From positions 1-53,447 of the forward strand of contig JAHDQI010000037.1 in the NCBI GenBank assembly GCA_018433925.1: a stretch of DNA of 53,447 nucleotides. The letters run 5' to 3'. The stretch is from Phycisphaerae bacterium (GTDB taxonomy: Bacteria > Planctomycetota > Phycisphaerae > Sedimentisphaerales > Anaerohalosphaeraceae). The translations under genes were made by a program, and so were the position numbers. Shown here piece by piece: positions 1 to 53,447 of the stretch. How positions within the stretch are numbered: position 1 is the first letter of the stretch; every line of letters begins with the position of its first letter. The notes beneath the pieces were generated by a model. That model saw only the letters and a program-made list of their open reading frames with translations. It did no database searches and had not been told where the DNA came from.

Positions 1-113
1 CTCGGTTTTCATACGATGATATAGTCGCGATCGTGGTTTGAAAATCTGATATCAGAACCGGTTATCAAAACAAACATTCAAATTCAAATTGAGGAAAGGC
101 GGAGGACACAAAA

Positions 114-893
114 ATGAATGCGAGAAAAGTTGTCGTATTGGCAGGAATTTTACTCGTATCCGGTTTGTCGATGGCCGACTGGCTGTGGTGGACGAATGAC
201 ACCGGCAATCAGCAGTGGACAGACACGGGGAACTGGACGGCATATCCGACCCTCTCAGATGATGTGGTGATCGGCATGGATTACGGAGCAGGCCCTGTTC
301 TGGGGGCTGGCCAAACAGGATACGGGCATTGGATTCATCTTACGGAAACAACGCCCGCCGGCTCCCTGTTAACCATAGACGGCGGCACTCTCCACTGCAA
401 TGACCATCTCCTGGTCGGGGAAAACTGGGGCTCTGACCAGAAAGGCAGTCTCCTCGTAAATGCAGGGACAGTGAATACCACATTACTGATGGTCGGAGGC
501 GGTACCAACGGAAGCAACGGAACCGGATATGTCCAACTCGAAGATGGTGTCATTAATATCTCCTGGATGCTGGCTATCGGCGGCGGCTATGACGGTATTA
601 CCGGCGGCGGTGCAGGCCATGTTCAGTTAAACGGCGGTATTCTCCACGCCGTCGGCGGCGGCGGACTGGTCATGTCAGATCATGGCTCCCTTGACATTAC
701 CGGCGGTACGCTTGTCCTTTCGGGAGAAATTGCTGATCTGACCGCGTTCGGAAATGTAACGGCCTACGACGGTAACGGCAGTTTTGTCTACGATTTTGAC
801 GGAACCCATACGACTATTACGGCCATCCCCGAACCGGCCACTCTGTTTCTTATAGGACTGGGTATCCTTGGACTCAGGAAAATGAGGACATAA
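114..893 (+). CDS. Secreted beta-helix-repeat protein with C-terminal PEP-CTERM sorting signal (miniature version of 'head B')
   Basis: GGAGGA lies 7 nt upstream of ATG 114. Signal peptide MNARKVVVLAGILLVSGLSMA. Repeated G-G-[TI]-h motifs (IDGGTLHC, VNAGTVNT, LEDGVINI, LNGGILHA, ITGGTLVL). C-terminus IPEPATLFLIGLGILGLRKMRT is a PEP motif plus TM helix plus basic tail. Confidence 0.8.
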   Translation: MNARKVVVLAGILLVSGLSMADWLWWTNDTGNQQWTDTGNWTAYPTLSDDVVIGMDYGAGPVLGAGQTGYGHWIHLTETTPAGSLLTIDGGTLHCNDHLLVGENWGSDQKGSLLVNAGTVNTTLLMVGGGTNGSNGTGYVQLEDGVINISWMLAIGGGYDGITGGGAGHVQLNGGILHAVGGGGLVMSDHGSLDITGGTLVLSGEIADLTAFGNVTAYDGNGSFVYDFDGTHTTITAIPEPATLFLIGLGILGLRKMRT

Positions 894-965
894 ACGATCG
901 GATTGTCAACTGCATGGAACGACTTGACGATAAAGTAACGATTTGTTTAGAGACAGGAGTATGCG

Positions 966-2435
966 ATGAAAACAGCAATTTGCTTGTCCTTTCTGGCCGG
1001 GTTTTGCCTGTGCAGTTCAGCGACCGCCGCAGTGGGCTGGGAAGAGACTTTTGATCCGATCATGCCGACCTGGACGGAGACGAGTGCTTTTTGGACTGAT
1101 CATGCAGGGGCTACGGCTGTTCTGACGGAAAATGATCCGTTGTTGACGTATGGACTTACTGAATCCGAAACGATCACGCTGGATGTCGGAAGGTACAGTG
1201 AACTGGTAGTTCGATCTACAGCGATTGAAAGCGGGGTCCTGTACTCGGTTCAAATCCAGGAGGTCGGAGGCCAGGAGGCCTATGCTGATGCAGTCAGCTA
1301 CGAAGCAGAACCGGGTACACAGGTTGTCAATCTCAGCCGCCTGATGGGCTGGTCCGGTCAGAAGTCATTTCAAATTAATGTCTGGATCGAGGGCGACAAC
1401 GGGTCGGTTACTTTTGATCTGTTTCAACTTCGGGAACCGGCCAATACCGCCTGGGTCGAAGATTTTGATCCAATCAAAAACACATGGCTGGAAGATACGT
1501 GTACCTGGACCGATTCTCCGGAACCCGGGGCCGTATTGACGGAAAATAATCCTGAGGCATGGTACGGAGTTGCCCGGTCCGAACTGCTGGTTGTTGATGT
1601 CAATGACTATTGCATGTTGTACGTCAAAACATCCGCCGTTGAATCGGGATGCCTGTATACAATTCAGATCCATGAGGAAGGCCCCGATCCCGAATATGCC
1701 GAAGTCATCAGTTATGTAGGTGTGCCTTCCGAGCATATCGTCGATATCAGTGACCTGATGGATTGGTCAGAAGTCCGAAGATTTCGGATCAATATCTGGC
1801 TGGACGGGGAAGGGAGAAGCACTACCTTTGAGCGAATCGAACTGAGGAACAAAACAGAACAGACAAAACCCAACCCGGTGTTCTGGGAAGACGACTTTCA
1901 TCCCATCAAGCCCACCTGGTTTGAAATGGGGGCCCTCTGGGATGATTTTCCCGGTCCGGGAGCCACCCTGGTGGAAGACAACCCGGGGATGACCTATGGG
2001 AAGGTCGAGTCCGAATCTCTCCTGGTGGATCTGGATGTCTATCCGGCATTGACGATTTCAGTAATCGATATTGAAGCCGGGGCCTGGCTGGATGTAGGAA
2101 TTCAGGAACAAGGCGGCGCCTGGATGTATAAAGATGTCACCCCTACGATCATTGAACCCACCCGCGTCACCGTTAATATTGCCGAGTCAATGGGGTGGTC
2201 CGGGTATCATACCTTTCGCGTTGTTCTGTGGATCAACGGCAACAATAAATATGCCGCCCTGGATTTAGTACGTCTGGGGATGCATTGCGGAAGAAGCGTG
2301 CTGGCAGGAGATTACAATGAAGATTGTTCCGTCGATCTGCTGGATCTGAAGGTTCTGGGTCTGCATTGGCTGGACACCTATGGAATCTCTGATTTGGAAG
2401 AAGTCTCTGAGCATTGGCTGGAAGAGACATTCTGA
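966..2435 (+). CDS. Secreted protein with three tandem ~140-aa repeats of an uncharacterised domain plus a C-terminal dockerin-like segment
   Basis: Signal peptide [22 protein letters not shown]. Three repeats start [24 protein letters not shown] and [12 protein letters not shown], and each ends in a F-x-[IL]-x-LR-like strand. C-terminal segment is [22 protein letters not shown]. Confidence 0.8.
1038..2276 (+). repeat. Three tandem coding repeats (about 414-432 nt period) inside CDS 966-2435
   Basis: Repeat starts are at 1038, 1452 and 1884 (the W codons of W-[EV]-[ED]-x-F-[DH]-P-I-x-x-T-W). Conserved internal motifs are [AV]LTEN[DN]P, YG, SE, [AI]E[SA]G, IQ, M[GD]WS and [IV]W[IL].G. Confidence 0.8.
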
Positions 2436-2445
2436 ACAATAACTT

Positions 2446-2483
2446 TGCGGCCGGAGAATCGAAGCGGCGGTTCTTCGGCCGCA
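2446..2483 (+). terminator. Stem-loop after CDS 966-2435 (13-bp stem with one G-U, 12-nt loop), no clear U-tract; possible attenuator or processing hairpin
   Basis: tgcggccggagaa (2446-2458) pairs with ttcttcggccgca (2471-2483). It lies 11 nt after the TGA at 2433-2435 and 36 nt before ATG 2519. Confidence 0.35.
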
Positions 2484-2518
2484 TACGAATTAATCCGAAG
2501 CCAGGTAGGAAACAAAAA

Positions 2519-3334
2519 ATGAATAAAAAAGGATTTACTTTAATTGAACTACTGGTGGTTATTGCCATTATCGCCATGCTCCTGGGGATTCTGCTGCCGG
2601 CCCTGCGGAAAGTGAAGGAGTCGGCCAAGGCCCTTGTCTGCAAGGCCAATCTGAACCAACTGGGGCTGGCCTGGCATGCCTATACGGTTGACAGCAACGG
2701 GCCCATGGTCTCGGCGTTAACTTACAGAAGTGATGATGATCCGATCCGGCTGGTCTATTCCCGCTATGCCTGGGTATGGGCTCCGACCGATGAGGAGACC
2801 AATCTGACAATCCAGGGGTTTCAAAAAGCCACGTTCGGACAGCGAATACGCGGAATTCAAAACGGAACCTTATTTCCCTATGCTTCCGATGTGGATGTCT
2901 ATCATTGCCCCAGCGATCAAAGCGGGCATTTTCGAAGCTACTCGATTGCGGATTGCATGAATGGAGAACAGCATTTTGCATCGGGTTCCTACAAAAAACC
3001 ATGGGACAGTCTTACCCGCCTGACGCAAGTCAGGAATCCATCTGAAAAAATTGTATTTACAGAGGAAAAGGATCCCCGGGATTATAATATGGATTCCTGG
3101 ATGGTCGATGCGACCCGCGGAAAACTCGAAGGGGATCCCATCCCGGTCTGGCATTTGGGCAGCGGCTGTTTCGCCTTTGCAGACGGCCATGCCGAACAGA
3201 AAAAATGGTCTCCGGAAACGACTGTTTTTTACAAAGACCGGACCGGTTTTGCCACCTATACGCCGATGACGGAAGGCGGAATTGAGGATACTGAATGGGT
3301 AGCCAAAGGATGGGCCGCCAGACACCGAAAATAA
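2519..3334 (+). CDS. Prepilin-type N-terminal cleavage/methylation domain protein (DUF1559 / H-X9-DG-like pseudopilin family)
   Basis: An internal ATG at 2519 gives [29 protein letters not shown], the classic type IV pilin-like leader and hydrophobic helix. Near the C-terminus [14 protein letters not shown] fits H-X9-DG. The ORF-track 5' extension from 2414 overlaps the upstream hairpin and has no homology signal. Confidence 0.85.
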
Positions 3335-3355
3335 CACGATGGCGGAAATTCATCC

Positions 3356-5149
3356 ATGACCTTACATCCAATCGATATTACAATTATCGGGATTTATCTT
3401 GTCGTTACAGTGGCGGCGGGAATCTGGGTATCCAAAAGGGCCTCGAAAAACGTGGATTCCTATTTTCTGGCGGGGCATAACGTTCCCTGGTATGTCCTGG
3501 GTATCTCCAATTCCTCGAGCATGTTCGATATTACGGGGACGATGTGGCTGGTGTATCTGTTGTTTGCCTACGGCGTCAAAAGCGTTTGGATTCCCTGGAT
3601 CTGGCCGACCTTTAACCAGATATTCGCCATGGTATACCTGTCCATCTGGCTGCGCCGAAGCGGCGTTCTGACCGGAGCGGAATGGATCACTACTCGCTTT
3701 GGAAATTCTTTGGGCAGCCGGCTGTCGCACATGAGCGTGGTCTTTTTTGCCCTGGTTTCGGTTATTGGCTTTATCGGATATGATTTTCAGGGGATCGGCA
3801 AGTTCGCATCCGTTTTCCTGCCGTGGGATTGGTCCCCGAATACCTATGCAATCCTCCTGATGGCAATCACGACTGTGTATGTACTGTTGGGAGGAATGTA
3901 CAGCGTGGTCATAACGGATGTCCTGAAATATGCCATCATGGCTGTGGTTTCCTTCATCGTCGGCTTGATCGCAATGAGCCGGACAACAGCCTCGCAGATC
4001 CGGGACTCTGTTCCGGAGGGCTGGCATCACTTTGGCTTCGGGTTAAGTCACCGTCTCAACTGGTCCGGGCTGATTGAGAATCTCAATGCCAAAATGGAAG
4101 CGGACGAGTTCGGTCTTTTCGGCATCTTTTTTATGATGATTCTTTTTAAGGGGATCCTGGCCTCGATGGCCGGACCGGCTCCCAATTATGACATGCAGCG
4201 TGTCCTGTCGACAAAAAATCCGAAAGAAGCCGCTTTAATGAGCTGGTTTGTATCCATTTCACAGTTTATTCCCCGCTATATGCTCATTACCGGGATTACC
4301 GTGCTGGCGCTGGTTTATTTTTCCCCCCAGATCATCGCCATGGGAACCCAGGCCGACTTTGAGCAGATTCTCCCCTACATCATTACTAATTTTCTGCCGA
4401 TCGGCGTGGTCGGCCTCATCCTGGCGGGTCTGCTGGCGGCCTTTATGAGCACCTTTGATTCCACCGTCAACGCAGGAACGGCCTACATTGTTGTCGATAT
4501 TTATAAAAAATATATCCATCCAAATGCCCCGGAGAAACGCTACGTCTATGCCGGATATCTGTGTACCTTTGCCGTAGTGATTGTTGGAATGGCCTTTGGA
4601 TTGATGGCCAGATCCATCGGTTCGGTAACCCTGTGGCTGGTAGCCGGTTTATACGGCGGGTACCTCGCGCCAAATGTACTCAAATGGTACTGGTGGCGGC
4701 TGAACGGATTCGGCTACTTTGCAGGCATGATTTCCGGGGTAACGGCAGCGCTTCTGTTTCCGATTCTGTGTTCAAATCTTTCCGCAATCAACAGTTTCCC
4801 GGCAATCCTGGCCATCAGTGCCGCGGCTTCCGTTCTTACAAGTCTTTGGACTAAGCCGGAGGATCCGGAAATTCTGAAACAGTTTTACAGAACGGTACGC
4901 CCCTGGGGATTCTGGAAGCCGATATCCGAAATGGTAATTCGTGACCATCCTCACTTTATGCCAAACAGGAATTTCCGTCGGGACATGGTCAATATCCTCG
5001 TGGGAATTCCCTGGCAGTTGACCCTCTCCCTGATTCCGATCTGCCTGATTATCCGGGAATACACATTGATGTGTGGAGGCATAGTACTGCTTCTGATCAC
5101 GTCCGTATTTTTAAAATATAACTGGTACAATAAACTTGACGCCGAGTAA
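3356..5149 (+). CDS. Sodium:solute symporter (SSS) family transporter
   Basis: 597 aa and polytopic, with about 13 hydrophobic segments. The N-terminal region YFLAGHNVPWYVLGISNSSSMFDITGTMW is typical of SSS TM1-TM2. It sits between the prepilin-like gene and GH130. Confidence 0.8.
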   Translation: MTLHPIDITIIGIYLVVTVAAGIWVSKRASKNVDSYFLAGHNVPWYVLGISNSSSMFDITGTMWLVYLLFAYGVKSVWIPWIWPTFNQIFAMVYLSIWLRRSGVLTGAEWITTRFGNSLGSRLSHMSVVFFALVSVIGFIGYDFQGIGKFASVFLPWDWSPNTYAILLMAITTVYVLLGGMYSVVITDVLKYAIMAVVSFIVGLIAMSRTTASQIRDSVPEGWHHFGFGLSHRLNWSGLIENLNAKMEADEFGLFGIFFMMILFKGILASMAGPAPNYDMQRVLSTKNPKEAALMSWFVSISQFIPRYMLITGITVLALVYFSPQIIAMGTQADFEQILPYIITNFLPIGVVGLILAGLLAAFMSTFDSTVNAGTAYIVVDIYKKYIHPNAPEKRYVYAGYLCTFAVVIVGMAFGLMARSIGSVTLWLVAGLYGGYLAPNVLKWYWWRLNGFGYFAGMISGVTAALLFPILCSNLSAINSFPAILAISAAASVLTSLWTKPEDPEILKQFYRTVRPWGFWKPISEMVIRDHPHFMPNRNFRRDMVNILVGIPWQLTLSLIPICLIIREYTLMCGGIVLLLITSVFLKYNWYNKLDAE

Positions 5150-5164
5150 AGGAACCCATCGTTT

Positions 5165-6310
5165 ATGAATAAGTCGTTTCCCGCAAAAACAGAAAAGGTG
5201 AATCAGTCAATTCCGTCCGGGAGCGGACTTGAGCGGATTCCTGTAAGAAAATCCCCAAAAACCGTCAAACTCCGGCGGTTTGAAGGAAATCCTGTTCTGT
5301 CTCCAGATCCGGAACACCCCTGGGAGAATTTTGTAACCACCAATCCAGGTGCCTGGTTTGATCCTAAAGAAGGCCGAGTTACCCTGCTATACCGGGCGGC
5401 CGGAAAAGAGCCGGAACATGTGATTCACTTGGGACTGGCTGTCAGTGAAGATGGCTATCACTTTAAACGGTTTAAAGAACCCGTCCTCTCTCCCAGCCGC
5501 GACGGCCTGGACGGAGGATGCCTGGAAGATCCGAGAATCGTAAAAATAGGAGATTATTATTACATTACCTATGCATCCAGGGCATTCCCTCCGGGTGAAT
5601 ACTGGCTCCATGACGGCCGCTGCTATCAAAATCCGGACTGCGCAGAGGAGTTCCCGCTGTGTATTAAAAAAAACCATACCACATCCCACCTGCTGATCAC
5701 GAAGGATTTCAAAACATTTATTCGGGGCGGAATGCTGACCAGCCCCATGCTGGACGACCGGGATGTCATTTTGTTTCCGGAAAAGATTGGCGGAAAATTC
5801 TATATGATGCACCGCCCGATGGAATGGTGCGGACCGAAATATGGAACGCAGAACCCTGCCATCTGGATATCCAGCGCCGATGATCTCCTGAATTTCGGAA
5901 ATCCTGCACTGCTGGCAAAAGCCCAATTTGCGTGGGAACAGAAAATCGGCGGCAATACCCCGCCGATAAAGACAAAATACGGCTGGCTGACTCTTTATCA
6001 TGCCGTTGGATGTGACCGATATTATCGGCTCGGCGCAATGCTCCTGGCCATAGACAATCCCCGGCAGGTAACCCATCGGACGCGGGAGTGGATCTTCCAG
6101 CCGGAAACGGAGTATGAAACAAACGGCTGCTATTCCGGAGGCGGCGTGGTCTTTCCATGCGGAAAGGTGATTGTCGGGGATCGACTTTTGGTCTATTATG
6201 GTGCCGCGGATAAATACGTAGGCCTGGCTGAATGCGGAGTGGAAGAGCTGTTGGATTATCTGCTGCAGTGTCCGGTGAAACAGCAGGAGGAAACGAGAGA
6301 CTGTATATGA
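5165..6310 (+). CDS. GH130-family glycoside phosphorylase/hydrolase (beta-mannoside-type), cytoplasmic
   Basis: NPGAWFDPKEGRVTLLYRAAG, LGLAVSEDGYHF and GGCLEDPRIVKIGDYYYITY match the GH130 five-bladed propeller signature. There is no signal peptide. Confidence 0.8.
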   Translation: MNKSFPAKTEKVNQSIPSGSGLERIPVRKSPKTVKLRRFEGNPVLSPDPEHPWENFVTTNPGAWFDPKEGRVTLLYRAAGKEPEHVIHLGLAVSEDGYHFKRFKEPVLSPSRDGLDGGCLEDPRIVKIGDYYYITYASRAFPPGEYWLHDGRCYQNPDCAEEFPLCIKKNHTTSHLLITKDFKTFIRGGMLTSPMLDDRDVILFPEKIGGKFYMMHRPMEWCGPKYGTQNPAIWISSADDLLNFGNPALLAKAQFAWEQKIGGNTPPIKTKYGWLTLYHAVGCDRYYRLGAMLLAIDNPRQVTHRTREWIFQPETEYETNGCYSGGGVVFPCGKVIVGDRLLVYYGAADKYVGLAECGVEELLDYLLQCPVKQQEETRDCI

Positions 6311-7548
6311 ACAAAAAACTGTTAATAATAGGTCTTCTGATGGGAGGGGGCATGAATATGCTTTTTGCGGATTCTCCCGATGGCCCGAATAGGACAAAAG
6401 AGGTGTACGCACATTTTTTAACCTGGTTCAAGACACGTGAGTTTTCCGGCCGATGGGAAATGTGGAACTCGGATTACAAACAAAGTCCTCATAATCCGGA
6501 TGTTCTCTTATACAACGGCAGGCGGGATCTGGCGGTGACCAGCCATCCGCTTACAGGCCCTTATGATTCCTCCGATCCGGACATTCTGGAGTACCAATTT
6601 TTGTTGATGAAATTAAGCGGAATTGATGGGATCATTGTGGATTGGGACGGCCGACGGATCAATCCTTACCGACATGAGTGCCTGATGACCCTTCTGCCCT
6701 ATCTCGAACGATACAAAATCAAACTGATGCTGTGTTTTGAAGAATGGTGCGGCTATTGGCCAAAAGGTACTTTTCAGGAGCGCGCCCAGGAAGTCAAAGC
6801 GGCCCAGGATGAATTGCTCTGGATGATTCATACCTTCGTAGATCAGCCGTTTTATGGCACAGTGAACGGCAAAAAACCGATATTAGTCTTTCGTAAAATA
6901 CCCGATCAGTGGTTTACCCCGGCGGAGTGGGGGCAAATCGCCTCGATCCTGACAAAGGACAGTCTTACTCTGATTTTTGACCCCGGGGCCTACCAGGCCT
7001 TCGGAAAGATTGTGGGAGGCAAGTATTTTTGGGTTGGTGATTTTGATCCCCAAACCAATTCGGCCGATCTCGATTGGTGTAAACAAATGTATAGTAATTT
7101 TTTCCGGGTAAAAAATGAGCGGATAAAAAAGGAACTCGTCTTCGGGGGCGTCTCGCCCGGCTTTGATGATTCTCCGGTCTGGGGATGGGGTACCGGAGCC
7201 AGAAAAGCCCCTCGCTATAGGGGACAGCGTTTTGATTTGACCTGGACCCTCTCGGTAGAAAACAAAGCGGATGTAATTCAGGTCATAACCTGGAACGACT
7301 GGAACGAAGGCACACAAATTGAACCCTGTGACGCGTTCGGCTATCAATACCTTGAAATGAATAAAAAATATGCTGCCAAATACAAAGGGGAAACAGACAC
7401 CGTACCGAATGAAGCCCTGAGAATTCCATTTAAAATCTATACTGCCCGAAAGGCGGACTTTTCGGATGGGGATTTGCTGAATACAATCAGTCGATGTCTG
7501 CTGGAGGGAAAGTATTCAAAGGCGATCCAATTATCGGAGCCATTATAA
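6307..7548 (+). CDS. Secreted GH99-like (GH99/GH71-clan TIM barrel) glycosidase
   Basis: ATG 6307 overlaps the GH130 stop (ATGA at 6307-6310). Signal peptide MNKKLLIIGLLMGGGMNMLFA. HPLTGPYDSSDPDILEYQFLLMKLSGIDGIIVDW and VITWNDWNEGTQIEP resemble GH99 motifs (YP.LG.YSS.DP; FNEWHEGTQIE). Confidence 0.65.
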   Translation: MNKKLLIIGLLMGGGMNMLFADSPDGPNRTKEVYAHFLTWFKTREFSGRWEMWNSDYKQSPHNPDVLLYNGRRDLAVTSHPLTGPYDSSDPDILEYQFLLMKLSGIDGIIVDWDGRRINPYRHECLMTLLPYLERYKIKLMLCFEEWCGYWPKGTFQERAQEVKAAQDELLWMIHTFVDQPFYGTVNGKKPILVFRKIPDQWFTPAEWGQIASILTKDSLTLIFDPGAYQAFGKIVGGKYFWVGDFDPQTNSADLDWCKQMYSNFFRVKNERIKKELVFGGVSPGFDDSPVWGWGTGARKAPRYRGQRFDLTWTLSVENKADVIQVITWNDWNEGTQIEPCDAFGYQYLEMNKKYAAKYKGETDTVPNEALRIPFKIYTARKADFSDGDLLNTISRCLLEGKYSKAIQLSEPL

Positions 7549-7552
7549 TCTC

Positions 7553-9799
7553 ATGAAACCGATTTGTGCCATCCTGCTTTGTGTTGTTCTCGTATTTGAC
7601 AGGGCTGTTTGCCTTGGAGAAATTACCGATCCGCTGGACAATACAGGATATCTGACAGCGGCGCTGAACAGCGAGGTATCCGCGGACGGGACAGCTTATA
7701 TGACCATTACAGACCCGGGCGATTCTGTTGTCAACTGGCGCCAATCCCATTATGTGAGACTGCGTAATTACAATGACCGCGTCGAAATTGATCCTGTGGC
7801 CCCCATCGGAAACGGGCAGTATTCCCTGTATGTTTTATTATTTAACAGTTCCAAACAGTGTCTTGCGGAAATCCAGTGGACGGAGGCCGGCGATATTTGT
7901 ACGACTCGGATCCTCAGTAGCGTAAGTCGCCTGGCTGCGGATAATCAGGTGCAGAATGTAGAGTATTACTGGATTCGTTTCCGCCTGCACGGCGACATCG
8001 GGGAGGGCTTTGAATTTGATGAGATTCGTGTTTGTAACGGGCCGGGTTTATGGCCGACCACCCCCTTAATCCAGTCGGCGCCCAGGGCGGTTCTGGGCCA
8101 TGTCATGACCGGATTTCGGACTCCGCCGATCAGCGGCACCTGGTCCGGCTGGAATTATTCGAACGCCTATGTCAGTCATAATCCTTATGTGCTGGACACC
8201 GAGGGAAGACCTGATATCGCATCCGTCTATTATCCCTCCGTCGGGTATTACGACATGAAGGATCCTAAGCTGATTGAATATCACTGCCAGTGTCTCAAAA
8301 TGGCTTGTATGGACGGAATGATCTTCGATCTGGGCTTCTATGACATGGATCCGGATACGGTTGCGATGATGAATGCCTATTTGGGAATGTTGTCTGAATA
8401 CGGCCTCAAGGCCGCCATCTGTTACGAAGACAAGGCGCACTGGATCTGGGACAGCGGAGCAGCAACACGGGCCATGGCCCTGCAGCGGGCCTATGAAGAC
8501 ATGAATAACTGGCTGGCCCTGTTTCTGGCCAGCGGAGCCCAATATGATGTGTCGGATCAAAGACCTCTGTTTCTGCTGTTCAGCTATGAGGATACCCATC
8601 CCCAGAAAGGGATTACTTGTCTTTTGCCGGATGAGATCGAAGACTGGCTGGACACCTTTGCCCCATCACAAAAGCCGGTTCTCATGCGGCAGTGGTTTAA
8701 GGATCCGGACCATGTCGGGATCTTAAACGGACCCTACGGCTGGCCGATTCTGCACCCGGCCCCTCCCGAAATGGCTCCTTATGTCGGGTATTGCTCGCTG
8801 GAGCAGAATCGTGAACAATTGGATTTCATTCGGGAGTTCGGGCAGTATTTGTTCTCAAGCAATCTGGCGAATTTTCACATGCCCGGAGTCTGGCCCGGGT
8901 TCGACGATCTTGCGATTTGGGGGTGGGGCGGCGGACCGCGACAGATGCCCCGATACGACGGCCAATTGTATGAGGAAACCTGGCAGTGGGCAATTGAGGA
9001 TATGTTGCCGGTGGTCCAGGTGGCTACATGGAACGATTGGTTTGAGGGGACGATTATAGAACCCTCCGTAGAGTTCGGAGGGGCCTATCTGGAAATCACC
9101 TCGCAGAAGGCCGCAGCATTTAAAGAAATCAACGATTGGACTGTTCCGGATGTCAATGTGCCGGTTTGGATTTATCGGATCCGGGATATCACGGCAGACC
9201 CCTGCGTGCTGGAGGAGTTGGAGACCGCGTCTGAATATATTAAGACCGGTCAGTTTGCCCAGGCCCGGACAATCGTCTCCTCTTGGGCGGACTATTTTCA
9301 GGTAGATTCTGTACTCTATTGGACCGGCCCGGGTTCTATTCAAACAGCACCTCAAATAGAGACACCTGTTTCCTGCAATTTCGGGATTGTGGAATATGGC
9401 AACTCGAGCACGGCCGTTGTGGAGATCAAAAATCAAGGTACGGCAGCGCTTCAATTTATCGGGATCAATCCGGCAGAGATCATAACCGGCCAGGATGATT
9501 TTTCCATTGATCCGGCCTTTCCAAGCGAAGATCTGTACGTCAACCAGCAGAGAGAGTTGTCAATTCTATTTTCTCCCCAAAGCACGGGATCCAAATCGGG
9601 AATCCTGAAAATCATATCGAATGACCCCGTTTCTCCGGCCGTATATGTTCAAATCGAAGGCCAGTGCGTTTTCAAACAAGGAGATTTCAATCAGGATGGA
9701 ACAGTAAACTTGGAAGATCTGGTTTGGCTGTCTCTTTGCTGGCTGGATACCTGCGGCCCGGATGAGTTGATTCTTACAGCAGAACACTGGCTCGATTAA
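7553..9799 (+). CDS. Secreted multidomain protein: N-terminal CBM-like domain, GH99-like catalytic domain, Ig-like (ASH/choice-of-anchor-D-like) domain and dockerin-like C-terminus
   Basis: Signal-like N-terminus MKPICAILLCVVLVF. YPSVGYYDMKDPKLIEYHCQCLKMACMDGMIFDL and VATWNDWFEGTIIEP are paralogous to 6307-7548. An Ig-like segment CNFGIVEYGNSSTAVVEIKNQGTAAL precedes ILKIISNDPVSPAVYVQIEG. C-terminal segment is GDFNQDGTVNLEDLVWLSLCWL. Confidence 0.7.
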   Translation: MKPICAILLCVVLVFDRAVCLGEITDPLDNTGYLTAALNSEVSADGTAYMTITDPGDSVVNWRQSHYVRLRNYNDRVEIDPVAPIGNGQYSLYVLLFNSSKQCLAEIQWTEAGDICTTRILSSVSRLAADNQVQNVEYYWIRFRLHGDIGEGFEFDEIRVCNGPGLWPTTPLIQSAPRAVLGHVMTGFRTPPISGTWSGWNYSNAYVSHNPYVLDTEGRPDIASVYYPSVGYYDMKDPKLIEYHCQCLKMACMDGMIFDLGFYDMDPDTVAMMNAYLGMLSEYGLKAAICYEDKAHWIWDSGAATRAMALQRAYEDMNNWLALFLASGAQYDVSDQRPLFLLFSYEDTHPQKGITCLLPDEIEDWLDTFAPSQKPVLMRQWFKDPDHVGILNGPYGWPILHPAPPEMAPYVGYCSLEQNREQLDFIREFGQYLFSSNLANFHMPGVWPGFDDLAIWGWGGGPRQMPRYDGQLYEETWQWAIEDMLPVVQVATWNDWFEGTIIEPSVEFGGAYLEITSQKAAAFKEINDWTVPDVNVPVWIYRIRDITADPCVLEELETASEYIKTGQFAQARTIVSSWADYFQVDSVLYWTGPGSIQTAPQIETPVSCNFGIVEYGNSSTAVVEIKNQGTAALQFIGINPAEIITGQDDFSIDPAFPSEDLYVNQQRELSILFSPQSTGSKSGILKIISNDPVSPAVYVQIEGQCVFKQGDFNQDGTVNLEDLVWLSLCWLDTCGPDELILTAEHWLD

Positions 9800-9857
9800 A
9801 TCAAGTTTTGACGTCTGGACCTTATCCGGACTCCCGTTATTACAGCACAAACATCAC

Positions 9858-9884
9858 CCGCCTGAACCATCAGGCGGTTTATTT
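9858..9884 (+). terminator. Rho-independent terminator of the plus-strand operon
   Basis: ccgcctga (9858-9865) and tcaggcgg (9870-9877) form an 8-bp stem with a 4-nt loop, followed by TTTATTT (9878-9884). It lies 59 nt after the stop at 9799. Confidence 0.65.
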
Positions 9885-9997
9885 GTAGAGGAACCCCGAA
9901 TTGTTAGAGGCCCCCTCAAATTAAAACAAGCCCGAAGTGTTAGCGGGAAGAGAGAAATCGGTTTTTTGACGGCCAAGTCTAATCGGCCTTAAAATGT

Positions 9998-10030
9998 GCT
10001 TCCGGGGCGGTTTTTAACCTCCCCGGAAGC
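9998..10030 (-). terminator. Stem-loop downstream of minus-strand CDS 10088-11848
   Basis: gcttccgggg (9998-10007) pairs with ccccggaagc (10021-10030), giving a 10-bp GC-rich stem with a 13-nt loop. On the minus strand it is followed by ACAUUUUAAG. Confidence 0.45.
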
Positions 10031-10087
10031 AATATATGAGTGTACTGACTTAGACGCCTCTTCAAGAACCGTTCATACCGCTTTTCC

Positions 10088-11848
10088 TTAGGGCAGCGGC
10101 TCCGTTAATGCCGTCGATTCCAGCCAATCGACAACGAGGATCGAAAGATCCGCAAGGTCAAAAGAACAGTCATCGTTAATGTCACCACTCAAAGGCGTAT
10201 ATCCCGGTACGCCCTTGGCGGCCTCACAAGGATCTGCATACACCTGAATCGTAACGGCATCGGAAGCTTCTAATTCTCCGTCATTGACAGTAAGCATCAG
10301 CGTATAGCTTCCGACTTGATCAATCGTCACGGTCGTGGCCTCTGCTGTCGGGCTGTTGATCACGACATTGGGATCCTCGGGTGCTTCTTCCCACAGGACC
10401 GTATAGGGACCAGGAACACCGTCATCGGTTATCGTCGGGGCCATCTGCACATCCACGGCACCCTCGGTCAGCCACGTGTAAACCGTATCCCCGGCATCTA
10501 CATCCGGCGGGAAATTGCTTAACTTCGTTTCAAACGACCAGACATACCCGGTAATTGTATTCGGATCATCTATGCCGGAAGGCACTCCGCCTCCTTTATC
10601 AAGGGCCTCATCGATACGCCAGAAGTACTTACCATCTTTGTTCAAGGACGCCGTTGCGGCCCCGGTATCTCCATTGGCAGGAATCTCTTCGCGATAATAA
10701 AGCGCAGGGTCACTCGACACATTCTGATCTTCACTCCTATAAACGTAATACTTCAGAACATTCGGATTGGGTATTGTACTATTGGGATCGCCTGGATCTA
10801 CTGTCAATCCTTTATCCCATCCCAGATTCACCGTAACAGTGTAGGTTCCGGTTGAAATCCCAACTTCAGTTGCGCTATCCTTAGGCATTGGATTCGAGGC
10901 ACTTCTACCCACATTGCACAGAAAATCAATCGGACTCAGGGCCGTATCCAAAATACGCACTTCATCGAGATATCCTTGATATCGGTTAAAATGTCCTTTA
11001 TTCACGAGTTCTCGGTAAAGCACCCAACCCCCGCCATGCCACGTGGAGTATATGTCATCATCAGCACCGAGGGCCGTATCCGGACTGCCTGATAAAGTCA
11101 TATCTACAGAGGCAATAACCTCGGTATCCCCACCATCCGTGATATTGGTTAGATACACCGTAAAGGTTGTTCCATCGCTTACCGCCGCGACATGATACCA
11201 CTTGCCCGCCTCAATAACATTGGCTGCTGATTGTACACTATGTTTAATGAGGGATACATCGACGAAAAAACTCTCAATCGACCATGCTGCCGTATCCGAA
11301 TCCGCATCGTGCACACGAAGTGCAAATGAAGAAGCTGACGGGTCTGCAGTACAATACTGATACGCATCACGACACACCAGAGTACCGACTTTACCAGCAT
11401 TCGACGGATCTTGTGAGCTGTCCGGATTAAACAACGCTTCCACTGTGAATTGAGCCGGTTCAATAAGCTCCGCATCAATGCCAGTTGGGTTGCTTCCGTA
11501 TACTGAATAAGCGTCAGCGGTTGACTGGGTATTTATACCTGGTTTTGTTCCGTAATTTTTAATACTCAGTTTATTCATCTGGCTCGTTTGGGGTACCATA
11601 GAAAAGGGGATATTGCCGCGATGCCAAAACGAACTATTGTTCGGAGTATCCGACCAGGCCTGTAAATGATTTCCATTTCCCGAAACGTCGTCAATGTCCT
11701 GAGAATAGCGGTAATCATCATATTCCGTGTAAATCAGCGTATCTGCAGTTCCCTCATCGGCTTTCCAATAAGCCACGGTAGCTGCATATACCGGAAAGCT
11801 CGAAACCAACACCAGGAACACCATTGATTTCCATACAAAAAGTCTCAT
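10088..11848 (-). CDS. Exported LamG-domain protein, 'head A + short tail' (LamG + FN3-like + PKD-like + dockerin-like)
   Basis: Start reassigned to ATG 11848, with GGAGG 7 nt upstream. It gives MRLFVWKSMVFLVLVSSFPVYA|ATVAYW, parallel to the start of 28964-33397. LamG motifs are DVSGNGNHLQAWSD and LDEVRILDTALSPIDF. PKD-like region runs from PPDVDAGDTVYTW through TITDDGVPGPYTVLW. C-terminal segment is GDINDDCSFDLADLSILVVDWL. Confidence 0.85.
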   Translation of the reverse strand: MRLFVWKSMVFLVLVSSFPVYAATVAYWKADEGTADTLIYTEYDDYRYSQDIDDVSGNGNHLQAWSDTPNNSSFWHRGNIPFSMVPQTSQMNKLSIKNYGTKPGINTQSTADAYSVYGSNPTGIDAELIEPAQFTVEALFNPDSSQDPSNAGKVGTLVCRDAYQYCTADPSASSFALRVHDADSDTAAWSIESFFVDVSLIKHSVQSAANVIEAGKWYHVAAVSDGTTFTVYLTNITDGGDTEVIASVDMTLSGSPDTALGADDDIYSTWHGGGWVLYRELVNKGHFNRYQGYLDEVRILDTALSPIDFLCNVGRSASNPMPKDSATEVGISTGTYTVTVNLGWDKGLTVDPGDPNSTIPNPNVLKYYVYRSEDQNVSSDPALYYREEIPANGDTGAATASLNKDGKYFWRIDEALDKGGGVPSGIDDPNTITGYVWSFETKLSNFPPDVDAGDTVYTWLTEGAVDVQMAPTITDDGVPGPYTVLWEEAPEDPNVVINSPTAEATTVTIDQVGSYTLMLTVNDGELEASDAVTIQVYADPCEAAKGVPGYTPLSGDINDDCSFDLADLSILVVDWLESTALTEPLP

Positions 11849-12052
11849 TTTTCTACCTCCGCATTTCATTTTATTTAACTTCGCATGATAACCTGTTCAC
11901 CGTATCCGTAAAGGGCACACCTCACACACAAACGATTTAAAATAGAATTCTCTACACGATCCGCTTATTTGTCAGGAAGGGAGTTTTTCTTCGAATAGTC
12001 ATCCCAATCGCATTATTTCGTTTGGAGTTCATAAATATCTCATTCTCTTACA

Positions 12053-13303
12053 TCAACTCTTATTATAGTAATTAGGAACTGCAGAAAAACACCCTTTTGC
12101 GTCTAATTTCAACCAAAATGCGACATCGTTCTCTGCCTCTTTCCCCGGATTTATACCGGTCGCCTTATTCACAAGCACTCGCAACCGGGCCTGGTCTGAA
12201 ACACACTGACCCTGAATCACATCGTCTTCCGTAAACGTGGTCATCAGAATCTCCTTATCGGTATGGCGGTTGTAATCATAAACAATATAAATCGTCCCGT
12301 CCGGGGCCTGAATCCCATCCGGATAGGAGACACCGAGCCGCTCATCCAGCATAAGCCCTCTCGACCAGGTTTTCCCCTCATCCTCAGATATATAAGCCAT
12401 CAAATGGGAACGCCTTGTGCGCTCATGAATTGCGCCATGCTTGACCAGCAACAGCTTTCCTGATTTTAGTGACATTAGAAACAATCGTGCCGTGGCATGT
12501 TGGATACGGCTGGGTCTGACGGTTGTCCAGGTTTTGCCTTTGTCCATTGAATAACTCTCCCCGATTCCATACTTCGTTCGAGTCAATAGCCAAAGTCGAC
12601 CATCCCGATGCTCCACGACATTGTATTCATCAAATTCCCGGTCATCGGCAGGGATACCCACGGCACCGCCAAGTGTAAATGTTTTCCCTTCATCCCCGGA
12701 AAGTAAAGGCCTGGAGGGAGCATCCTTATTCCATGAGCCGCTCGGCCACAGCCAGGTTCCATCGGATAAAACCGTTGGTTTATTAAAACAATTGATGTTC
12801 GGATAGGCAATCAATCGAGGGGCAGACCATGTGGGATTTTCCTCTCCTGGATTGCTGGTAAAAATGGCCCACAGCGAACTGTCCGGCCCTGTGAGTTTTT
12901 TGGGGTACTGATTCCAGATTAGCCAGAGCCGGTTATTGGGATCCAGCCATACCGCCGGCTCAGAAGCACGAAGCAAACCATCATGGTCAGGATCGATGAC
13001 CAATTTCAGATCCGACCATGTCCGGCCGTCGTCTTCGCTGGTCACTAACATAACATAATTGTCATCCCCTTCGCCTATTCCTCCGCCATACCAGGTTCCC
13101 CAAAGACGGCCGTTGGCGGCTCGGGCAATGCTGGGAATCCCCTGGAACATACGAACGCTGTCCGCATATTCCCCCCCCGGATTCCAGTTCAGCTTTGGTA
13201 CCCTCGATTTGCCCTGAACCACAAAGTCGAGAGCTGAACCTGCCGAAACACAGATATTCAGACAAATCACTGGAATCATTATAATACACAGATTACATTT
13301 CAT
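12053..13303 (-). CDS. Secreted BNR/Asp-box six-bladed-propeller protein (sialidase-superfamily, non-canonical)
   Basis: Start reassigned to ATG 13303 (MKCNLCIIMIPVICLNICVSAGSA), 10 nt after the upstream stop at 13314. Asp-boxes are SEDDGRTWS, SGDEGKTFT, SMDKGKTWT and SEDEGKTWS. FQGIPSIA stands where sialidases carry R-[IV]-P. Confidence 0.8.
   Translation of the reverse strand: MKCNLCIIMIPVICLNICVSAGSALDFVVQGKSRVPKLNWNPGGEYADSVRMFQGIPSIARAANGRLWGTWYGGGIGEGDDNYVMLVTSEDDGRTWSDLKLVIDPDHDGLLRASEPAVWLDPNNRLWLIWNQYPKKLTGPDSSLWAIFTSNPGEENPTWSAPRLIAYPNINCFNKPTVLSDGTWLWPSGSWNKDAPSRPLLSGDEGKTFTLGGAVGIPADDREFDEYNVVEHRDGRLWLLTRTKYGIGESYSMDKGKTWTTVRPSRIQHATARLFLMSLKSGKLLLVKHGAIHERTRRSHLMAYISEDEGKTWSRGLMLDERLGVSYPDGIQAPDGTIYIVYDYNRHTDKEILMTTFTEDDVIQGQCVSDQARLRVLVNKATGINPGKEAENDVAFWLKLDAKGCFSAVPNYYNKS
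12062..12128 (-). promoter_or_regulatory. Promoter/operator module copy 1: minus-strand TATAAT plus two 21-bp-spaced direct repeats, upstream of 10088-11848
   Basis: attata at 12062-12067 reads TATAAT on the minus strand. TGCG cores are at 12098 and 12119. aacacccttttgcgt and caaccaaaatgcgac match AACACC-N4-TGCGA. The internal spacings (36 and 21 nt) equal those at 19304 and 36795. Confidence 0.7.
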
Positions 13304-13313
13304 CCTCGGTCTC

Positions 13314-14432
13314 TCATTCTTTTCGATAGCTCCGAAATCGTTTACGCCAATCTTTCGGTGTTGCGCCAACTTGCGAACGCGCATCAAAATAAGCGTCCAG
13401 ATTTTCCATCGGAATACCATCGTGCAATCCTCCCGGCGAACTCATCACAAATCCTGTAAAATCGGCGCATTTTGCGGCTACATCAAAAACCATTTTCCGC
13501 ACTTCACCGGGAGTTCCGAAAGTCAATTTGGCGGTTTCGATACCGCCGATAAAAAGCCCGCCGCGGGATCCAAAATTTTCGAGAATCACCTCAAGCGGTG
13601 TGGCAGGATTTTCGTAGAGCATACCGTCAACACCAACGTCCCGAAGTTTGGGAATAAAGGACGTCATATTACCATCCGCAACAAAGATGATCTTTTTTCC
13701 GAGATCCTTGGCCTGGCCCCAAATCTCAGGATAATGGGGGAAAATAAACTCATCATACCAAGACGGCCTAAAAACCGGACCGGCATGATTGGCCAGATCA
13801 TCATGAACAAAAACAAAAGGGGAATCCGAAGCCCTCGCCATTTCATTGACAATCGCTTTCGACTTTTGAACACAAGGAAGCAGGAATTGGTCGTGAAACC
13901 GCTGGGGTTGGCTCATGGCCGAAAGCATAAAGATCTCCCAGCCCAATACTTCCACCGCCCACATAAAAAGGGTTGTGTAAAGCATCGGATAATACAGACC
14001 AATATCCCCCAGGGCGGCCTGCCGCAAACGAATGTCTTCTGCGTCGCAAGAGTGAGGCACGGGGACAATCAAATCTTCATATTTCAAGGAATCGACATCT
14101 AATTCCCAAACATCTTCGACGGTTTTACAAGCATAGGTATGCCGAAAAGCGGTGTCGTAAACCCCCAGAGCCGCAAAACTGTATGGCTTGCGGGGATGAC
14201 GCCTGCATCGTCCTGAAGGAGTTGGAAAAGAGGCATTTTCGTTCTTCAACGGAACCCGCAGGATCAAATCCAGGCCCAGCGCCTCATAGGCCCGAAGATA
14301 CGCTTGATGCGTATCCATAAAAACATCCGTCCCGCTTACCCATTCAATGAGTTGTCGATGATTCAGGGTTTCCTTAGAAGGAATTTTCTCGGTCCGGGCC
14401 CCTTTGGCTCTATATAAAACATCTTGTTTCAT
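13314..14432 (-). CDS. Uroporphyrinogen-decarboxylase (URO-D)-like TIM-barrel family protein, cytoplasmic
   Basis: 372 aa with no signal peptide. The C-terminal half (KKIIFVADGNMTSFIPKLRDVGVDGMLYENPATP, then LFIGGIETAKLTFGTPGEVRKMVFDV) resembles the URO-D/MtaA-like family layout. The assignment is from memory only. Confidence 0.5.
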   Translation of the reverse strand: MKQDVLYRAKGARTEKIPSKETLNHRQLIEWVSGTDVFMDTHQAYLRAYEALGLDLILRVPLKNENASFPTPSGRCRRHPRKPYSFAALGVYDTAFRHTYACKTVEDVWELDVDSLKYEDLIVPVPHSCDAEDIRLRQAALGDIGLYYPMLYTTLFMWAVEVLGWEIFMLSAMSQPQRFHDQFLLPCVQKSKAIVNEMARASDSPFVFVHDDLANHAGPVFRPSWYDEFIFPHYPEIWGQAKDLGKKIIFVADGNMTSFIPKLRDVGVDGMLYENPATPLEVILENFGSRGGLFIGGIETAKLTFGTPGEVRKMVFDVAAKCADFTGFVMSSPGGLHDGIPMENLDAYFDARSQVGATPKDWRKRFRSYRKE

Positions 14433-14498
14433 TCTTATACATAGCTATACGAAAAAATACTCATTGGAGAATTATTTAAATGATCTCATCGTTCTCCG

Positions 14499-15638
14499 TT
14501 ACTTATTTGAGTCTGGTTTTTTATTGACCAGAATCCCCAGTTTCCCTCTCTTCGAAACAAGAGTTCCTTCCAAGATATCCTGTTCTGTAAATCTGGCCAA
14601 AAGAATTTCTTTTTCCTTGGTACGCGAATAATCATAGGTAATATATATGGTCCCATCCGAATCCTGTTGTCCATCGGGATAAGAAACCCATTTTCTTTCA
14701 TCCAACAGCAATCCCCCCGTCCATGTTTGACCGTCATCTTTTGATAAAAAAGCCATCATGTGACTACGGCCGGTCCTTTCATACAAAGGGCCGTTTTTCA
14801 CAAGAAGAAGATTTCCCGAGTGAAGACGCCGAATAAAAAATCTTGAAGACGGGTGCTTAACTGGTGAAGGGCGAAGGTCGCTCCATGAACAACCTTTATC
14901 CGTTGAAAAACTCTCCCCGATACCATAATTGGTCCGTACCCACATCCAAAGGGAGCCATCCTTTCTTTCCACAATCATATGTTCGTCAAATTCACGCTCC
15001 TGCGGCGGAATGTTCACGGAACCGACAAAGGAAATGGTTTGTCCTTGATTCAGCAAGGCGAATATTTTTGCACTCTGATCGGTGGTTCGCCAAGTGGAAA
15101 CGGGCAACAGCCATCGGCCGTCTGAAAGTACCGTCGGCTTACACATCATGATCCCGTCGGTCAGTCTTCTGGGAGAAGTCCATCGGGGTTTGGACTCATC
15201 GGGATTTTCCGTTACCATTGCCCATACGCCAGAGACGGAACAAAAACGAGCCCGGTCATCCTGCTGCGCCCAGAACAGCCATAGGCGCTCATCGGGATCA
15301 ACCCAGAGTTCCGGATCAAACGTACGGACCGGACCTTCTCCATCCGGATCTACGACAAATAACTCCTTCCACGTTGCGCCATCGTCTTCACTGCCGGCCA
15401 CAACGACATAATTATTGGAGTCTTCAGCCGGCGTTTTCCCCGCATACCAGGTCACCCATAGCCGTCCAGGGGCCGTAACCGCCAGGCTTGGAATCCCCTC
15501 GAACTGCCGTGAATCAGGCGAGGGATAATGATCCTGCATCGATTGGATGATTGTGGGCGGACTCAGAAAGTCCCCATACCCTTGAGCCCCGACAAGCAAG
15601 CAGGCAAACAAGACGGAATATACTACAATCTTTTTCAT
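14499..15638 (-). CDS. Secreted BNR/Asp-box propeller protein, paralogue of 12053-13303
   Basis: Signal peptide MKKIVVYSVLFACLLVGAQG. FEGIPSLAVTAPGRLWVTWYAG parallels FQGIPSIARAANGRLWGTWYGG in the paralogue. Asp-boxes are SEDDGATWK, STDKGCSWS and SKDDGQTWT. Confidence 0.8.
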   Translation of the reverse strand: MKKIVVYSVLFACLLVGAQGYGDFLSPPTIIQSMQDHYPSPDSRQFEGIPSLAVTAPGRLWVTWYAGKTPAEDSNNYVVVAGSEDDGATWKELFVVDPDGEGPVRTFDPELWVDPDERLWLFWAQQDDRARFCSVSGVWAMVTENPDESKPRWTSPRRLTDGIMMCKPTVLSDGRWLLPVSTWRTTDQSAKIFALLNQGQTISFVGSVNIPPQEREFDEHMIVERKDGSLWMWVRTNYGIGESFSTDKGCSWSDLRPSPVKHPSSRFFIRRLHSGNLLLVKNGPLYERTGRSHMMAFLSKDDGQTWTGGLLLDERKWVSYPDGQQDSDGTIYITYDYSRTKEKEILLARFTEQDILEGTLVSKRGKLGILVNKKPDSNK

Positions 15639-15967
15639 TAAAATGTCTCCAAATGCATCGATTTTCTATCCGGAAGTAAATGGACCCTGATACCGAATAT
15701 CCATACGAATTTAGTAGGCAACTTGACCTCTTCAGAAAATACACACAGTCGCGATTATGACTGATTTTTCTGCCGATGTATTATTGATCTTTGAAAAAAT
15801 AGAATTCCTCGTTTTCTCGTCACCCCCGCGCGGGCGGAGCTCCGGATACGTCGTAACACCCGGAATCCCACCCTCGCGGAAATGACAAATTGCTTTGTTA
15901 TTTTTTCAATAATCGATAGATATTTCCGTTTCAGGAGATCGTCTGAATCTCAAAAATAAAAAACGAT

Positions 15968-16804
15968 TTACCACCAGAACCACATTCCTGCTCCGCTTGT
16001 GTAACAATGTTCCAAACTGTCAAAGTGTTTCCAGTTAACATGTCCGTCCGCGTACGCAGTATTCCCTCCGTCCGGTTTTATGCCTGAATTGGCCCCCTCC
16101 CGAATAATTTCACGGGATTTATGATTTGAATTGTCAGATAAAGTTCCTCCGCTGAGAGTCGTAATGCCGCCGGGGATATCAAAAAACTTCCATTTACTTG
16201 AACTAATATTTACATCCATAATCATGGAGGCCGAACTGGCGGAGGGAAGTTTTGACAGTTTGCTGATCCATTGGGCTTTTGCACCATTAGCCAGTCTGTC
16301 CGGGAGGACAGAATTTCCGGCCGCATCGTATTTATCGAATGTGTATATTTCCGGCAGGACTCGATGTAAGTTTTTTTGCTCGTCGGTTGTCAGTGATCCT
16401 TCATCGCGCAGGGGCACCGGATTCGTGTAGGGTCCTCCCGTCGATGCAAGCCAACCATACTGCCACCAGCGTGCATCATCTGCTTTTTTCATCTTATTGG
16501 CCGGGCAGAAAAATGTTTTATTGTCGTCAAAACCGGCATATTGACTCATCTGATTCGTACTCCAGAAAGTCACGGTCCAAAGATAAAACCCGGATCCGGA
16601 CTGGGATCGGGGCACCTCTGAATCATGGTCATTTGCATAGAGAAGGGTGCCCAGGGCCTGCTGGCGAAGATTATTGGCGCACATGACCCTGTGCGCATAC
16701 ATCTTGGCGCGGCTAAGAGACGGCATGATAATCGCCAGCAGCAATGCGATAATGGCAATGACCACCAATAATTCAATTAACGTAAATGCCTTTTTCGCCT
16801 TCAT
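15968..16804 (-). CDS. Prepilin-type N-terminal cleavage/methylation domain protein (DUF1559-like)
   Basis: [30 protein letters not shown] at the N-terminus; C-terminal AYADGHVNWKHF. Confidence 0.85.
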   Translation of the reverse strand: MKAKKAFTLIELLVVIAIIALLLAIIMPSLSRAKMYAHRVMCANNLRQQALGTLLYANDHDSEVPRSQSGSGFYLWTVTFWSTNQMSQYAGFDDNKTFFCPANKMKKADDARWWQYGWLASTGGPYTNPVPLRDEGSLTTDEQKNLHRVLPEIYTFDKYDAAGNSVLPDRLANGAKAQWISKLSKLPSASSASMIMDVNISSSKWKFFDIPGGITTLSGGTLSDNSNHKSREIIREGANSGIKPDGGNTAYADGHVNWKHFDSLEHCYTSGAGMWFWW

Positions 16805-16921
16805 TTTCTTTTTCCCTTATCCTTATTACTCAATTTGAATTCGATACTATCATTACTATCCCATCCCGCAAACGACGATTCGTCCCGTACACAACTCACC
16901 CTATTATTTATTCTGCTCCGT

Positions 16922-16970
16922 GTGCATCGTCGTGTCCCCGCAATTTGGTCCAGGGTCGACGACGATGCAC
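16922..16970 (-). terminator. 12-bp perfect inverted repeat between CDS 17017-19080 and CDS 15968-16804
   Basis: gtgcatcgtcgt (16922-16933) pairs with acgacgatgcac (16959-16970) around a 25-nt loop. There is no U-tract, so terminator function is uncertain. Confidence 0.35.
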
Positions 16971-17016
16971 CGAAGCATAATTAATTTATAAAACGCATTC
17001 AATTACTGTTCACTCT

Positions 17017-19080
17017 TTATTCTACCGCATAGTTGGTCATAAGCCACGTTCCAGTGAGTTCGGCCAAATCCTCCAAATCAACCTCACAATCCCTGTTTAT
17101 ATCTCCCGGCAACCATTCAAAACCCGGTTGTGCTGCCGCATAAGAACAAGAATCGGCAAAGACGGTTACCTGTACAGTATCGGTGACCGTATACTCGCCA
17201 TCGTACACCTCGAGCTGAAGCACATAAATCCCGGTTTCTTTCAGCTCAGCAACAGCATTCTTAACCGCCGGATTAATAAAGCCAGAGGGATTCGAGTCAT
17301 TTGCATCCGTAACAATCGTCCAATTATAGGTTAGCGGAGCCACCAATCCATCATCGGTTACTGTAGGACTCATTGTCACCTGACGCGGCGGATCAGTCCA
17401 CCAAGTCTGACTATCTTCACCTGCATCCACTTCCGGCGTGAGATTAAAGGTATTAAACGTAAAGAAGGGGCCCATTACATCCTCAAGCCCATTCTTGTAG
17501 GTAGTAATCTGCCAGTAATATTGCTCACTCACGTCGATATCGACCAACACTGACTCAACCGATTGATTGGCCACAATCTTAGACATGAGAAGCAGATTCG
17601 GCTCTGTTCCAAAATAAACATCGCATGTCACAATATCGCCGGGCACGTTCGGTTCCGGAAGCGTCCACTGGAGCAGATCCAGCGTTGCTGATACGGTGCT
17701 GCCGTCAGCCGGGATTGGATTAAATAGGTGATATCCCCTTACTTCTGTAATGTCTTGAACCGAATCGTACACCACATCAATCCATCCATCACCGCCATAC
17801 GCGATGATTTTGCCGGCGGCTTTCAGATCGTCTATCTGTGTACGAGCATCCCAGTGAAGAATCAGTTTGCCTGGTCCTGCAAGATCAATCACCCCGTGCC
17901 CGGAGCTGTAATCAAGAATCACAAGTCCTGCGGAAGAGGTATTAGTTATCTCAACCGTACCCCCCTTCAGTTCAAAATACGTGCCGGTTTGTAATTTGAA
18001 ATATGAACTGATATTAATCTTGCCGCCGCTGACGATCCAATGCGACGGAGCTTCCGTATATTCGCTAAGTCTGAGAGTATACGTGTTGATTTCTCCGCCG
18101 GTCATCACAACATTACTGCTGGCGGTTGCGTAACTTCGCGCATCCATAAAGTTCCCCGTTACATTAATCGTACCACCGGACATAATGATCTCTGATTTAG
18201 CCCCAGCTCCTGCAACTAAACCCGGGGTATTAAGCTCGCCACCTTCCATAATAAGAGTGCCATGGGCATTCGCCCCGCTTACTCCAATCATTGCATCTGT
18301 TGGAAAAGTAGCCGTACCGCCGGTAATGCATAGAACACCTTCACAGGCCCAAGCACCACTTGTTTGACCCAAACGAAGTCTTCTGACATTTAGTGTACCC
18401 CCGTTGAGTTCAAAATAACCCTTGTTCCTGCCGGGAGTCCCATAATTGGCACCCACTCTAAAATAGTCTGCAGAAGACGTGGGTATCAGAACACTGCCAT
18501 CATTCACGATCCATTCCATTGTGCCCATTCCACCCAGCTGGATGCCCTGACCCATATACACGGTCCCGCCATCCATAATGATTAATCCATTGGCATCCGT
18601 GTCCGAACCCCTGAAATACATACCGTTCAACGTACCACCGGTCATATAGAGATAAGCATCACCGTCCTGTGCAAAATCCAAAATGTTACCGACGGTTATG
18701 GTCCCGTCGCTGATTTCCACATGCCCAACAGCTACCTCCGGACTCGAACTACCAGGCAAGGTCCAATCGATATCTACACCCAAGGTGCCGCCGGAAATTT
18801 GCATGGCTTGTGTCCCTGCACCTGCACCCGGACCAAAGAGAGCATCACACACCGCAGTTACTGTTCCGTCAATCACGGGACCCTGGGAAACAGAGGCATC
18901 TAACCACACTTCATCGTCTGCCGTCGGGACCTGATCAGTTGACCAGTTCTCCTCTGTACTCCACAAATCGTCCACGCCGCCTCCGTCCCAGGTAATTTCG
19001 GCGGCGATGGATGGATTGGCCAACAGGCCTACTGCCATGACAATAATCCAAACTACCCATTGTTTAACATAATCATTCAT
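17017..19080 (-). CDS. Exported beta-helix-repeat protein, 'head B + short tail' (G-G-T repeats + FN3-like + PKD-like + dockerin-like)
   Basis: GGAGGA lies upstream of ATG 19080. N-terminal anchor/signal MNDYVKQWVVWIIVMAVGLLANPSIAA. Repeats include MTGGTLNG, MDGGTVYM, LNGGTLNV, ITGGTATF, MEGGELNT, MSGGTINV, MTGGEINT, VSGGKINI and LKGGTVEI. The tail starts at PEVDAGEDSQTWW, runs through TVTDDGLVAPLTYNW and ends in GDINRDCEVDLEDLAELTGTWL. Confidence 0.85.
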   Translation of the reverse strand: MNDYVKQWVVWIIVMAVGLLANPSIAAEITWDGGGVDDLWSTEENWSTDQVPTADDEVWLDASVSQGPVIDGTVTAVCDALFGPGAGAGTQAMQISGGTLGVDIDWTLPGSSSPEVAVGHVEISDGTITVGNILDFAQDGDAYLYMTGGTLNGMYFRGSDTDANGLIIMDGGTVYMGQGIQLGGMGTMEWIVNDGSVLIPTSSADYFRVGANYGTPGRNKGYFELNGGTLNVRRLRLGQTSGAWACEGVLCITGGTATFPTDAMIGVSGANAHGTLIMEGGELNTPGLVAGAGAKSEIIMSGGTINVTGNFMDARSYATASSNVVMTGGEINTYTLRLSEYTEAPSHWIVSGGKINISSYFKLQTGTYFELKGGTVEITNTSSAGLVILDYSSGHGVIDLAGPGKLILHWDARTQIDDLKAAGKIIAYGGDGWIDVVYDSVQDITEVRGYHLFNPIPADGSTVSATLDLLQWTLPEPNVPGDIVTCDVYFGTEPNLLLMSKIVANQSVESVLVDIDVSEQYYWQITTYKNGLEDVMGPFFTFNTFNLTPEVDAGEDSQTWWTDPPRQVTMSPTVTDDGLVAPLTYNWTIVTDANDSNPSGFINPAVKNAVAELKETGIYVLQLEVYDGEYTVTDTVQVTVFADSCSYAAAQPGFEWLPGDINRDCEVDLEDLAELTGTWLMTNYAVE

Positions 19081-19303
19081 TTTAAATCCTCCGAGTTCAT
19101 GTAAAATCGTAACTAATTAATGTTTTACGCAACCATCCATAGATCGTATTTTCTGAAAAACACACCTCACACACTGATTATCTGAAGAAAAGCCCCTCTC
19201 TTGTTCCGGTTGTTTATCGGAAATGGGATGTCTTTGTGAGCACTCATTTCCACCACATTTTCACGCCTGTAGTTCATATATTTTATCGCTTAAATCAACT
19301 TTC

Positions 19304-19370
19304 ATTATAGCAATAACGCATTTCAAAAAAACACCTTATTGCGTTTATTTACAACCATAATGCGACATCG
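19304..19370 (-). promoter_or_regulatory. Promoter/operator module copy 2, upstream of 17017-19080
   Basis: attata at 19304-19309 reads TATAAT on the minus strand. TGCG cores are at 19340 and 19361. The repeats are aacaccttattgcgt and acaaccataatgcgac. It ends in the same tgcgacatcg as copy 1. Confidence 0.7.
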
Positions 19371-19539
19371 CCACGTAGAACTGCTCCTCTTTAGAAGGGC
19401 TGTTTTATAGGTGATCGAAGGTTTATTTTTATCATGCAATTAGGAAACTGAATCTTTGAGTACTCTTTCATCTCAAATCTCTACTATTTAACGATATCAA
19501 GCCATGCTTATGATATATCCGGCCGGAAAAGCTTGCTCA

Positions 19540-21495
19540 TTATCGAACAGGAATCTTATAAAGTGTTATGCTAACTGGTTTTATTGTGATCTGCCCAATC
19601 CTATCCGTCGGCTGAAGTCGCTGAATCTCAATAGCCGGAGGCAATTCAGGATCGTTGTAGGCCTTGGGATTTTCATGGGTGATAAGCCAGCCCTCCGCTT
19701 TTCCGCTTGGAGAGACTGATTTCAGGTCCAGATTGACTTGATAGATATCATGGGTCGCATTTACAAAACCAACCGTCAGGAATTTCCGGTCTTCAGTCAG
19801 AGCGGCCGAAACATCCAGTTTTTCACTCCAGCCGCTTACCTGCACAGGGATCGTGCCGAACTCTTTACGATAGAGCATCAGCGGATAACCGGTGGCGTCA
19901 AATGCGGCGGCGGTTTTCGTCGTCTTGATGCAGCCGATGACATTGACTGTCTGGGCGTAGTTCGCCATATAGCAGATATCTGTATTGCGGAAGTATTCGT
20001 GCAGGCCCGCTGCGATGCCGAGGGCATCTTTCATGAAAAAACGTGTTCCTATCTCTCCAAAAACATCCGGGCCATACCAGTAATTCCATTCATCCATGAC
20101 AATGCGGATATCTCTGCCTTTCAGCGAATCGATTGTCTGGCGATAATTCCGATGGGCCCGGCATTTTTCTTTGATTCGTTCGGGGATCTGACGGACATGG
20201 TCTGTAAGATCAGGCAGATCCTTCCGACAATAGAAATGTTCACTGATCAAATCCATATGGCCAGCGCAATGGCGAAGCATTTGTTCAGACCAGTTTTTAG
20301 TAATTTCTCCGACAGCAATGGTTTGGATCGATGGATCCACTTTTCGCATCATGCTATCCACCCAGTTATGCTTGAGAACATAATGGCTGATGTCCATATA
20401 CCCTAATTGCCACCGCCCGAACATCTCGTTTCCTACGCACCACCATTTGACCCCAAACGGCTCCGGGTGTCCGTTTTGGGCACGCCACTTCCCGTTTGCT
20501 GTCTTCGCTGTTCCATTGCAGTATTCCACTTCAGCCGCAGCAGAATAGGCATCGCCAAAACCGGTGTTCACTGTAATCATGGGTTCTGTGTCGAGAAGTC
20601 GGCAGAATTCGATAAATTCGTGAAGTCCCATGTCATTCGTTTCAATGCCTGTCCAGGCAGGATTGGTCCGGGTCGGCCGTTTATCTTGATCCCCGAGCCC
20701 GTCCCGCCAGTCATACCCGCTTACAAAATTGCCCCCCGGCCATCGGTACACGGGGCTATCCAGTTGCCTGAGAAGTTCCAGCGTATCTTTACGAAATCCT
20801 TTTACATGGTCTGCTGGCATCAGCGAAACAGCACCGACAGTAAAGGATCCTTGGCCGCTGCCGGATATTTCCAGACGGGCATTGTCTGCATTGTCTTCGG
20901 CCGTAAATTTCAGCGGATACGTTTTGAATGCCCCAGAGAGCTTTTTAATCGTTATACTCTGCCGCCCCTGCTGATCGTCAGACCAAACCAGAGAAATCTG
21001 TATCGGTCCGGACTTGCTGCCTCGAAGAACAATGCGGCCGGTGTATTCTTTGCCTTTGAGCAGCGCCAATTCCTCTTGATAAATACCGGTTTTTTCGCCC
21101 CTTGGCGTAATCAAGGGACAATGTTCACCGGAAAGCGGATGGTCTGTTGTCATAGTAACCGAATCTTTGGGACCGATGACTTTCCACGGTGAGTCAGTCA
21201 AAACTATTGCCTGGTTCTTGGTTGTTTTCCAGATATCCCCTTTAGCAGGTACAGCATAATAAAATTTGCGGTCATCGAGCATTTCGGCCCAGATACCTCC
21301 GTAAATACACTGTCCAAGATGCTCAATGAACTGTCCGTAAATGTACTTGGAGATGGGCTCCATGGTTTGGCCCGGATCAATTTGTACCTCTGCTGAAACG
21401 GTTTTAGCCTCGGGCTGTTCCGCTTTTAGAGGAATTGAAAAAGACGAAAAAAAACTCATGATTAAGACGGACACGAAAAGTTGATTTGTATTCAT
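19540..21495 (-). CDS. GH51 alpha-L-arabinofuranosidase, secreted
   Basis: Signal peptide MNTNQLFVSVLIMSFFSSFSIPLKA. YRWPGGNFVSGYDWRDGLG and WCVGNEMFG (acid/base Glu context) are hallmark GH51 motifs. Size is 651 aa. Confidence 0.85.
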   Translation of the reverse strand: MNTNQLFVSVLIMSFFSSFSIPLKAEQPEAKTVSAEVQIDPGQTMEPISKYIYGQFIEHLGQCIYGGIWAEMLDDRKFYYAVPAKGDIWKTTKNQAIVLTDSPWKVIGPKDSVTMTTDHPLSGEHCPLITPRGEKTGIYQEELALLKGKEYTGRIVLRGSKSGPIQISLVWSDDQQGRQSITIKKLSGAFKTYPLKFTAEDNADNARLEISGSGQGSFTVGAVSLMPADHVKGFRKDTLELLRQLDSPVYRWPGGNFVSGYDWRDGLGDQDKRPTRTNPAWTGIETNDMGLHEFIEFCRLLDTEPMITVNTGFGDAYSAAAEVEYCNGTAKTANGKWRAQNGHPEPFGVKWWCVGNEMFGRWQLGYMDISHYVLKHNWVDSMMRKVDPSIQTIAVGEITKNWSEQMLRHCAGHMDLISEHFYCRKDLPDLTDHVRQIPERIKEKCRAHRNYRQTIDSLKGRDIRIVMDEWNYWYGPDVFGEIGTRFFMKDALGIAAGLHEYFRNTDICYMANYAQTVNVIGCIKTTKTAAAFDATGYPLMLYRKEFGTIPVQVSGWSEKLDVSAALTEDRKFLTVGFVNATHDIYQVNLDLKSVSPSGKAEGWLITHENPKAYNDPELPPAIEIQRLQPTDRIGQITIKPVSITLYKIPVR

Positions 21496-21558
21496 CAGGC
21501 AGCCTTTCTATTTCCCAAAATGACAATTCGAACGTTTTCCTGCTTAGAATTCGTTTTG

Positions 21559-22845
21559 TTAACGGCAAAGATCAAAAAGACTGATAAGAGCGATATACGA
21601 CATGATTAATGCGAACAGAAAAGACAGCGACAACCCAATATTTAATACAATGCCCGCTCGGTGTCTGCCCATTTCTTTCCTGTTTATAAGAACAATGATC
21701 CCGCCCACAACCAACGGCAATACAAATACCTGGGATACCTGCGTGACAATTTGTGCCACAATCGGATTGACCCCCAAGACAGGTACAATAAGTCCCATCA
21801 GGCATGCCAACGCCGTCAAAGAGCGAAACAATACTGAACGGGTGACCATTTTCCCTTTCCTGTAATCAGACACCAAAAGAGGGGCTACCATCATAATAGG
21901 AAGTGCGGACGAAAGACCGGCACTTAAGATGCCTGTCAAAAATATTGTCGTCGCAAATTTTCCGGCAATGGGCCTTAAGCTGTTGGCCATATCCAAAACA
22001 TTTTCGATGGTTCTTCCTTCAGCATGCAGGGCACCGGCAGCACAGAGCATCACGGAACCACTTACGACAAACATCATAAAAGCCGACATAAAGGAATCTC
22101 GCTGCTGTTCTTTTAAATGTTCTTTGCCCCAGCCCTTCCCTTTCAGCAGCAGCGGCCTGACTACAAAGGTAGGAGCGGCCATGGTTGTGCCTACAAACGC
22201 CGCCATCATTAAATAGACTCCTTCCACCTTCGGCACCGAGGGAATCAATCCGCTGGCAATCTCTTTCACCGGGGGCAGCACGATACACATAGATACCACA
22301 AAGCTAAACGCCAATATTGTTACAAAGAAAACAAGGATCTTTTCAAAAAAAGAATACGTACCTACCCATAACACTATATATAATCCAATTAAAAGTATCA
22401 CTGCCGTTATCAGGATAGGTACATATCCCCCGGGAGCCAGAGAGGGGACCACGACCCGAAACGTTTCATAGACGGCCGATGAAGTTAATCCAATCAGTCC
22501 CGAAAGACAACACCACTGCCCCAGAACTACACCGACCATAACCAAAATGGTAAAGAACCTGCCGCCTTTGAATTTCATTTTAAAACTGTGTATGGCTGTA
22601 TCGCCGGTTACCAAAGCATACCGTCCATAGGCCTCCAGCAACACCCATGAAAAAAAACAACTTAAAATCAAAACCCATAAAAGCTGCGAACCAAATTGAG
22701 CTCCGGCCTTGCTCATAGAGGTTACGCTGCCGGTGCCGATCGTGTAACCAACACAAATTAAACCGGGACCGATCAAAAGAAGCCATAGCCACAGTTGCTT
22801 TAGCCCTACAACAAGTTTTGAACTGCTGTTATCGACCATTTGCAT
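21559..22845 (-). CDS. NRAMP-family membrane transporter homologue lacking the canonical metal-binding residues
   Basis: IGPGLICVGYTIGTGSVTSMSKAGAQFGSQLLWVLILSCFFSWVLLEAYGRYALVTGDT aligns with the NRAMP TM1-TM2 consensus (GPG..., DPGN, GAQFGY.LLWV). GTGS replaces DPGN. The TM6 region reads FVGTTMAAPTF instead of GATVMPHN. Confidence 0.65.
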   Translation of the reverse strand: MQMVDNSSSKLVVGLKQLWLWLLLIGPGLICVGYTIGTGSVTSMSKAGAQFGSQLLWVLILSCFFSWVLLEAYGRYALVTGDTAIHSFKMKFKGGRFFTILVMVGVVLGQWCCLSGLIGLTSSAVYETFRVVVPSLAPGGYVPILITAVILLIGLYIVLWVGTYSFFEKILVFFVTILAFSFVVSMCIVLPPVKEIASGLIPSVPKVEGVYLMMAAFVGTTMAAPTFVVRPLLLKGKGWGKEHLKEQQRDSFMSAFMMFVVSGSVMLCAAGALHAEGRTIENVLDMANSLRPIAGKFATTIFLTGILSAGLSSALPIMMVAPLLVSDYRKGKMVTRSVLFRSLTALACLMGLIVPVLGVNPIVAQIVTQVSQVFVLPLVVGGIIVLINRKEMGRHRAGIVLNIGLSLSFLFALIMSYIALISLFDLCR

Positions 22846-22887
22846 CCTTCAGAAAAGAGTTGTCATTGAGCCTGTAAAGGAGCATTT

Positions 22888-23979
22888 TTATCTTATCACT
22901 CTGCCTGATGCAGAGCCATTCATTAACGTAAGCACTTCTTCGTATTTATTATAGTTGTAATCACCCGCGATCGAATGAGCCAGACAGGAAGCGGCCACCG
23001 CAAAAGACACCGCATTCTCACAGGAGCACAAATCCGGATGATTCAGAGCAAAAATCAATCCTGCCGCAAAGGAATCACCGCCCCCTACCCGATCGACAAT
23101 ATGGGTTATTTGATAAGGAGAATAAGTACCGTTCTCAAGAGGAGCGTAATAAAATGTATGGGAAGGACAATCAAAAAGCATCGCTCCCCATTTATTATGG
23201 CCGGCAGAAATACTTTCACGAAATGTCGTGGCCATCTTTGTAATTCCGGGAAACATGTTTAACAACTTGACACAGACATCCTGATATTGTTCCACATCCA
23301 GTTTTCCTTGATGGACATTGGTATTTTTTGCCTGAATTCCAAGAACCGCCTGAACATCTTCTTCATTGGCGATCAAAACATCCACATACGGCAGGATTTG
23401 AGACATGATTTTTTTGGCTAACTCATTTGTACTTAAAGTCCGATCCCATTGCCACAACCGGCTTCGATAATTCAAATCGCAGGAAATGGTAAGATTATGT
23501 TTTTTGGCTTGCCGAACAGCCGAAACAGCCGTCTTCGCGCTGCACGCTGACAAAGCCGGGGTAATCCCTGTGATATGAAACCATGCGGCTCCATCAAATA
23601 TTTTTTTCCAATTATATTCTTCCTCCTGCGTTATAGATAGGGAAGAGTAGTCTCGATCATAAATCACCCGACCGGGTCTTTGATTGACTCCCGTTTCGGT
23701 ATAATATACCCCCATTCTGCCTTTATGGGTAAACAAAATATCGGAAACATCCACCCCTATCATTTTCAGTTGAGCGACACATGCCTCCGCAATATCATTG
23801 CACGGAAGAGCTGTAACAAACGAAGCGTCTCCCCCCAGGTAGGCGATGGAAGCCGCCACATTTGCTTCAGCACCTCCAAATGTCATTTTCACGGAGCCGG
23901 GCAAGGCCTGCCTGAACCGGTATAAACCATCCGGTATAACACGAACCATGATTTCACCAAAAGTTACTATTTTCTTCAT
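22888..23979 (-). CDS. kdgK: 2-dehydro-3-deoxygluconokinase (PfkB family)
   Basis: FGEIMVRV, FGGAEANVAASIAYLG, WFHITGITPALS and DRVGGGDSFAAGLIFAL are typical long-form KdgK motifs. AAAGGA lies upstream of the ATG. Confidence 0.85.
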   Translation of the reverse strand: MKKIVTFGEIMVRVIPDGLYRFRQALPGSVKMTFGGAEANVAASIAYLGGDASFVTALPCNDIAEACVAQLKMIGVDVSDILFTHKGRMGVYYTETGVNQRPGRVIYDRDYSSLSITQEEEYNWKKIFDGAAWFHITGITPALSACSAKTAVSAVRQAKKHNLTISCDLNYRSRLWQWDRTLSTNELAKKIMSQILPYVDVLIANEEDVQAVLGIQAKNTNVHQGKLDVEQYQDVCVKLLNMFPGITKMATTFRESISAGHNKWGAMLFDCPSHTFYYAPLENGTYSPYQITHIVDRVGGGDSFAAGLIFALNHPDLCSCENAVSFAVAASCLAHSIAGDYNYNKYEEVLTLMNGSASGRVIR

Positions 23980-24030
23980 GACATCCTTTCTGCTTCTTTG
24001 TATTGATTCAGTATAGCAAAAGTATAGGTT

Positions 24031-27000
24031 CTAATCACATTCAGGGGCAGTACATGTCAGCCAGTTTTCCACCAATACAACCAAATCTCCGATATTCACT
24101 CGACAGTCTCCGGTCATATCCCCCGGAGGAATCGGATCACACGTAGGAGCGGTACAAGTCAGCCAGTTTGCCGCCAGCACCACCATGTCTTCGATATTCA
24201 CGCGGCAGTCTTCTGTCGTATCGCCTGGAGAAATCGGATGAAGTGCATCGCCGCAAATACCTAAAAACACGGTCGAGCCATATTCATACGCACCCATATC
24301 TACCGATGTGTTGGCAATCCGGTTGTTGCCGTCCAGATCCGCCATCAGAGTGTCCGCAATCGCCGTATTCAATCCACTGTCAATACAGGGAGAAGGGGCC
24401 GTCAACCGATAATTATCATCCTCCGTACCGGCAATATTATCCGCACCATCTGGGTCTGTAAAGTTGGGGTTTAAATTGATATTCCCTTCACCCGACCAGC
24501 CGCCGTATACATCGCTATACTCAACCCAAAAAACACCTGTGCCATAGTAGTTTATTTCACTGCCGTCGTTCCACAAGATGGAATTGTTAATGGATATTAT
24601 CGTGCTACTCGAAGTCCCTATAGATAACGCTTTGCCGGCAATCGTTGCGGCATTACCCGCAAATGTACAGTTAATCACATTGCTGATGTTACCGTCAAAC
24701 CGAATCACACCCCCTTTATCTGATTGATTGCTGTTGAAGACACAGCTTAGGATATCGGTTATTCCGGGTTCCGTGGCAACGATAGCACCACCATACCCAA
24801 CGCTTGACTGTCCAAGTATCGTCTGATTCCCAATGAAGTAACTGTTGGATATTACAACTGAATCTGACCCATAGTTCGAAATAGCACCACCATATACAGT
24901 GTCAACGGCTGCCGTATCGCCGCCGTTTTCAATGAAAATACAATCATCGATTTCGACATCACCGCTATATTGTAACCGGATAGCACCGCCGCTGCGGCTG
25001 ATGTTGCCTTCAAACCGGCAACCTTGTATCTTAGAAGATGATTTTCCTGCGTAAATAGCACCGCCATAAGTAGTAGCACTGTTTCCTATGAACTTGCAGT
25101 TTTGAAGGGTCGGTGAGCCAGTCGTCCAGACAATAAGACCACCTCCTGCATTGTGCGGTGAAGCCGATTTGGCATTGCCTCCGGAAATGGCAAACCCATC
25201 CAGAATCGTCGTCTCATCCGTATCATCCCCGATAATAACATGACGAGAATTCTCATCATTATTGGTAAAATTGGGTCCGTCGTCGCCGGCTAAATCACCG
25301 GAAAGAAGCGTCACATTGTTCTCATAATCTCTTTGGGAAAGAGAGGTTTCCGACCCCGCAAAGCCGCCGTAAACAGCAACGCCGTTCTTCAGCTCAAACG
25401 CCTCATAACAGGCAAGATCAGCATTCACATCCTGCGTGGGTTTATAGGTTCCCTCGGCAACCCAGATTTGATCACCGTATTCAGCTCTGGCCAGGGCATC
25501 CTGCAAATCACAAAAAGCATTGGTCCAACTGGAACCGTCATCTTGACCCGTTGCGTCCGCATCTACATATATCACATCATTATAACCGCCGAAATTCAAA
25601 CTGTACAATTGCCCTTTGTGGATAGTAATACGTAGCTTAATGGGTCGATTGGGAAGATCCTTTATACTCCAATCGTTCCATCGTAGCGGATAATTGACAG
25701 AGTCACCTGCAAATTCTGCACCGGAACTGCCTGAATAATTCGACAGGCCATTTCCATATTCATCCAGCACCTCTACGAGAATATAGCCATTCGGATCTGT
25801 TTTGGCATTGATATTTAATGTCTGAGCTGCAGACAAAACCTTGGTTGTCAGCGTTCCGGTATCGGTTGAATTACCCAGCCGGACCCAGCCGTCTTTGCGG
25901 TATTTTATCAGGCCCGGCGTTACTAACAAATCCTTGGTTGCATCGACGATATTGTCCCATGACGAGCCGTACCAATCCCAAATCTCCGAAGCGGGAAGTC
26001 CTTTTTCCTCGTCGCCAAACATACCATCGAATCGATTTAGAAAATACTCTTCCGTTATGTAAGAACGGTCGACTCGACCGTAAGCCGAAGTAAACATAAA
26101 ATGCGGGCCGTCCATTCCGGCAATCGGTTCAATATATTCACTGCCGGTATCCAGTCTCATTCGGATAGTATAAAAAGCAAAACCGAAATTCCAACTGCCG
26201 AATTCACCGCTATCAAAAAATGGTTGTTGATCAAACCGGTTCCATTGAATACCATCTCGGCTGTAAGCCAGATCCACACGGGTTATCTGGGTAACCTGAT
26301 TATACATTCGGACATAGCTTAGCTCCAGGGCATCTTCTTCTTCATTAAAAACATGAACGGCATAATGCTGAAGGCCGGGGGTTTCCTGTTCATCAGGCAT
26401 ATCAAAATACGTAGGGGTCCAGTTTACGCCATCCTGAGTACTCCAGGTAACCATCATTCGGCTTGCAGGAAGATTGTCATAATAGACTCTGAAAGGATCG
26501 TTTCGGGGAATGGTTCGAGCCTGGTAAAATCGAAGCGTGTTGCCGTCCATGCTCAGGTGTTCGGGGCCATAATTGTCATTGGAGTCCTGCCACTCACCGA
26601 TTTCGTTGTCATCGAACTCCCATTTACCTTTGACAATGGGCTCCGGCGTTAATATCAGATATTCGCCATTGGGTCTTTCCCAGACGGCAATCCGACTCCA
26701 GTTGGGCAGGGTTATATCACCCAATATCATCGGTTGGGATTCGGACTCATATACGGAAACCTGCCCCAGATTAACAGGTCCATCTTCTTCCGGGTCATAG
26801 TAGTCATAGCTCGGAGTACCTGAAAACTGATACTGTACTTTGGCTTTATCAAATGTGATAACGTTGTAACTGTAATCGCGATTCTCCGGCTCTGACACAA
26901 TACTCCAGTTCTCGTAATCATCGCTGACCACCCAGTATTCAACTACATCCACCCAGTTTCCACTGGAATCTTGTCCATTTCTGCCATGCAACTTTACATA

Positions 27001-27504
27001 CATCTTTCCATCCTGGCCGATCCAGAAATCTCTCACCCAATTGATATAACGATAATAATCGGGATTTGATTCCCAGGGCGCTATGGGAATGGCCTGCCCC
27101 TCCTCAACCTCTCTGGTCAGTCCGCTTTGAGAAGCGATATACCAGTCGTCTACGAACAGGATTTTTTTTCCTGCAACGTCAATCGGCTCGCTGGGAGCCT
27201 GTGGAGCAGTAATTGTTTGCTTGCGAATGCCGCGAATCATTGTACCCGTGTCCTGAGAGCCCCCCCCCACCTCTTGTATTAATACTTCATAATCACCATC
27301 CGGCCAATTGCTAATATCAATATTTTCTTCCTGTAGTCCTCCTTGTGAAGCATAGACTGTCACTTGTATTGGGGAAGCCGGAGACGTACCGGTGATATGG
27401 TCGCGAAATGTCAACTCAACATCAATGTCATTAACCCCCCAATATTGGAAAGCCAATATTGCAGTATTGTCGTTCAAATAAGCCGATCGAACGGATTCGA
27501 CCTC
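24031..27504 (-). repeat. Long-tail cassette copy 1 (about 3.47 kb), paralogous to 28964-32443
   Basis: Colinear similarity to 28964-32443 at nt level, roughly 80-90% by eye. It includes an 88-nt stretch with one mismatch (25350-25437 vs 30301-30388). Confidence 0.85.
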
Positions 27505-28848
27505 AAAACGTTTACCCGTAATTTGTGTTATATCCTGTTCCGGATCATACACTACTACGACTTGCCCATCACCGCCGTAGGCGACTATTTTGCCATCGGC
27601 CGTCAAATCATCTATCTGTGTACGAGCATCCCAATGGAGAAGCAATTTACCGGTCCCTGAAATATCAAGCACACCATGCCCGGAAGTGTAATCCAGCATC
27701 ACTAACCCCACAGAACTGGTATTAGTTATCTCAACCGCACCACCCTTCAGTTCAAAATACGTACCGGTCTGTAATTTAAAATACGAACTGACATTAATCT
27801 TGCCGTCTGTAACAACCCAATTCGACGGGGCTTCCGTATATTCGCTAAGTCTGAGAGTGAATGTGTTGATTTCTCCGCCGCTCATTTCAACATAACTGCT
27901 GGCAGTGTCGCAACTTCGCGCATCCATAAAGTTCCCCGAGACATTTATCGTACCGCCGGACATCTGAATCGTCGAATGAGCACCCGCACCTGCAACCAAC
28001 CCTGCAGTATTGAAAGTGCCGCTTTCCATGATAAGAGTACCATAGGCCCCCGCTCCGGTTACTCCAATCATCGCATCCGTGGGAAAAGTAATTGTACCGC
28101 CAGTCATGCGCATAACACCGTCGCAGAGGTAACTGCCGGTTGTCTGGCCCAAGCGAAGTTTTCTGATATTATGAGTACCGCCATTGACTTCAAAATAGCC
28201 CTTGTTCTCAGCGGTCGTCCCATAATTGGCACCCACCCGAAAATAGTCTGCAGAACTCGTGGGTATCTGGATACTGCCGTCATTTACGATCCAGGACATC
28301 GTGCCCATGCCGCCAAGCTGGATGCCTTGTCCCATATACACTGTCCCGCCATCCATGATGATTAAGCCGTTGTCATCCGTATCCGAACCTTTAAAATACA
28401 TGCCGTTAATCGTGCCACCGGTCATGTGGAGATAGGCGTCACCATCCTGTGCAAAAGCAAAAAGGTTACCAACCGTTATGGTTCCGTCACTGATTTCCAA
28501 AGATGCTTCATCTACACCCGTATCGCCAGGCATGGTCCAATCGGCAGTTATACCCAATGTACCGCCAGAAACTTGCATTGTCTGGCCCGACCCGGGACCA
28601 ACAATAGTATTACAAACCGCAGTTACCGTTTCGTCAATTATTGGGCCTTGAGAGATGGAGCCATCCAGCTCAACGTCATCTGCCACCACCGGAGCTAGAT
28701 CTGTTGACCAGTTCTCAGGCGTACTCCACAAATCACCTGTACCGCCGCCATCCCACGTAACAGTTGCGGCGACCACCGGATTGACCAGCATCCCAATCGC
28801 CATAACAAAAATCCATATTGCTACTTGCCTAACATAATCATACCTCAT
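24031..28848 (-). CDS. Giant exported protein, 'head B + long tail': G-G-T beta-helix head, uncharacterised propeller-like region, beta-sandwich, parallel beta-helix (GGAI repeats) and two Cys-rich dockerin-like repeats
   Basis: Start set at ATG 28848 ([27 protein letters not shown]), parallel to the start of 17017-19080. The head is about 85% nt-identical by eye to 17728-19080. The core begins [10 protein letters not shown]. The beta-helix begins [47 protein letters not shown] and carries [24 protein letters not shown] and YGGAIVAT. The C-terminus has two copies of GD.[19 protein letters not shown].CD. Confidence 0.85.
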   Translation of the reverse strand: [1605 protein letters not shown]

Positions 28849-28963
28849 TTTAAGCCCCCCGCATGTTAAGATTAAAATAAACTTTTTGAATATTCTAACC
28901 AAAACTAATGATTTCATTATGTTTGTTTATTCCTTATTTTGTCAATTTTCATTAAACACATAT

Positions 28964-31900
28964 CTAATCACATTCAGGGACAGTACAAGCCAACCAGTTT
29001 TCCGCTAACACAGCCAAATCTCTGATATTCACTTTGCAGTCTTCCGTCAGATCGCCGGGGGGAATCGGATCACACGCAGGGGCGGTACAAACCAGCCAGT
29101 TGGCCGCCAGCACCACCATGTCTTCAAGAGTTACCCGGCAGTCTTCCGTCAGATCGCCCGGAGGAATCGGATGAAGCGCATCGCCGCAAACACCCAAAAA
29201 CGGGGTCGAACCATATTCATAAGCCCCCATGTCGACTGTTGTATTCGAAATTCGATTGTTGCCGTCAATATCCGCCAGAAGATTGGCCGGGACAACCGCA
29301 TTATTTCCGCTGTCAATACAAGCAGACGGAATCGTCAGCCGATAATCATCATCTTCCGTACCGGCAACATGATCCGCACCCTCCGGGTCTATAAAGTTGG
29401 GAAGTAAACTGACATTTCCTTCGCCCGGCCAGCCGCCGTATACATTGCTGTACTCAACCGAGAAAAGATCTGAATTGTAGCTTATTTCACTGTTGCCGTC
29501 CCATAATATGGAGTTTCTGACGGATACTACCGCAGTGCCGCTTGAAGTTCCCGATATCCCTTTTCCGCTAATCATTGCGGCATTTCCCGCAAAGGTACAA
29601 TTGATAATATCACTGCTTTGAGTATCAGAAAATTGATTGGCGCCAAGTTGGATGGCGCCGCCTCTGCCTGCCTTATTGCCGTTAAATACACAGTTTCTGA
29701 TATGGGCAGTTGTTCCGGGCTCCATCATAATAGCACCGCCATAACCCACATTCGTCAGACTCAGCGTTGTTTGATTGCCGATAAAGTAACTGTTGGATAT
29801 CACAGGCGAGTCTGCATCCCAGTTCGAAACGGCGCCGCCGTATCGTGTTTCAATTGTTTCCGTGCTGCCGCCATTTTCAATGAAAATACAATCATCAATT
29901 TCGACATCACCGCTGTATTGTAAGCGGATAGCACCGCCGCTGCGGCTGATATTTTTCTCAAACCGGCAACTCTGTATCTTCATCGACGATTTTCCTGCAT
30001 ATATTGCCCCGCCATAAGTAGTTGCGCTGTTTCCTGTGAAAGTGCAATTGCGAAGGGTCGGAGAACCAGTCGTCCAGACAATTAGACCACCTCCTGCATT
30101 ATGCGGTGACGCCGCATCCCCGGCACGGCCTCCGGTAATAGTAAACCCATCCAGAATCGTTGCCGCATCCGTATCATCCCCAATAATGATATGACGGGAA
30201 TTCTCATCATTATTAGTAAAATTAGGTCCGTCATCGCCGGCTAAGTCACCGGAAAGAATCGTTTCGTGATTTTTATAATCTCTCTGGGAAAGAGCGGTCT
30301 CCGACCCCGCAAAGCCGCCGTAAACAGCAACGCCGTTCTTCAGCTCAAACGCCTCATAGCAGGCAAGATCAGCATTCACATCCTGCGTAGGTTTATAGAC
30401 CCCCTCAGCAACCCAGATTTGGTCGCCGTATTCAGCGCTGGCCAGGGCATTCTGGAGATCGCAAAAGGCATCGGCCCAACCGGAGCCGTCATTTTGACCC
30501 GTCGCATCCGCATCTACATATATCACATTGTTATAACCGCCAAAATTCAAGCTATATAATTGGCCTTTGTAGATTGTAATACGAAGTTTTACGGGTTGAT
30601 TGGGAAGATCCGTTATGCTCCGGTCGTTCCAGCGCAGCGGGGAATTGACCGAGTCGCCCGCAAATAATGCACCGGAATCCCCCGAATACTCAGGCAGATC
30701 AGTTCCATACTGGTCCAGTACCTCAACCAAAATATAGCCATTCGGATCCGTCTTGGCATTAATATTTAATTTGGAACCGGCAGACAAAATCTTGGTTGTC
30801 ATCATTCCGGTATCGGTTGCCTGGCCCAGCCGGACCCAGCCGTCTTTGCGATATTTAATCAATGCCGGAGTGATCACCATATTTTTGGTTGCATCAACGA
30901 TGTGATCCCATGACGAGCCGTACCAGTCCCAAATCTCAGAATCGGGAATTCCGCCCTCCCCGGCAAGCCGACCCTCGAATCGATTCAAATAATAGTCTGT
31001 GGTTATATAAGAGCGGTCTTTTCTGTCATAAGCCGTAAGAAACATAAAGTGCAGCACATTGATTCCAAAGATCGGCTCAAAATATTCCCTGCCGTTGTCC
31101 AGTCTGGTTCGACTCTCTGGAAAATAAGAGTAACCAAAATTCCAACTGCCAAATTCGCCGTTCTCTAAAAATGGCTGTTGACTAAATCGGTTCCACAAAA
31201 TACCGTCTCGGCTGTAAGCTAAATCAGCAGAGAGCTTCTGATCTGCCTGATCATACATTCGGACATAGCTCAATTCCAGGGCATGTTCTTCTTCATCAAA
31301 AACAAAAACTCCGTAATGCTGAAGTGCAAACGTTTCACATTCATCAGGAACTTCAAAATACGCAGGGCTCCAGGTCACGCCGTCCTGACTACTCCAGGCA
31401 ACCAGGATTCTGCTTGCGAGAATGTTATCATAATAGACTCTAAGAGGGTCATTTCGGGGAATATTACGAGTCTGATAAAATCGAAGCGTATTGCCGTCCC
31501 TGCTCAAGTGTTCCGGACCATAATTATCATTTGCATCCTGCCATTGACCGATTTCGTTGTCCTCAAATTCCCCTTTAACCCGGACAATGGGTTCGGGCGT
31601 TAAGATCAGGTATTCACCATTAGGTCTTTCCCATACGGCAATCCGACACCAGTAAGGTATGGTGATATCCCCCAACACCAGGCCGGGCTTGACCTTGTAC
31701 ACAGAAACCTGACTCAAATTAACAGGGCCATCCTCTTCCGGATCATAGTAGCGATAGCTCGGAGTCCCTAAAAACAGATTCTTCACTTTGGTTTTATCAA
31801 ATGTGATCATGTCATAACCGTAATCACGATCCTCCGGCTCCGCCGCAACATCCCAGTTTTCGTAATCGTCGCTAACGACCCAGTACTTCAATTCATCCTG

Positions 31901-32443
31901 GGCGGCTCCATTGGACATTCCATTCCTGCCATATAACTCTACATACATCTTTTGGTCCTTGCCGATCCGGAAATCAGTTACCCAGGTATGATAACGAAAA
32001 TAATCAGGATCGGTCTTCCAGGGCTCAATAGGAATGGTCCGGCACGGCTCAACCTCTCGGTTCAGCCCGCTTTGAGAAGCGATGTACCAGTCATCCACAA
32101 AAAGCATTTTTCGGCCTGCCACATCAATCGGTTCAGTTGGATCTGGCGGAGCAACAATTGTTTGCTTGCGAATGCCTCGAATGAGCAGACCCGTGTCTTG
32201 ACCGTCCTCTCTAACTTCCCGTATCCGCACTTCATAATCACCGTCAGGCCAATTGGTAATATCGATATTTTCCTCCTGCAATCCCTGGGAAGCATAAACC
32301 GTCACTTGCATCGGAGATACCGGAGAGGTACCAGTTACAGGGTCGCGAAATGTTAATTCAACTCGGATATCGTCATCATCGAAGCATTGAAAAGCCAGCA
32401 TTGCAGTATTCTTATTCAAATAGGCCGATCGAACAGATTCCAC
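28964..32443 (-). repeat. Long-tail cassette copy 2 (about 3.48 kb), paralogous to 24031-27504
   Basis: See copy 1. The junction with head A lies between the FLCN codons and VESVRS (V codon at 32441-32443). Confidence 0.85.
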
Positions 32444-33397
32444 CTTAAGACGCTCACTTAACAACAACACTTCATTACATAGAAAATGGCTCGGGCCCAA
32501 AGCACCATCCGAAATCCGCACTTCGTCGATCAGTCCCTGGTATCGATTCGTATGGACTTTATTCACCAATTCACGGTAAAATACCCAACTCCCACCGTGC
32601 CAGGTGGACGCGATGTCATGATCCGTACTCAGGGTCGTATCCGGACTGCCGGATGATGTTATATCCAGGGCGGCTGCCACCTCTGTTTCCCCTCCCTCAG
32701 TAATATTGGTCAAATACAGCGTCAAGGTAATTCCATCACTTACGACTGCCGCATGATACCACGTGCCTGTTAGCCCTGTCGGATCCGTACTGTAATCAAA
32801 TCCCTGTATGGCGTTAGAAGCAGACTGAACCACATGTTTATAGCCGGATACATCGACGAAAAATGCCTCCACCGACAAATTGCTCATTTTGACGCGAAGC
32901 ACAAAGGCGGCGGCCCCCGGCTCTGCCGTACAAATATTATAAGCATCCCGATTTACAATGGTACCGTACTCGCCGGCTCCCGGGGGATCCTGTACGTTTC
33001 CCGGATTAAAAATCGCCTCCACTGTAAATTGAGCCGGAGCAATCCGTTCCGCGTCAATGCCGGAGGGCATGCTGTAGGCCGAGTAGGTAAGCGTTCCGGG
33101 CTTGGTCCCCCAGTTTTGCATACTGAACTGATTCATCCGTCTCGTTTGCGGAACAACGGAAAAAGGCAGATTATTTCGAAACCAAAACGAACTGTTATTC
33201 GGAGCATCCGACCAAACTTTTACATGGTTTCCATTTCCTGAAACATCCGGGATGTCCTCCGAATAATAATACCCATCCTGTTCGGTCGGAACCACTGTAT
33301 TGGCGGGGCCTGCATCAAATGTCCAATAAGCCACCGTCGCGGCATACAACGGAAAACCTGCCGCTAACACCCCCCAAACTATTGATTTAAACGTCAT
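28964..33397 (-). CDS. Giant exported protein, 'head A + long tail': LamG head plus the same ~1,160-aa core as 24031-28848
   Basis: GAGAGGA lies upstream of ATG 33397. Signal peptide [25 protein letters not shown]. LamG motifs are [14 protein letters not shown] and [16 protein letters not shown]. The core from [10 protein letters not shown] to the C-terminal [30 protein letters not shown] and [30 protein letters not shown] is colinear with the neighbouring gene. Confidence 0.85.
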   Translation of the reverse strand: [1477 protein letters not shown]

Positions 33398-33451
33398 CGT
33401 TGTCCTCTCTGAACGTCTTTCTTTTCCTGTTTTCCGGTCTGCCTTTGCCCG

Positions 33452-35818
33452 TTAATCGAGAGCTTTCTTTGGGACTATTTTGGCCTCAAAAAGCGGCCCC
33501 GCTATTTTACCGGGCCTGGCAGCCAGTTTCACTCGGACTTTTTCCTTGCCGCCAATCAGTTCTGTCGGTATCGAGTAGGCAATATCCGTATAGGGACGGT
33601 AATGAACCGTTTTCATGTTCTCCTCTGCAATTTTGACATCCTCGACCAGGATGTCAAAAATCCTGTCCTTTTTATTGTCACACCAGTAGGTCAGAATCAA
33701 TTCGGCCGAGGCAGTCCCCGGTGTTTTTACATCAAAAGCAAACCATCCGCCATCTTCCGCCTGCCGCCACACGTTGCCGGCGTGCTGTCCTGTGCTCAGG
33801 TTTTCACCCGCCACATTAAGGGATCGCTGAATCTGCAGGCATTCTCTTCGCTGTGAATCGGTGAAGGTATCCATGTAAACAGTATACTTTTCATTGATTA
33901 TCTTATAGAGCGGCATCAGCCGTATATCCACAGGAACAGCGTTTTCCTCGAATCCCTTACTGATTTTTTCACCCATAAACTCCAGCGGCCTGCCCGGGAT
34001 AGGTTTTATTCGACAGAGGATTTCCTGCGGGGCACCAATCAGCATCGGGAGAGGATCACCGACCAGCAGGTCTTTCAGCCGCAGAGAATGGCCCGGACCG
34101 TCCGGCGGCGATAGAGATTCCCCTCCGCTCAAATCCGCCGCCAGTACAATGGGGCCGTACAAAAAGACCATACGATCGGGTTTATCAGGCATCGTCTCCA
34201 CATGAAGCTTCATGGGCATTTTCATCTCCAGCACATCTCCGCTGCGGATACGATTGAACACAAGATAGCCCCCGCCATCCAAGACATCCTCCTGCGGCCT
34301 GCCATTGATCGTACAGGTCACACCCTCCGCCCAGCCGGGCTTACGAATCCGGAGCGGGCAAGGCATCGAACGCCCGGCAAAGGTCAACGTAAGAGTATCC
34401 GATTCCGGAAAATCGGTCTCCAGTTTAACGACAAGCCCCTTCTCCTTCCAGTTCAACTCAGAGGCGATAAATTGGTTCAGATACAGCCCATCTGCTCCGT
34501 AGGCCCAGATACACTCGCCGTATTTACTGTGATTTTCAAAACCGGTTCCCACACAGCACCAGAACGAATCAAAAGGCGTGCTGTACTTCTTCCTCGCAGG
34601 CATATCCAGAAAACCCTTGTACTTGATCATCCCCGTTTCGCGGCTCTGGTGTGCCAAAATATGGTTCCATAAAGCCTGCTCATAATAATCCATATATATC
34701 GTTTGGGGATTGAGAGCATATAAATGCCGCGACAGCTTAAGCATATTGTACGCACAGCAGTTTTCAGTCGTATGGTAAAGAAGCTCGGATAACTGATCCG
34801 GCTGTCCAAATCGTTCAACAACACTGTTGCCCCCATTGATAAAGGTATAATGATGAACCACTGTCTGATAAAAAAAATCGCTGATGGTTCCGAACTTCTC
34901 CTCCCCCGTCAGTTCATAAAGGCGCGCCGCCCCGATAATCTTGGGAATCTGGGTGTTGGAGTGCAAATTGGGCAGACAATCTTGTCTCCGGCTTAACGGA
35001 TCCAAAATAACATCATCATAGAATTGTTTGCTGATTGACAGGTATTTCTCATCACCGGTCAGGGCATAAACATCCGCCAGGACCTCCATCATCCCCCCGT
35101 ATTCACTGAGAAGCATTGTCTGCCATTGTTCATGGGTCAATGATCGGGTGACGTCAATGATCCAATCGGCCAGTTTTGTTGAAATTGACAAGGCCTTTTC
35201 GTTTTGCGTATACACATACACATCGCGCAAACCGGCCAGGACCTTATGGTGCACATACCAGGGTACCCATAACTCATTCAGGCGAAAATCATTGGGATTG
35301 ACGCGAATGTTTCCCTTGGCAATCTCCTCCTCGAAGATTTTTTTGCCGTTGGGAATGCCGGACACATACCCGTCCTGATGGACATTCTGGCATGTTGCAA
35401 GTTCATCCACGATATAGTCAACCCTCTTTTTTAAATCCGGGTCTTCGGTGGCTGCGTAAGCCATGGAGACCGCCGAAAGATAATGACCCAGTGTATGTCC
35501 CGTCAGCGTTGAGTCTTCCCAGCCGCCGTAGACCGGGGCCTTCGGTTCAAATCCCGCTTCCTTGTGGAAACCCGACAGGAGCCGATCCGGCTCAAGTGAT
35601 TTCATCCAGGCAATATTCCGGCTCATCGCCTGCCTGCAGGGCCCATCCAGCAAACGGACGTCTTGCAGTCGAAATGAGTAAACCGCAGGTTTTTTCGCCA
35701 ATGTCACTTGAAGCGGATATCCCAAAATCAGGGAATCCGCTTTTGCACAGAGAGTAACAGCGAAAAAGATTCCGATCATCAGGATCACAAAAATATATCC
35801 TATACTTAAACCCTTCAT
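33452..35818 (-). CDS. GH127 (DUF1680) beta-L-arabinofuranosidase-family glycosidase, secreted
   Basis: LTGHTLGHYLSAVSMAY, TENCCAYNMLKLSRHL and FWCCVGTGFENHSKYG form the Cys-rich Zn/catalytic motif set of GH127. Size is 788 aa with an N-terminal hydrophobic signal. Confidence 0.85.
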   Translation of the reverse strand: MKGLSIGYIFVILMIGIFFAVTLCAKADSLILGYPLQVTLAKKPAVYSFRLQDVRLLDGPCRQAMSRNIAWMKSLEPDRLLSGFHKEAGFEPKAPVYGGWEDSTLTGHTLGHYLSAVSMAYAATEDPDLKKRVDYIVDELATCQNVHQDGYVSGIPNGKKIFEEEIAKGNIRVNPNDFRLNELWVPWYVHHKVLAGLRDVYVYTQNEKALSISTKLADWIIDVTRSLTHEQWQTMLLSEYGGMMEVLADVYALTGDEKYLSISKQFYDDVILDPLSRRQDCLPNLHSNTQIPKIIGAARLYELTGEEKFGTISDFFYQTVVHHYTFINGGNSVVERFGQPDQLSELLYHTTENCCAYNMLKLSRHLYALNPQTIYMDYYEQALWNHILAHQSRETGMIKYKGFLDMPARKKYSTPFDSFWCCVGTGFENHSKYGECIWAYGADGLYLNQFIASELNWKEKGLVVKLETDFPESDTLTLTFAGRSMPCPLRIRKPGWAEGVTCTINGRPQEDVLDGGGYLVFNRIRSGDVLEMKMPMKLHVETMPDKPDRMVFLYGPIVLAADLSGGESLSPPDGPGHSLRLKDLLVGDPLPMLIGAPQEILCRIKPIPGRPLEFMGEKISKGFEENAVPVDIRLMPLYKIINEKYTVYMDTFTDSQRRECLQIQRSLNVAGENLSTGQHAGNVWRQAEDGGWFAFDVKTPGTASAELILTYWCDNKKDRIFDILVEDVKIAEENMKTVHYRPYTDIAYSIPTELIGGKEKVRVKLAARPGKIAGPLFEAKIVPKKALD

Positions 35819-35924
35819 CTGTTATCCTTTTTTTCTTAATAGAATTTTTATGAGAACAAAACGTATGATATATTTACGATCTTAACGGCCGTGTCAATTT
35901 GCCAAAGTTGCTTATTTCCTGTAA

Positions 35925-36686
35925 TCATTTCTTTATTTGCTCGACACGAGAGATTCCCCCAATGTTTCTTCTGTTCCTGTCTTCCGCAGTGTAGATTCGA
36001 TCCCGGACAGGTTTTGGATTCAACAGGATGCTCATTTGGGACAGACTCTGATAGCATAACTTGGTTATGCCCCCCCAGTCTCTGTCCGCAATCTTCGCTC
36101 TGGGAGCGATCCAGGAGCCCCCGACGGCCGTGACCAAGTCCTCTTTCAAATAGCAAAGAAAATTACTCTCATCAATCCCTCCCAAAGGAATAAAACGCAC
36201 CCCCATGTGAATATAGGGGGCAGCCATACATTTTAAATAGTGAATGCCGCCGAAAGGTTCCGCAGGGAAAAATTTTAGATGTTTATAGCCATAATCTAAT
36301 ACGATTTGAATATCTGACGGCGTCAAAACACCCGGTGAAAATGGAAACTGGAGATCCTGGGCCTTTTCTAATACGGCTACATTGATACCCGGAGAGACGG
36401 CAAAGTTGGCCCCGGCCTCTTTCGCGTTCAGGAGTTGTTCCTGGGTAATTACCGTACCGGCCCCAATCAGAATCTGCGGCAATTTATTGGCGATATTCTC
36501 TATCGCTTTTAGTGCACAGTCTGTTCGTAACGTCAGTTCTATACAATGGATTCCGGCATCAAATAAAGTTTCCGCCAGTGGAAGAGCCTGATCCAAATCA
36601 TCCAACACAACCGTGGCAATAATTTTTTCTTTTCGGATTCGATCAAAAACATCTTCTGAATTATACGCGTCCATCATCGGCTCCAC
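35925..36686 (-). CDS. eda: 2-keto-3-deoxy-6-phosphogluconate (KDPG) aldolase with ~35-aa C-terminal extension
   Basis: GTG start at 36686, with AAGGAAA upstream. IATVVLDDLDQALPLAETLFDAGIHCIELTLRT, GAGTVIT, LKFFPAEPFGG and GGSWI match the Eda fold. ATG starts at 36677 or 36674 are also possible. Confidence 0.8.
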   Translation of the reverse strand: MEPMMDAYNSEDVFDRIRKEKIIATVVLDDLDQALPLAETLFDAGIHCIELTLRTDCALKAIENIANKLPQILIGAGTVITQEQLLNAKEAGANFAVSPGINVAVLEKAQDLQFPFSPGVLTPSDIQIVLDYGYKHLKFFPAEPFGGIHYLKCMAAPYIHMGVRFIPLGGIDESNFLCYLKEDLVTAVGGSWIAPRAKIADRDWGGITKLCYQSLSQMSILLNPKPVRDRIYTAEDRNRRNIGGISRVEQIKK

Positions 36687-36794
36687 ATAGTCGATTTCCT
36701 TTTGGACTCTGCCTGTTTCATTGTTTTCTCTTACGTAAAAAAACAGGATTAAGTCCCCTTTTTTTGCTAACTCGCATATTGCTTTATCATTTTA

Positions 36795-36861
36795 ATTATA
36801 GTATGTTATGGAAGTATAAAAACACCATAATGCGAATAATAAACACCTTTATGCGACACGG
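36795..36861 (-). promoter_or_regulatory. Promoter/operator module copy 3, in the eda / AraC-type regulator divergent intergenic region
   Basis: attata at 36795-36800 reads TATAAT on the minus strand and faces eda. The repeats aacaccataatgcga and aacacctttatgcga have TGCG cores at 36831 and 36852, 21 bp apart. The module ends 27 nt before the regulator ATG at 36888. Confidence 0.7.
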
Positions 36862-36887
36862 GTGAGTGGTTTTGCCGGAGTTCATAT

Positions 36888-38048
36888 ATGGAAAACTCTA
36901 AAAAAATCGCCTTGCTAATCGAAACCTCCACCTCCTACGGCCGAGAACTCATAAGAGGAATAGCCAGATATGCGAATCTCAATACGACCTGGATATTTTT
37001 CAACGAACCGCGAGGAATACTGGACAAGTTGCCGAGACTCTACAAATGGAAACCCGATGGAATCATCATGCGGGATACCCCTGAAAATATGAAGTTATTA
37101 AAGTTAAACGTTCCCACCATCGTCTCGATCAGATATGAAAAAACCGTTGACGGCGTGCCCAACATCGTTAGTGATTCAAATGCAATTGGAAAAATGGCTG
37201 TTGACTATTTCCGCGACAGAGGATTTACCCAGTTTGCCTTTTGCGGCTTTGAAGATATGCCTTGGTCGAAAGAACGTGAACAGGCTTTTGGAAAAGCAAT
37301 CTTGCCCAGGGAATTTTTATCTGTCTACGAAAGCAAAAAGTCAAAATATGACTATGACCAGGAGATTGAATGGCTGGCCGAGTGGCTTGAATCGCTCCCT
37401 AAACCAATCGCATTATTAGCTTGTAATGATATTAAAGGTTCCAAAATTATCGAAGCGTGCAAATTGGCGAAAATTAAGATTCCCCAGGAAATTGCCATAC
37501 TCGGCGTCAACAATGATGATATGATTTGTGAGATTACTTCACCTCCGCTATCAAGCATCTCTCTGGATATCATGAATGCCGGCTATGAAGCCGGAAAAAC
37601 GCTTGACAGAATGGTCAAGAAACGAAACGTTGAAAATGATAATCCCCAAAAAATTCTGATAAGTCCTAAGGCGATTATTACTCGAACATCAACCGATATT
37701 TTTGCAATCAGCGACCCAATTATTGCTTCTTCATTGCATTATATCTCTGAAAATGTAAAAAATGTTATTCAAGTCAACGATGTGGCGAAGTATTCAGGAA
37801 CCAATAGAAGGAATCTTGAAAGACGATTTAAGCGAATTTTAGGGAGAAGTGTTTACGAAGAAATCAAGAGAAGCAAAATTGAAGCCATAACCAAAATTCT
37901 GTTAGAAACAAATCTTTCTATTTCTGAAATTGCTTTTAATATGGGATTCAACGACGATCACCATATTTCCAGATACTTTAAATCATATAAAGGCGTTTCG
38001 CCTCTGAAATTTAGAGAAAAATTCCGGTTAGACGAAACCGGTCAGTAA
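36888..38048 (+). CDS. XylR-type transcriptional regulator (periplasmic-binding-protein-like sugar-sensing domain + AraC-family HTH)
   Basis: The N-terminal ~270 aa have a LacI/PBP-like layout (IALLIETSTSYGRELIRGIARY, ALLACNDIKGSKIIEACK). The C-terminal AraC HTH reads VNDVAKYSGTNRRNLERRFKRILGRS, then ISEIAFNMGFNDDHHISRYFKSYKGVSPLKFR. Confidence 0.85.
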   Translation: MENSKKIALLIETSTSYGRELIRGIARYANLNTTWIFFNEPRGILDKLPRLYKWKPDGIIMRDTPENMKLLKLNVPTIVSIRYEKTVDGVPNIVSDSNAIGKMAVDYFRDRGFTQFAFCGFEDMPWSKEREQAFGKAILPREFLSVYESKKSKYDYDQEIEWLAEWLESLPKPIALLACNDIKGSKIIEACKLAKIKIPQEIAILGVNNDDMICEITSPPLSSISLDIMNAGYEAGKTLDRMVKKRNVENDNPQKILISPKAIITRTSTDIFAISDPIIASSLHYISENVKNVIQVNDVAKYSGTNRRNLERRFKRILGRSVYEEIKRSKIEAITKILLETNLSISEIAFNMGFNDDHHISRYFKSYKGVSPLKFREKFRLDETGQ

Positions 38049-38068
38049 ATCAGCCACCTATTCAGCAG

Positions 38069-40708
38069 TCAGATGGTATACAGAGTCAGTCCGGTAAGGT
38101 CTTTTGGCTTTTCCGGAACGACAAAGGACAGCAGATAGCCACTCATCATACAGACCGTAATACCGATCGAAGCATATAACAGAACTGATATATCAGTTTT
38201 CCACTGGATCAAAAATAAAAGAACGGTCCCGATCACAGCCCCCAGAAGGGCTGCCGCAACACCCACCCGGCGCGTAAAGATCCCCAGCAAAAATAATCCG
38301 CACATCGAGGCGCCGAACAAACCCAAAACCGACATGAACAACTCCCATAACGACTTGATATCTGCGCTGGCAAACAACAACGCCAGGGCCGTACCCAGCG
38401 TCCCAAACAAAAACGTGCAAAAACGGGCCAGATTCAGATATCCTTTTTCTGTTTTTAACAGTGAAAACCGCTTGACAAAATCGGTAACTACCACCGTCGA
38501 GATGCTGTTCATACTCGTAGAAACCGTGGACTGGGCAGCCGCAAAGATGCCAGCTACCACCAAGCCGGAAATCCCAATCGGCAATTGGCGGGCAATAAAT
38601 AACGGAAATACGGCGTCATTCTGATAGGTCGGGTCCAGTTTTTCGGGATGCAACTTATAAAAGACAAACAGGGCCGTACCCACACTAAAAAATAAAAGTG
38701 TTGCGGGCAGAATAATAATCGCATTTGTCAAAATCGATTTGCGTGCGGCTCTGATATCCCTGACGGATAAATACCGCTGTACGACGGCCTGATCAGAGAC
38801 ATAAGGTACAAGACTTTGCCCGATTCCCCCAATCACCATGACCCACAGAGCCGTAGCCATAAAGCTCCTTGAGCCAAAATCCCAATTAATAGTATGAAAC
38901 TTAGTATTCTCATGGGCCATTGCAAAAAACTCACTCAGGCCGCCTTCAATATTGGTTACTATAATGACCAAGCTAAGAAATGCGCCGCCCAATAAAACAA
39001 AAGTCTGGATTGTATCCGTCCAGATTACTGCTTCCAGGCCGCCCATCGTGCAATAAATTATACTTAACACGCCCATAATCAGGATACATTGATGTACGCT
39101 GAGCGAAGTAATCGCAGACAGGGCCAAAGCCGGCAAGAACATGACAATCGCCATCCGGCCGATCTGAAACAAGACAAATGACAAACTCGCAAAAAGACGT
39201 GCAAAGACATGAAACCGCTTTTCAAGATATTCATAAGCGCTGGTAGCGTCAATGCGCCTGAAAAAAGGCAGGATCAAATACATCACAAACGGCGTAACCG
39301 CAATGGTCATCATATTGACCACAAAAAATGTCCAGTCTGTTGCGTACACTTTAGCCGGAATTGCCACAAAGGTAATCGAGCTAAGCATCGTTGCAAAGAT
39401 ACTCAAACCTGCGGCCCAACCGGGAAGACGCTGACCTCCCCGGAAGAAATCATCCGTATTCTTATTGCGGACAGAAAAGTAAACTCCCACAGCTACCATT
39501 GCAAACAGATAGAGGCCCAGGGTTGTGAAATTGACGATACCAAATGTTTTTTTTATCGTAACAGGAGTAATTTGCCATATCTTTGGTGAACGAACACGGG
39601 GTCGGATTTCCCCACTAACTATAATAAACGAATTTCCCCATTTGACCGGAACGGTGGCAACCTGATTGGCGGGCGTTGGGCCAGCCGGGATCCAGGTATC
39701 GGTAATTGTATGGTACGCCCATGCTCTTTTAGGAAAACCCGGATGGGTATCCTTCAGTTCTGATCCCTTAAAAAACAAAGAGCCGTCTGCTCCGCTAAGT
39801 ACAAAAATATGGCTCTGCCCGACATGAATGCCCGTGCCCGCCATTACACATGTGGGGATATCTTCACGTTTTCGCCATGGATTGCCTTTATTTTCGCTGC
39901 CAGCCATGGCGTTAAGCGGATTAAATTCATAAACATCCCGAAGGAATTTGGTTTCAGCGTGATCGACGTCTTTATCAATCCGCCTGCCGCTGATCACATA
40001 AATACAATCCGTAATCCCATTGTGCTGGGCAACCGTTAGATTAAAGGCACGAGACGGCCCCGGCCAGGAAGGAAGTGTCTTCCAGCAAAAATCATGACTC
40101 CCCTCCTCGGATAAATCCAGAGACCATAAATTATTCATGGCTGTATCTAAGTCGGTTCCTGCCTGCCCCCCGGCGACATAGATCGTATCACCGATTTTCG
40201 CTGCTGACGTATAGGCACAGGAAACAGGCAATGACGGCAAATCCTTTTTTGTCAAACTTCGTGTTTGAGGATCCCATGTGAGGCAAAAAACCCCGTCGAA
40301 AACCTGCCCGGAATCGCATCCGCCGATACAAATAACTCCCTCTTCTGTAGAGACGGAAGCCCCATAGGCAATCGAAGTATCAAGTGTACCTGCATCTATC
40401 CATTGATATGATGCTTCTAATTGCTTTCCAGACATTTGTAACTTTTCCAATACCCATATTTTGCCCAGCCACTGCTTTCCAGATTCCCAAACGGGTTGCG
40501 GAAAGTTGGCGCCCCCGGCAATAATTAATACATCCTGATGGACTCCCACAAAAGGTCCGGCCACACCCAGAGATTCGGGCAGATCAGGAAGAGATTGCCA
40601 ATCTAAATATCCTGTGCCATTGTCAATTCCCTCTGCCGCGAACACCCAGGAGCAATTTGAACTGCCGACCAACAAGACCAAGAAAGGGAATAGCTTTGTG
40701 TATTTCAT
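38069..40708 (-). CDS. Fusion protein: signal peptide + Kelch/NanM-like beta-propeller (about 39556-40708) + sodium:solute symporter (about 38069-39555); probable sialic acid uptake
   Basis: Signal peptide MKYTKLFPFLVLLVGSSNCSWVFA. The Kelch-like repeats carry GG..G motifs (IIAGGANF, ICIGGCDS, IYVAGGQAG, VLSGADGS). An SSS core follows, starting FGIVNFTTLGLYLFAMVAVGVYF and then FFRGGQRLPGWAAGLSIFATMLSSITFVAIPAKVY. The gene lies 2 nt downstream of the epimerase stop. Confidence 0.8.
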   Translation of the reverse strand: MKYTKLFPFLVLLVGSSNCSWVFAAEGIDNGTGYLDWQSLPDLPESLGVAGPFVGVHQDVLIIAGGANFPQPVWESGKQWLGKIWVLEKLQMSGKQLEASYQWIDAGTLDTSIAYGASVSTEEGVICIGGCDSGQVFDGVFCLTWDPQTRSLTKKDLPSLPVSCAYTSAAKIGDTIYVAGGQAGTDLDTAMNNLWSLDLSEEGSHDFCWKTLPSWPGPSRAFNLTVAQHNGITDCIYVISGRRIDKDVDHAETKFLRDVYEFNPLNAMAGSENKGNPWRKREDIPTCVMAGTGIHVGQSHIFVLSGADGSLFFKGSELKDTHPGFPKRAWAYHTITDTWIPAGPTPANQVATVPVKWGNSFIIVSGEIRPRVRSPKIWQITPVTIKKTFGIVNFTTLGLYLFAMVAVGVYFSVRNKNTDDFFRGGQRLPGWAAGLSIFATMLSSITFVAIPAKVYATDWTFFVVNMMTIAVTPFVMYLILPFFRRIDATSAYEYLEKRFHVFARLFASLSFVLFQIGRMAIVMFLPALALSAITSLSVHQCILIMGVLSIIYCTMGGLEAVIWTDTIQTFVLLGGAFLSLVIIVTNIEGGLSEFFAMAHENTKFHTINWDFGSRSFMATALWVMVIGGIGQSLVPYVSDQAVVQRYLSVRDIRAARKSILTNAIIILPATLLFFSVGTALFVFYKLHPEKLDPTYQNDAVFPLFIARQLPIGISGLVVAGIFAAAQSTVSTSMNSISTVVVTDFVKRFSLLKTEKGYLNLARFCTFLFGTLGTALALLFASADIKSLWELFMSVLGLFGASMCGLFLLGIFTRRVGVAAALLGAVIGTVLLFLIQWKTDISVLLYASIGITVCMMSGYLLSFVVPEKPKDLTGLTLYTI

Positions 40709-40710
40709 TA

Positions 40711-41952
40711 TTAATCTCTCTGTTTTTCGTTATTTTCACCCTTGCCGTTTGTCTTAGGCACAGACAGGACATTCAGTTTTGAATAACATTGCCACAAGGC
40801 CCGTGGTGTATGAAAAAAACCTTTGTAATTACCGCCTTTGCATGTGTGAGTCAGATTTCCCTGACGGTCGCAATAACCAAACCAACCGCCGACCTCATGG
40901 TCAACAAAATGGCTGTATGTATAGACATGCATCTGATTCAGCCAGTCCAGCCAGAGTTTGTCTCCGGTCTTCGTATATGCTAATACCAGCGCATACAAAG
41001 ATTCCGTATGCGGCCACCAGAGTTTCATGGAAGACTCCAATTGCAGGGTCGGCTTATTCTCAATATCCAGAAAGTAATACAGGCCGCCATATTCCGAATC
41101 CCATCCGTATTCCAGTGAACCCTTCAACGCCTTGTATGCGATCTCTTCGGCCTCCCTGTCTTCAATAAAATCAAGCATATGCAAAAGAAACCAGGCAACT
41201 TCAATGGAATGGCCGGGATTAAACCATCGCATCTCCGGCCAGTTCTCTATAGGTTTCCCATGCAAAGGGATATTTTCAACAAAAATGCTTTCTTCTTCTC
41301 GATAGTGCCGCTTCGCTCTATCGATCGTTTTCTTCATAATGTCCACATACATCTGCTGTTTATCAACACAGTTAAATTCAATCGCCATAGACGACAGCAC
41401 CATGATATCAGCCAGATTGCTCATCGGGATATTCCCGTTCATTACGGGCCTGTCCAGCAAGGCGGGTTCTTCGATCCACTTTAAAATATTCCGGAACAAC
41501 CCTGCCGCCTGATCTAAATATTCCTGTTGACCGGTTAATTTGAAGTATTCAATCAGCGCCAAGACATAAAATACGGCCGCATAGGGCTTTCTCTGGTAAT
41601 AATACGGTCTGCCGTCCCGAGTCAAACTGAAATAGACTCTTCCCTTTGAATCCTGTCCGTGTTTTATGATAAAATCAATCCCAAGCTTGGCAAGATCCAG
41701 ATACTCCCGTTTGGGTTCATATTCATTGTACAGCCGGGCAAACATCCAGGCCTCTCTGGCCTGAAGCCACATATATTTCTTATCATCGTACACAGAACCA
41801 TCCTTATCCAGACAAGTAAAATATCCCCCATATTCATAATCCGGCGAATGGTTCATCCAAAAAGGAATTACTTTTCCAAATAAATCTTTTTTATAAATAT
41901 CACAATACTTCTTGATGTGCATGGTATCAACTTTCCAGCATATAATTGTCAT
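40711..41952 (-). CDS. N-acylglucosamine 2-epimerase (AGE / renin-binding-protein family)
   Basis: An (alpha/alpha)6-barrel AGE signature: FWMNHSPDYEYGGYFTCLDKDGS, IEVAWFLLHM, WDSEYGGLYYF and GGWFGYCDRQGN. An alternative start is M11 at 41922. Confidence 0.8.
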   Translation of the reverse strand: MTIICWKVDTMHIKKYCDIYKKDLFGKVIPFWMNHSPDYEYGGYFTCLDKDGSVYDDKKYMWLQAREAWMFARLYNEYEPKREYLDLAKLGIDFIIKHGQDSKGRVYFSLTRDGRPYYYQRKPYAAVFYVLALIEYFKLTGQQEYLDQAAGLFRNILKWIEEPALLDRPVMNGNIPMSNLADIMVLSSMAIEFNCVDKQQMYVDIMKKTIDRAKRHYREEESIFVENIPLHGKPIENWPEMRWFNPGHSIEVAWFLLHMLDFIEDREAEEIAYKALKGSLEYGWDSEYGGLYYFLDIENKPTLQLESSMKLWWPHTESLYALVLAYTKTGDKLWLDWLNQMHVYTYSHFVDHEVGGWFGYCDRQGNLTHTCKGGNYKGFFHTPRALWQCYSKLNVLSVPKTNGKGENNEKQRD

Positions 41953-41961
41953 TCGTTCTGT

Positions 41962-44211
41962 TTATTTTTTAATCAATTCAGCGTAAAACGGGGAAGCAGG
42001 TAATCCTTCCTGATTACTCAAATTAGCGCAGGGGTTCGGATGCCACGCATAGCGAACCGCTGTAATACATTTTTTCCAATCGCCTTTTATGGCCACATAA
42101 TTTTCATGGATGAACGCATCTGCCGAATGCCAGACTCCTTTTGAATCCTGAACCTCAAAGCCCTTTAATTCGTCACCATCTGAAGTGGTTAAGCCACTGC
42201 CGACCGAATCAAATCTAAAATATATTTTATCCCCTTCCTTTTTTATATCTCGATTGAATATCGGGCCTGAGTACACAAGATCCGTTTGTCCATAAACATT
42301 GGTACGAGCCCACAGGCTTAGTCTCCTGCCTACTTCATACTTTGATTTTGGATGAACATTATTTTCCTCACCAATATCAATAGTAACAGCCATTCCCAAA
42401 GCAGGTAATTCACGCAAAACCTCAAACTGCATTTGTCGAAACAGCATCCAATTTCGATTCATATTCGGCAGTTGAACATAATAAAAAGGAAAATCTCCCA
42501 GGCTCCATTTTGAACGCCAACTGCAAATCAGGTTTTTGAACAATGCCTTGTTTATCTGCAGATCCCACGCGGTATCCGTTTCCACATCCGTCGCATTCGA
42601 TTCTCCCTGATACCAAAGCACGCCCCGGATTCCGTATGGGATCATTTCTTCAATATCCGAGTAAAAAAGAAACGTCGGCTCATAAGGATGATGCGGCAGC
42701 AGCCGTGGATCCCGGCCCGTCCGGTTCCCAAGATTCAGTTTCGCCCGGTCTCGGTGCCAGGAAGGGGAGTCGGCATCCAGCCAGTCTGCCGTCAGTCGAT
42801 ACAGCGGCTCCTGTTGAAAGGCCTCTCTCGGCAGAAAAGCTTCAATCGGCGCACCGCCAATCGCATTTTGTATTATCCCAATCGGAACTCCCAGGGTCTG
42901 AGCCAATTCCAGCGCAAAGCAATATCCCACCGCAGAAAAATCTTTCGCAGATTGGTTTGAACCCGTCTCCCAACAACCGGAATAGTAGCCGTCCAGGTTT
43001 ATTTTTCTCAATTCTTCTTCAGCAAAAGCCCTCTTGCCGGGTTCGGGATCTACCGTACGCTTCAGCAAACGGATTTGCGGATACTGATCCGCCATCGCGA
43101 TAAGCGTTAGGGCCTCTTGATCCGATTTTAAAGGCATGGCCATATTGGATTGCCCCGCACAAAACCAGACTTCACCAACCATTACATCATGAAATTCAAT
43201 CGTCCTGTCAGCCGTTACGATTAATGTATAAGGTCCGCCGGCATGCAAGGCGGGAAGTTCCACGCGCCAGTTGCCGTTGCCGTCAACAATGGTTCGGCTG
43301 CCCTGCTCAGCCAGTTTCACCTCTACCCTGTCGCCGACATTCCCTGTCCCGAAAACACGAATCGGCATCTCCCGCTGAAGCACCATGTGATCGTCAAATA
43401 CATACGGCAGGCACAAGCCGCCAAAGTCGCCCGTGATGGATGCATACACTTTTTTGGCGATCAGGGCTGCGCCTTCTCGGCTGGGATGAATTCCGTCTTC
43501 AGCATAAATCCGATGCTGTCGGTTTAGTTCCGTAAACAAATCAATGACCGCCAGATCTTCCTGCTCTGCAATAAATTCGATGATACCTTGACACTCTCGG
43601 ATGTTTTGTTGAATCGCCAAATAGGGCTCATACGGCGGCATAATCGGCATCAGAGTAGTCAGCCAGATTTTCGGCCGGCTCTCCAGTCGCCGATAGGAAT
43701 CGATCAGCTTGGTATAACTTGCCACAAAGTTTTTTTTGTGATCGGCCCACGCACCGACCGAACAGTCGTTAATCCCCAGACTGATAATGACCACATCAGG
43801 AGAAAACGACAGGGAGTAAGCATATTCCGGGAAGTTTGTGTAGCACCGGGAAGAACCCGTGCTGACCCGTGCACCGCGGCGGCCGAACTGACCCACTTCG
43901 TATCTGCTGCCAAGCAGTCGTTGGAGGTGGGCCGGGTAACAATCGGTTTCTCGGTCTTCCAGTGTAAGGCCGTACGTAATGCTGTCCCCGACACAGGCAA
44001 TACGAATCCGATCAAAGGAAGGGACCGGGGCAGCGCACTCTGTTTTGGCCGGGATTCGACACGTGAAAACCAGCACCAGGACCCAGACGGCCGCAAAGCC
44101 GGCGGCTCGATTTCCCCTGAAACCTGCGCCGCTCAGTTGGCTTCTCCCGACCCCCATTCGGTCTGTTTTCATCTGAATGGACGGTCTGTAACGACCTGCC
44201 GGTTTACCCAT
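41962..44211 (-). CDS. Two-domain sialate O-acetylesterase: N-terminal SGNH/GDSL hydrolase + C-terminal SASA (sialic-acid-specific 9-O-acetylesterase) domain
   Basis: The GDSL block is RIACVGDSITYG. The second domain carries VWFCAGQSNMAMPL (GQSNM motif). An N-terminal hydrophobic anchor is present. Alternative starts are M14 at 44172 and M19. Confidence 0.8.
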   Translation of the reverse strand: MGKPAGRYRPSIQMKTDRMGVGRSQLSGAGFRGNRAAGFAAVWVLVLVFTCRIPAKTECAAPVPSFDRIRIACVGDSITYGLTLEDRETDCYPAHLQRLLGSRYEVGQFGRRGARVSTGSSRCYTNFPEYAYSLSFSPDVVIISLGINDCSVGAWADHKKNFVASYTKLIDSYRRLESRPKIWLTTLMPIMPPYEPYLAIQQNIRECQGIIEFIAEQEDLAVIDLFTELNRQHRIYAEDGIHPSREGAALIAKKVYASITGDFGGLCLPYVFDDHMVLQREMPIRVFGTGNVGDRVEVKLAEQGSRTIVDGNGNWRVELPALHAGGPYTLIVTADRTIEFHDVMVGEVWFCAGQSNMAMPLKSDQEALTLIAMADQYPQIRLLKRTVDPEPGKRAFAEEELRKINLDGYYSGCWETGSNQSAKDFSAVGYCFALELAQTLGVPIGIIQNAIGGAPIEAFLPREAFQQEPLYRLTADWLDADSPSWHRDRAKLNLGNRTGRDPRLLPHHPYEPTFLFYSDIEEMIPYGIRGVLWYQGESNATDVETDTAWDLQINKALFKNLICSWRSKWSLGDFPFYYVQLPNMNRNWMLFRQMQFEVLRELPALGMAVTIDIGEENNVHPKSKYEVGRRLSLWARTNVYGQTDLVYSGPIFNRDIKKEGDKIYFRFDSVGSGLTTSDGDELKGFEVQDSKGVWHSADAFIHENYVAIKGDWKKCITAVRYAWHPNPCANLSNQEGLPASPFYAELIKK

Positions 44212-44222
44212 TCCGTTTCCTC

Positions 44223-45395
44223 TTATTGATCAGCGCCTGAACATCGTACCAATCGGTCCCTGCCCTCCGTCAGCCATTCGAGAGTAAACCGCGCAAAGGC
44301 CAGATTCATCCACCCCGCCGGACGCGTGCCCCGGTCCCGCGTAAACGTTGCGTCGGTGGACGTCTCATACAAAACGCCGATCGTCCTGTCGTCCAGAACA
44401 ACGAGGCAGGAATACCCCGAGGCTCGCGAACAGATCCGCCGTGAGATGGGCCAGGTTTTGCCCTCATCGTAGCTGAGCCTAACCGTCAGGTTGATTCGCT
44501 TGCTCACATCCGCCGGGTTGGAAAACAAAAGCCGGTTCTTGCTGAAGGCCGGGACATGCGTATACCGAAGAATGCTCGCCTGACAGACCGGGCACGGCAG
44601 TTGCGGTTCATCCGCCGGTTCCGTCCAGGTCAAGCCGCCGTCCGAGCTGAACGCGATCGCGCGGCAGCCCTGTTTTCGATAACTCCTCATGTTCATCATC
44701 AAATCCCCGCCGGCAAGCTCCACCACCTGCGCCTCGTCCATATGAGGGCCGGTTTGTCCTCCGATCTGCCAGGTCTTGCCGTGATCGTCGCTGTAAATGA
44801 CATAAGCATAGCTTCCGTCCTCCGCCCCGCAGTTGCTCGGGATCATCAGTCGACCGCTCTGTGTCTGAATGCCGACGCCCGGTCCGTGCGCGATGGTGCC
44901 CCACTCGGTTTTTTTCGTCATCGAAGTAATTTCAATCGGATCGGTCCAGGTTTTCCCGTCATCATCACTGTAGATTATCCAGTCGGTAGCGCTGTCCTGC
45001 CCCAATCCCCTAACAGAACTGTCATAGTTTTCCGGGAACAGTTCATAGACAACAAAAATCCGTCCGGTTGTACGATCCTGAACCGGTGTCGGATTCATTG
45101 CCGCCTTTGGCATGGCTTTGACAAGGCAGACCAGAGAACTCCAGGTTTGCCCCCGGTCTTCGGATCGCTTCATAACCAGATCCGTTTGAATTTTATCCCT
45201 CCAGGAGGATCGCCCCTCGCAAAACGCCAGCAGGGTGCCTTCTTTCGTCATCAGTATCGAAGGCACCCGCAGCGTATTGTACCCCTCTTCGCCGCTGAGA
45301 AAAACATTCTGCTGGGTAAAAAACATCTCCGAACCGGAGGCCGGACAGCAGGCCCCCAAAAATAGACTCAGTGCGGACAGAAATCCTCTCTTCAT
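44223..45395 (-). CDS. Exo-alpha-sialidase (GH33), probable lipoprotein
   Basis: The signal peptide has a lipobox-like LGAC. The RIP-type motif is LRVPSILMTKEGTLLAFCEGR. Five Asp-boxes are SEDRGQTWS, SDDDGKTWT, SDDHGKTWQ, SSDGGLTWT and SYDEGKTWP. Confidence 0.9.
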   Translation of the reverse strand: MKRGFLSALSLFLGACCPASGSEMFFTQQNVFLSGEEGYNTLRVPSILMTKEGTLLAFCEGRSSWRDKIQTDLVMKRSEDRGQTWSSLVCLVKAMPKAAMNPTPVQDRTTGRIFVVYELFPENYDSSVRGLGQDSATDWIIYSDDDGKTWTDPIEITSMTKKTEWGTIAHGPGVGIQTQSGRLMIPSNCGAEDGSYAYVIYSDDHGKTWQIGGQTGPHMDEAQVVELAGGDLMMNMRSYRKQGCRAIAFSSDGGLTWTEPADEPQLPCPVCQASILRYTHVPAFSKNRLLFSNPADVSKRINLTVRLSYDEGKTWPISRRICSRASGYSCLVVLDDRTIGVLYETSTDATFTRDRGTRPAGWMNLAFARFTLEWLTEGRDRLVRCSGADQ

Positions 45396-45425
45396 AAAGC
45401 ATCCTTTCTCTTTCCAGGACGGTGA

Positions 45426-46349
45426 CTATGCCGTGATGATATGTCCGTTCAGCAGCCGTTCAAACAACCCGCTTTCGTCCAGCTTTCTTTTCAGCAGTCG
45501 AATCTGGTTTTCCTCCAGCCCTTTCAGGGGCGGCCGCGGGGCACCGCAATCGATTCCAAGCAGGCCCATGATCGCCTTGCCGCCGGGCAGCACCCCGAAT
45601 TCAAACAAAATCGAGAGCAGCCGAAAAATCCGGTCCGAGGCCTCCCGGACGCCCCGGTTGTCATCATTAGAAAAGGCCTTAATCAGCGACTGATACAGCG
45701 GGGCTGCGTAGTTGTACGTGCTTCCGACAGCCCCGGTGGCGCCCAGGCTCAAAGCAAGCAGGAGCTGCTCATCGTTGCCATAAAAAATCTGAAATCGCCG
45801 GTTATCAAAATGCAGACACTGATAATATTCAACGATATTCATCGCCGTGTATTTCAGACCGGCCATATGGACGATCCGCTCGGCCGCTTTTTCGAGAAAT
45901 TCCACCATCGAAAAATCAACCCCGGTAATCGAAGGAATGTGATAAAAATAAAAAGGCAGATCGTCGGCGCTGCTGGAAATCTTTTGGCAGTAGGCAACCA
46001 AATCATCCACATGAGCCGGCTTGTAATACCCGGGCGCATTGGCCGCGATGCCAGCCGCGCCCAGGCGGCAGGCGTGCCGCGACAGATCCGAGGCATCGAC
46101 AATGCTGTTGTGTCCGACGTGGATGATAATATCCAGTCGATCCCCGGCGGTTTCCATCCAGCAGCCAGCAATGTCTTTTCTTTCCTGGGTCGACAGCGAC
46201 GAAGACTCGCCCGTCGAGCCGCAGACAAAGGCGGTCTGAATCCCGTTTCTCAGCAGAATCTCCGCTTGTTTTTCTATGGCCCGGAAGTGGACCCGGCCCG
46301 ATGCGTCAAACGGGGTATGAACCGCAGCGATCAATTTGAATGTTTTCAC
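45426..46349 (-). CDS. nanA: N-acetylneuraminate lyase (DapA/NAL family)
   Basis: Colinear with E. coli NanA from memory: VCGSTGESSSLS (GSTGE), YHIPSITG, GLKYTA (Schiff-base Lys context) and GSTYNYA. Confidence 0.85.
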   Translation of the reverse strand: MKTFKLIAAVHTPFDASGRVHFRAIEKQAEILLRNGIQTAFVCGSTGESSSLSTQERKDIAGCWMETAGDRLDIIIHVGHNSIVDASDLSRHACRLGAAGIAANAPGYYKPAHVDDLVAYCQKISSSADDLPFYFYHIPSITGVDFSMVEFLEKAAERIVHMAGLKYTAMNIVEYYQCLHFDNRRFQIFYGNDEQLLLALSLGATGAVGSTYNYAAPLYQSLIKAFSNDDNRGVREASDRIFRLLSILFEFGVLPGGKAIMGLLGIDCGAPRPPLKGLEENQIRLLKRKLDESGLFERLLNGHIITA

Positions 46350-46359
46350 AGAAACCTCA

Positions 46360-48450
46360 TCAATAAATAAAATCTGCTTCGTCAGTCAGCCATGCAACAT
46401 CAAAAAGGGCAAATCGTATCTTTTCAATAGAAGACGTCTGCCCGCATTCATATAAAAGACCGATGGTTTTGTCCGGCAAAACCGTCAGGCACGAATATCC
46501 GGCCGGCCCGGTCTGTAGGGTTTTGGCCACCGGCCAGCTCTGCCCTTCATCGTAACTCATCCGAACCGTCATATTGACACGATGAGAACCGGAGGCCGGA
46601 TTGCTGAATAAAATCCGATGGCGATCCTCGACGCCCTGCTTGGTAAAACGCAGAATACTGGCCTGGCAAACCGGTTCAATCAACTGCGGATCGTAGGACA
46701 CCGCGCTCCAAGAACTGCCGTAGGTATAACTATGCGAATACCGGCGCCCGTAAAGGCCGCCTTTGCGTATATTGTTGAGCAATACCCCTGAACTTAATTC
46801 CACCACCTGACTTTCGCTGCCGGCGTTGACATATCCCCCGATCTGCCAGCTTTGTCCGTGGTCGTCACTGTAAAAAATGTGATTGTTGCCCGTCGTTCCG
46901 CCACCGTGACTACACGGAATAATCAGGCGGCCGGCATACGGCCAGGCGGTGGTTTGAATGCCAACCCCCGGACCCAGGTTATAATGGGTCCAACTCTCCA
47001 GCTTGACCTGCGCGGTAATGTTTTCCGCCGCCGACCAGCTTGCCCCTGAATCATCGCTCCAGGTCGCCCAGACCGTGCACGACGAAAGGCCCAAACCGGC
47101 TGCCGGATTGTTGGAATCCCAGTTTTCGGGATACCGCGCGTGAAACAGCCAGATTCGACCGGTTGTTCGGTCCGCAACGGCGCAGGGATCCATCAGGGCA
47201 TGGTTGCCGTCATCCCGGACGGTTTGAACGGGCAACCAGCTTGTCTGGCCGGGCAACCGTCGGCGAAGGACAAGTTTCGTAGGCGTTTTGTCAGTGGAAC
47301 TGATTTTCCGGGCTTCAGCAAAAGCCAGAATGGTTCCATCATCAGCCGTCACCACGGCCGGAATCCGGTACGTATGAATGCCCCCCATTCCCTGCCAGAA
47401 AAGGTCCGTTTGAACCGGCGGCTGAGCGGGATGCCGAAGAGCAGGAATCTGCTCGGCCGGCGTAAGCCAGTCAGAGGCCAATTGAACTGCGTCTTCCAGA
47501 TCCACCGTGCAGTCCTGATTGATGTCGGCCGGCGGATACACCCCAGCGATCTCAGATGAAACAGACCAGTCAGCGGCCAGCCGGGAAAAGTCTTCAAAAT
47601 CCACGGCAAGGTCCTGCGTAATATCGCTGAGCGGATAGCTGTCCGGCTCGCAGGGGCAAACAGGCTTTATCGAATAGGCCTCCATTAAAAAAGTCTCGAT
47701 CAGGACTCGGTCCGGATCGCTTAAAGCGTTCTGATAAATCACGAATTCGGCCAGATCAAACTGGCCATAGTAGCTGCCGAGGTAACGATTACCGATGCGC
47801 AGGCCCCCCAAGGCATGAGAGCCGCCGTGGCCGACCTGCTGCAAAATTCCATCGATATAATGGGATGTATCAGTCCCGTCGAAGACAATCGTATGAACCG
47901 AAAGCCGGTTTAGCCGAACCGCCGCCGAATACAACACCGCCCCTGCCCCGGTCATCCAGGTGCCCGGATAGACGGCACTGCCGACGGCCAGAAAATGCCG
48001 CGAATCGGAGGAAAGCCCGTCAAAAATATATTCGTTTTTATAATTTCTGGTATCGACAACCAGAAAGAAGGTGCTCGGCTGGGCCAGCATCTGCGAAAAA
48101 ACCGAATCCAGAAAATCGTCTATTCCGTCAAATCGAACCACCGGCCGGCTGCCCCAGACCCCCTCCAAGTACACGGGACGGTTTGCGGCCGTCGCCTGCA
48201 GCGCATGATGGCCGGCTCCCGAACTGTCCGCCCAGACGGCCGCCGGACCCCGATCCGTTGCCGGCTGAGTCATCCCGATGTCCGCATAAACACCGTGTTC
48301 CGCCTGAAGATGCAGGTGCAAGGAGCCGGAAGCCGCGGCCGGGAGCGAACCGCCCCAAACCCTCCCGGCACACAGGAAAACCAGGCAGAAGAACGACAAA
48401 AAACATCCGCCCGGATGCAGGCAAGGCCGTTGGGTCAATAGGGATACCAT
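46360..48450 (-). CDS. LamG domain + internal dockerin-like pair + GH33 exo-alpha-sialidase
   Basis: Signal peptide is present. LamG motifs are DSSGAGHHALQ and DLAEFVIYQNALSDPDR. The internal segment SDITQDLAVDFEDFSRLAADW is followed by ADINQDCTVDLEDAVQLASDWL. The sialidase has YRIPAVVTADDGTILAFAEAR and Asp-boxes SDDSGASWS, SDDHGQSWQ and SYDEGQSWP. The ATG at 48450 overlaps the upstream gene by 16 nt. Confidence 0.85.
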   Translation of the reverse strand: MVSLLTQRPCLHPGGCFLSFFCLVFLCAGRVWGGSLPAAASGSLHLHLQAEHGVYADIGMTQPATDRGPAAVWADSSGAGHHALQATAANRPVYLEGVWGSRPVVRFDGIDDFLDSVFSQMLAQPSTFFLVVDTRNYKNEYIFDGLSSDSRHFLAVGSAVYPGTWMTGAGAVLYSAAVRLNRLSVHTIVFDGTDTSHYIDGILQQVGHGGSHALGGLRIGNRYLGSYYGQFDLAEFVIYQNALSDPDRVLIETFLMEAYSIKPVCPCEPDSYPLSDITQDLAVDFEDFSRLAADWSVSSEIAGVYPPADINQDCTVDLEDAVQLASDWLTPAEQIPALRHPAQPPVQTDLFWQGMGGIHTYRIPAVVTADDGTILAFAEARKISSTDKTPTKLVLRRRLPGQTSWLPVQTVRDDGNHALMDPCAVADRTTGRIWLFHARYPENWDSNNPAAGLGLSSCTVWATWSDDSGASWSAAENITAQVKLESWTHYNLGPGVGIQTTAWPYAGRLIIPCSHGGGTTGNNHIFYSDDHGQSWQIGGYVNAGSESQVVELSSGVLLNNIRKGGLYGRRYSHSYTYGSSWSAVSYDPQLIEPVCQASILRFTKQGVEDRHRILFSNPASGSHRVNMTVRMSYDEGQSWPVAKTLQTGPAGYSCLTVLPDKTIGLLYECGQTSSIEKIRFALFDVAWLTDEADFIY

Positions 48451-49277
48451 CGTCGATCCGAAGTATTGATGGTTTGGACGTAATTTCGGGTTTCTTTCCG
48501 GTTATCCACGTGACCGTCCCCGAACCCCAGGTTCAGATTGTCAAATTCCTCCGGCGGCCGGGGATCGGATATCCGCAACATGTCATCCCCCCAGTCATAC
48601 AAACGATCGGCCTCTGTAATGGTCACCGACCTTCGTACATGGGGAGCGTACCAACTGATATCGCGAAGCTGCAAAAAATCCGCCACGATGACATCCCGCG
48701 AAGAACCGGAGGTCTTCGGAGATGCGTTTTTAACGCTGTTTCCAGCCCGGCTCCAGTCCAGGTAAACCTCTTTAGAGGAATCGACGTCTTTGGGCTCGAT
48801 CAGCCCCCCAAACATCGAATAACCCATCGTATAGCCATTTGAAAAAACATAAAGAAACTGACTGAAATAGCGCTGTTCCTCATTGGGATTGCTGATCGAA
48901 CTGCTCAGTCCGGGATTGATGGCCCCGGCCTGGCTTTTTTTATTCCGCAGCGGACAAAACGCGAAATCCGAGCTGGTCGTTTCCCCCGTAATATAGTCCC
49001 GGAACATCGTCAAAACGGCCCGGTCCTCACCCGTCTTCCATACCTTATAGGGAGCCGCGTCGCTGACCCGGGTCGGGTATTTCCCCCAGGCCGTCGCATA
49101 GGCGTTCATCCCAGTGACAACTTGCTTGACGTTATTTCGGCAGAGAACCACCCGGGCCTGATATTTGGCCGTCCTCAGGGCCGGCAGCAAAACAGAAAGC
49201 AGCAGCGCGATAATGGCAATCACAACCAGCAGTTCAATCAGGGTAAAACCCGACTTTTCTGGATCTCTTTTGTTCAC
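48435..49277 (-). CDS. Prepilin-type N-terminal cleavage/methylation domain protein (DUF1559-like)
   Basis: GTG start at 49277 with AGGAGA upstream gives [34 protein letters not shown]. The C-terminal motif is GFGDGHVDNRKE. The ORF-track extension to 49745 overlaps the upstream CDS and has no pilin-like sense. Confidence 0.8.
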   Translation of the reverse strand: MNKRDPEKSGFTLIELLVVIAIIALLLSVLLPALRTAKYQARVVLCRNNVKQVVTGMNAYATAWGKYPTRVSDAAPYKVWKTGEDRAVLTMFRDYITGETTSSDFAFCPLRNKKSQAGAINPGLSSSISNPNEEQRYFSQFLYVFSNGYTMGYSMFGGLIEPKDVDSSKEVYLDWSRAGNSVKNASPKTSGSSRDVIVADFLQLRDISWYAPHVRRSVTITEADRLYDWGDDMLRISDPRPPEEFDNLNLGFGDGHVDNRKETRNYVQTINTSDRRWYPY

Positions 49278-49347
49278 CGTTTTTCTCCTGAAAAAAAGAC
49301 AGGTCAGGGCCGACTCGAAAAATCGACCCTGACGAATGGATATCCCT

Positions 49348-51000
49348 TTAATCACACTCCGGATCTCCCGGCCTCGTACACTTGAGCCATTCCTGAACAA
49401 AAACCGCAAGGTCGGAAACACCCACCACGCAGTTTTTATCAAAATCCATCTCGTTATACACGGTATAAGCCGCCCCGCATACCGGCCCGATCCCGTACTT
49501 GGTAAACAGCGACTGCTCCACACCTTGACGAACCGAATGTTCCAGGGCGCCTTCGTACATAAGGACTTCGGCCAGATCCCCTTCGAACAGATTGTCCGTT
49601 CTATTATACCGCGAACCGACTGTAAGCCCCTCAAACGGAAGATGCCCAATATAATCATATTCGGGATCGCCCGCGAAGCCGTCCACATAAATCTGTGAAC
49701 AAACGCCGTTGAAAACCAGAGAATAGACCTGCCAGAGGCCGACATCCGGCGTGTAACTACGCAGATAATACTCGGAATAAAGAGCCAGCGTCCTCGGGGA
49801 CCCGTCCGCCATAAACGCGCGGCGGTTGGTCACGTCCAGACCGTCCAGAATATACGTCGCCCTGTCATCGGCGCCGCGACGCGCCACAACGAATACCGTC
49901 GTCGGGGTTTCCGCGTCAATCAAACCGGCCTGCAGGGCGCTTTGCAGGCCGTTGGCGGACCCGTCAAAACGAATTACCGGCTGCGTTCCGGACAGAAAGC
50001 TTTCCGCCGCGAGAAGCGGCAGGGCCGGATCATCCTCCGAAGAGGATGGATTTGTGCCCAACAGGTCCATATCGCCGACCTGGTCGTTCCATGAGGTCAC
50101 ACGGCCGTATCCGTTGGCTGTCACGTCCATGCCGTCATAACGGGCAATCAGCGTGCCGGGACCGGTATTCGGACACGGACTCGGAATCGGGTATTTCTCA
50201 ACCAGAAATTGAAAAACGGCATCGCGGTCCGCCGCATCCAGCGCCCCCTGGTAAATAACCAGTTCGGCCACATCCATATCACTGTTCATCGTCCCGCCGT
50301 TATGAGCGCCCAGGTTCATCCCGGTGTTCAGACGGTTGGTTCCCACCGTTCCGCCTCCCATGTACTCCAATTCAGGAGGACTGGGAAGAACCTGCTTGCC
50401 GATATAGTGCTCAAGCGATCCGGAATTGAAAACCACCGCGTGAATCTGCAAAACCGTCTGCGTCACCTTGCTCGTATGCAGATTGGAGCCGGCCCAGAAA
50501 TACCATTCGCCGGGCTGCGCCGTTCGGCCGACCGCCATAACCTGGCGGTCAGTGCTGTTGATGCCGTCAAAGACATAGCGGTTGGTCGTCTCCCGCGTAT
50601 TCAATACGACAAAGAGTGTGTTGGGCTGCTCAAGCTGGTGAAAACCGGCCACATTGGGATCGGAAGCGTTTGGATCCAGGGGACCCGTGCCGAAAAAGAT
50701 GCTCAGAAAATCATCATCCCGGTCAAATTTCAAGGCCGGCATCCCGTCCGCAACGTTGGGATCCCAGATCGGCCTGCGCGCAGGATCAAGCTGCACAGCG
50801 TGGTGGCCGTTGCCGCTCCGGTCCTGCCAGAAACCAACGCCGTCGCCGATCCAAGCCGCGGTACCGTCCGGCTCCGTATAAACCCCGCTGTCAGCGCTCA
50901 AATGGGTATGCAGGATACCGCTGCCCACCTCGGGTAAAGCCCGGACAAGCGGACAGAAAACAAAAAAAACCGCCCCGATGAAAATCATTCTTTTTCTCAT
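49348..51000 (-). CDS. Secreted non-catalytic protein with two LamG domains and a C-terminal Cys-rich dockerin-like segment
   Basis: ATG 51000 with AGGAGAA upstream gives MRKRMIFIGAVFFVFCPLVRA. Motifs include DRSGNGHHAVQ, DVAELVIYQGALDAADR and GDLAEVLMYEGALEHSVR. The C-terminus is DFDKNCVVGVSDLAVFVQEWLKCTRPGDPECD. Confidence 0.8.
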   Translation of the reverse strand: MRKRMIFIGAVFFVFCPLVRALPEVGSGILHTHLSADSGVYTEPDGTAAWIGDGVGFWQDRSGNGHHAVQLDPARRPIWDPNVADGMPALKFDRDDDFLSIFFGTGPLDPNASDPNVAGFHQLEQPNTLFVVLNTRETTNRYVFDGINSTDRQVMAVGRTAQPGEWYFWAGSNLHTSKVTQTVLQIHAVVFNSGSLEHYIGKQVLPSPPELEYMGGGTVGTNRLNTGMNLGAHNGGTMNSDMDVAELVIYQGALDAADRDAVFQFLVEKYPIPSPCPNTGPGTLIARYDGMDVTANGYGRVTSWNDQVGDMDLLGTNPSSSEDDPALPLLAAESFLSGTQPVIRFDGSANGLQSALQAGLIDAETPTTVFVVARRGADDRATYILDGLDVTNRRAFMADGSPRTLALYSEYYLRSYTPDVGLWQVYSLVFNGVCSQIYVDGFAGDPEYDYIGHLPFEGLTVGSRYNRTDNLFEGDLAEVLMYEGALEHSVRQGVEQSLFTKYGIGPVCGAAYTVYNEMDFDKNCVVGVSDLAVFVQEWLKCTRPGDPECD

Positions 51001-51014
51001 GCCATTCTCCTGTT

Positions 51015-52106
51015 TTATGCTTGGCTTTTGGAAAGCTCCACCTCTATGGTGATGGTTTTGTTTCCATCCTCTTTTTTCATGCACTGTTTCAAAATATCTA
51101 CAAGCTTTGAAAGCTGATCTTTGATGCTCATTTTCGGCATCACACAGGGATATTTCCGGATGCTTGAACTGCGGAAGTGGCCCCCGCTGATCACCCCGAA
51201 ATCCTCCCCGTAAAACAGCCCCATCGACTGGGCCGTCTCCATGACAACATCCGCAAAATAATCGCTCCGGCAAAGAAACATCACCGGAGACTCGGCGTTC
51301 GACAAAAGCCGACGCACCTCCGATTCCGCGATATCCCGCAGCGTCGGAAGAGAACGCTGGCTGAAAGAACGCATGTTGATGCCCGCTTTTCCAAGCGTGT
51401 TGAGAATCGCATCCAGCAGAATATTGTCGCCTGAACGCCAGCCGCTGTACATTAAAAGGACAAAATTCTCAAACCCCGACTCAACCGCGTCCTGCGCCAT
51501 CAGTACCCCGGTCTGCGATTGATCCGCATCCAGCGAGGCCAGGTTCGTGATGCCGGGATACACGCTGCCGAAGGCCACGGCAGGAACCCCCTCAGAGGCC
51601 ACATAACGCTGCACCTCCTCGGTGCTCCGAATCAAAATCAGCCCCTCCGAATCCGCATGGGCCTTGATTTGCGGAAGAATCCGCTTCATGTAACTGTAGG
51701 GGTTGTCTTCCGGAACATAATGAACCTGTACCGCCGTGTTCGGCGATCCCTCCTGGATCGATTCAATAAACGCCATGTCCTTGATTTCCGTCAGATAACA
51801 GTAGCTCAGCGGCATAAAGATATGAACCACCCGGAGATAATCAGAGGGCCGGTCTTTCAGATCCGAGACATTCTCCCCGACAAAGGTCCCGCTCTTGCGC
51901 ATACGCATCAGAACTCCGTTTTCCGCCAGCAGATTCAGCGCTCGATGGGCCGTGACGGTACTGACCCCGTACATCTTGCCGATTTCGTGAGCCATGAAGT
52001 AACGATCGCCCGGCCTCAGTCCTCGGGCGGCCACGTCATTGCGAAGCTGTGAAACAAGAACGTCAAGTTTCGAGCTTTTGATCTTTTTGTCTTTGCTTTT
52101 AATCAT
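51015..52106 (-). CDS. GntR-family HTH regulator with C-terminal sugar-binding (PBP/LacI-like) domain
   Basis: The N-terminal winged helix is LRPGDRYFMAHEIGKMYGVSTVTAHRALNLLAENGVLMRMRKSGTFV. A PBP-like domain of about 270 aa follows. Confidence 0.8.
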   Translation of the reverse strand: MIKSKDKKIKSSKLDVLVSQLRNDVAARGLRPGDRYFMAHEIGKMYGVSTVTAHRALNLLAENGVLMRMRKSGTFVGENVSDLKDRPSDYLRVVHIFMPLSYCYLTEIKDMAFIESIQEGSPNTAVQVHYVPEDNPYSYMKRILPQIKAHADSEGLILIRSTEEVQRYVASEGVPAVAFGSVYPGITNLASLDADQSQTGVLMAQDAVESGFENFVLLMYSGWRSGDNILLDAILNTLGKAGINMRSFSQRSLPTLRDIAESEVRRLLSNAESPVMFLCRSDYFADVVMETAQSMGLFYGEDFGVISGGHFRSSSIRKYPCVMPKMSIKDQLSKLVDILKQCMKKEDGNKTITIEVELSKSQA

Positions 52107-52148
52107 GCCGATGCCATTCTCAAATAAATCACCTGGAAATACAAAAAA

Positions 52149-52907
52149 TTATCCCCGCAAGAACCTCTGCCTGCCGGACAGAATCAATCCTCCCAGACCG
52201 AACAGAATCATCGTCGCCGGTTCCGGAACATCAAAACGAACATAATCCAGTTCGTATTGGCCGCTGACCGCCCCGTCAATATCTCCCAGGTAGCAACGAC
52301 GTGGACTCGAGGTCCACGTCACGTCCAGCATATCGGCGACCAAGACCCCATCTCGATACAAAGAACTCTTGCCCGATTCCCCCGGGTACCGGATAATCCG
52401 GAAGGTGTGAAAATCGTCCGTGTTATCTCCGGTATTAATGAGAATATCATCCTCCCCGTCAACATACCACAGCAAATGGTCATCATTGATGTAAAAGACA
52501 TCGGTCAGAGCGCTGCCAGTCGGACTGATTTGGGCCTTGTAAGCGCCGGTGCCCGCTGTCCATGCCGTGATCTTGACCCGAAGCTCAAGCTGATATCCGG
52601 TCTCCGCTGTGATGGAGGCCACCGGCCAGATCCCCGCCCAGTTGTCATCATTAGACATGATCCCGCCGCTGGTCGCGCTGGTGTTAATCAGAATGCCGTC
52701 TAAAAGGGTAAAATGGCTTGAGCTGGTCTGAATCCAGTCTCGCAGGCCGTCGTTGTTTAGGTCCACATTGGCCGCATCCCACGGCAGATAGTCCATCTCG
52801 TACTTGTACGCGAAAGCTGACGAATCCGTCAACGCCGCCGCAGAAAACGACGAGACAACGGCAAGCAGAACCGCAACCGTAATGGTTTGAACATTGAAAT
52901 GTGACAT
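52149..52907 (-). CDS. Secreted LamG/ConA-like jelly-roll protein with PEP-CTERM sorting signal
   Basis: Signal peptide MSHFNVQTITVAVLLAVVSSFSAAA. A jelly-roll-like HTFRIIRYPGESGKSSLYRDGVLV precedes YELDYVRF. The C-terminus is VPEPATMILFGLGGLILSGRQRFLRG. Confidence 0.75.
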   Translation of the reverse strand: MSHFNVQTITVAVLLAVVSSFSAAALTDSSAFAYKYEMDYLPWDAANVDLNNDGLRDWIQTSSSHFTLLDGILINTSATSGGIMSNDDNWAGIWPVASITAETGYQLELRVKITAWTAGTGAYKAQISPTGSALTDVFYINDDHLLWYVDGEDDILINTGDNTDDFHTFRIIRYPGESGKSSLYRDGVLVADMLDVTWTSSPRRCYLGDIDGAVSGQYELDYVRFDVPEPATMILFGLGGLILSGRQRFLRG

Positions 52908-53249
52908 CTTTCATACCTCCTCGCAAACAAAGTAATTTTATTCAGTATACATAATTTATCCAACAGATTACTATGGAGCTTTCTTTTTCATTCAAAATCC
53001 TCCCATTTTGGTTTCTGGATCCATTCTATTCCTAAAAGTGCCAACCATTCATTTACCCAGCACATCAAGAGCATGTCATTAATGTATAGTTATAAGAACT
53101 TGTTGTCAATATTAAATTCTATAAAATTCATTTTTTTTTAAAAGGAGAACCATTCGACCAGGAAATATATCGTATGTATTTTATTTATAATAGTTTATGT
53201 GATAGCCGAAAAAAGAATGTCTACATGAGAAAAGAATTTTTTTTAACCC

Positions 53250-53426
53250 CTACTGATCCAGCTTGATCCGCACAGTGGGATCGCTATCGGCGGTGGCCTT
53301 GATGCATTTGCCGAGTTTCTTGTTGGCCCTGGGCAAGTCAAAGACCCTCTCAATGGCCAGCGCCTCCAGCTGATTAGACGGGATGTCGACCTTAGCAATG
53401 CCGATCAAATCTTCCTGAGCAACCAT
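53250..53426 (-). CDS. Small 58-aa ORF of unknown function (below the ORF-track cutoff)
   Basis: ATG 53426 to TAG 53250 encodes MVAQEDLIGIAKVDIPSNQLEALAIERVFDLPRANKKLGKCIKATADSDPTVRIKLDQ. An in-frame TAG lies 9 nt upstream of the ATG. It is GC-richer than the adjacent AT-rich spacer. The RBS is weak and no family was recognised. Confidence 0.3.
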   Translation of the reverse strand: MVAQEDLIGIAKVDIPSNQLEALAIERVFDLPRANKKLGKCIKATADSDPTVRIKLDQ

Positions 53427-53447
53427 ATCCCGAACCTACGACCTAGC

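Follow-up and report, generated by a model that had tools for sequence, protein, structure and literature searches.

The window, the whole stretch of 53,447 nt analyzed here, comes from a Phycisphaerae (Sedimentisphaerales-like) planctomycete. A single AraC-type DNA-binding domain is encoded in it, as part of a 386-aa regulator of the XylR type (36888..38048, plus strand) that combines a LacI/GalR-like sugar-binding domain with a C-terminal AraC-type double helix-turn-helix. An earlier sequence-only reading had called this gene XylR/AraC-type, and Pfam bears this out (Peripla_BP_3, 9e-31; HTH_18, 1.2e-17; a weak match to PBP1_XylR). Beyond the shared architecture, the homology to Escherichia coli XylR is full-length: residues 6-377 of the regulator align with residues 7-385 of the structure 4FE4 (E = 1.3e-47). 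Neither the window nor the orthologous loci described below contain xylA, xylB, or xylFGH, and the regulator did not reach any NCBIfam equivalog model. Since it has the XylR architecture without xyl genes, we regard it as an architectural member of the family and not as a functional XylR orthologue. Functional equivalence in terms of xylose genes was considered and rejected, the neighbours being eda, a KDG-kinase-like PfkB, an Nramp-family transporter, and BNR_2 genes.

On the minus strand, divergently from the regulator, a first operon is predicted from Pfam, NCBIfam, and an analysis of intergenic gaps to run from eda to GH51 (19540..36677). It comprises eda (35925-36677, with a likely start ATGATG after GGAG), GH127 (33452-35818), two giant PMP-repeat proteins (28964-33397 and 24031-28917), the KDG-kinase-like PfkB (22888-23979), the Nramp-family transporter (21559-22845), and GH51 (19540-21495). 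The gaps between these genes are 42-106 nt long, and we found no terminator-like site in any of them. A second predicted unit on the same strand (12053..19080, annotated with Pfam) starts with a 687-aa secreted protein (17017-19080) and probably extends through an N_methyl pseudopilin-like gene (15968-16804), a BNR_2 gene (14499-15638), a URO-D-like gene (13314-14432), and a second BNR_2 gene (12053-13420). From the 687-aa gene to the last of these we found neither a further module of the kind described below nor a convincing terminator. A further gene on the minus strand encodes a 593-aa secreted LamG/PKD protein (10088..11848, likely ATG at 11848 following GGAGG).

Three promoters in this cluster, predicted to serve eda, the 687-aa gene, and the 593-aa gene, carry the same module: a pair of 14-base repeats just 5' of a TATAAT box, all on the minus strand. 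Module 3, 5' of the eda operon, spans 36795..36861, with the -10 box at 36800-36795, the proximal half-site CGCATTATGGTGTT at 36834-36821, and the distal half-site CGCATAAAGGTGTT, preceded by TGT, at 36855-36842. Module 2, 5' of the 687-aa gene, spans 19304..19370 (-10 box at 19309-19304; proximal half-site CGCAATAAGGTGTT at 19343-19330; distal half-site CGCATTATGGTTGT at 19364-19351). Module 1, 5' of the 593-aa gene, spans 12062..12128 (-10 box at 12067-12062; proximal half-site CGCAAAAGGGTGTT at 12101-12088; distal half-site CGCATTTTGGTTGA at 12122-12109) and lies within the non-conserved final ~24 codons of the upstream BNR_2 open reading frame (12053-13420).

The geometry that had been claimed for these modules was reproduced exactly. 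The plus-strand ATTATA, i.e., the minus-strand TATAAT, lies at 12062-12067, 19304-19309, and 36795-36800. The TGCG cores lie at 12098/12119, 19340/19361, and 36831/36852, with a separation of 21 bp in every copy, and the distance from the start of the hexamer to the first TGCG is always 36 nt. The gap between GGTGTT and TATAAT is 20 nt in each copy, and module 3 ends 27 nt from the ATG of the regulator. The consensus proposed for the half-site, TCGCA-N4-GGTGTT, held in part: it fits both half-sites of copy 3 and fails for the other four. The shorter CGCA-N4-GGTGTT matches four of the six, the proximal half-sites of copies 1 and 2 reading ACGCA and the distal ones ending in GGTTGA (copy 1) and GGTTGT (copy 2), while a longer sequence, TGTCGCAT, is common to the distal half-sites. 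Each half-site consists of two conserved islands, CGCA and GGTGTT, about one helical turn apart, separated by an N4 that varies and stays A/T-rich. The repeats are direct, not inverted, with a period of ~21 bp, i.e., two helical turns. The proximal repeat abuts or overlaps the -35 position, with the -10 box at a fixed distance (17 nt from the end of GGTGTTTTT to TATAAT). This position had been described as weak, and it is indeed poor, reading GTTTTT or TGTTTT. In module 2, TGC precedes TATAAT, so that the box reads as an extended -10. No canonical sigma-70 promoter was called in the eda/regulator intergenic region. Promoter rules in Planctomycetota are poorly established.

Chance is a poor explanation for such an arrangement. 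The tandem pattern CGCA-N4-GGT-N10-CGCA-N4-GGT, with at most two mismatches, has exactly 3 matches in the window where 0.37 would be expected, and none of 100 shuffled sequences reached three. A weight-matrix scan of the window for half-sites spaced by 20-22 bp gave no fourth tandem site. Between copies 1 and 2, identity reaches 80% over 85 nt, and their alignment runs on through ~230 nt of leader, which points to a common duplication history. They are therefore not independent of each other and count as fewer than two independent observations. The likeness of copy 3 to the other two is limited to the CGCA and GGTGTTTTT boxes and to CTATAAT, which is the pattern that functional selection would be expected to leave.

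The leaders of the 593-aa and 687-aa genes share a further conserved element, GTGTGTGAGGTGTG, found on the minus strand at 11916..11929, ~125 nt 3' of the predicted start site, and again at 19161-19174. A third copy lies in the leader of the 593-aa orthologue (hereafter p593) at one of the related loci (L005). The element has no half-site score in the weight matrix. The two long leaders show no unusual structure (their folds have z-scores of +1.31 and +1.53 relative to shuffled sequence), and a search of the whole window against Rfam was negative at gathering thresholds. A known cis-regulatory RNA, i.e., a riboswitch or leader, was hence rejected as a candidate, there being neither an Rfam family nor a stable fold.

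The sequence-only reading had proposed a search for the motif in relatives. We found the module 5' of eda, divergent from the regulator orthologue, in seven other genomes with 87-58% regulator identity (loci L001, L003/L004, L005, L008, L051, and L052). Across the orthologous divergent loci, the regulator identities are 87, 76, 75, 64, 58, and 58%. Two of the seven genomes are from cultured species, Sedimentisphaera salicampi (L051) and Limihaloglobus sulfuriphilus (L052). The alignment of the eda/regulator intergenic regions has 45% identity overall, and its invariant columns cluster in the boxes (GTCG.A..A.GG.G.TT...T.CGCA..A.GGTGTTT). This supports reading the module as a phylogenetic footprint whose flanking intergenic DNA has diverged. 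Most orthologues keep the 21-bp spacing between half-sites, which widens to 22-23 bp in L008, L017, and L052; despite this, 20-21 nt still separate the proximal half-site from the -10 box.

The other genes of the cluster give a similar picture. Loci of ~20 kb orthologous to this one carry one to three modules, all 5' of genes. L005 has three of them, before eda, the p593 gene, and the N_methyl gene, in the same cluster as the regulator orthologue. At L002 and L006, the module-bearing p593 gene heads an operon with N_methyl, eda, pfkB (kdgK), Nramp, and BNR_2 that lies directly beside the orthologous regulator. The module-bearing 593-aa orthologues at these three loci are 54-76% identical, and their arrangement lends support to the earlier suggestion that the 593-aa gene is co-regulated with eda. 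Synteny of eda, pfkB, Nramp, and BNR_2 beside the regulator is found at L002, L003, L005, L006, L051, and L052. At L007, which encodes a 66% identical homologue of the regulator in a different gene context, there is no module in the locus DNA examined. Autoregulation, proposed from the 27 nt that separate module 3 from the regulator gene, also gains positional support: the window, L001, L003, and L005 all have a half-site 10-40 nt 5' of the regulator ATG. L002, L006, and L017, where the full module is found elsewhere, keep a lone half-site at this place.

We also scanned two large public collections with the strict pattern, which matched 14 stretches in 596 Gb of genome sequence and another 28 in a metagenome collection (42 in total). 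All hosts named at the phylum level are Planctomycetota. Of the 41 distinct modules present among all sequences examined, a TAnnnT box follows GGTGTT by 18-23 nt in 38 (background 9%), and an open reading frame starts at most 700 nt downstream in 38. Many modules lie within 400 bp of a gene for an XylR-type paralogue, or in conserved synteny with one for a stand-alone AraC-domain protein. Orthologues or paralogues of the regulator adjoin modules at L001-L006, L008, L010, L012, L015, and L017, and further at L019, L020, L030, L037, and L050-L052. The association of the module with the AraC-type class of DNA-binding domains is shown by these sequences, as are its anatomy and its conservation. 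The recognition helices ([ST]RR.LERRF and.HI.RYF) hardly vary across the DNA-binding domains compared, which fits a common core motif.

We consider it likely that the modules are activator-dependent promoters of the sigma-70 type with a tandem operator, and that the adjacent XylR-type regulator is their most likely binder. That they are docking sites of this neighbouring regulator, an ordinary kind of gene switch, appears well supported by the comparison of sequences. What we infer concerns binding, activation, the effector, the extent of the operons, and the sign of autoregulation. Within a single regulator subunit, both helix-turn-helix motifs would find a box in the half-site CGCA-N4-GGTGTT, and the direct repetition of half-sites with a 21-bp period suggests that a dimer occupies one face of the helix. 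Located 17 nt 5' of TATAAT, the proximal GGTGTTTTT would take the place of the missing -35 hexamer, and a protein bound there could recruit RNA polymerase in the manner of a class II activator. The binder would most likely be the product of 36888-38048. Since the regulon lacks xylA and xylB, its effector is probably not xylose; the probable ligand of the LacI-like domain is a 2-keto-3-deoxy sugar acid, either KDG or one of its precursors, derived from polysaccharide. The distal half-site beside the start codon of the regulator is probably autoregulatory, more likely in the negative sense. Within the window, the proposed regulon comprises the operon from eda to GH51, the 687-aa gene together with those that follow it, and the 593-aa gene. 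The regulon is probably larger than claimed earlier, since the absence of a terminator or module after the 687-aa gene suggests that the genes following it belong to the regulon. Overall, our computational results independently support every main inference of the sequence-only reading and contradict none.

The assignment of copies 1 and 2 to the adjacent regulator is less secure than that of copy 3. The main binder of these copies could be a different paralogue whose gene lies outside the window, or several regulators could compete for them; the two copies would then fall outside the regulon of the adjacent regulator. A nearly identical core motif (GTCGCAAAATGGT...CGCAAAATGGTGTT) is found beside regulators of only 40-58% identity and near stand-alone AraC-domain proteins of 142 aa, so that the motif alone is no proof of this regulator at copies 1 and 2. 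The near-invariance of the recognition helices across the clade and the distal boxes of the two copies, GGTTGA and GGTTGT, which differ from that of copy 3, point the same way. Against this, the p593-type module of L002 and L006 heads the eda-pfkB-Nramp operon directly beside the orthologous regulator, the p593 and N_methyl modules of L005 lie in the cluster of the regulator orthologue, and the 53-kb window holds no gene for a second AraC-type DNA-binding domain. We thus consider it unlikely that other regulators are the main binders, while paralogues elsewhere in the genome could bind or compete at these two copies.

A repressor would use the same sites differently: the regulator would cover the -35 region and a sugar effector would release it from a strong, partly extended -10. 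The TATAAT box is perfect in all three copies, it reads TGC-TATAAT in copy 2 and in the p593 module of L005, and the operator overlaps the position where RNA polymerase contact is expected. The perfect and, in copy 2, extended -10 makes basal transcription independent of an activator possible, as well as repression by occupation of the -35 position. Yet the consistently poor -35 hexamer is a signature of activator dependence, and the fixed distance of 20-21 nt between the proximal box and the -10 (38 of 41 modules) is needed for a face-specific contact with polymerase but not for mere occlusion. Moreover, such a geometry serves activation by E. coli XylR, by XylS, and by AraC (with inducer). 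A repressor operator is hence, in our view, quite improbable.

That the 67-nt unit is a dispersed repeat devoid of a regulatory role (a relic of duplication or a small mobile element), or a cis-acting RNA, is largely refuted and very improbable: the extended likeness of copies 1 and 2 would fit a repeat, but copy 3 shares with them only the boxes, these are kept at orthologous positions of seven genomes while the flanks diverged, the strict pattern is as rare in the two collections and as confined to one phylum among named hosts as reported above, nearly all modules examined point at a downstream gene with the -10 at a fixed distance, folding of the leaders is no more stable than that of shuffled sequence, no Rfam family matches, and the repeats, being 5' of the predicted start site, would be untranscribed from these promoters. 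The sequence-only reading had named a widely dispersed element unrelated to promoters as one outcome that would speak against it; the three copies in the window and those at the orthologous loci all lie 5' of genes. A miniature mobile element was likewise rejected, given three copies in the window and a likeness of copy 3 that is limited to the boxes.

Among the closest known systems is E. coli XylR at IA and IF of the xylAB and xylFGH promoters, which also joins a LacI/GalR-type domain to an AraC-type DNA-binding domain. Its sites span ~37 bp, with two direct repeats beside a poor -35, and, like here, this operator serves several promoters of one sugar-utilisation cluster (PMC3561964). The repeat sequences are unrelated, A-rich gaAa-a-a-AAT in E. 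coli and CGCA-N4-GGTGTT here. The regulon also differs, with eda, KDG-kinase-like, Nramp-family, BNR_2, GH127, GH51, and secreted LamG/PKD genes instead of xylA and xylB, as does the host, a planctomycete, where the regulator gene is divergent from one operator and abuts it.

In sequence pattern, the modules resemble the site of XylS at Pm of the Pseudomonas putida TOL plasmid, TGCA-N6-GGNTA-N6-TGCA-N6-GGNTA, where bipartite half-sites are directly repeated with the same 21-bp period (PMC4514859). The arrangement here, CGCA-N4-GGTGTT-N7-CGCA-N4-GGTGTT, has similar types of boxes (xGCA and GGxxx), spaced by N4 instead of N6. The sensor domain has a periplasmic-binding-protein fold here and is AraC-type, cupin-like in XylS, whose effectors are aromatic acids and whose lineage differs from that of the planctomycete regulator. 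With XylS, too, the proximal site extends as far as the -35 region. In contrast to AraC, no evidence emerged here for a remote O2-like looping site, the leader element having no half-site score, and no CRP-like co-activator site was identified. In its core arrangement AraC is nonetheless similar, a dimer occupying two direct-repeat half-sites of ~17 bp (araBAD I1-I2) that abut the -35, like the modules here, and so is MtlR at PmtlE, with a site of at least 37 bp 5' of the -35. In the ara system, too, the regulator gene is divergently transcribed, and it is autoregulated.

The three promoter/operator modules lie on the minus strand at 12062-12128, 19304-19370 and 36795-36861. Read on that strand, they align without gaps as TGTCGCATTTTGGTTGAAATTAGACGCAAAAGGGTGTTTTT-N17-TATAAT (copy 1), TGTCGCATTATGGTTGTAAATAAACGCAATAAGGTGTTTTT-N17-TATAAT (copy 2) and TGTCGCATAAAGGTGTTTATTATTCGCATTATGGTGTTTTT-N17-TATAAT (copy 3). 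All three modules described by the sequence-only reading are confirmed, and its coordinates and distances are all correct: the TGCG cores recur with a period of 21 bp, the first core lies 36 nt from the start of ATTATA, and GGTGTT is 20 nt from TATAAT. Its consensus for the repeats, TCGCA-N4-GGTGTT, was somewhat too narrow: four of the six half-sites conform to CGCA-N4-GGTGTT. The distal half-sites of copies 1 and 2, i.e., those farther from the -10, have the 3' ends GGTTGA and GGTTGT. The -35 position of the modules reads GTTTTT.

Across the whole window, the pattern CGCA-N4-GGT-N10-CGCA-N4-GGT, with at most two mismatches, matches the three module sites only (0.37 matches expected), and none of 100 shuffles gave three matches. 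A weight matrix of the half-site, used on single sites and on tandems 20-22 bp apart, revealed no fourth tandem site in the window. The search for single half-sites with two mismatches was at chance level, with 51 matches in the window for 42 expected. Between copies 1 and 2, identity is 80% over 85 nt and similarity runs about 230 nt on into the leader; these two copies are related by duplication. Copy 3 has in common with them only the boxes, the T-run and CTATAAT. A simple promoter scan called no canonical sigma-70 promoter in the eda/regulator intergenic region. No terminator was called there either, and the regulator's own promoter was not located. Elsewhere, calls of both kinds occur in chance-level numbers.

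The window encodes one AraC-type DNA-binding domain, that of the regulator at 36888-38048. The assignment of this adjacent gene to the XylR/AraC type is borne out by its Peripla_BP_3 and HTH_18 domains and by an end-to-end alignment with E. coli XylR (structure 4FE4, E = 1.3e-47); its named homologues are from Sedimentisphaera, Limihaloglobus and Anaerohalosphaeraceae, which assigns the window to a planctomycete of the Phycisphaerae. Module 3 is followed, on the minus strand, by eda, GH127, the genes of two giant PMP-repeat proteins, a KDG-kinase-like PfkB, an Nramp-family transporter and GH51. The intergenic gaps in this eda-to-GH51 block are 42-106 nt long and contain no terminator-like hairpins. 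Behind module 2, on the same strand, are the genes of a 687-aa secreted protein, an N_methyl pseudopilin-like protein, a BNR_2 protein, a URO-D-like protein and another BNR_2 protein, and behind module 1 (also minus) that of a 593-aa LamG/PKD protein. Module 1 sits within the last ~24 codons of the upstream BNR_2 ORF 12053-13420 (12053-12128, minus strand); the operator and -10 belonging to the next gene double as the coding sequence of its C-terminal tail (DVAFWLKLDAKGCFSAVPNYYNKS). The paralogue lacks this tail, and alignment with the orthologue in L001, the locus of the closest regulator homologue, ends at residue 432 of 455.

We made further observations on these genes. The annotated ATG of the BNR_2 ORF, at 13420, is probably too far upstream, and the signal-peptide-like MKCNLCIIM... 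begins 39 codons in. The two giant PMP-repeat genes (24031-33397) are tandem paralogues, with 72-89% nucleotide identity over long stretches. The best canonical promoter match of the cluster (28916-28945, minus strand; TTGACA-18-CATAAT, 11/12) lies in the 46-nt gap between them and could drive the second giant gene, pfkB, Nramp and GH51 constitutively from inside the block. The 593-aa protein (10088 to about 11848-11869) is homologous to the N-terminal ~310 aa of the 1477-aa giant, and in the 687-aa gene (17017-19080) a stretch of 300 nt matches a portion of the 1628-aa giant with 78% identity. Both giants and the 593-aa and 687-aa proteins carry a dockerin-like GDIN.DC..DL.DL tail at the C-terminus. 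Between the convergent genes 7553-9799 (plus) and 10088-11848 (minus), a perfect 8-bp GC-rich hairpin at 9858-9877 (CCGCCTGA-ACCA-TCAGGCGG) is likely a bidirectional terminator ending the module 1 transcript. A separate sialic-acid-type utilisation cluster adjoins the regulator (38069-48450 and 51015-52106). It comprises an SSF transporter-NanM-like epimerase fusion, a GlcNAc 2-epimerase, a GDSL/SASA esterase, BNR_2 sialidase-like genes and a DHDPS/NanA-like lyase, with a GntR-family regulator nearby; no module was found in either part of it.

For comparison, we analyzed the loci that encode the regulator's closest homologues. Identity is 87% in L001, 76% in L005, 75% in L003/L004, 64% in L008, and 58% in both L051 (Sedimentisphaera salicampi) and L052 (Limihaloglobus sulfuriphilus). 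At all these loci the regulator is divergent from eda-pfkB, the intergenic region between eda and the regulator contains the module, and in several of them Nramp and BNR_2 come next. The alignment of seven such intergenic regions has a mean column identity of 45%, with the invariant columns clustered in GTCG.A..A.GG.G.TT...T.CGCA..A.GGTGTTT. Between the proximal box and the -10 there are always 20-21 nt, even where the spacing between half-sites drifts (22 bp in L008 and L017, 23 bp in L052). A need for the proximal subunit to contact RNA polymerase would produce such a pattern.

L005 carries two further modules, one before the orthologue of the 593-aa gene and one before an N_methyl gene. L002 and L006 have one module followed by the 593-aa gene, N_methyl, eda, pfkB, Nramp and BNR_2. 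This operon fusion joins the 593-aa gene to eda and hence supports a common regulon, in line with the predicted co-regulation of the two. There the regulator and the full module are 340 nt apart; ~30 nt upstream of the regulator ATG, sequence that has otherwise diverged retains a lone TGTCGCAT-N3-GGTA half-site, and L017 has a similar lone half-site upstream of its regulator. That half-sites were kept near the ATG in these three loci argues for the autoregulation proposed earlier. The 66% identical homologue in L007 has a different gene context, with no module in the 14 kb examined, and is probably a paralogue. In L001, the gene convergent with the regulator (3277-3474) is the orthologue of the BNR_2 gene 12053-13420, and the SSF/NanM gene (38069-40708 in the window) is missing at that place, which points to a recent rearrangement of the cluster. 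The eda-kdgK operon beside the regulator includes the Nramp-family gene (21559-22845 in the window) at every orthologous locus (L002, L003, L005, L006, L051, L052). Nramp proteins are nominally divalent-metal transporters, and this position suggests a role in sugar-acid transport, unusual for the family.

An element conserved across species, GTGTG(T)GAGGTGTG (11916-11929 and 19161-19174, minus strand; about 18477-18490 in L005), is present in the leaders, ~200 nt long, of the genes for the 593-aa and 687-aa proteins; in copy 2 and L005, TTTTCTTCAGAT.AT comes before it. The element follows the predicted start site by ~125 nt, and the start codon comes 60-80 nt after it. It has no match in Rfam and lies outside any stable fold. 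We rejected this element, GTGTGTGAGGTGTG, as a third, O2-like looping half-site: GTGT replaces CGCA, and the weight matrix gives it no half-site score. A candidate upstream ORF that the copy 1 and copy 2 leaders seemed to share (MNSKRNNAIGMTIRRKTPF..., MNYRRENVVEMSAHKDIPF..., judged by eye) was likewise rejected: it is absent from the L005 leader, and the resemblance is probably one of nucleotides only. An RNA element was also discarded, since the whole window lacks an Rfam match and shuffled sequences fold at least as well as these two leaders. An A7-GGGGA(C/T)T stretch is conserved in the eda leaders of the four closest genomes (36725-36745, minus strand, in the window; L001, L003, L005), where it follows the predicted eda start site by ~30-45 nt.

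To assess the distribution of the module, we used the strict pattern GTCGCAWWWDGGY-N10-11-CGBRWWWDGGTGTT to search two collections. Matches comprised 14 stretches in 596 Gb of species-representative genomes, where all record titles that give a phylum give Planctomycetota, and 28 stretches in a metagenome collection. Many modules of the wider set described below adjoin XylR-type paralogues 40-58% identical to the regulator (L010, L012, L015, L017, L019, L020, L030, L037, L050). Others show conserved synteny, ~3.6 kb downstream of a 142-aa AraC-domain-only protein (L025, L009, L014, L044, L046). This protein (6622-7050 in L025) is ~50% identical to the DNA-binding domain of the regulator and similar in size to MarA and SoxS; the module downstream of its gene precedes a PEP-CTERM protein gene. 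PEP-CTERM, pseudopilin-like N_methyl and large secreted proteins are encoded behind these modules. The recognition helices, [ST]RR.LERRF and.HI.RYF, are nearly invariant across these DNA-binding domains, which explains a core motif in common, and one that alone is unable to assign a site to one paralogue. Cross-talk with paralogous regulators may occur at copies 1 and 2. In the variable N4 region, modules before eda have mostly CGCAT and paralogue modules CGCAAAAT; as a specificity code this gave no clean rule, and modules before the 593-aa gene at orthologous loci mix both forms. We consider it rather unlikely that two CGCA-N4-GGTGTT half-sites with a -10 at 20-21 nt form a clade-wide promoter code of the Sedimentisphaerales/Phycisphaerae, read by a radiation of XylR-type paralogues and by the 142-aa proteins. 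Specificity would then lie outside the core contacts, the domain-only proteins could serve at these sites as general competitors or as co-activators, and an interconnected network would control secreted LamG/PKD, PEP-CTERM and pseudopilin-like proteins as well as catabolic operons.

A slightly looser pattern, applied to all sequences gathered, window included, gave 41 distinct modules. In 38 of them TAnnnT follows GGTGTT after 18-23 nt, nearly always 20 or 21 nt (background 9%), and 38 have a same-strand ORF start at most 700 nt downstream. This distribution, with the fixed -10 and the downstream ORFs, marks the module as a promoter element restricted to the lineage, as opposed to a dispersed repeat.

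The regulon interpretation of the sequence-only reading is supported by comparative genomics. The predicted regulon ties a KDG-type catabolic core (eda, kdgK, Nramp-family transporter, BNR_2) to large secreted proteins, and, given the conservation of this core, the signal may be a 2-keto-3-deoxy sugar acid or one of its precursors. To our knowledge, transcriptional regulation in Planctomycetota is almost uncharted, especially in the anaerobic polysaccharide-degrading Sedimentisphaerales; a literature search for the module motif or for regulators in Phycisphaerae found nothing relevant. The analysis yields a concrete, testable operator and promoter geometry. The same module is present in two cultured species, S. 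salicampi (CP021023.1) and L. sulfuriphilus (CP019646.1), so the prediction can be tested, which is useful for an under-studied phylum. The motif can serve for regulon reconstruction across the lineage and perhaps for inducible expression tools.

Four anatomical features, namely bipartite half-sites, 21-bp direct repeats, a proximal site in place of a weak -35 and an adjacent regulator gene, match those of the best-studied sugar-responsive AraC-family activators. This likeness favors effector-dependent class II activation, in which a dimer of the adjacent regulator would act at the module. Because the -10 elements of the modules are perfect, repression by a regulator bound over the -35 is a conceivable, though unlikely, alternative. 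In E. coli, XylR binds ~37-bp sites made of two direct repeats beside a poor -35 and is thought to recruit polymerase (PMC3561964). The XylS site is TGCA-N6-GGNTA-N6-TGCA-N6-GGNTA, and AraC and MtlR behave alike (PMC4514859). Hence, the proposed mechanism is textbook AraC/XylR biology and not mechanistically surprising.

Follow-up and report, generated by a model that had tools for sequence, protein, structure and literature searches.

GH33 exo-alpha-sialidases, represented by the M. viridifaciens enzyme (1EUS/1W8O) and by C. perfringens NanI (2BF6), are six-bladed beta-propellers with Asp-boxes, an acid/base Asp/Glu, a further Glu, a Tyr nucleophile and three arginines. The arginine of the R-I/V-P (RIP) motif is the first of this triad, which binds the sialic acid carboxylate. 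HemE and the MtaA/CmuA methylcobamide:CoM methyltransferases share the URO-D (beta/alpha)8 fold; the catalytic residues of HemE are Asp86, Arg37 and Arg41, and the zinc ligands of MtaA/CmuA are a His-x-Cys motif plus a downstream Cys. A sialidase-related enzyme that frees a non-sialic 2-keto-3-deoxy acid sugar is also described, namely the GH143 DHA-hydrolase BT1020 of B. thetaiotaomicron, which acts on chain D of rhamnogalacturonan-II alongside beta-L-arabinofuranosidases and is given as a five-fold propeller in PMC6811678. No description of a BNR propeller paired with a URO-D protein was found in the literature, in agreement with the original prediction, which knew of no pathway combining these families.

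The window (the whole 53,447-nucleotide stretch of Phycisphaerae bacterium DNA that was analysed) carries such an arrangement as three consecutive open reading frames on one strand, in the order BNR2, UROD-A and BNR1, with intergenic gaps of 66 and 10 nucleotides (Table 1). The BNR1 frame spans 12053-13420 (455 amino acids), and an internal ATG at 13303, which follows the TGA of UROD-A after the nucleotides gagaccgagg, yields the 416-residue protein with a hydrophobic N-terminus. Both propellers match Pfam BNR_2 (9.1e-29 for BNR2, 4e-30 for BNR1) and are 49% identical across 338 residues. On reading the sequences, signal peptides were recognized on the propellers (MKKIVVYSVLFACLLVGAQG and MKCNLCIIMIPVICLNICVSAG) and none on the middle protein. 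The layout proposed originally, two secreted paralogues around a signal-less gene, is therefore upheld by the reading frames, the identity and the N-termini. We infer co-transcription of the triad solely from strand and gap lengths; promoter and terminator scans gave sites no more numerous than in shuffled sequence.

Table 1. Genes of the window that are discussed in the text.
Feature	Coordinates	Strand	Description
BNR1	12053..13303	-	416 aa; BNR2 paralogue, same 'GIP' clade; signal-peptide-like N-terminus
UROD-A (middle gene)	13314..14432	-	372 aa; cytoplasmic URO-D-fold protein, uncharacterised clade
BNR2	14499..15638	-	379 aa; secreted six-bladed GH33-fold propeller, 'GIP' clade; Gly48 in place of RIP arginine
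Nramp-family transporter	21559..22845	-	ortholog of G031 operon Nramp, 70% identity
PfkB kinase, KDG/KDGal-kinase type	22888..23979	-	NF041633 kinase part 428.6 bits, NF041332 182.6 bits, both below cut-offs
KDPG/KHG aldolase (Eda)	35925..36686	-	TIGR01182 222 bits (cut-off 156); 56% identity to G031 operon aldolase
Divergent regulator (Peripla_BP_3 + AraC-type HTH)	36888..38048	+	ortholog of regulator beside G031 operon, 58% identity

We hypothesize that the two propellers are glycosidases for a non-sialic acidic sugar and that UROD-A acts as a cytoplasmic converter of acid sugars, a reading to which we assign a probability of about 0.45. The structure model of BNR2 (pLDDT 92.4) adopts the six-bladed fold of the GH33 family. 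GH33 entries stand at the top of its Foldseek list (TM 0.61-0.69), and the model superposes on the M. viridifaciens sialidase with Z 32.8 and an rmsd of 2.5 Å over 302 residues (2.5-2.6 Å and 302-306 residues across the GH33 sialidases compared); sequence identity to GH33 sialidases is just 14-23%. The Asp-boxes of these sialidases are likewise present in the window propellers. BNR2 fits the six-bladed GH33 propeller over its whole length (residues 39-357), which would set it apart from GH143 with its described five-fold propeller, and no GH143 entry stood among the structural matches listed for BNR2. The window holds a GH127 gene, in parallel with the beta-L-arabinofuranosidases that accompany BT1020.

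Profile alignment of BNR2 to a sialidase encoded in the window (probability 97.8%) places Gly48 on the RIP arginine, whereas the remaining GH33 active-site residues align with the acid/base pair Asp73/Glu72, Glu219, the second and third arginines (Arg235 and Arg291) and the nucleophile Tyr320. The relatives of the propeller number 4779 at E <= 0.001, and among 50 sequences of the family these retained residues are invariant or nearly so and Gly48 is nearly invariant. The motifs originally reported, FEGIPSLA and FQGIPSIA in the paralogues versus LRVPSIL and YRIPAVV in two sialidases of the nan cluster, are as given, and the loss of the RIP arginine extends to nearly all of the 50 family sequences.

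A five-residue insertion precedes the Gly-Ile-Pro strand, and within it, four residues upstream of Gly48, lies Arg44, which is invariant (50/50 family members) and by its position in the alignment may restore the arginine triad. BNR1 and BNR2 would then be ordinary exo-sialidases or KDNases, an alternative that we consider improbable. An arginine at position -4 is indeed kept in all three clade members of the same genome and in the member on metagenome contig L185, every other GH33 catalytic residue is retained by alignment, and some family loci include NanA-like lyases, SSF transporters and GFO/IDH/MocA oxidoreductases. However, the genome already has RIP-type sialidases, four in all, and the window itself contains a complete nan cluster. 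In addition, UROD-A is accompanied elsewhere by another propeller subfamily, in which 10 of 11 cases have Asp in place of the RIP arginine and lack an arginine upstream of it. The commonest metabolic neighbours of the window-type clade also argue for a non-sialic substrate, being KDG/KDGal kinases and KDPG aldolases, with Nramp or Tct as the usual transporters, rather than NanA, NanK and NanE. Counts over 80 loci of the propeller family were 7 for PfkB, 5 for KDPG aldolase, 2 for DGOK, 4 for Nramp, 9 for TctA, 7 for SSF and 6 for NanA-like DHDPS.

UROD-A matches the Pfam URO-D family over residues 174-353 only (1.2e-10; 41.4 bits, cut-off 23.9), and this match covers the C-terminal half; the N-terminal half could be aligned by sequence with none of the solved HemE structures. 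Its structure model (pLDDT 94.5) has the (beta/alpha)8 URO-D fold. It superposes on human UROD (HemE; 1URO/1R3Y) with Z 23.2-23.5 and an rmsd of 3.6-3.9 Å over ~308 residues (at Z 23.5, 3.8 Å over 308 residues), with 13-15% identity, and on MtaA with Z 22.6; the M. mazei enzyme (4AY7) is the best Foldseek match (E 3.5e-11). The hemE equivalog model TIGR01464 gave no match to UROD-A at E <= 0.01, and its score with the MtaA/CmuA model TIGR01463, whose cut-off is 235.4, was 15.5 bits. By the curated cut-offs UROD-A is thus assigned to neither HemE nor MtaA, and unlike hemE the gene resides in glycan and acid-sugar loci rather than haem loci. Membership of the URO-D fold, as first suggested, stands, and UROD-A belongs to an uncharacterised clade.

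Alternatively, UROD-A could play the MT I part in an anaerobic O-demethylase, as a substrate:corrinoid methyltransferase that strips a methyl ether from a methylated sugar released by the propellers. Its partners would be stand-alone corrinoid proteins and a RACE activator from other parts of the genome. The genome does encode an intact 654-aa RACE, two small stand-alone proteins with B12-binding_2 and B12-binding domains (C297 and C208), and five URO-D-fold paralogues, three of which adjoin a sugar transporter (SSF or RhaT). MtaA is among the closest structures to UROD-A, and the profile search also picked up CdmB, which belongs to a corrinoid methyltransferase system for chloromethane, at only E 0.31. 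In contrast, a weak profile alignment (E 0.28), on which the residue assignments in UROD-A depend, does not keep the zinc ligands of MtaA: 'hicG' of 4AY7 falls on 'vadG' (Val/Ala and Asp253) and the second Cys falls on Gly334. A Pfam scan of 147 neighbours of UROD-A at 29 genome loci yielded no B12-binding family, and BLAST with the two corrinoid proteins of the genome yielded no corrinoid protein near UROD-A at 42 metagenome loci. Among 41 genomes from the order, 39 carry RACE but only three carry UROD-A; therefore, RACE does not track UROD-A. The sole strong Pterin_bind protein (284 aa) adjoins a PdxB-like gene and may be a folate-biosynthesis enzyme. We regard a methyltransferase role as doubtful on these grounds, and the decarboxylation or demethylation offered in the original prediction stays hypothetical.

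As a neighbourhood the exact triad shows no conservation, an outcome that the original prediction had named as counting against it: none of the 80 loci of the window-type propeller family includes UROD-A. Neither UROD-A nor the propeller was found in any of six congeners, which marks the triad as an arrangement that arose recently and locally. These findings would suit a rearrangement accident, in which the propellers derive from an Eda-KdgK-Nramp-BNR unit and UROD-A, from a separate acid-sugar pathway, landed between the duplicated propellers with no functional coupling. Congener genomes are 0.7-0.9 Mb smaller and have no nucleotide match to the triad. The two modules lie ~400 kb apart in a related genome (G031), and the usual partners of UROD-A (an operon with 2-hydroxyacid dehydrogenase and HpcH aldolase, and a second URO-D paralogue) do not adjoin it in the window.

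However, the pairing of the two kinds of protein is conserved. Of 31 genome loci with a UROD-A orthologue, 11 have a BNR_2 propeller no more than 6 kb away from it, and these 11 come from Planctomycetota, Verrucomicrobiota, Lentisphaerota, Chloroflexota, Spirochaetota, Bacillota and KSB1. By our own arithmetic, the 11 BNR_2 matches per 3.76 Mb in the genome under study give a chance of ~4% that one falls in a 13-kb span. The RIP position is Arg in none of the 11 paired propellers, whereas Arg235, Arg291 and Tyr320 are kept in 9-10 of them and Glu219 in eight, with Asp in one more. The window's own propeller clade is paired with UROD-A at L185 and L002, and on L185 both propeller subfamilies, as one DQP-type and one GIP-type BNR, stand in a single array with UROD-A and a KDPG aldolase. 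Together with the common strand and short gaps in the window, these observations make an accidental adjacency unlikely, although somewhat less so than either a methyltransferase or an ordinary sialidase, and they support a coupling at the level of families that the exact triad does not reveal.

The remaining genes in Table 1 suggest how the converter reading might work. In G031, a divergent AraC-type regulator stands beside a compact Eda-PfkB-Nramp-BNR operon, and the five proteins are 56-70% identical to proteins of the window, including the PfkB kinase (59%) and BNR2, which is orthologous to the operon's BNR (57%). The kinase, aldolase and propellers of the window probably derive from one ancestral AraC-regulated Eda-KdgK-Nramp-BNR unit that was stretched by insertions. 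BNR1 and BNR2 would be exported retaining glycosidases of the GH33 fold, from a large clade with Gly in place of the first carboxylate-triad arginine, and most likely free a sugar that is acidic but not a sialic acid, for example a 2-keto-3-deoxy (ulosonic) acid as GH143 does. The sugar would be imported and passed to the KDG/KDGal-type kinase and KDPG aldolase. UROD-A most likely turns the imported sugar into an aldolase substrate by isomerisation, dehydration or decarboxylation, and could use a metal bound by its invariant His210-Asp211-Asp212 / Asp253 cluster. The genome also encodes KduI, UxaC and UxuA, and ordinary breakdown of uronates may be all that the kinase and aldolase are there for.

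The surroundings of UROD-A elsewhere favour the converter reading. At the 31 genome loci, besides the 11 with BNR_2, sulfatases were found in at least 14, HpcH aldolase in 12 and further URO-D paralogues in ~17, and ABC, TRAP or SSF transporters, GntR regulators and 2-hydroxyacid dehydrogenases recur. We tentatively propose, with less confidence than for the converter reading, that UROD-A and its tandem paralogues UROD-B and U2 form a new functional branch of the URO-D superfamily, whose substrates would be sugars and not tetrapyrroles or thiols. Combined with arginine-less GH33-fold glycosidases, cytoplasmic sulfatases, HpcH aldolase and 2-hydroxyacid dehydrogenase, this branch might make up a so far undescribed route for degrading a sulfated or acidic sugar, distributed over seven or more bacterial phyla. 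More boldly, the same pathway could be the missing anaerobic, corrinoid-dependent removal of methyl ethers from algal or plant sugars.

Propellers of this type are annotated by the thousand under the names 'exo-alpha-sialidase' and 'sialidase family protein'. Should their substrate be a different acid sugar, tallies of sialidases in metagenomes from the sea and from sediments are too high, and a genuine activity against glycans is left without a name. The UROD-A clade is likewise annotated as 'uroporphyrinogen decarboxylase family protein', yet it is found in sugar-acid operons of at least seven phyla. A sugar-directed function, if true, would add new chemistry to the URO-D fold and account for one step by which sulfated or acidic glycans of algae and plants are degraded anaerobically. 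Operons outside the window combine GntR, 2-hydroxyacid dehydrogenase, UROD-A, HpcH aldolase and a second URO-D paralogue with carboxylate-type or sugar transporters. The G031 example is compact, comprising GntR, 2-hydroxyacid dehydrogenase, UROD-A, HpcH, further URO-D paralogues and an SSF transporter, and offers a tractable system for such a function.

The original prediction described two paralogous propeller genes (BNR2 and BNR1) flanking a gene for a URO-D-like protein (UROD-A). All three genes were confirmed (see table), with intergenic gaps of 66 nt between BNR2 and UROD-A and 10 nt between UROD-A and BNR1. Ten nucleotides, 'gagaccgagg', separate the UROD-A stop codon (TGA) from the BNR1 start codon, and the open frame of BNR1 extends to 13420, overlapping the end of UROD-A. 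BNR1 and BNR2 are 49% identical, and each begins with a short charged and then hydrophobic stretch that we read as a putative signal peptide; no signal peptide was seen on reading the UROD-A sequence. The URO-D domain of UROD-A scores 41.4 bits against a Pfam cut-off of 23.9. Scanning 11700-16100 for promoters and terminators was uninformative (6 and 5 sites, versus 6.2 and 4.9 in shuffled sequence), and we therefore infer co-transcription only from the common strand and the gap lengths.

Locations and domain content of the triad genes, the window counterparts of the G031 unit, and related genes on other contigs (C-numbers) of the same genome
Feature	Location	Strand	Description
BNR2 (also counterpart of G031 BNR)	14499-15638	minus	379 aa; Pfam BNR_2, 9.1e-29
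UROD-A	13314-14432	minus	372 aa; Pfam URO-D, 1.2e-10, residues 174-353 only
BNR1	12053-13303	minus	416 aa from ATG at 13303; Pfam BNR_2, 4e-30
Counterpart of G031 regulator	36888-38048		
Counterpart of G031 Eda	35925-36686		
Counterpart of G031 PfkB	22888-23979		
Counterpart of G031 Nramp	21559-22845		
URO-D paralogue	C385:1991-3262		
URO-D paralogue	C267:24126-25265		
URO-D paralogue	C240:15072-16277		
URO-D paralogue	C282:2789-3820		
RACE activator, intact	C410:3552-5516		2Fe-2S, Raco_middle and RACo_C_ter
MtaC-like corrinoid protein, stand-alone	C297:12413-13039		
MtaC-like corrinoid protein, stand-alone	C208:9952-10785		

An AlphaFold model of BNR2 (pLDDT 92.4) matches GH33 sialidases with Foldseek TM values of 0.61-0.69, and a second structure aligner places it on the Micromonospora viridifaciens sialidase with Z 32.8 and an rmsd of 2.5 Å over 302 residues (22-23% identity). 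No GH93 entry is present among the structure matches listed by either program. Residues were mapped by aligning a profile of 50 propeller-family members with the RIP-type sialidase at 44223-45395 (probability 97.8%). In this alignment, the RIP arginine falls on BNR2 Gly48, so the earlier observation that the propellers lack this arginine was right. The GH33 acid/base Asp corresponds to Asp73 (Glu72 in a MAFFT alignment), the Glu to Glu219, the second and third arginines to Arg235 and Arg291, and the Tyr nucleophile to Tyr320. Glu219, Arg235, Arg291 and Tyr320 are invariant in the 50 sequences, and Gly48 and Asp73 are nearly so. The propellers are enzymes of the GH33 fold that lack the canonical first arginine. 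The genome holds 11 BNR_2 matches in all, including four RIP-type sialidases (two in the nan cluster of the window) and three of the Gly type.

The family also carries a five-residue insertion directly before the Gly-Ile-Pro strand, and this insertion bears an invariant arginine, Arg44. An arginine occupies position -4 in all three clade members from this genome, namely BNR1, BNR2 and one encoded on contig C305, as well as in one metagenome member. Arg44 might stand in for the missing residue, in which case the propellers would be ordinary sialidases with a relocated arginine, a reading that we consider unlikely.

The predicted URO-D fold of the middle gene was borne out by a model (pLDDT 94.5) showing a URO-D barrel, which ties between human UROD (Z 23.5) and Methanosarcina mazei MtaA (Z 22.6), with rmsd values of 3.6-3.9 Å over ~308 residues and 13-15% identity. 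Among curated models, no hemE match was obtained at E <= 0.01 and the MtaA/CmuA model scored 15.5 bits against a cut-off of 235.4; by these models, UROD-A belongs to neither HemE nor MtaA/CmuA. Searches of solved structures by sequence gave no phmmer match at E <= 1, and the family profile gave matches only at E >= 0.13. In a weak profile alignment with MtaA (E 0.28), the positions that we take to be the MtaA zinc ligands fall on Val/Ala, Asp253 and Gly334. Residues invariant in the UROD-A family include Lys20, Glu21, Asn24, His25, His127, Tyr148, Tyr152, Glu161, His210, Asp211, Asp212, Asp253, Asn344 and Tyr348. In the model, barrel strands carry His210-Asp211-Asp212 and Asp253 at their C-terminal ends, where these residues might form a His/Asp metal or acid-base site.

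In 90% clusters, the close relatives of UROD-A number 417 at E <= 0.001; among 50% representatives, there are 1400 relatives at E <= 1e-10 and 100 at the stricter E <= 1e-30. One of the 417, with 85% identity to UROD-A, is on a contig of 129,555 bp, and a relative of the window-type propeller (60% identity) is recorded on a contig of equal length, perhaps the same one. UROD-A relatives are named 'uroporphyrinogen decarboxylase family protein' or 'hypothetical' in their sources, and an ESM Atlas search gave no clusters other than those labelled 'URO-D domain-containing protein'. In a quick tree, an orthologous UROD-A clade (26 rows, support 99) is distinct from the clades of two URO-D paralogues, UROD-B and U2.

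To survey gene neighbourhoods, open reading frames were called, clustered and scanned with Pfam at 31 UROD-A loci from species genomes. At 11 of these (L002, L003, L005, L006, L007, L009, L011, L012, L013, L017 and L023), UROD-A has a BNR_2 propeller no more than 6 kb away; the record names of the 11 loci span Planctomycetota, Verrucomicrobiota, Lentisphaerota, Chloroflexota, Spirochaetota, Bacillota and KSB1. Another subfamily accounts for ten of the 11 propellers, and its members often have a LamG domain. At the RIP position, Arg is missing from all 11: five have Asp, and the remainder show a different residue or a gap. Arg235, Arg291 and Tyr320 are retained in 9-10 of the 11 propellers, and Glu219 in eight, with Asp in one more. 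HpcH/HpaI aldolase genes occur at 12 of the 31 loci, one or two extra URO-D paralogues at approximately 17, and D-2-hydroxyacid dehydrogenases (2HADH), GntR/FCD regulators, ABC, TRAP and SSF transporters, and GH29 also recur. Pairing of a URO-D-fold enzyme with an arginine-less sialidase-fold propeller is a recurrent, cross-phylum pattern among acid-sugar catabolic genes. Our preferred reading, to which we assign a probability of roughly 0.45, is that the propellers would be acid-sugar glycosidases and UROD-A a cytoplasmic enzyme converting acid sugars, where we infer both substrate and chemistry.

Sulfatases are present at 14 or more of the 31 loci, and many have their start at residue 2-10 of the Pfam domain, which leaves no space for a signal peptide. 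Such short-start sulfatases stand beside UROD-A at L001, L006, L017, L019, L020, L023, L025 and L028, and an ABC-transporter gene lies within the locus at L001, L019, L020 and L025. Judged from these gene starts, the combination suggests that imported sugars may be desulfated in the cytoplasm. A Victivallales MAG encodes an 867-amino acid protein (L007:2287-4890) in which an S1-type sulfatase domain is fused to an arginine-less BNR_2 propeller, located between two URO-D paralogues.

Most of the 42 metagenome UROD-A loci are short, and a few are duplicates of genome loci; they again show the HpcH / UROD-A / U2 / 2HADH / GntR pattern. One locus (L185) has four consecutive elements: UROD-A, a propeller of another subfamily (DQP type), a Gly-type propeller that lacks a signal peptide, and a KDPG aldolase. 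On this fermentation-metagenome contig, the UROD-A orthologue (L185:5813-6921) is split into frames of 113 and 247 amino acids, which may reflect a frameshift or an assembly error.

Conservation of the exact triad as a neighbourhood was rejected. UROD-A is found at none of 80 propeller-family loci and, reciprocally, a propeller of the window type is found at only one of the 31 UROD-A loci (L002; tblastn, E <= 1e-10). The interpretation in the original prediction is partly supported. The arginine-less GH33 fold, the URO-D fold and the cross-phylum pairing stand, and the exact triad is a one-off arrangement. Within the order, UROD-A and the Gly-type propeller each occur in this genome and in only two of 40 relatives, and neither was found in any of the six congeners. 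The 17 kb around the triad (7000-24000) has no nucleotide match in the six congeners except for GH51 (68-72% identity) and a repeated pilin N-terminal motif; the congener genomes are 2.8-3.1 Mb, versus 3.76 Mb here. This patchy occurrence and lack of a congener match indicate that the triad is an accessory, local arrangement. That its genes are adjacent merely by chance seems to us rather doubtful.

Recurrent neighbours at the 80 propeller-family loci are acid-sugar genes. They include kinases (PfkB at 7 and 2-keto-3-deoxy-galactonokinase at 2), KDPG aldolase (5), NanA-like DHDPS (6), GFO/IDH/MocA (9), sulfatases (12) and the transporters Nramp (4), TctA (9), TctBC (4) and SSF (7). A compact unit in G031, a relative from the same order, comprises an AraC-type regulator and then Eda - PfkB - Nramp - BNR. 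All five of its proteins are 56-70% identical to proteins of the window, which thus looks like a stretched version of this unit. Insertions relative to G031 include GH127, two very large proteins, GH51, a pilin-like gene, the duplicated propeller and UROD-A. The UROD-A gene of G031 lies ~400 kb from the propeller unit, in a second compact operon consisting of GntR and then 2HADH - UROD-A - HpcH - a 365-amino acid protein with no Pfam match - a URO-D paralogue, with a divergent SSF transporter.

The Nramp-family transporter, which passes the NCBIfam Nramp_1 cut-off (83.8 versus 50), also sits inside rows of Eda, KDG(al) kinase and BNR genes at L140:8269-9513 and at L105, L106, L110 and L111. 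Rows of this kind occur in Planctomycetota, Kiritimatiellales and Bacteroidota. A metal transporter that is conserved within a sugar-acid operon may supply metal or may have a different substrate.

Searches of the accessible literature yielded no paper that connects proteins of the URO-D family with sulfatases, with sialidase-like propellers or with the use of polysaccharides. GH143, the B. thetaiotaomicron DHA-hydrolase, is reported to be a five-fold propeller related to sialidases, with a seven-carbon sialic acid analogue as its substrate (PMC6811678), B. thetaiotaomicron is reported to secrete D-Kdo, with Kdo pathways in other gut microbes unconfirmed (2026 preprint, 10.64898/2026.03.13.711244), and scaly prasinophytes with Kdo-rich scales have expanded GH33 and GT29 families (PMC13213038). 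These papers show that sialidase-like enzymes have genuine substrates among the non-sialic ulosonic acids, whose catabolism is little known, and they do not identify the propeller family of the window.

UROD-A might alternatively serve as a corrinoid-dependent sugar demethylase, and the genome does encode an intact RACE, a protein of the type that reductively activates corrinoid enzymes, together with two stand-alone corrinoid proteins. However, RACE occurs in 39 of the order's 41 genomes (and in only one of 14 control genomes), compared with three of 41 for UROD-A, and shows no correlation with it. No obvious methyltransferase adjoins RACE or either corrinoid protein in this genome, and a Pfam scan found no B12-binding protein among 147 neighbours at 29 of the 31 UROD-A genome loci. 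We regard demethylation as improbable.

Five URO-D-fold paralogues, counting UROD-A, are encoded in this genome, and none reaches the HemE or MtaA cut-off. Three adjoin sugar transporters: those on C385 and C267 (SSF) and on C240 (RhaT). The C267 row reads GH3 - DUF2264 - URO-D - SSF, and the C240 gene is also beside an FGGY kinase.

Absence of known KDG routes was considered as a pointer to UROD-A and rejected, since KduI, UxaC and UxuA are all present; the kinase and aldolase accordingly have ordinary KDG sources too. An enolase-superfamily protein appeared in this search only as a sub-threshold match. An HpcH and 2HADH pair on C261 was likewise rejected as the lost operon of UROD-A, because it sits in a polysaccharide-biosynthesis cluster. 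There, the HpcH aldolase, the D-2-hydroxyacid dehydrogenase and a cytidylyltransferase occur together (C261:11089-13607, equivalent to L142:7089-9607), in a cluster that also holds glycosyltransferases, a sulfotransferase, Wzy and PAPS-synthesis genes. This set may constitute a route to an activated acidic sugar.

Follow-up and report, generated by a model that had tools for sequence, protein, structure and literature searches.

Dockerins are calcium-binding, EF-hand-like repeats that bind cohesins in cellulosomes, and outside the Firmicutes, dockerins for which no cohesin is visible have long awaited an explanation. The type I dockerins of clostridial cellulosomes (PF00404; Xyn10B, 1OHZ_B; CelS, 2MTE; B. 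cellulosolvens, 2Y3N_B) comprise two F-hand repeats ~34 residues apart, with a loop of the form D-x-N/D-x-D-x-x-V-N/D-x-x-D that has Asp at position 12, and form the C-terminal part of secreted enzymes that act on glycans; in C. thermocellum dockerins, repeat position 10 is occupied by a Ser/Thr cohesin-recognition pair. The PEP-CTERM/exosortase signals are likewise placed C-terminally on exported proteins, after choice-of-anchor domains, whose NCBIfam name we take to refer to their location before alternative C-terminal surface anchors. Among curated bacterial models, the closest is NCBIfam NF041540, 'GC-type dockerin domain-anchored protein'. Functional single-loop dockerins have been described as well, namely the group-2 naturally truncated dockerins of Ruminococcus flavefaciens, whose cohesin partner is ScaE (PMC12270676). 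Within the same phylum and class as the DNA analyzed here, a 'planctosome' was proposed for Phycisphaerae (PMC6461901), and a Coh2-Doc1-Coh1 protein together with 13 dockerin-fusion proteins was reported for the Sedimentisphaerales isolate L. sulfuriphilus (PMC11557425). The dockerins in these reports are likewise carried by non-cellulolytic cargo; the reports, which are based on standard InterPro/Pfam dockerin and cohesin hits, describe no Cys-rich CTxPxCD-COOH or single-loop forms. Literature searches on Kiritimatiellaeota dockerins, the GC-type dockerin and PEP-CTERM in Planctomycetes returned nothing relevant.

The window, by which we mean the whole stretch of 53,447 nt analyzed here (contig JAHDQI010000037.1 of a Phycisphaerae bacterium), is a locus of sialic-acid, N-glycan and arabinan scavenging, in which eight proteins carry short tags with the consensus D-x-[NT]-x-D-[CG]-x-V-x3-D-x3-L-x3-W-L. 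The kind of module is known, and its cysteine-braced variant is widespread, unnamed and without a visible partner.

Tag units of the window

A six-frame search with the expression D.[NTDS].[DN][CG..].[VIFL]...D...[LVMIFA]...W[LQ] retrieved 10 tag units, all of them in-frame with long ORFs, while frames with shuffled residues contained on average 0.07 matches to the loose motif and none to the motif that includes W. With one degenerate unit spotted by eye, 11 units were located across eight long ORFs, and an N-terminal signal-peptide-like sequence could be read from the translations of all eight proteins. The preliminary description of this DNA had claimed dockerin-like tags on eight proteins, two copies inside the sialidase and three proteins ending in ECD; the first claim is borne out by the 10 units against 0.07 expected, the second holds with the units at aa 309 and 275, and the translations agree with the third, the C-terminus ...PECD being present in both giant proteins and in 49348-51000. 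The tagged proteins and their modules are as follows.

966-2435, forward strand: triple-repeat protein, tag at aa 449 (regex)
2286-2432, forward strand: single-loop tag of this protein, C441...GDYNEDC454 (regex; Dockerin_1, 15 bits)
7553-9799, forward strand: GH99-like protein, tag at aa 711 (regex)
9665-9796, forward strand: its single-loop tag, GDFNQDGTVNLEDLVWLSLCWL plus helix DELILTAEHWLD
10088-11869, reverse strand: LamG/PKD protein, tag at aa 563 (regex)
10091-10228, reverse strand: its single-loop tag, C548...GDINDDC568SFDLADLSILVVDWL
17017-19080, reverse strand: protein with tag at aa 660 (regex)
17020-17148, reverse strand: its single-loop tag, C645...GDINRDC665EVDLEDLAELTGTWL
24031-28917, reverse strand: giant protein 1, 1628 aa, with signal peptide, PMP/beta-helix repeats and choice-of-anchor Q; tags at aa 1566 and 1600 (regex)
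24034-24261, reverse strand: C-terminal double module of giant 1, 76 aa, GICGDALHP...CTAPECD (translation, regex, AF2, Foldseek, profile)
24136-24237 and 24034-24135, reverse strand: the two units of this module, 34 aa each, after the N-cap CGDxxHP
28964-33397, reverse strand: giant protein 2, 1477 aa, with LamG domain, PMP repeat and choice-of-anchor Q; tags at aa 1415 and 1449 (regex)
28967-29194, reverse strand: C-terminal double module of giant 2, 76 aa (translation, regex)
46360-48450, reverse strand: sialidase, tags at aa 309 (regex) and aa 275 (degenerate, DITQDLAVDFEDFSRLAADW, by eye)
47458-47658, reverse strand: internal two-repeat module of the sialidase, aa 265-331 (Pfam, regex)
49348-51000, reverse strand: LamG protein, tag at aa 610 (regex)
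49351-49479, reverse strand: its single-loop Cys-rich tag, PVC599G...DFDKNC615VVGVSDLAVFVQEWLKC632TRPGDPEC640D

Two tandem F-hands are present in both giants and in the sialidase (aa 275/309), and the other five of the eight tagged proteins (966-2435, 7553-9799, 10088-11869, 17017-19080 and 49348-51000) have one loop only. The tag of 966-2435 continues with a loop-less second helix after the first. The sialidase module sits between the LamG and BNR catalytic domains, with its loops 34 aa apart and the first one degenerate. A choice-of-anchor Q or D domain directly precedes three of the tags, those of giant 1 (Q, aa 1501-1546), giant 2 (Q, aa 1352-1395) and 7553-9799 (D), the last of which has Gly at loop position 6.

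Giant 2 is a paralog of giant 1, and their tails are 80% identical. In giant 1, each unit runs from a Ca-type loop through a helix to WLxCTxPxCD, and the two units of its tail agree at 80 of 102 nt; the pair of units in the giants arose by a 34-codon duplication, separately from the canonical double modules. In both giants, the last 76 residues make up a single, complete dockerin-like module. The interval 24031-24262 given in the preliminary description corresponds to this tail in giant 1 (GICGD...ECD) plus the stop codon, and the statement that the tag occurs twice in each giant holds for the two units, which are better counted as one two-repeat module than as two tags.

Each tag unit is made up of a 12-residue Ca-type loop, whose oxygen ligands occupy positions 1, 3, 5, 9 and 12, and an amphipathic helix that ends in an invariant Trp-Leu. 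These ligand positions are occupied in the window tags by D; N, T or D; D or N; N, D, T or G; and D, respectively, and the Asp at position 12, found in all tags, is as in dockerins, whereas EF-hands have Glu there. The alignment of the single tag (A2) is invariant at D1, D5, C6, D12, W and L, and D1, D5 and D12 are likewise invariant in the alignment of the double tag (A3). At loop position 6, where Gly is canonical and normally required for the loop turn, nine of the 11 window units carry Cys, and this replacement counts against a dockerin reading. The Cys-rich form adds a terminal C-T-x-P-x-C-D-COOH. Every window tag with Cys at position 6 has another Cys 13-20 residues upstream, and an upstream Cys accompanies 90% of the Cys-6 tags vs. 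35% of the other tags (odds ratio 16). This upstream residue had gone unmentioned in the preliminary description.

Relationship to known dockerins

The dockerin homology and fold of the tags are well supported by profile comparison and by the predicted structure. The spacing of 34 residues between the loops of the giants and of the sialidase is that of type I dockerins, and the profile of the double tag (A3), searched against PDB sequences, matched type I dockerins in register across both repeats (E 1e-7 to 4e-4), including 8x39_A (1.7e-7), 2y3n_B (4e-6), CelS 2mte/1daq (9e-6), Xyn10B 2ccl_B/1ohz_B (2-4e-5) and also 2vn5/2vn6. An AF2 model of the giant 1 tail, built on a 33-sequence alignment of window sequences and profile-search hits with canonical double modules, reached a pLDDT of 95.7 and a pTM of 0.82, with predicted helices at 23-31 and 57-65; modelling covered the double module only, and the single-sequence AlphaFold prediction of the giant tail had a pLDDT of 38.7. 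Because the alignment consists of canonical doubles and the pair in the giants arose separately by duplication, the model may owe part of its confidence to the alignment. In the Foldseek search of the PDB, the first 17 matches were all dockerins, led by 2y3n_B (TM 0.79, rmsd 1.8 A, prob 1.0), and the early matches also included the type II dockerins 2b59_B and 3kcp_A and NagH 2ozn_B; the predicted fold thus superposes on that of type I dockerins, the E-values being weak (1e-2) because the domain is small.

Pfam Dockerin_1 (PF00404) had no match in the whole tagged proteins at E<=0.1, and the isolated window tags scored 19.9, 19.4, 15.0, 16.0 and 13.1 bits or gave no match, below the gathering threshold of 22.9 bits, with matches that span only profile positions 1-23 of 57. 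Positions 10-64 of the 67 of NF041540 span the double module, and here too the scores stayed below the cut-off of 29 bits, at 13.7 bits for the giant tail and 19.2-25.8 bits for canonical doubles of the family, with no match for the single-loop tags and with 6 of 85 family members matched at E<=0.01. Among EF-hand_1/5/6/7, only the 7553-9799 tag was matched, weakly (12-16 bits vs. cut-offs of 25-30). Dockerin_1 was positive in 70 of the 81 top profile hits without the Cys tail and in 19 of the 85 Cys-tail proteins. NCBIfam also returned a weak Omp28-selenoprotein match. The HMM check suggested in the preliminary description thus had a borderline outcome, negative at the curated cut-offs and saved only by the family profile and the predicted structure; the term 'dockerin-like' is upheld by the register of the PDB matches, the predicted fold and the Dockerin_1 proteins among the profile matches.

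The tags nevertheless depart from type I dockerins in having Cys for Gly at position 6 in the window and an invariant Trp-Leu at the helix end, and in the added N-cap (CGDxxHPxP), C-cap (WLxCTxPxCD-COOH) and 4-6 conserved cysteines. Many copies hold one repeat only, the window copies lie under the Pfam cut-off, and, in contrast to the clostridial systems, the tags come from a Gram-negative bacterium of the PVC group and no cohesin is in view; where C. thermocellum dockerins have their recognition pair, the tags have a hydrophobic residue. With the group-2 dockerins of R. flavefaciens, the single-loop tags share the one-loop architecture, to which 966-2435 and 7553-9799 add a further helix without a loop. 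This likeness is one of architecture: those dockerins have a known partner, ScaE, and no cysteine clasp, whereas the window tags have a putative clasp and no partner in view.

Family spread, cargo and candidate partners

The Cys-rich ending CGDxxHPxPxxDxNxDCxV..D..A..WLxCTxPxCD-COOH was found at 41 loci in GTDB species-representative genomes, with ~0.3 expected by chance. Nearly all hosts are Planctomycetota (Sedimentisphaerales and other Phycisphaerae), which fits the PVC origin proposed in the preliminary description. The ending is terminal in 36-37 of the 41 loci, with the stop codon right after CD in 36, and most of these loci hold exactly one unit. An exhaustive search with the giant-tail profile retrieved 1,806 representative proteins at E<=1e-3, these ~1,800 matches being representatives of clusters at 50% identity; word-index protein searches with the 85-aa tail and the tag alignment gave almost no matches, which reflects a limit of the index and not rarity. 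The profile hits include multi-copy arrays of the tag unit, and six of them (P0098, P0099, P0148, P0158, P0165 and P0181) carry dockerin-like repeats together with a PEP-CTERM anchor. In the wider family, most of the cargo is beta-propellers, adhesin-like proteins with beta-helices and peptidases rather than glycan enzymes in particular, so the earlier wording 'glycan-active proteins' does not extend to it.

Several candidate partners were considered. No cohesin domain was detected by Pfam in the 31 window ORFs, as the preliminary description had noted for the window, and the PEP-CTERM and prepilin-type signals that it had listed were also recovered. PEP-CTERM models of Pfam and NCBIfam match only 114-893 and 52149-52907, neither of which carries a tag, and the prepilin-type signals stand at the N-termini of the three DUF1559 pseudopilins 2414-3334, 15968-16804 and 48435-49277, each encoded directly downstream of a tagged gene. 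The prepilin-type proteins were rejected as a general receptor because such a gene lies within 8 kb in only 1 of 41 related loci. The triple-repeat protein 966-2435 is unsupported as a cohesin scaffold, with no match to PDB sequences, only a weak CBM96 match in Pfam and an hhalign probability of 0.5% against the CipA cohesins. When 809 ORFs from 43 sources, covering 42 related loci, were clustered all against all, no neighbour family was shared beyond orthologous synteny.

Possible roles of the tags

On balance, the tags are probably divergent members of the dockerin (F-hand) superfamily on Sec-exported proteins, docking to a receptor encoded elsewhere. The upstream Cys and the loop Cys would form a disulfide clasp and the terminal Cys pair a second disulfide, and these bonds would lend stability to a module that is very small and lies outside the cytoplasm. 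It would bind Ca2+ and, through its helix faces, would dock the enzyme non-covalently and in a Ca-dependent manner onto a cohesin-like receptor encoded outside the window, so that enzymes that harvest glycans would stay on the cell surface. In the five proteins with one loop, the tags would act like the naturally truncated dockerins of R. flavefaciens.

EF-hands occur in pairs, and since EF/F-hands work pairwise, one F-hand by itself is incomplete. Single tags of different proteins might instead associate with one another, or with the F-hand repeats of proteins anchored by PEP-CTERM, yielding enzyme oligomers or cell tethering without any cohesin. The presence of exactly one unit in five window proteins and at most of the 41 loci, the six profile hits that join such repeats to a PEP-CTERM anchor, the cohesin-free window and the predicted packing of tandem copies of the single unit as a dockerin-like pair all point this way. 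Against it, a cohesin is bound by the single-loop dockerins of R. flavefaciens (PMC12270676), neither PEP-CTERM protein of the window has a tag, and a single tag may pack on its own preceding domain; we regard this pairing as unlikely. The fuller proposal, in which half-dockerins complete their fold in trans, dependent on Ca2+, between exported proteins or with a PEP-CTERM-anchored F-hand repeat, is slightly more doubtful still; if true, half-dockerin pairing would build surface enzyme assemblies of Planctomycetota without cohesin or scaffoldin, and the 34-codon duplication of the giants would be such trans pairing captured in cis.

A partnerless, purely structural module, i.e., a small cap or linker, stabilized by Ca2+ and disulfides, that shields the C-terminus of exported proteins or a junction between their domains from proteolysis, would account for the lack of a detected partner among the 31 window ORFs and the neighbours at 42 related loci, for the sialidase copy, which is an interdomain linker, and for the conserved cysteines, which point to stabilization; many non-cellulosomal dockerins, as reportedly surveyed by Peer et al., are without known cohesins. 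This role is nonetheless disfavoured because conservation exceeds the needs of a cap, extending to solvent-facing helix positions and to the invariant C-terminal CTxPxCD across distant cargo; the tags also come after choice-of-anchor domains, and the dockerin fold is, to our knowledge, a dedicated protein-binding module in every characterized case. We consider it improbable. Much the same placement after choice-of-anchor domains, together with the diverse cargo, the ECD ends of three window proteins and the strictly C-terminal Cys-rich form with its stop right after CD in 36 of 41 loci, could suggest a C-terminal sorting or secretion signal for a dedicated machine, like PEP-CTERM/exosortase or the T9SS C-terminal domain, with the invariant ...CD-COOH as recognition or cleavage determinant. 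The tags, however, end in ...WLxCTxPxCD or in short polar tails and have neither the hydrophobic membrane-spanning segment nor the basic, Arg-rich tail of PEP-CTERM signals; they are instead predicted to be a folded Ca-loop module homologous to dockerins, which also occurs in multi-copy arrays, no conserved processing gene lies nearby, and other proteins of this organism already carry PEP-CTERM. The 'sorting system' of the preliminary description is unsupported because the tags are without a membrane-spanning segment and one copy, in the sialidase, is internal, and we hold a sorting role to be very unlikely.

Under the docking reading that we prefer, the 45-76-residue Ca module, with its putative disulfide braces, offers a handle for receptor pull-down and for the question of surface retention, and a very small, single-repeat, disulfide-stabilized dockerin could serve as an affinity or assembly tag. 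The signature CGDxxHPxP, DxNxDCxV and WLxCTxPxCD-COOH defines a large sub-family, mainly of Planctomycetota, whose proteins are labelled hypothetical because the current Pfam and NCBIfam models largely miss them, and a dedicated model would re-annotate many exported Phycisphaerae proteins. A candidate selenocysteine in the tag of one related locus (L035) was rejected, as the in-frame stop is TAG, not TGA, and is therefore a nonsense change or a sequencing error.

Dockerin-like tag units and their carriers

The preliminary description had proposed a docking or sorting system for glycan-active proteins, based on short dockerin-like tags. Using a six-frame regex scan of the 53,447-bp contig (49% G+C), 10 units fitting D-x-[NTDS]-x-[DN]-[C/G]-x-[VIFL]-x3-D-x3-[hydrophobic]-x3-W-L were found, all 10 in the frame of a long ORF, while residue-shuffled translations gave 0.07 matches to the loose pattern and 0 to the pattern with Trp. 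An 11th, degenerate unit lies in a sialidase, 34 residues upstream of the regex match. Because the units fall in the eight proteins originally named and three of these end in PECD, that account of the tags and their positions is correct.

Tagged proteins of the window
966-2435 (+), protein with one loop and a loop-less second helix
7553-9799, protein with one loop and a loop-less second helix
10088-11869, tagged protein
17017-19080, tagged protein
24031-28917 (-), giant 1, C-terminus PECD
28964-33397 (-), giant 2, C-terminus PECD
46360-48450, sialidase with internal copies, loops 34 residues apart
49348-51000 (-), LamG protein, C-terminus PECD

The single-loop form occurs in five of these proteins, including the two with the extra helix. 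Judged by eye, all eight have a signal-peptide-like N-terminal segment, and an NCBIfam scan placed a choice-of-anchor Q or D domain directly before the tag in three; in NCBIfam naming, such domains presumably stand ahead of alternative C-terminal surface anchors. The mechanical ORFs 48435-49745 and 49348-51273 (-) overlap by ~400 nt; the prepilin-type protein likely begins at a GTG near 49277, and the tagged LamG protein at the ATG at 51000 (MRKRMIFIG..., a signal peptide).

Dockerin ancestry of the double module

In the dockerin HMM check suggested earlier, curated cut-offs were missed: Dockerin_1 had no match in the whole tagged proteins (Pfam scan), isolated window tags reached 13-20 bits, short of the 22.9-bit threshold, with alignments to the 57-position model confined to its first repeat, and the NCBIfam GC-type dockerin gave 13.7 bits where its cut-off is 29. 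A profile of 33 double modules matched solved type I dockerins over both repeats without register shift (8x39_A, E = 1.7e-7; 2y3n_B, 4e-6; CelS, 9e-6; Xyn10B 1ohz_B/2ccl_B, 2-4e-5), with C. cellulolyticum 2vn5/2vn6 also among the PDB matches. The giant 1 tail, modelled by AlphaFold2 with the 33-module alignment (pLDDT 95.7, pTM 0.82), had dockerins as Foldseek PDB matches 1-17, headed by 2y3n_B (TM 0.79, rmsd 1.8 A, 59 columns). Reciprocally, Pfam Dockerin_1 was positive in 70 of the 81 top profile hits lacking the Cys tail and in 19 of 85 Cys-tail proteins. These matches bear out the term dockerin-like; as far as sequence and structure prediction can show, the tags are members of the dockerin superfamily, and their double form folds as a dockerin. 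Given the register-matched profile, the predicted fold and the reciprocal matches, the 76-residue tail of each paralogous giant, formerly counted as two tags, is better read as one dockerin-like module, and so is the internal sialidase pair, whose loops are also spaced by 34 residues.

The giants' double tag is a tandem duplication of exactly 34 codons (102 nt; 24034-24237 and 28967-29170, -). Since nucleotide identity is 76-78% between the two units within one giant versus 82-85% between matching units of the two giants, the tag duplication is older than the gene duplication that yielded them. A close relative, P0084 (L042 10001-13471, on a syntenic ENA contig), has a single, unduplicated tag. 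The adjacent giants share the central and C-terminal ~1,100 residues and differ N-terminally, with autotransporter-associated beta-strand-like TWDGGG repeats in giant 1 and a LamG domain in giant 2.

A cysteine-rich variant and its distribution

Loop position 6, normally Gly in dockerins, is Cys in 9 of the 11 window units; over 412 non-redundant units, Cys accounts for 46% and Gly for 40%. A second Cys lies 5-22 residues upstream in 90% of Cys-6 units versus 35% of others (odds ratio 16; the 412 units are related by descent, so the independence behind the p-value is overstated), and it accompanies every Cys-6 tag in the window. This co-occurrence points to a putative disulfide clasp joining the N-terminal lead-in to the Ca loop. 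In the terminal C-T-x-P-x-C pair, both Cys are present or both absent.

When one genome per GTDB species was searched with a DNA pattern back-translated from DC-x13-WLxCTxPxCD, 41 loci matched against an estimated chance expectation of ~0.3, nearly all in Planctomycetota MAGs (Sedimentisphaerales, other Phycisphaerae, Anaerohalosphaeraceae and 'uncultured Pirellulales'). A stop codon immediately follows CD in 36 of the 41, and a contig end cuts one more. Their consensus reads CGDx[C]HPYPxGDxNxDCxVDxxDFAxxAxxWLxCTxPECD-COOH; in it, loop D1, D5, C6 and D12, W-L and C-T-x-P-x-C-D are invariant. At related locus L035 (5204-5278, +), the tag is intact except for an in-frame TAG at the variable residue of ...CTRP*CDG. 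Being TAG rather than TGA, this is not a selenocysteine codon but either a nonsense mutation or an error of assembly.

Exhaustive profile search of 1.84 billion representatives with the giants' 76-residue tail returned 1,806 proteins at E<=1e-3. Three kinds were conspicuous among them: proteins with one Cys-rich tag; a frequent double module, CGDxxHPYPxGDLNxDCxVNWxDF..FA..WLxxGCxxPxWCGGADLNxxGxVNxxDF..FA..WLECTAPECD, of exactly 76 residues in most examples (including two before the first Cys) and identical to the giants' tail in length and register; and proteins whose dockerin-like repeats lie ahead of a PEP-CTERM anchor. Seven ~1,100-aa subtilases (Peptidase_S8; P0054, P0057-P0059, P0062, P0080, P0121) carry 7-11 Dockerin_1 stretches per chain, an unusually high number.

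Dockerins on non-cellulosomal Planctomycetota proteins are already known. Published work also documents cohesin-dockerin pairs in this lineage: L. sulfuriphilus, an isolate of Sedimentisphaerales, encodes a Coh2-Doc1-Coh1 protein along with 13 dockerin fusions (PMC11557425), and a 'planctosome' was proposed for Nemodlikiaceae (PMC6461901). Dockerins with a single loop can be functional (PMC12270676). What differs here is the cysteine-clasped variant with its terminal CTxPxCD-COOH signature, together with the single-loop forms; no description of either was found in the literature searched, and the variant reaches no Pfam or NCBIfam threshold and is without a name in source annotations.

Cargo, candidate partners and locus content

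Because cargo in the wider family is mainly beta-propellers (NHL, SGL, SBBP, RCC1, PD40), beta-helix/PMP proteins, BlaR1-type peptidases and Ig-like domains, the tag is a general feature of exported proteins and is not specific to glycan-active cargo. Following Sec export, the module would be braced by disulfides, with Ca2+ in its loops, and its helix faces may dock the tagged protein non-covalently onto a receptor encoded elsewhere, which would retain enzymes at the cell surface. In the 31 window ORFs scanned with Pfam and NCBIfam, no cohesin domain was detected, confirming the earlier impression, and 42 related loci have no family of neighbouring genes in common. Prepilin-type genes (N_methyl/DUF1559, H-X9-DG) at 2414-3334 (+), 15968-16804 (-) and 48435-49277 (-) lie immediately downstream of tag genes 966-2435, 17017-19080 and 49348-51000, respectively, and syntenic L042 has two beside a LamG/PKD gene; as general receptors they were rejected, such genes being absent from 40 of the 41 related Cys-tag loci. 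Protein 966-2435 is scaffoldin-like in layout (signal peptide, three repeats of ~138 aa sharing 39-44% identity, single-loop tag), and its repeats have no similarity to Pfam, PDB sequences or CipA cohesins. Thus window domains, neighbour genes, prepilin genes and these repeats yielded no candidate receptor.

Docking onto a receptor competes with three other readings. Single units might pair in trans without cohesin, and proteins with several dockerin-like repeats before a PEP-CTERM anchor (P0098, P0099, P0148, P0158, P0165, P0181, P0203) could be cell-anchored carriers and candidate partners for single-loop tags. The module might also be a purely structural cap. A sorting signal is the weakest of the three, since no membrane anchor accompanies the tags, one copy lies inside its protein and dockerin ancestry is clear.

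By domain content of the 31 ORFs, the locus is a glycan-scavenging one.

Domain content of the locus
5 BNR sialidase-like proteins
2 GH99-like proteins, GH130, GH127, GH51-like arabinofuranosidase
sialate O-acetylesterase, NanA-type lyase, GlcNAc 2-epimerase
NanM-symporter fusion, KDPG aldolase, PfkB kinase
XylR/AraC and GntR regulators
2 PEP-CTERM proteins
3 prepilin-type DUF1559/H-X9-DG proteins

The fusion joins an N-acetylneuraminate epimerase (NanM/Kelch) and a sodium:solute symporter in one ORF (38069-40708, -), which clusters with NanA (45426-46349), GlcNAc 2-epimerase (40711-41952) and a SASA/GDSL esterase (41962-44211) for sialic-acid catabolism. A uroporphyrinogen decarboxylase-like (URO-D) gene (13314-14432, -) lies between BNR sialidase-like genes, an arrangement kept in the syntenic ENA contig (L042 4878-5984).
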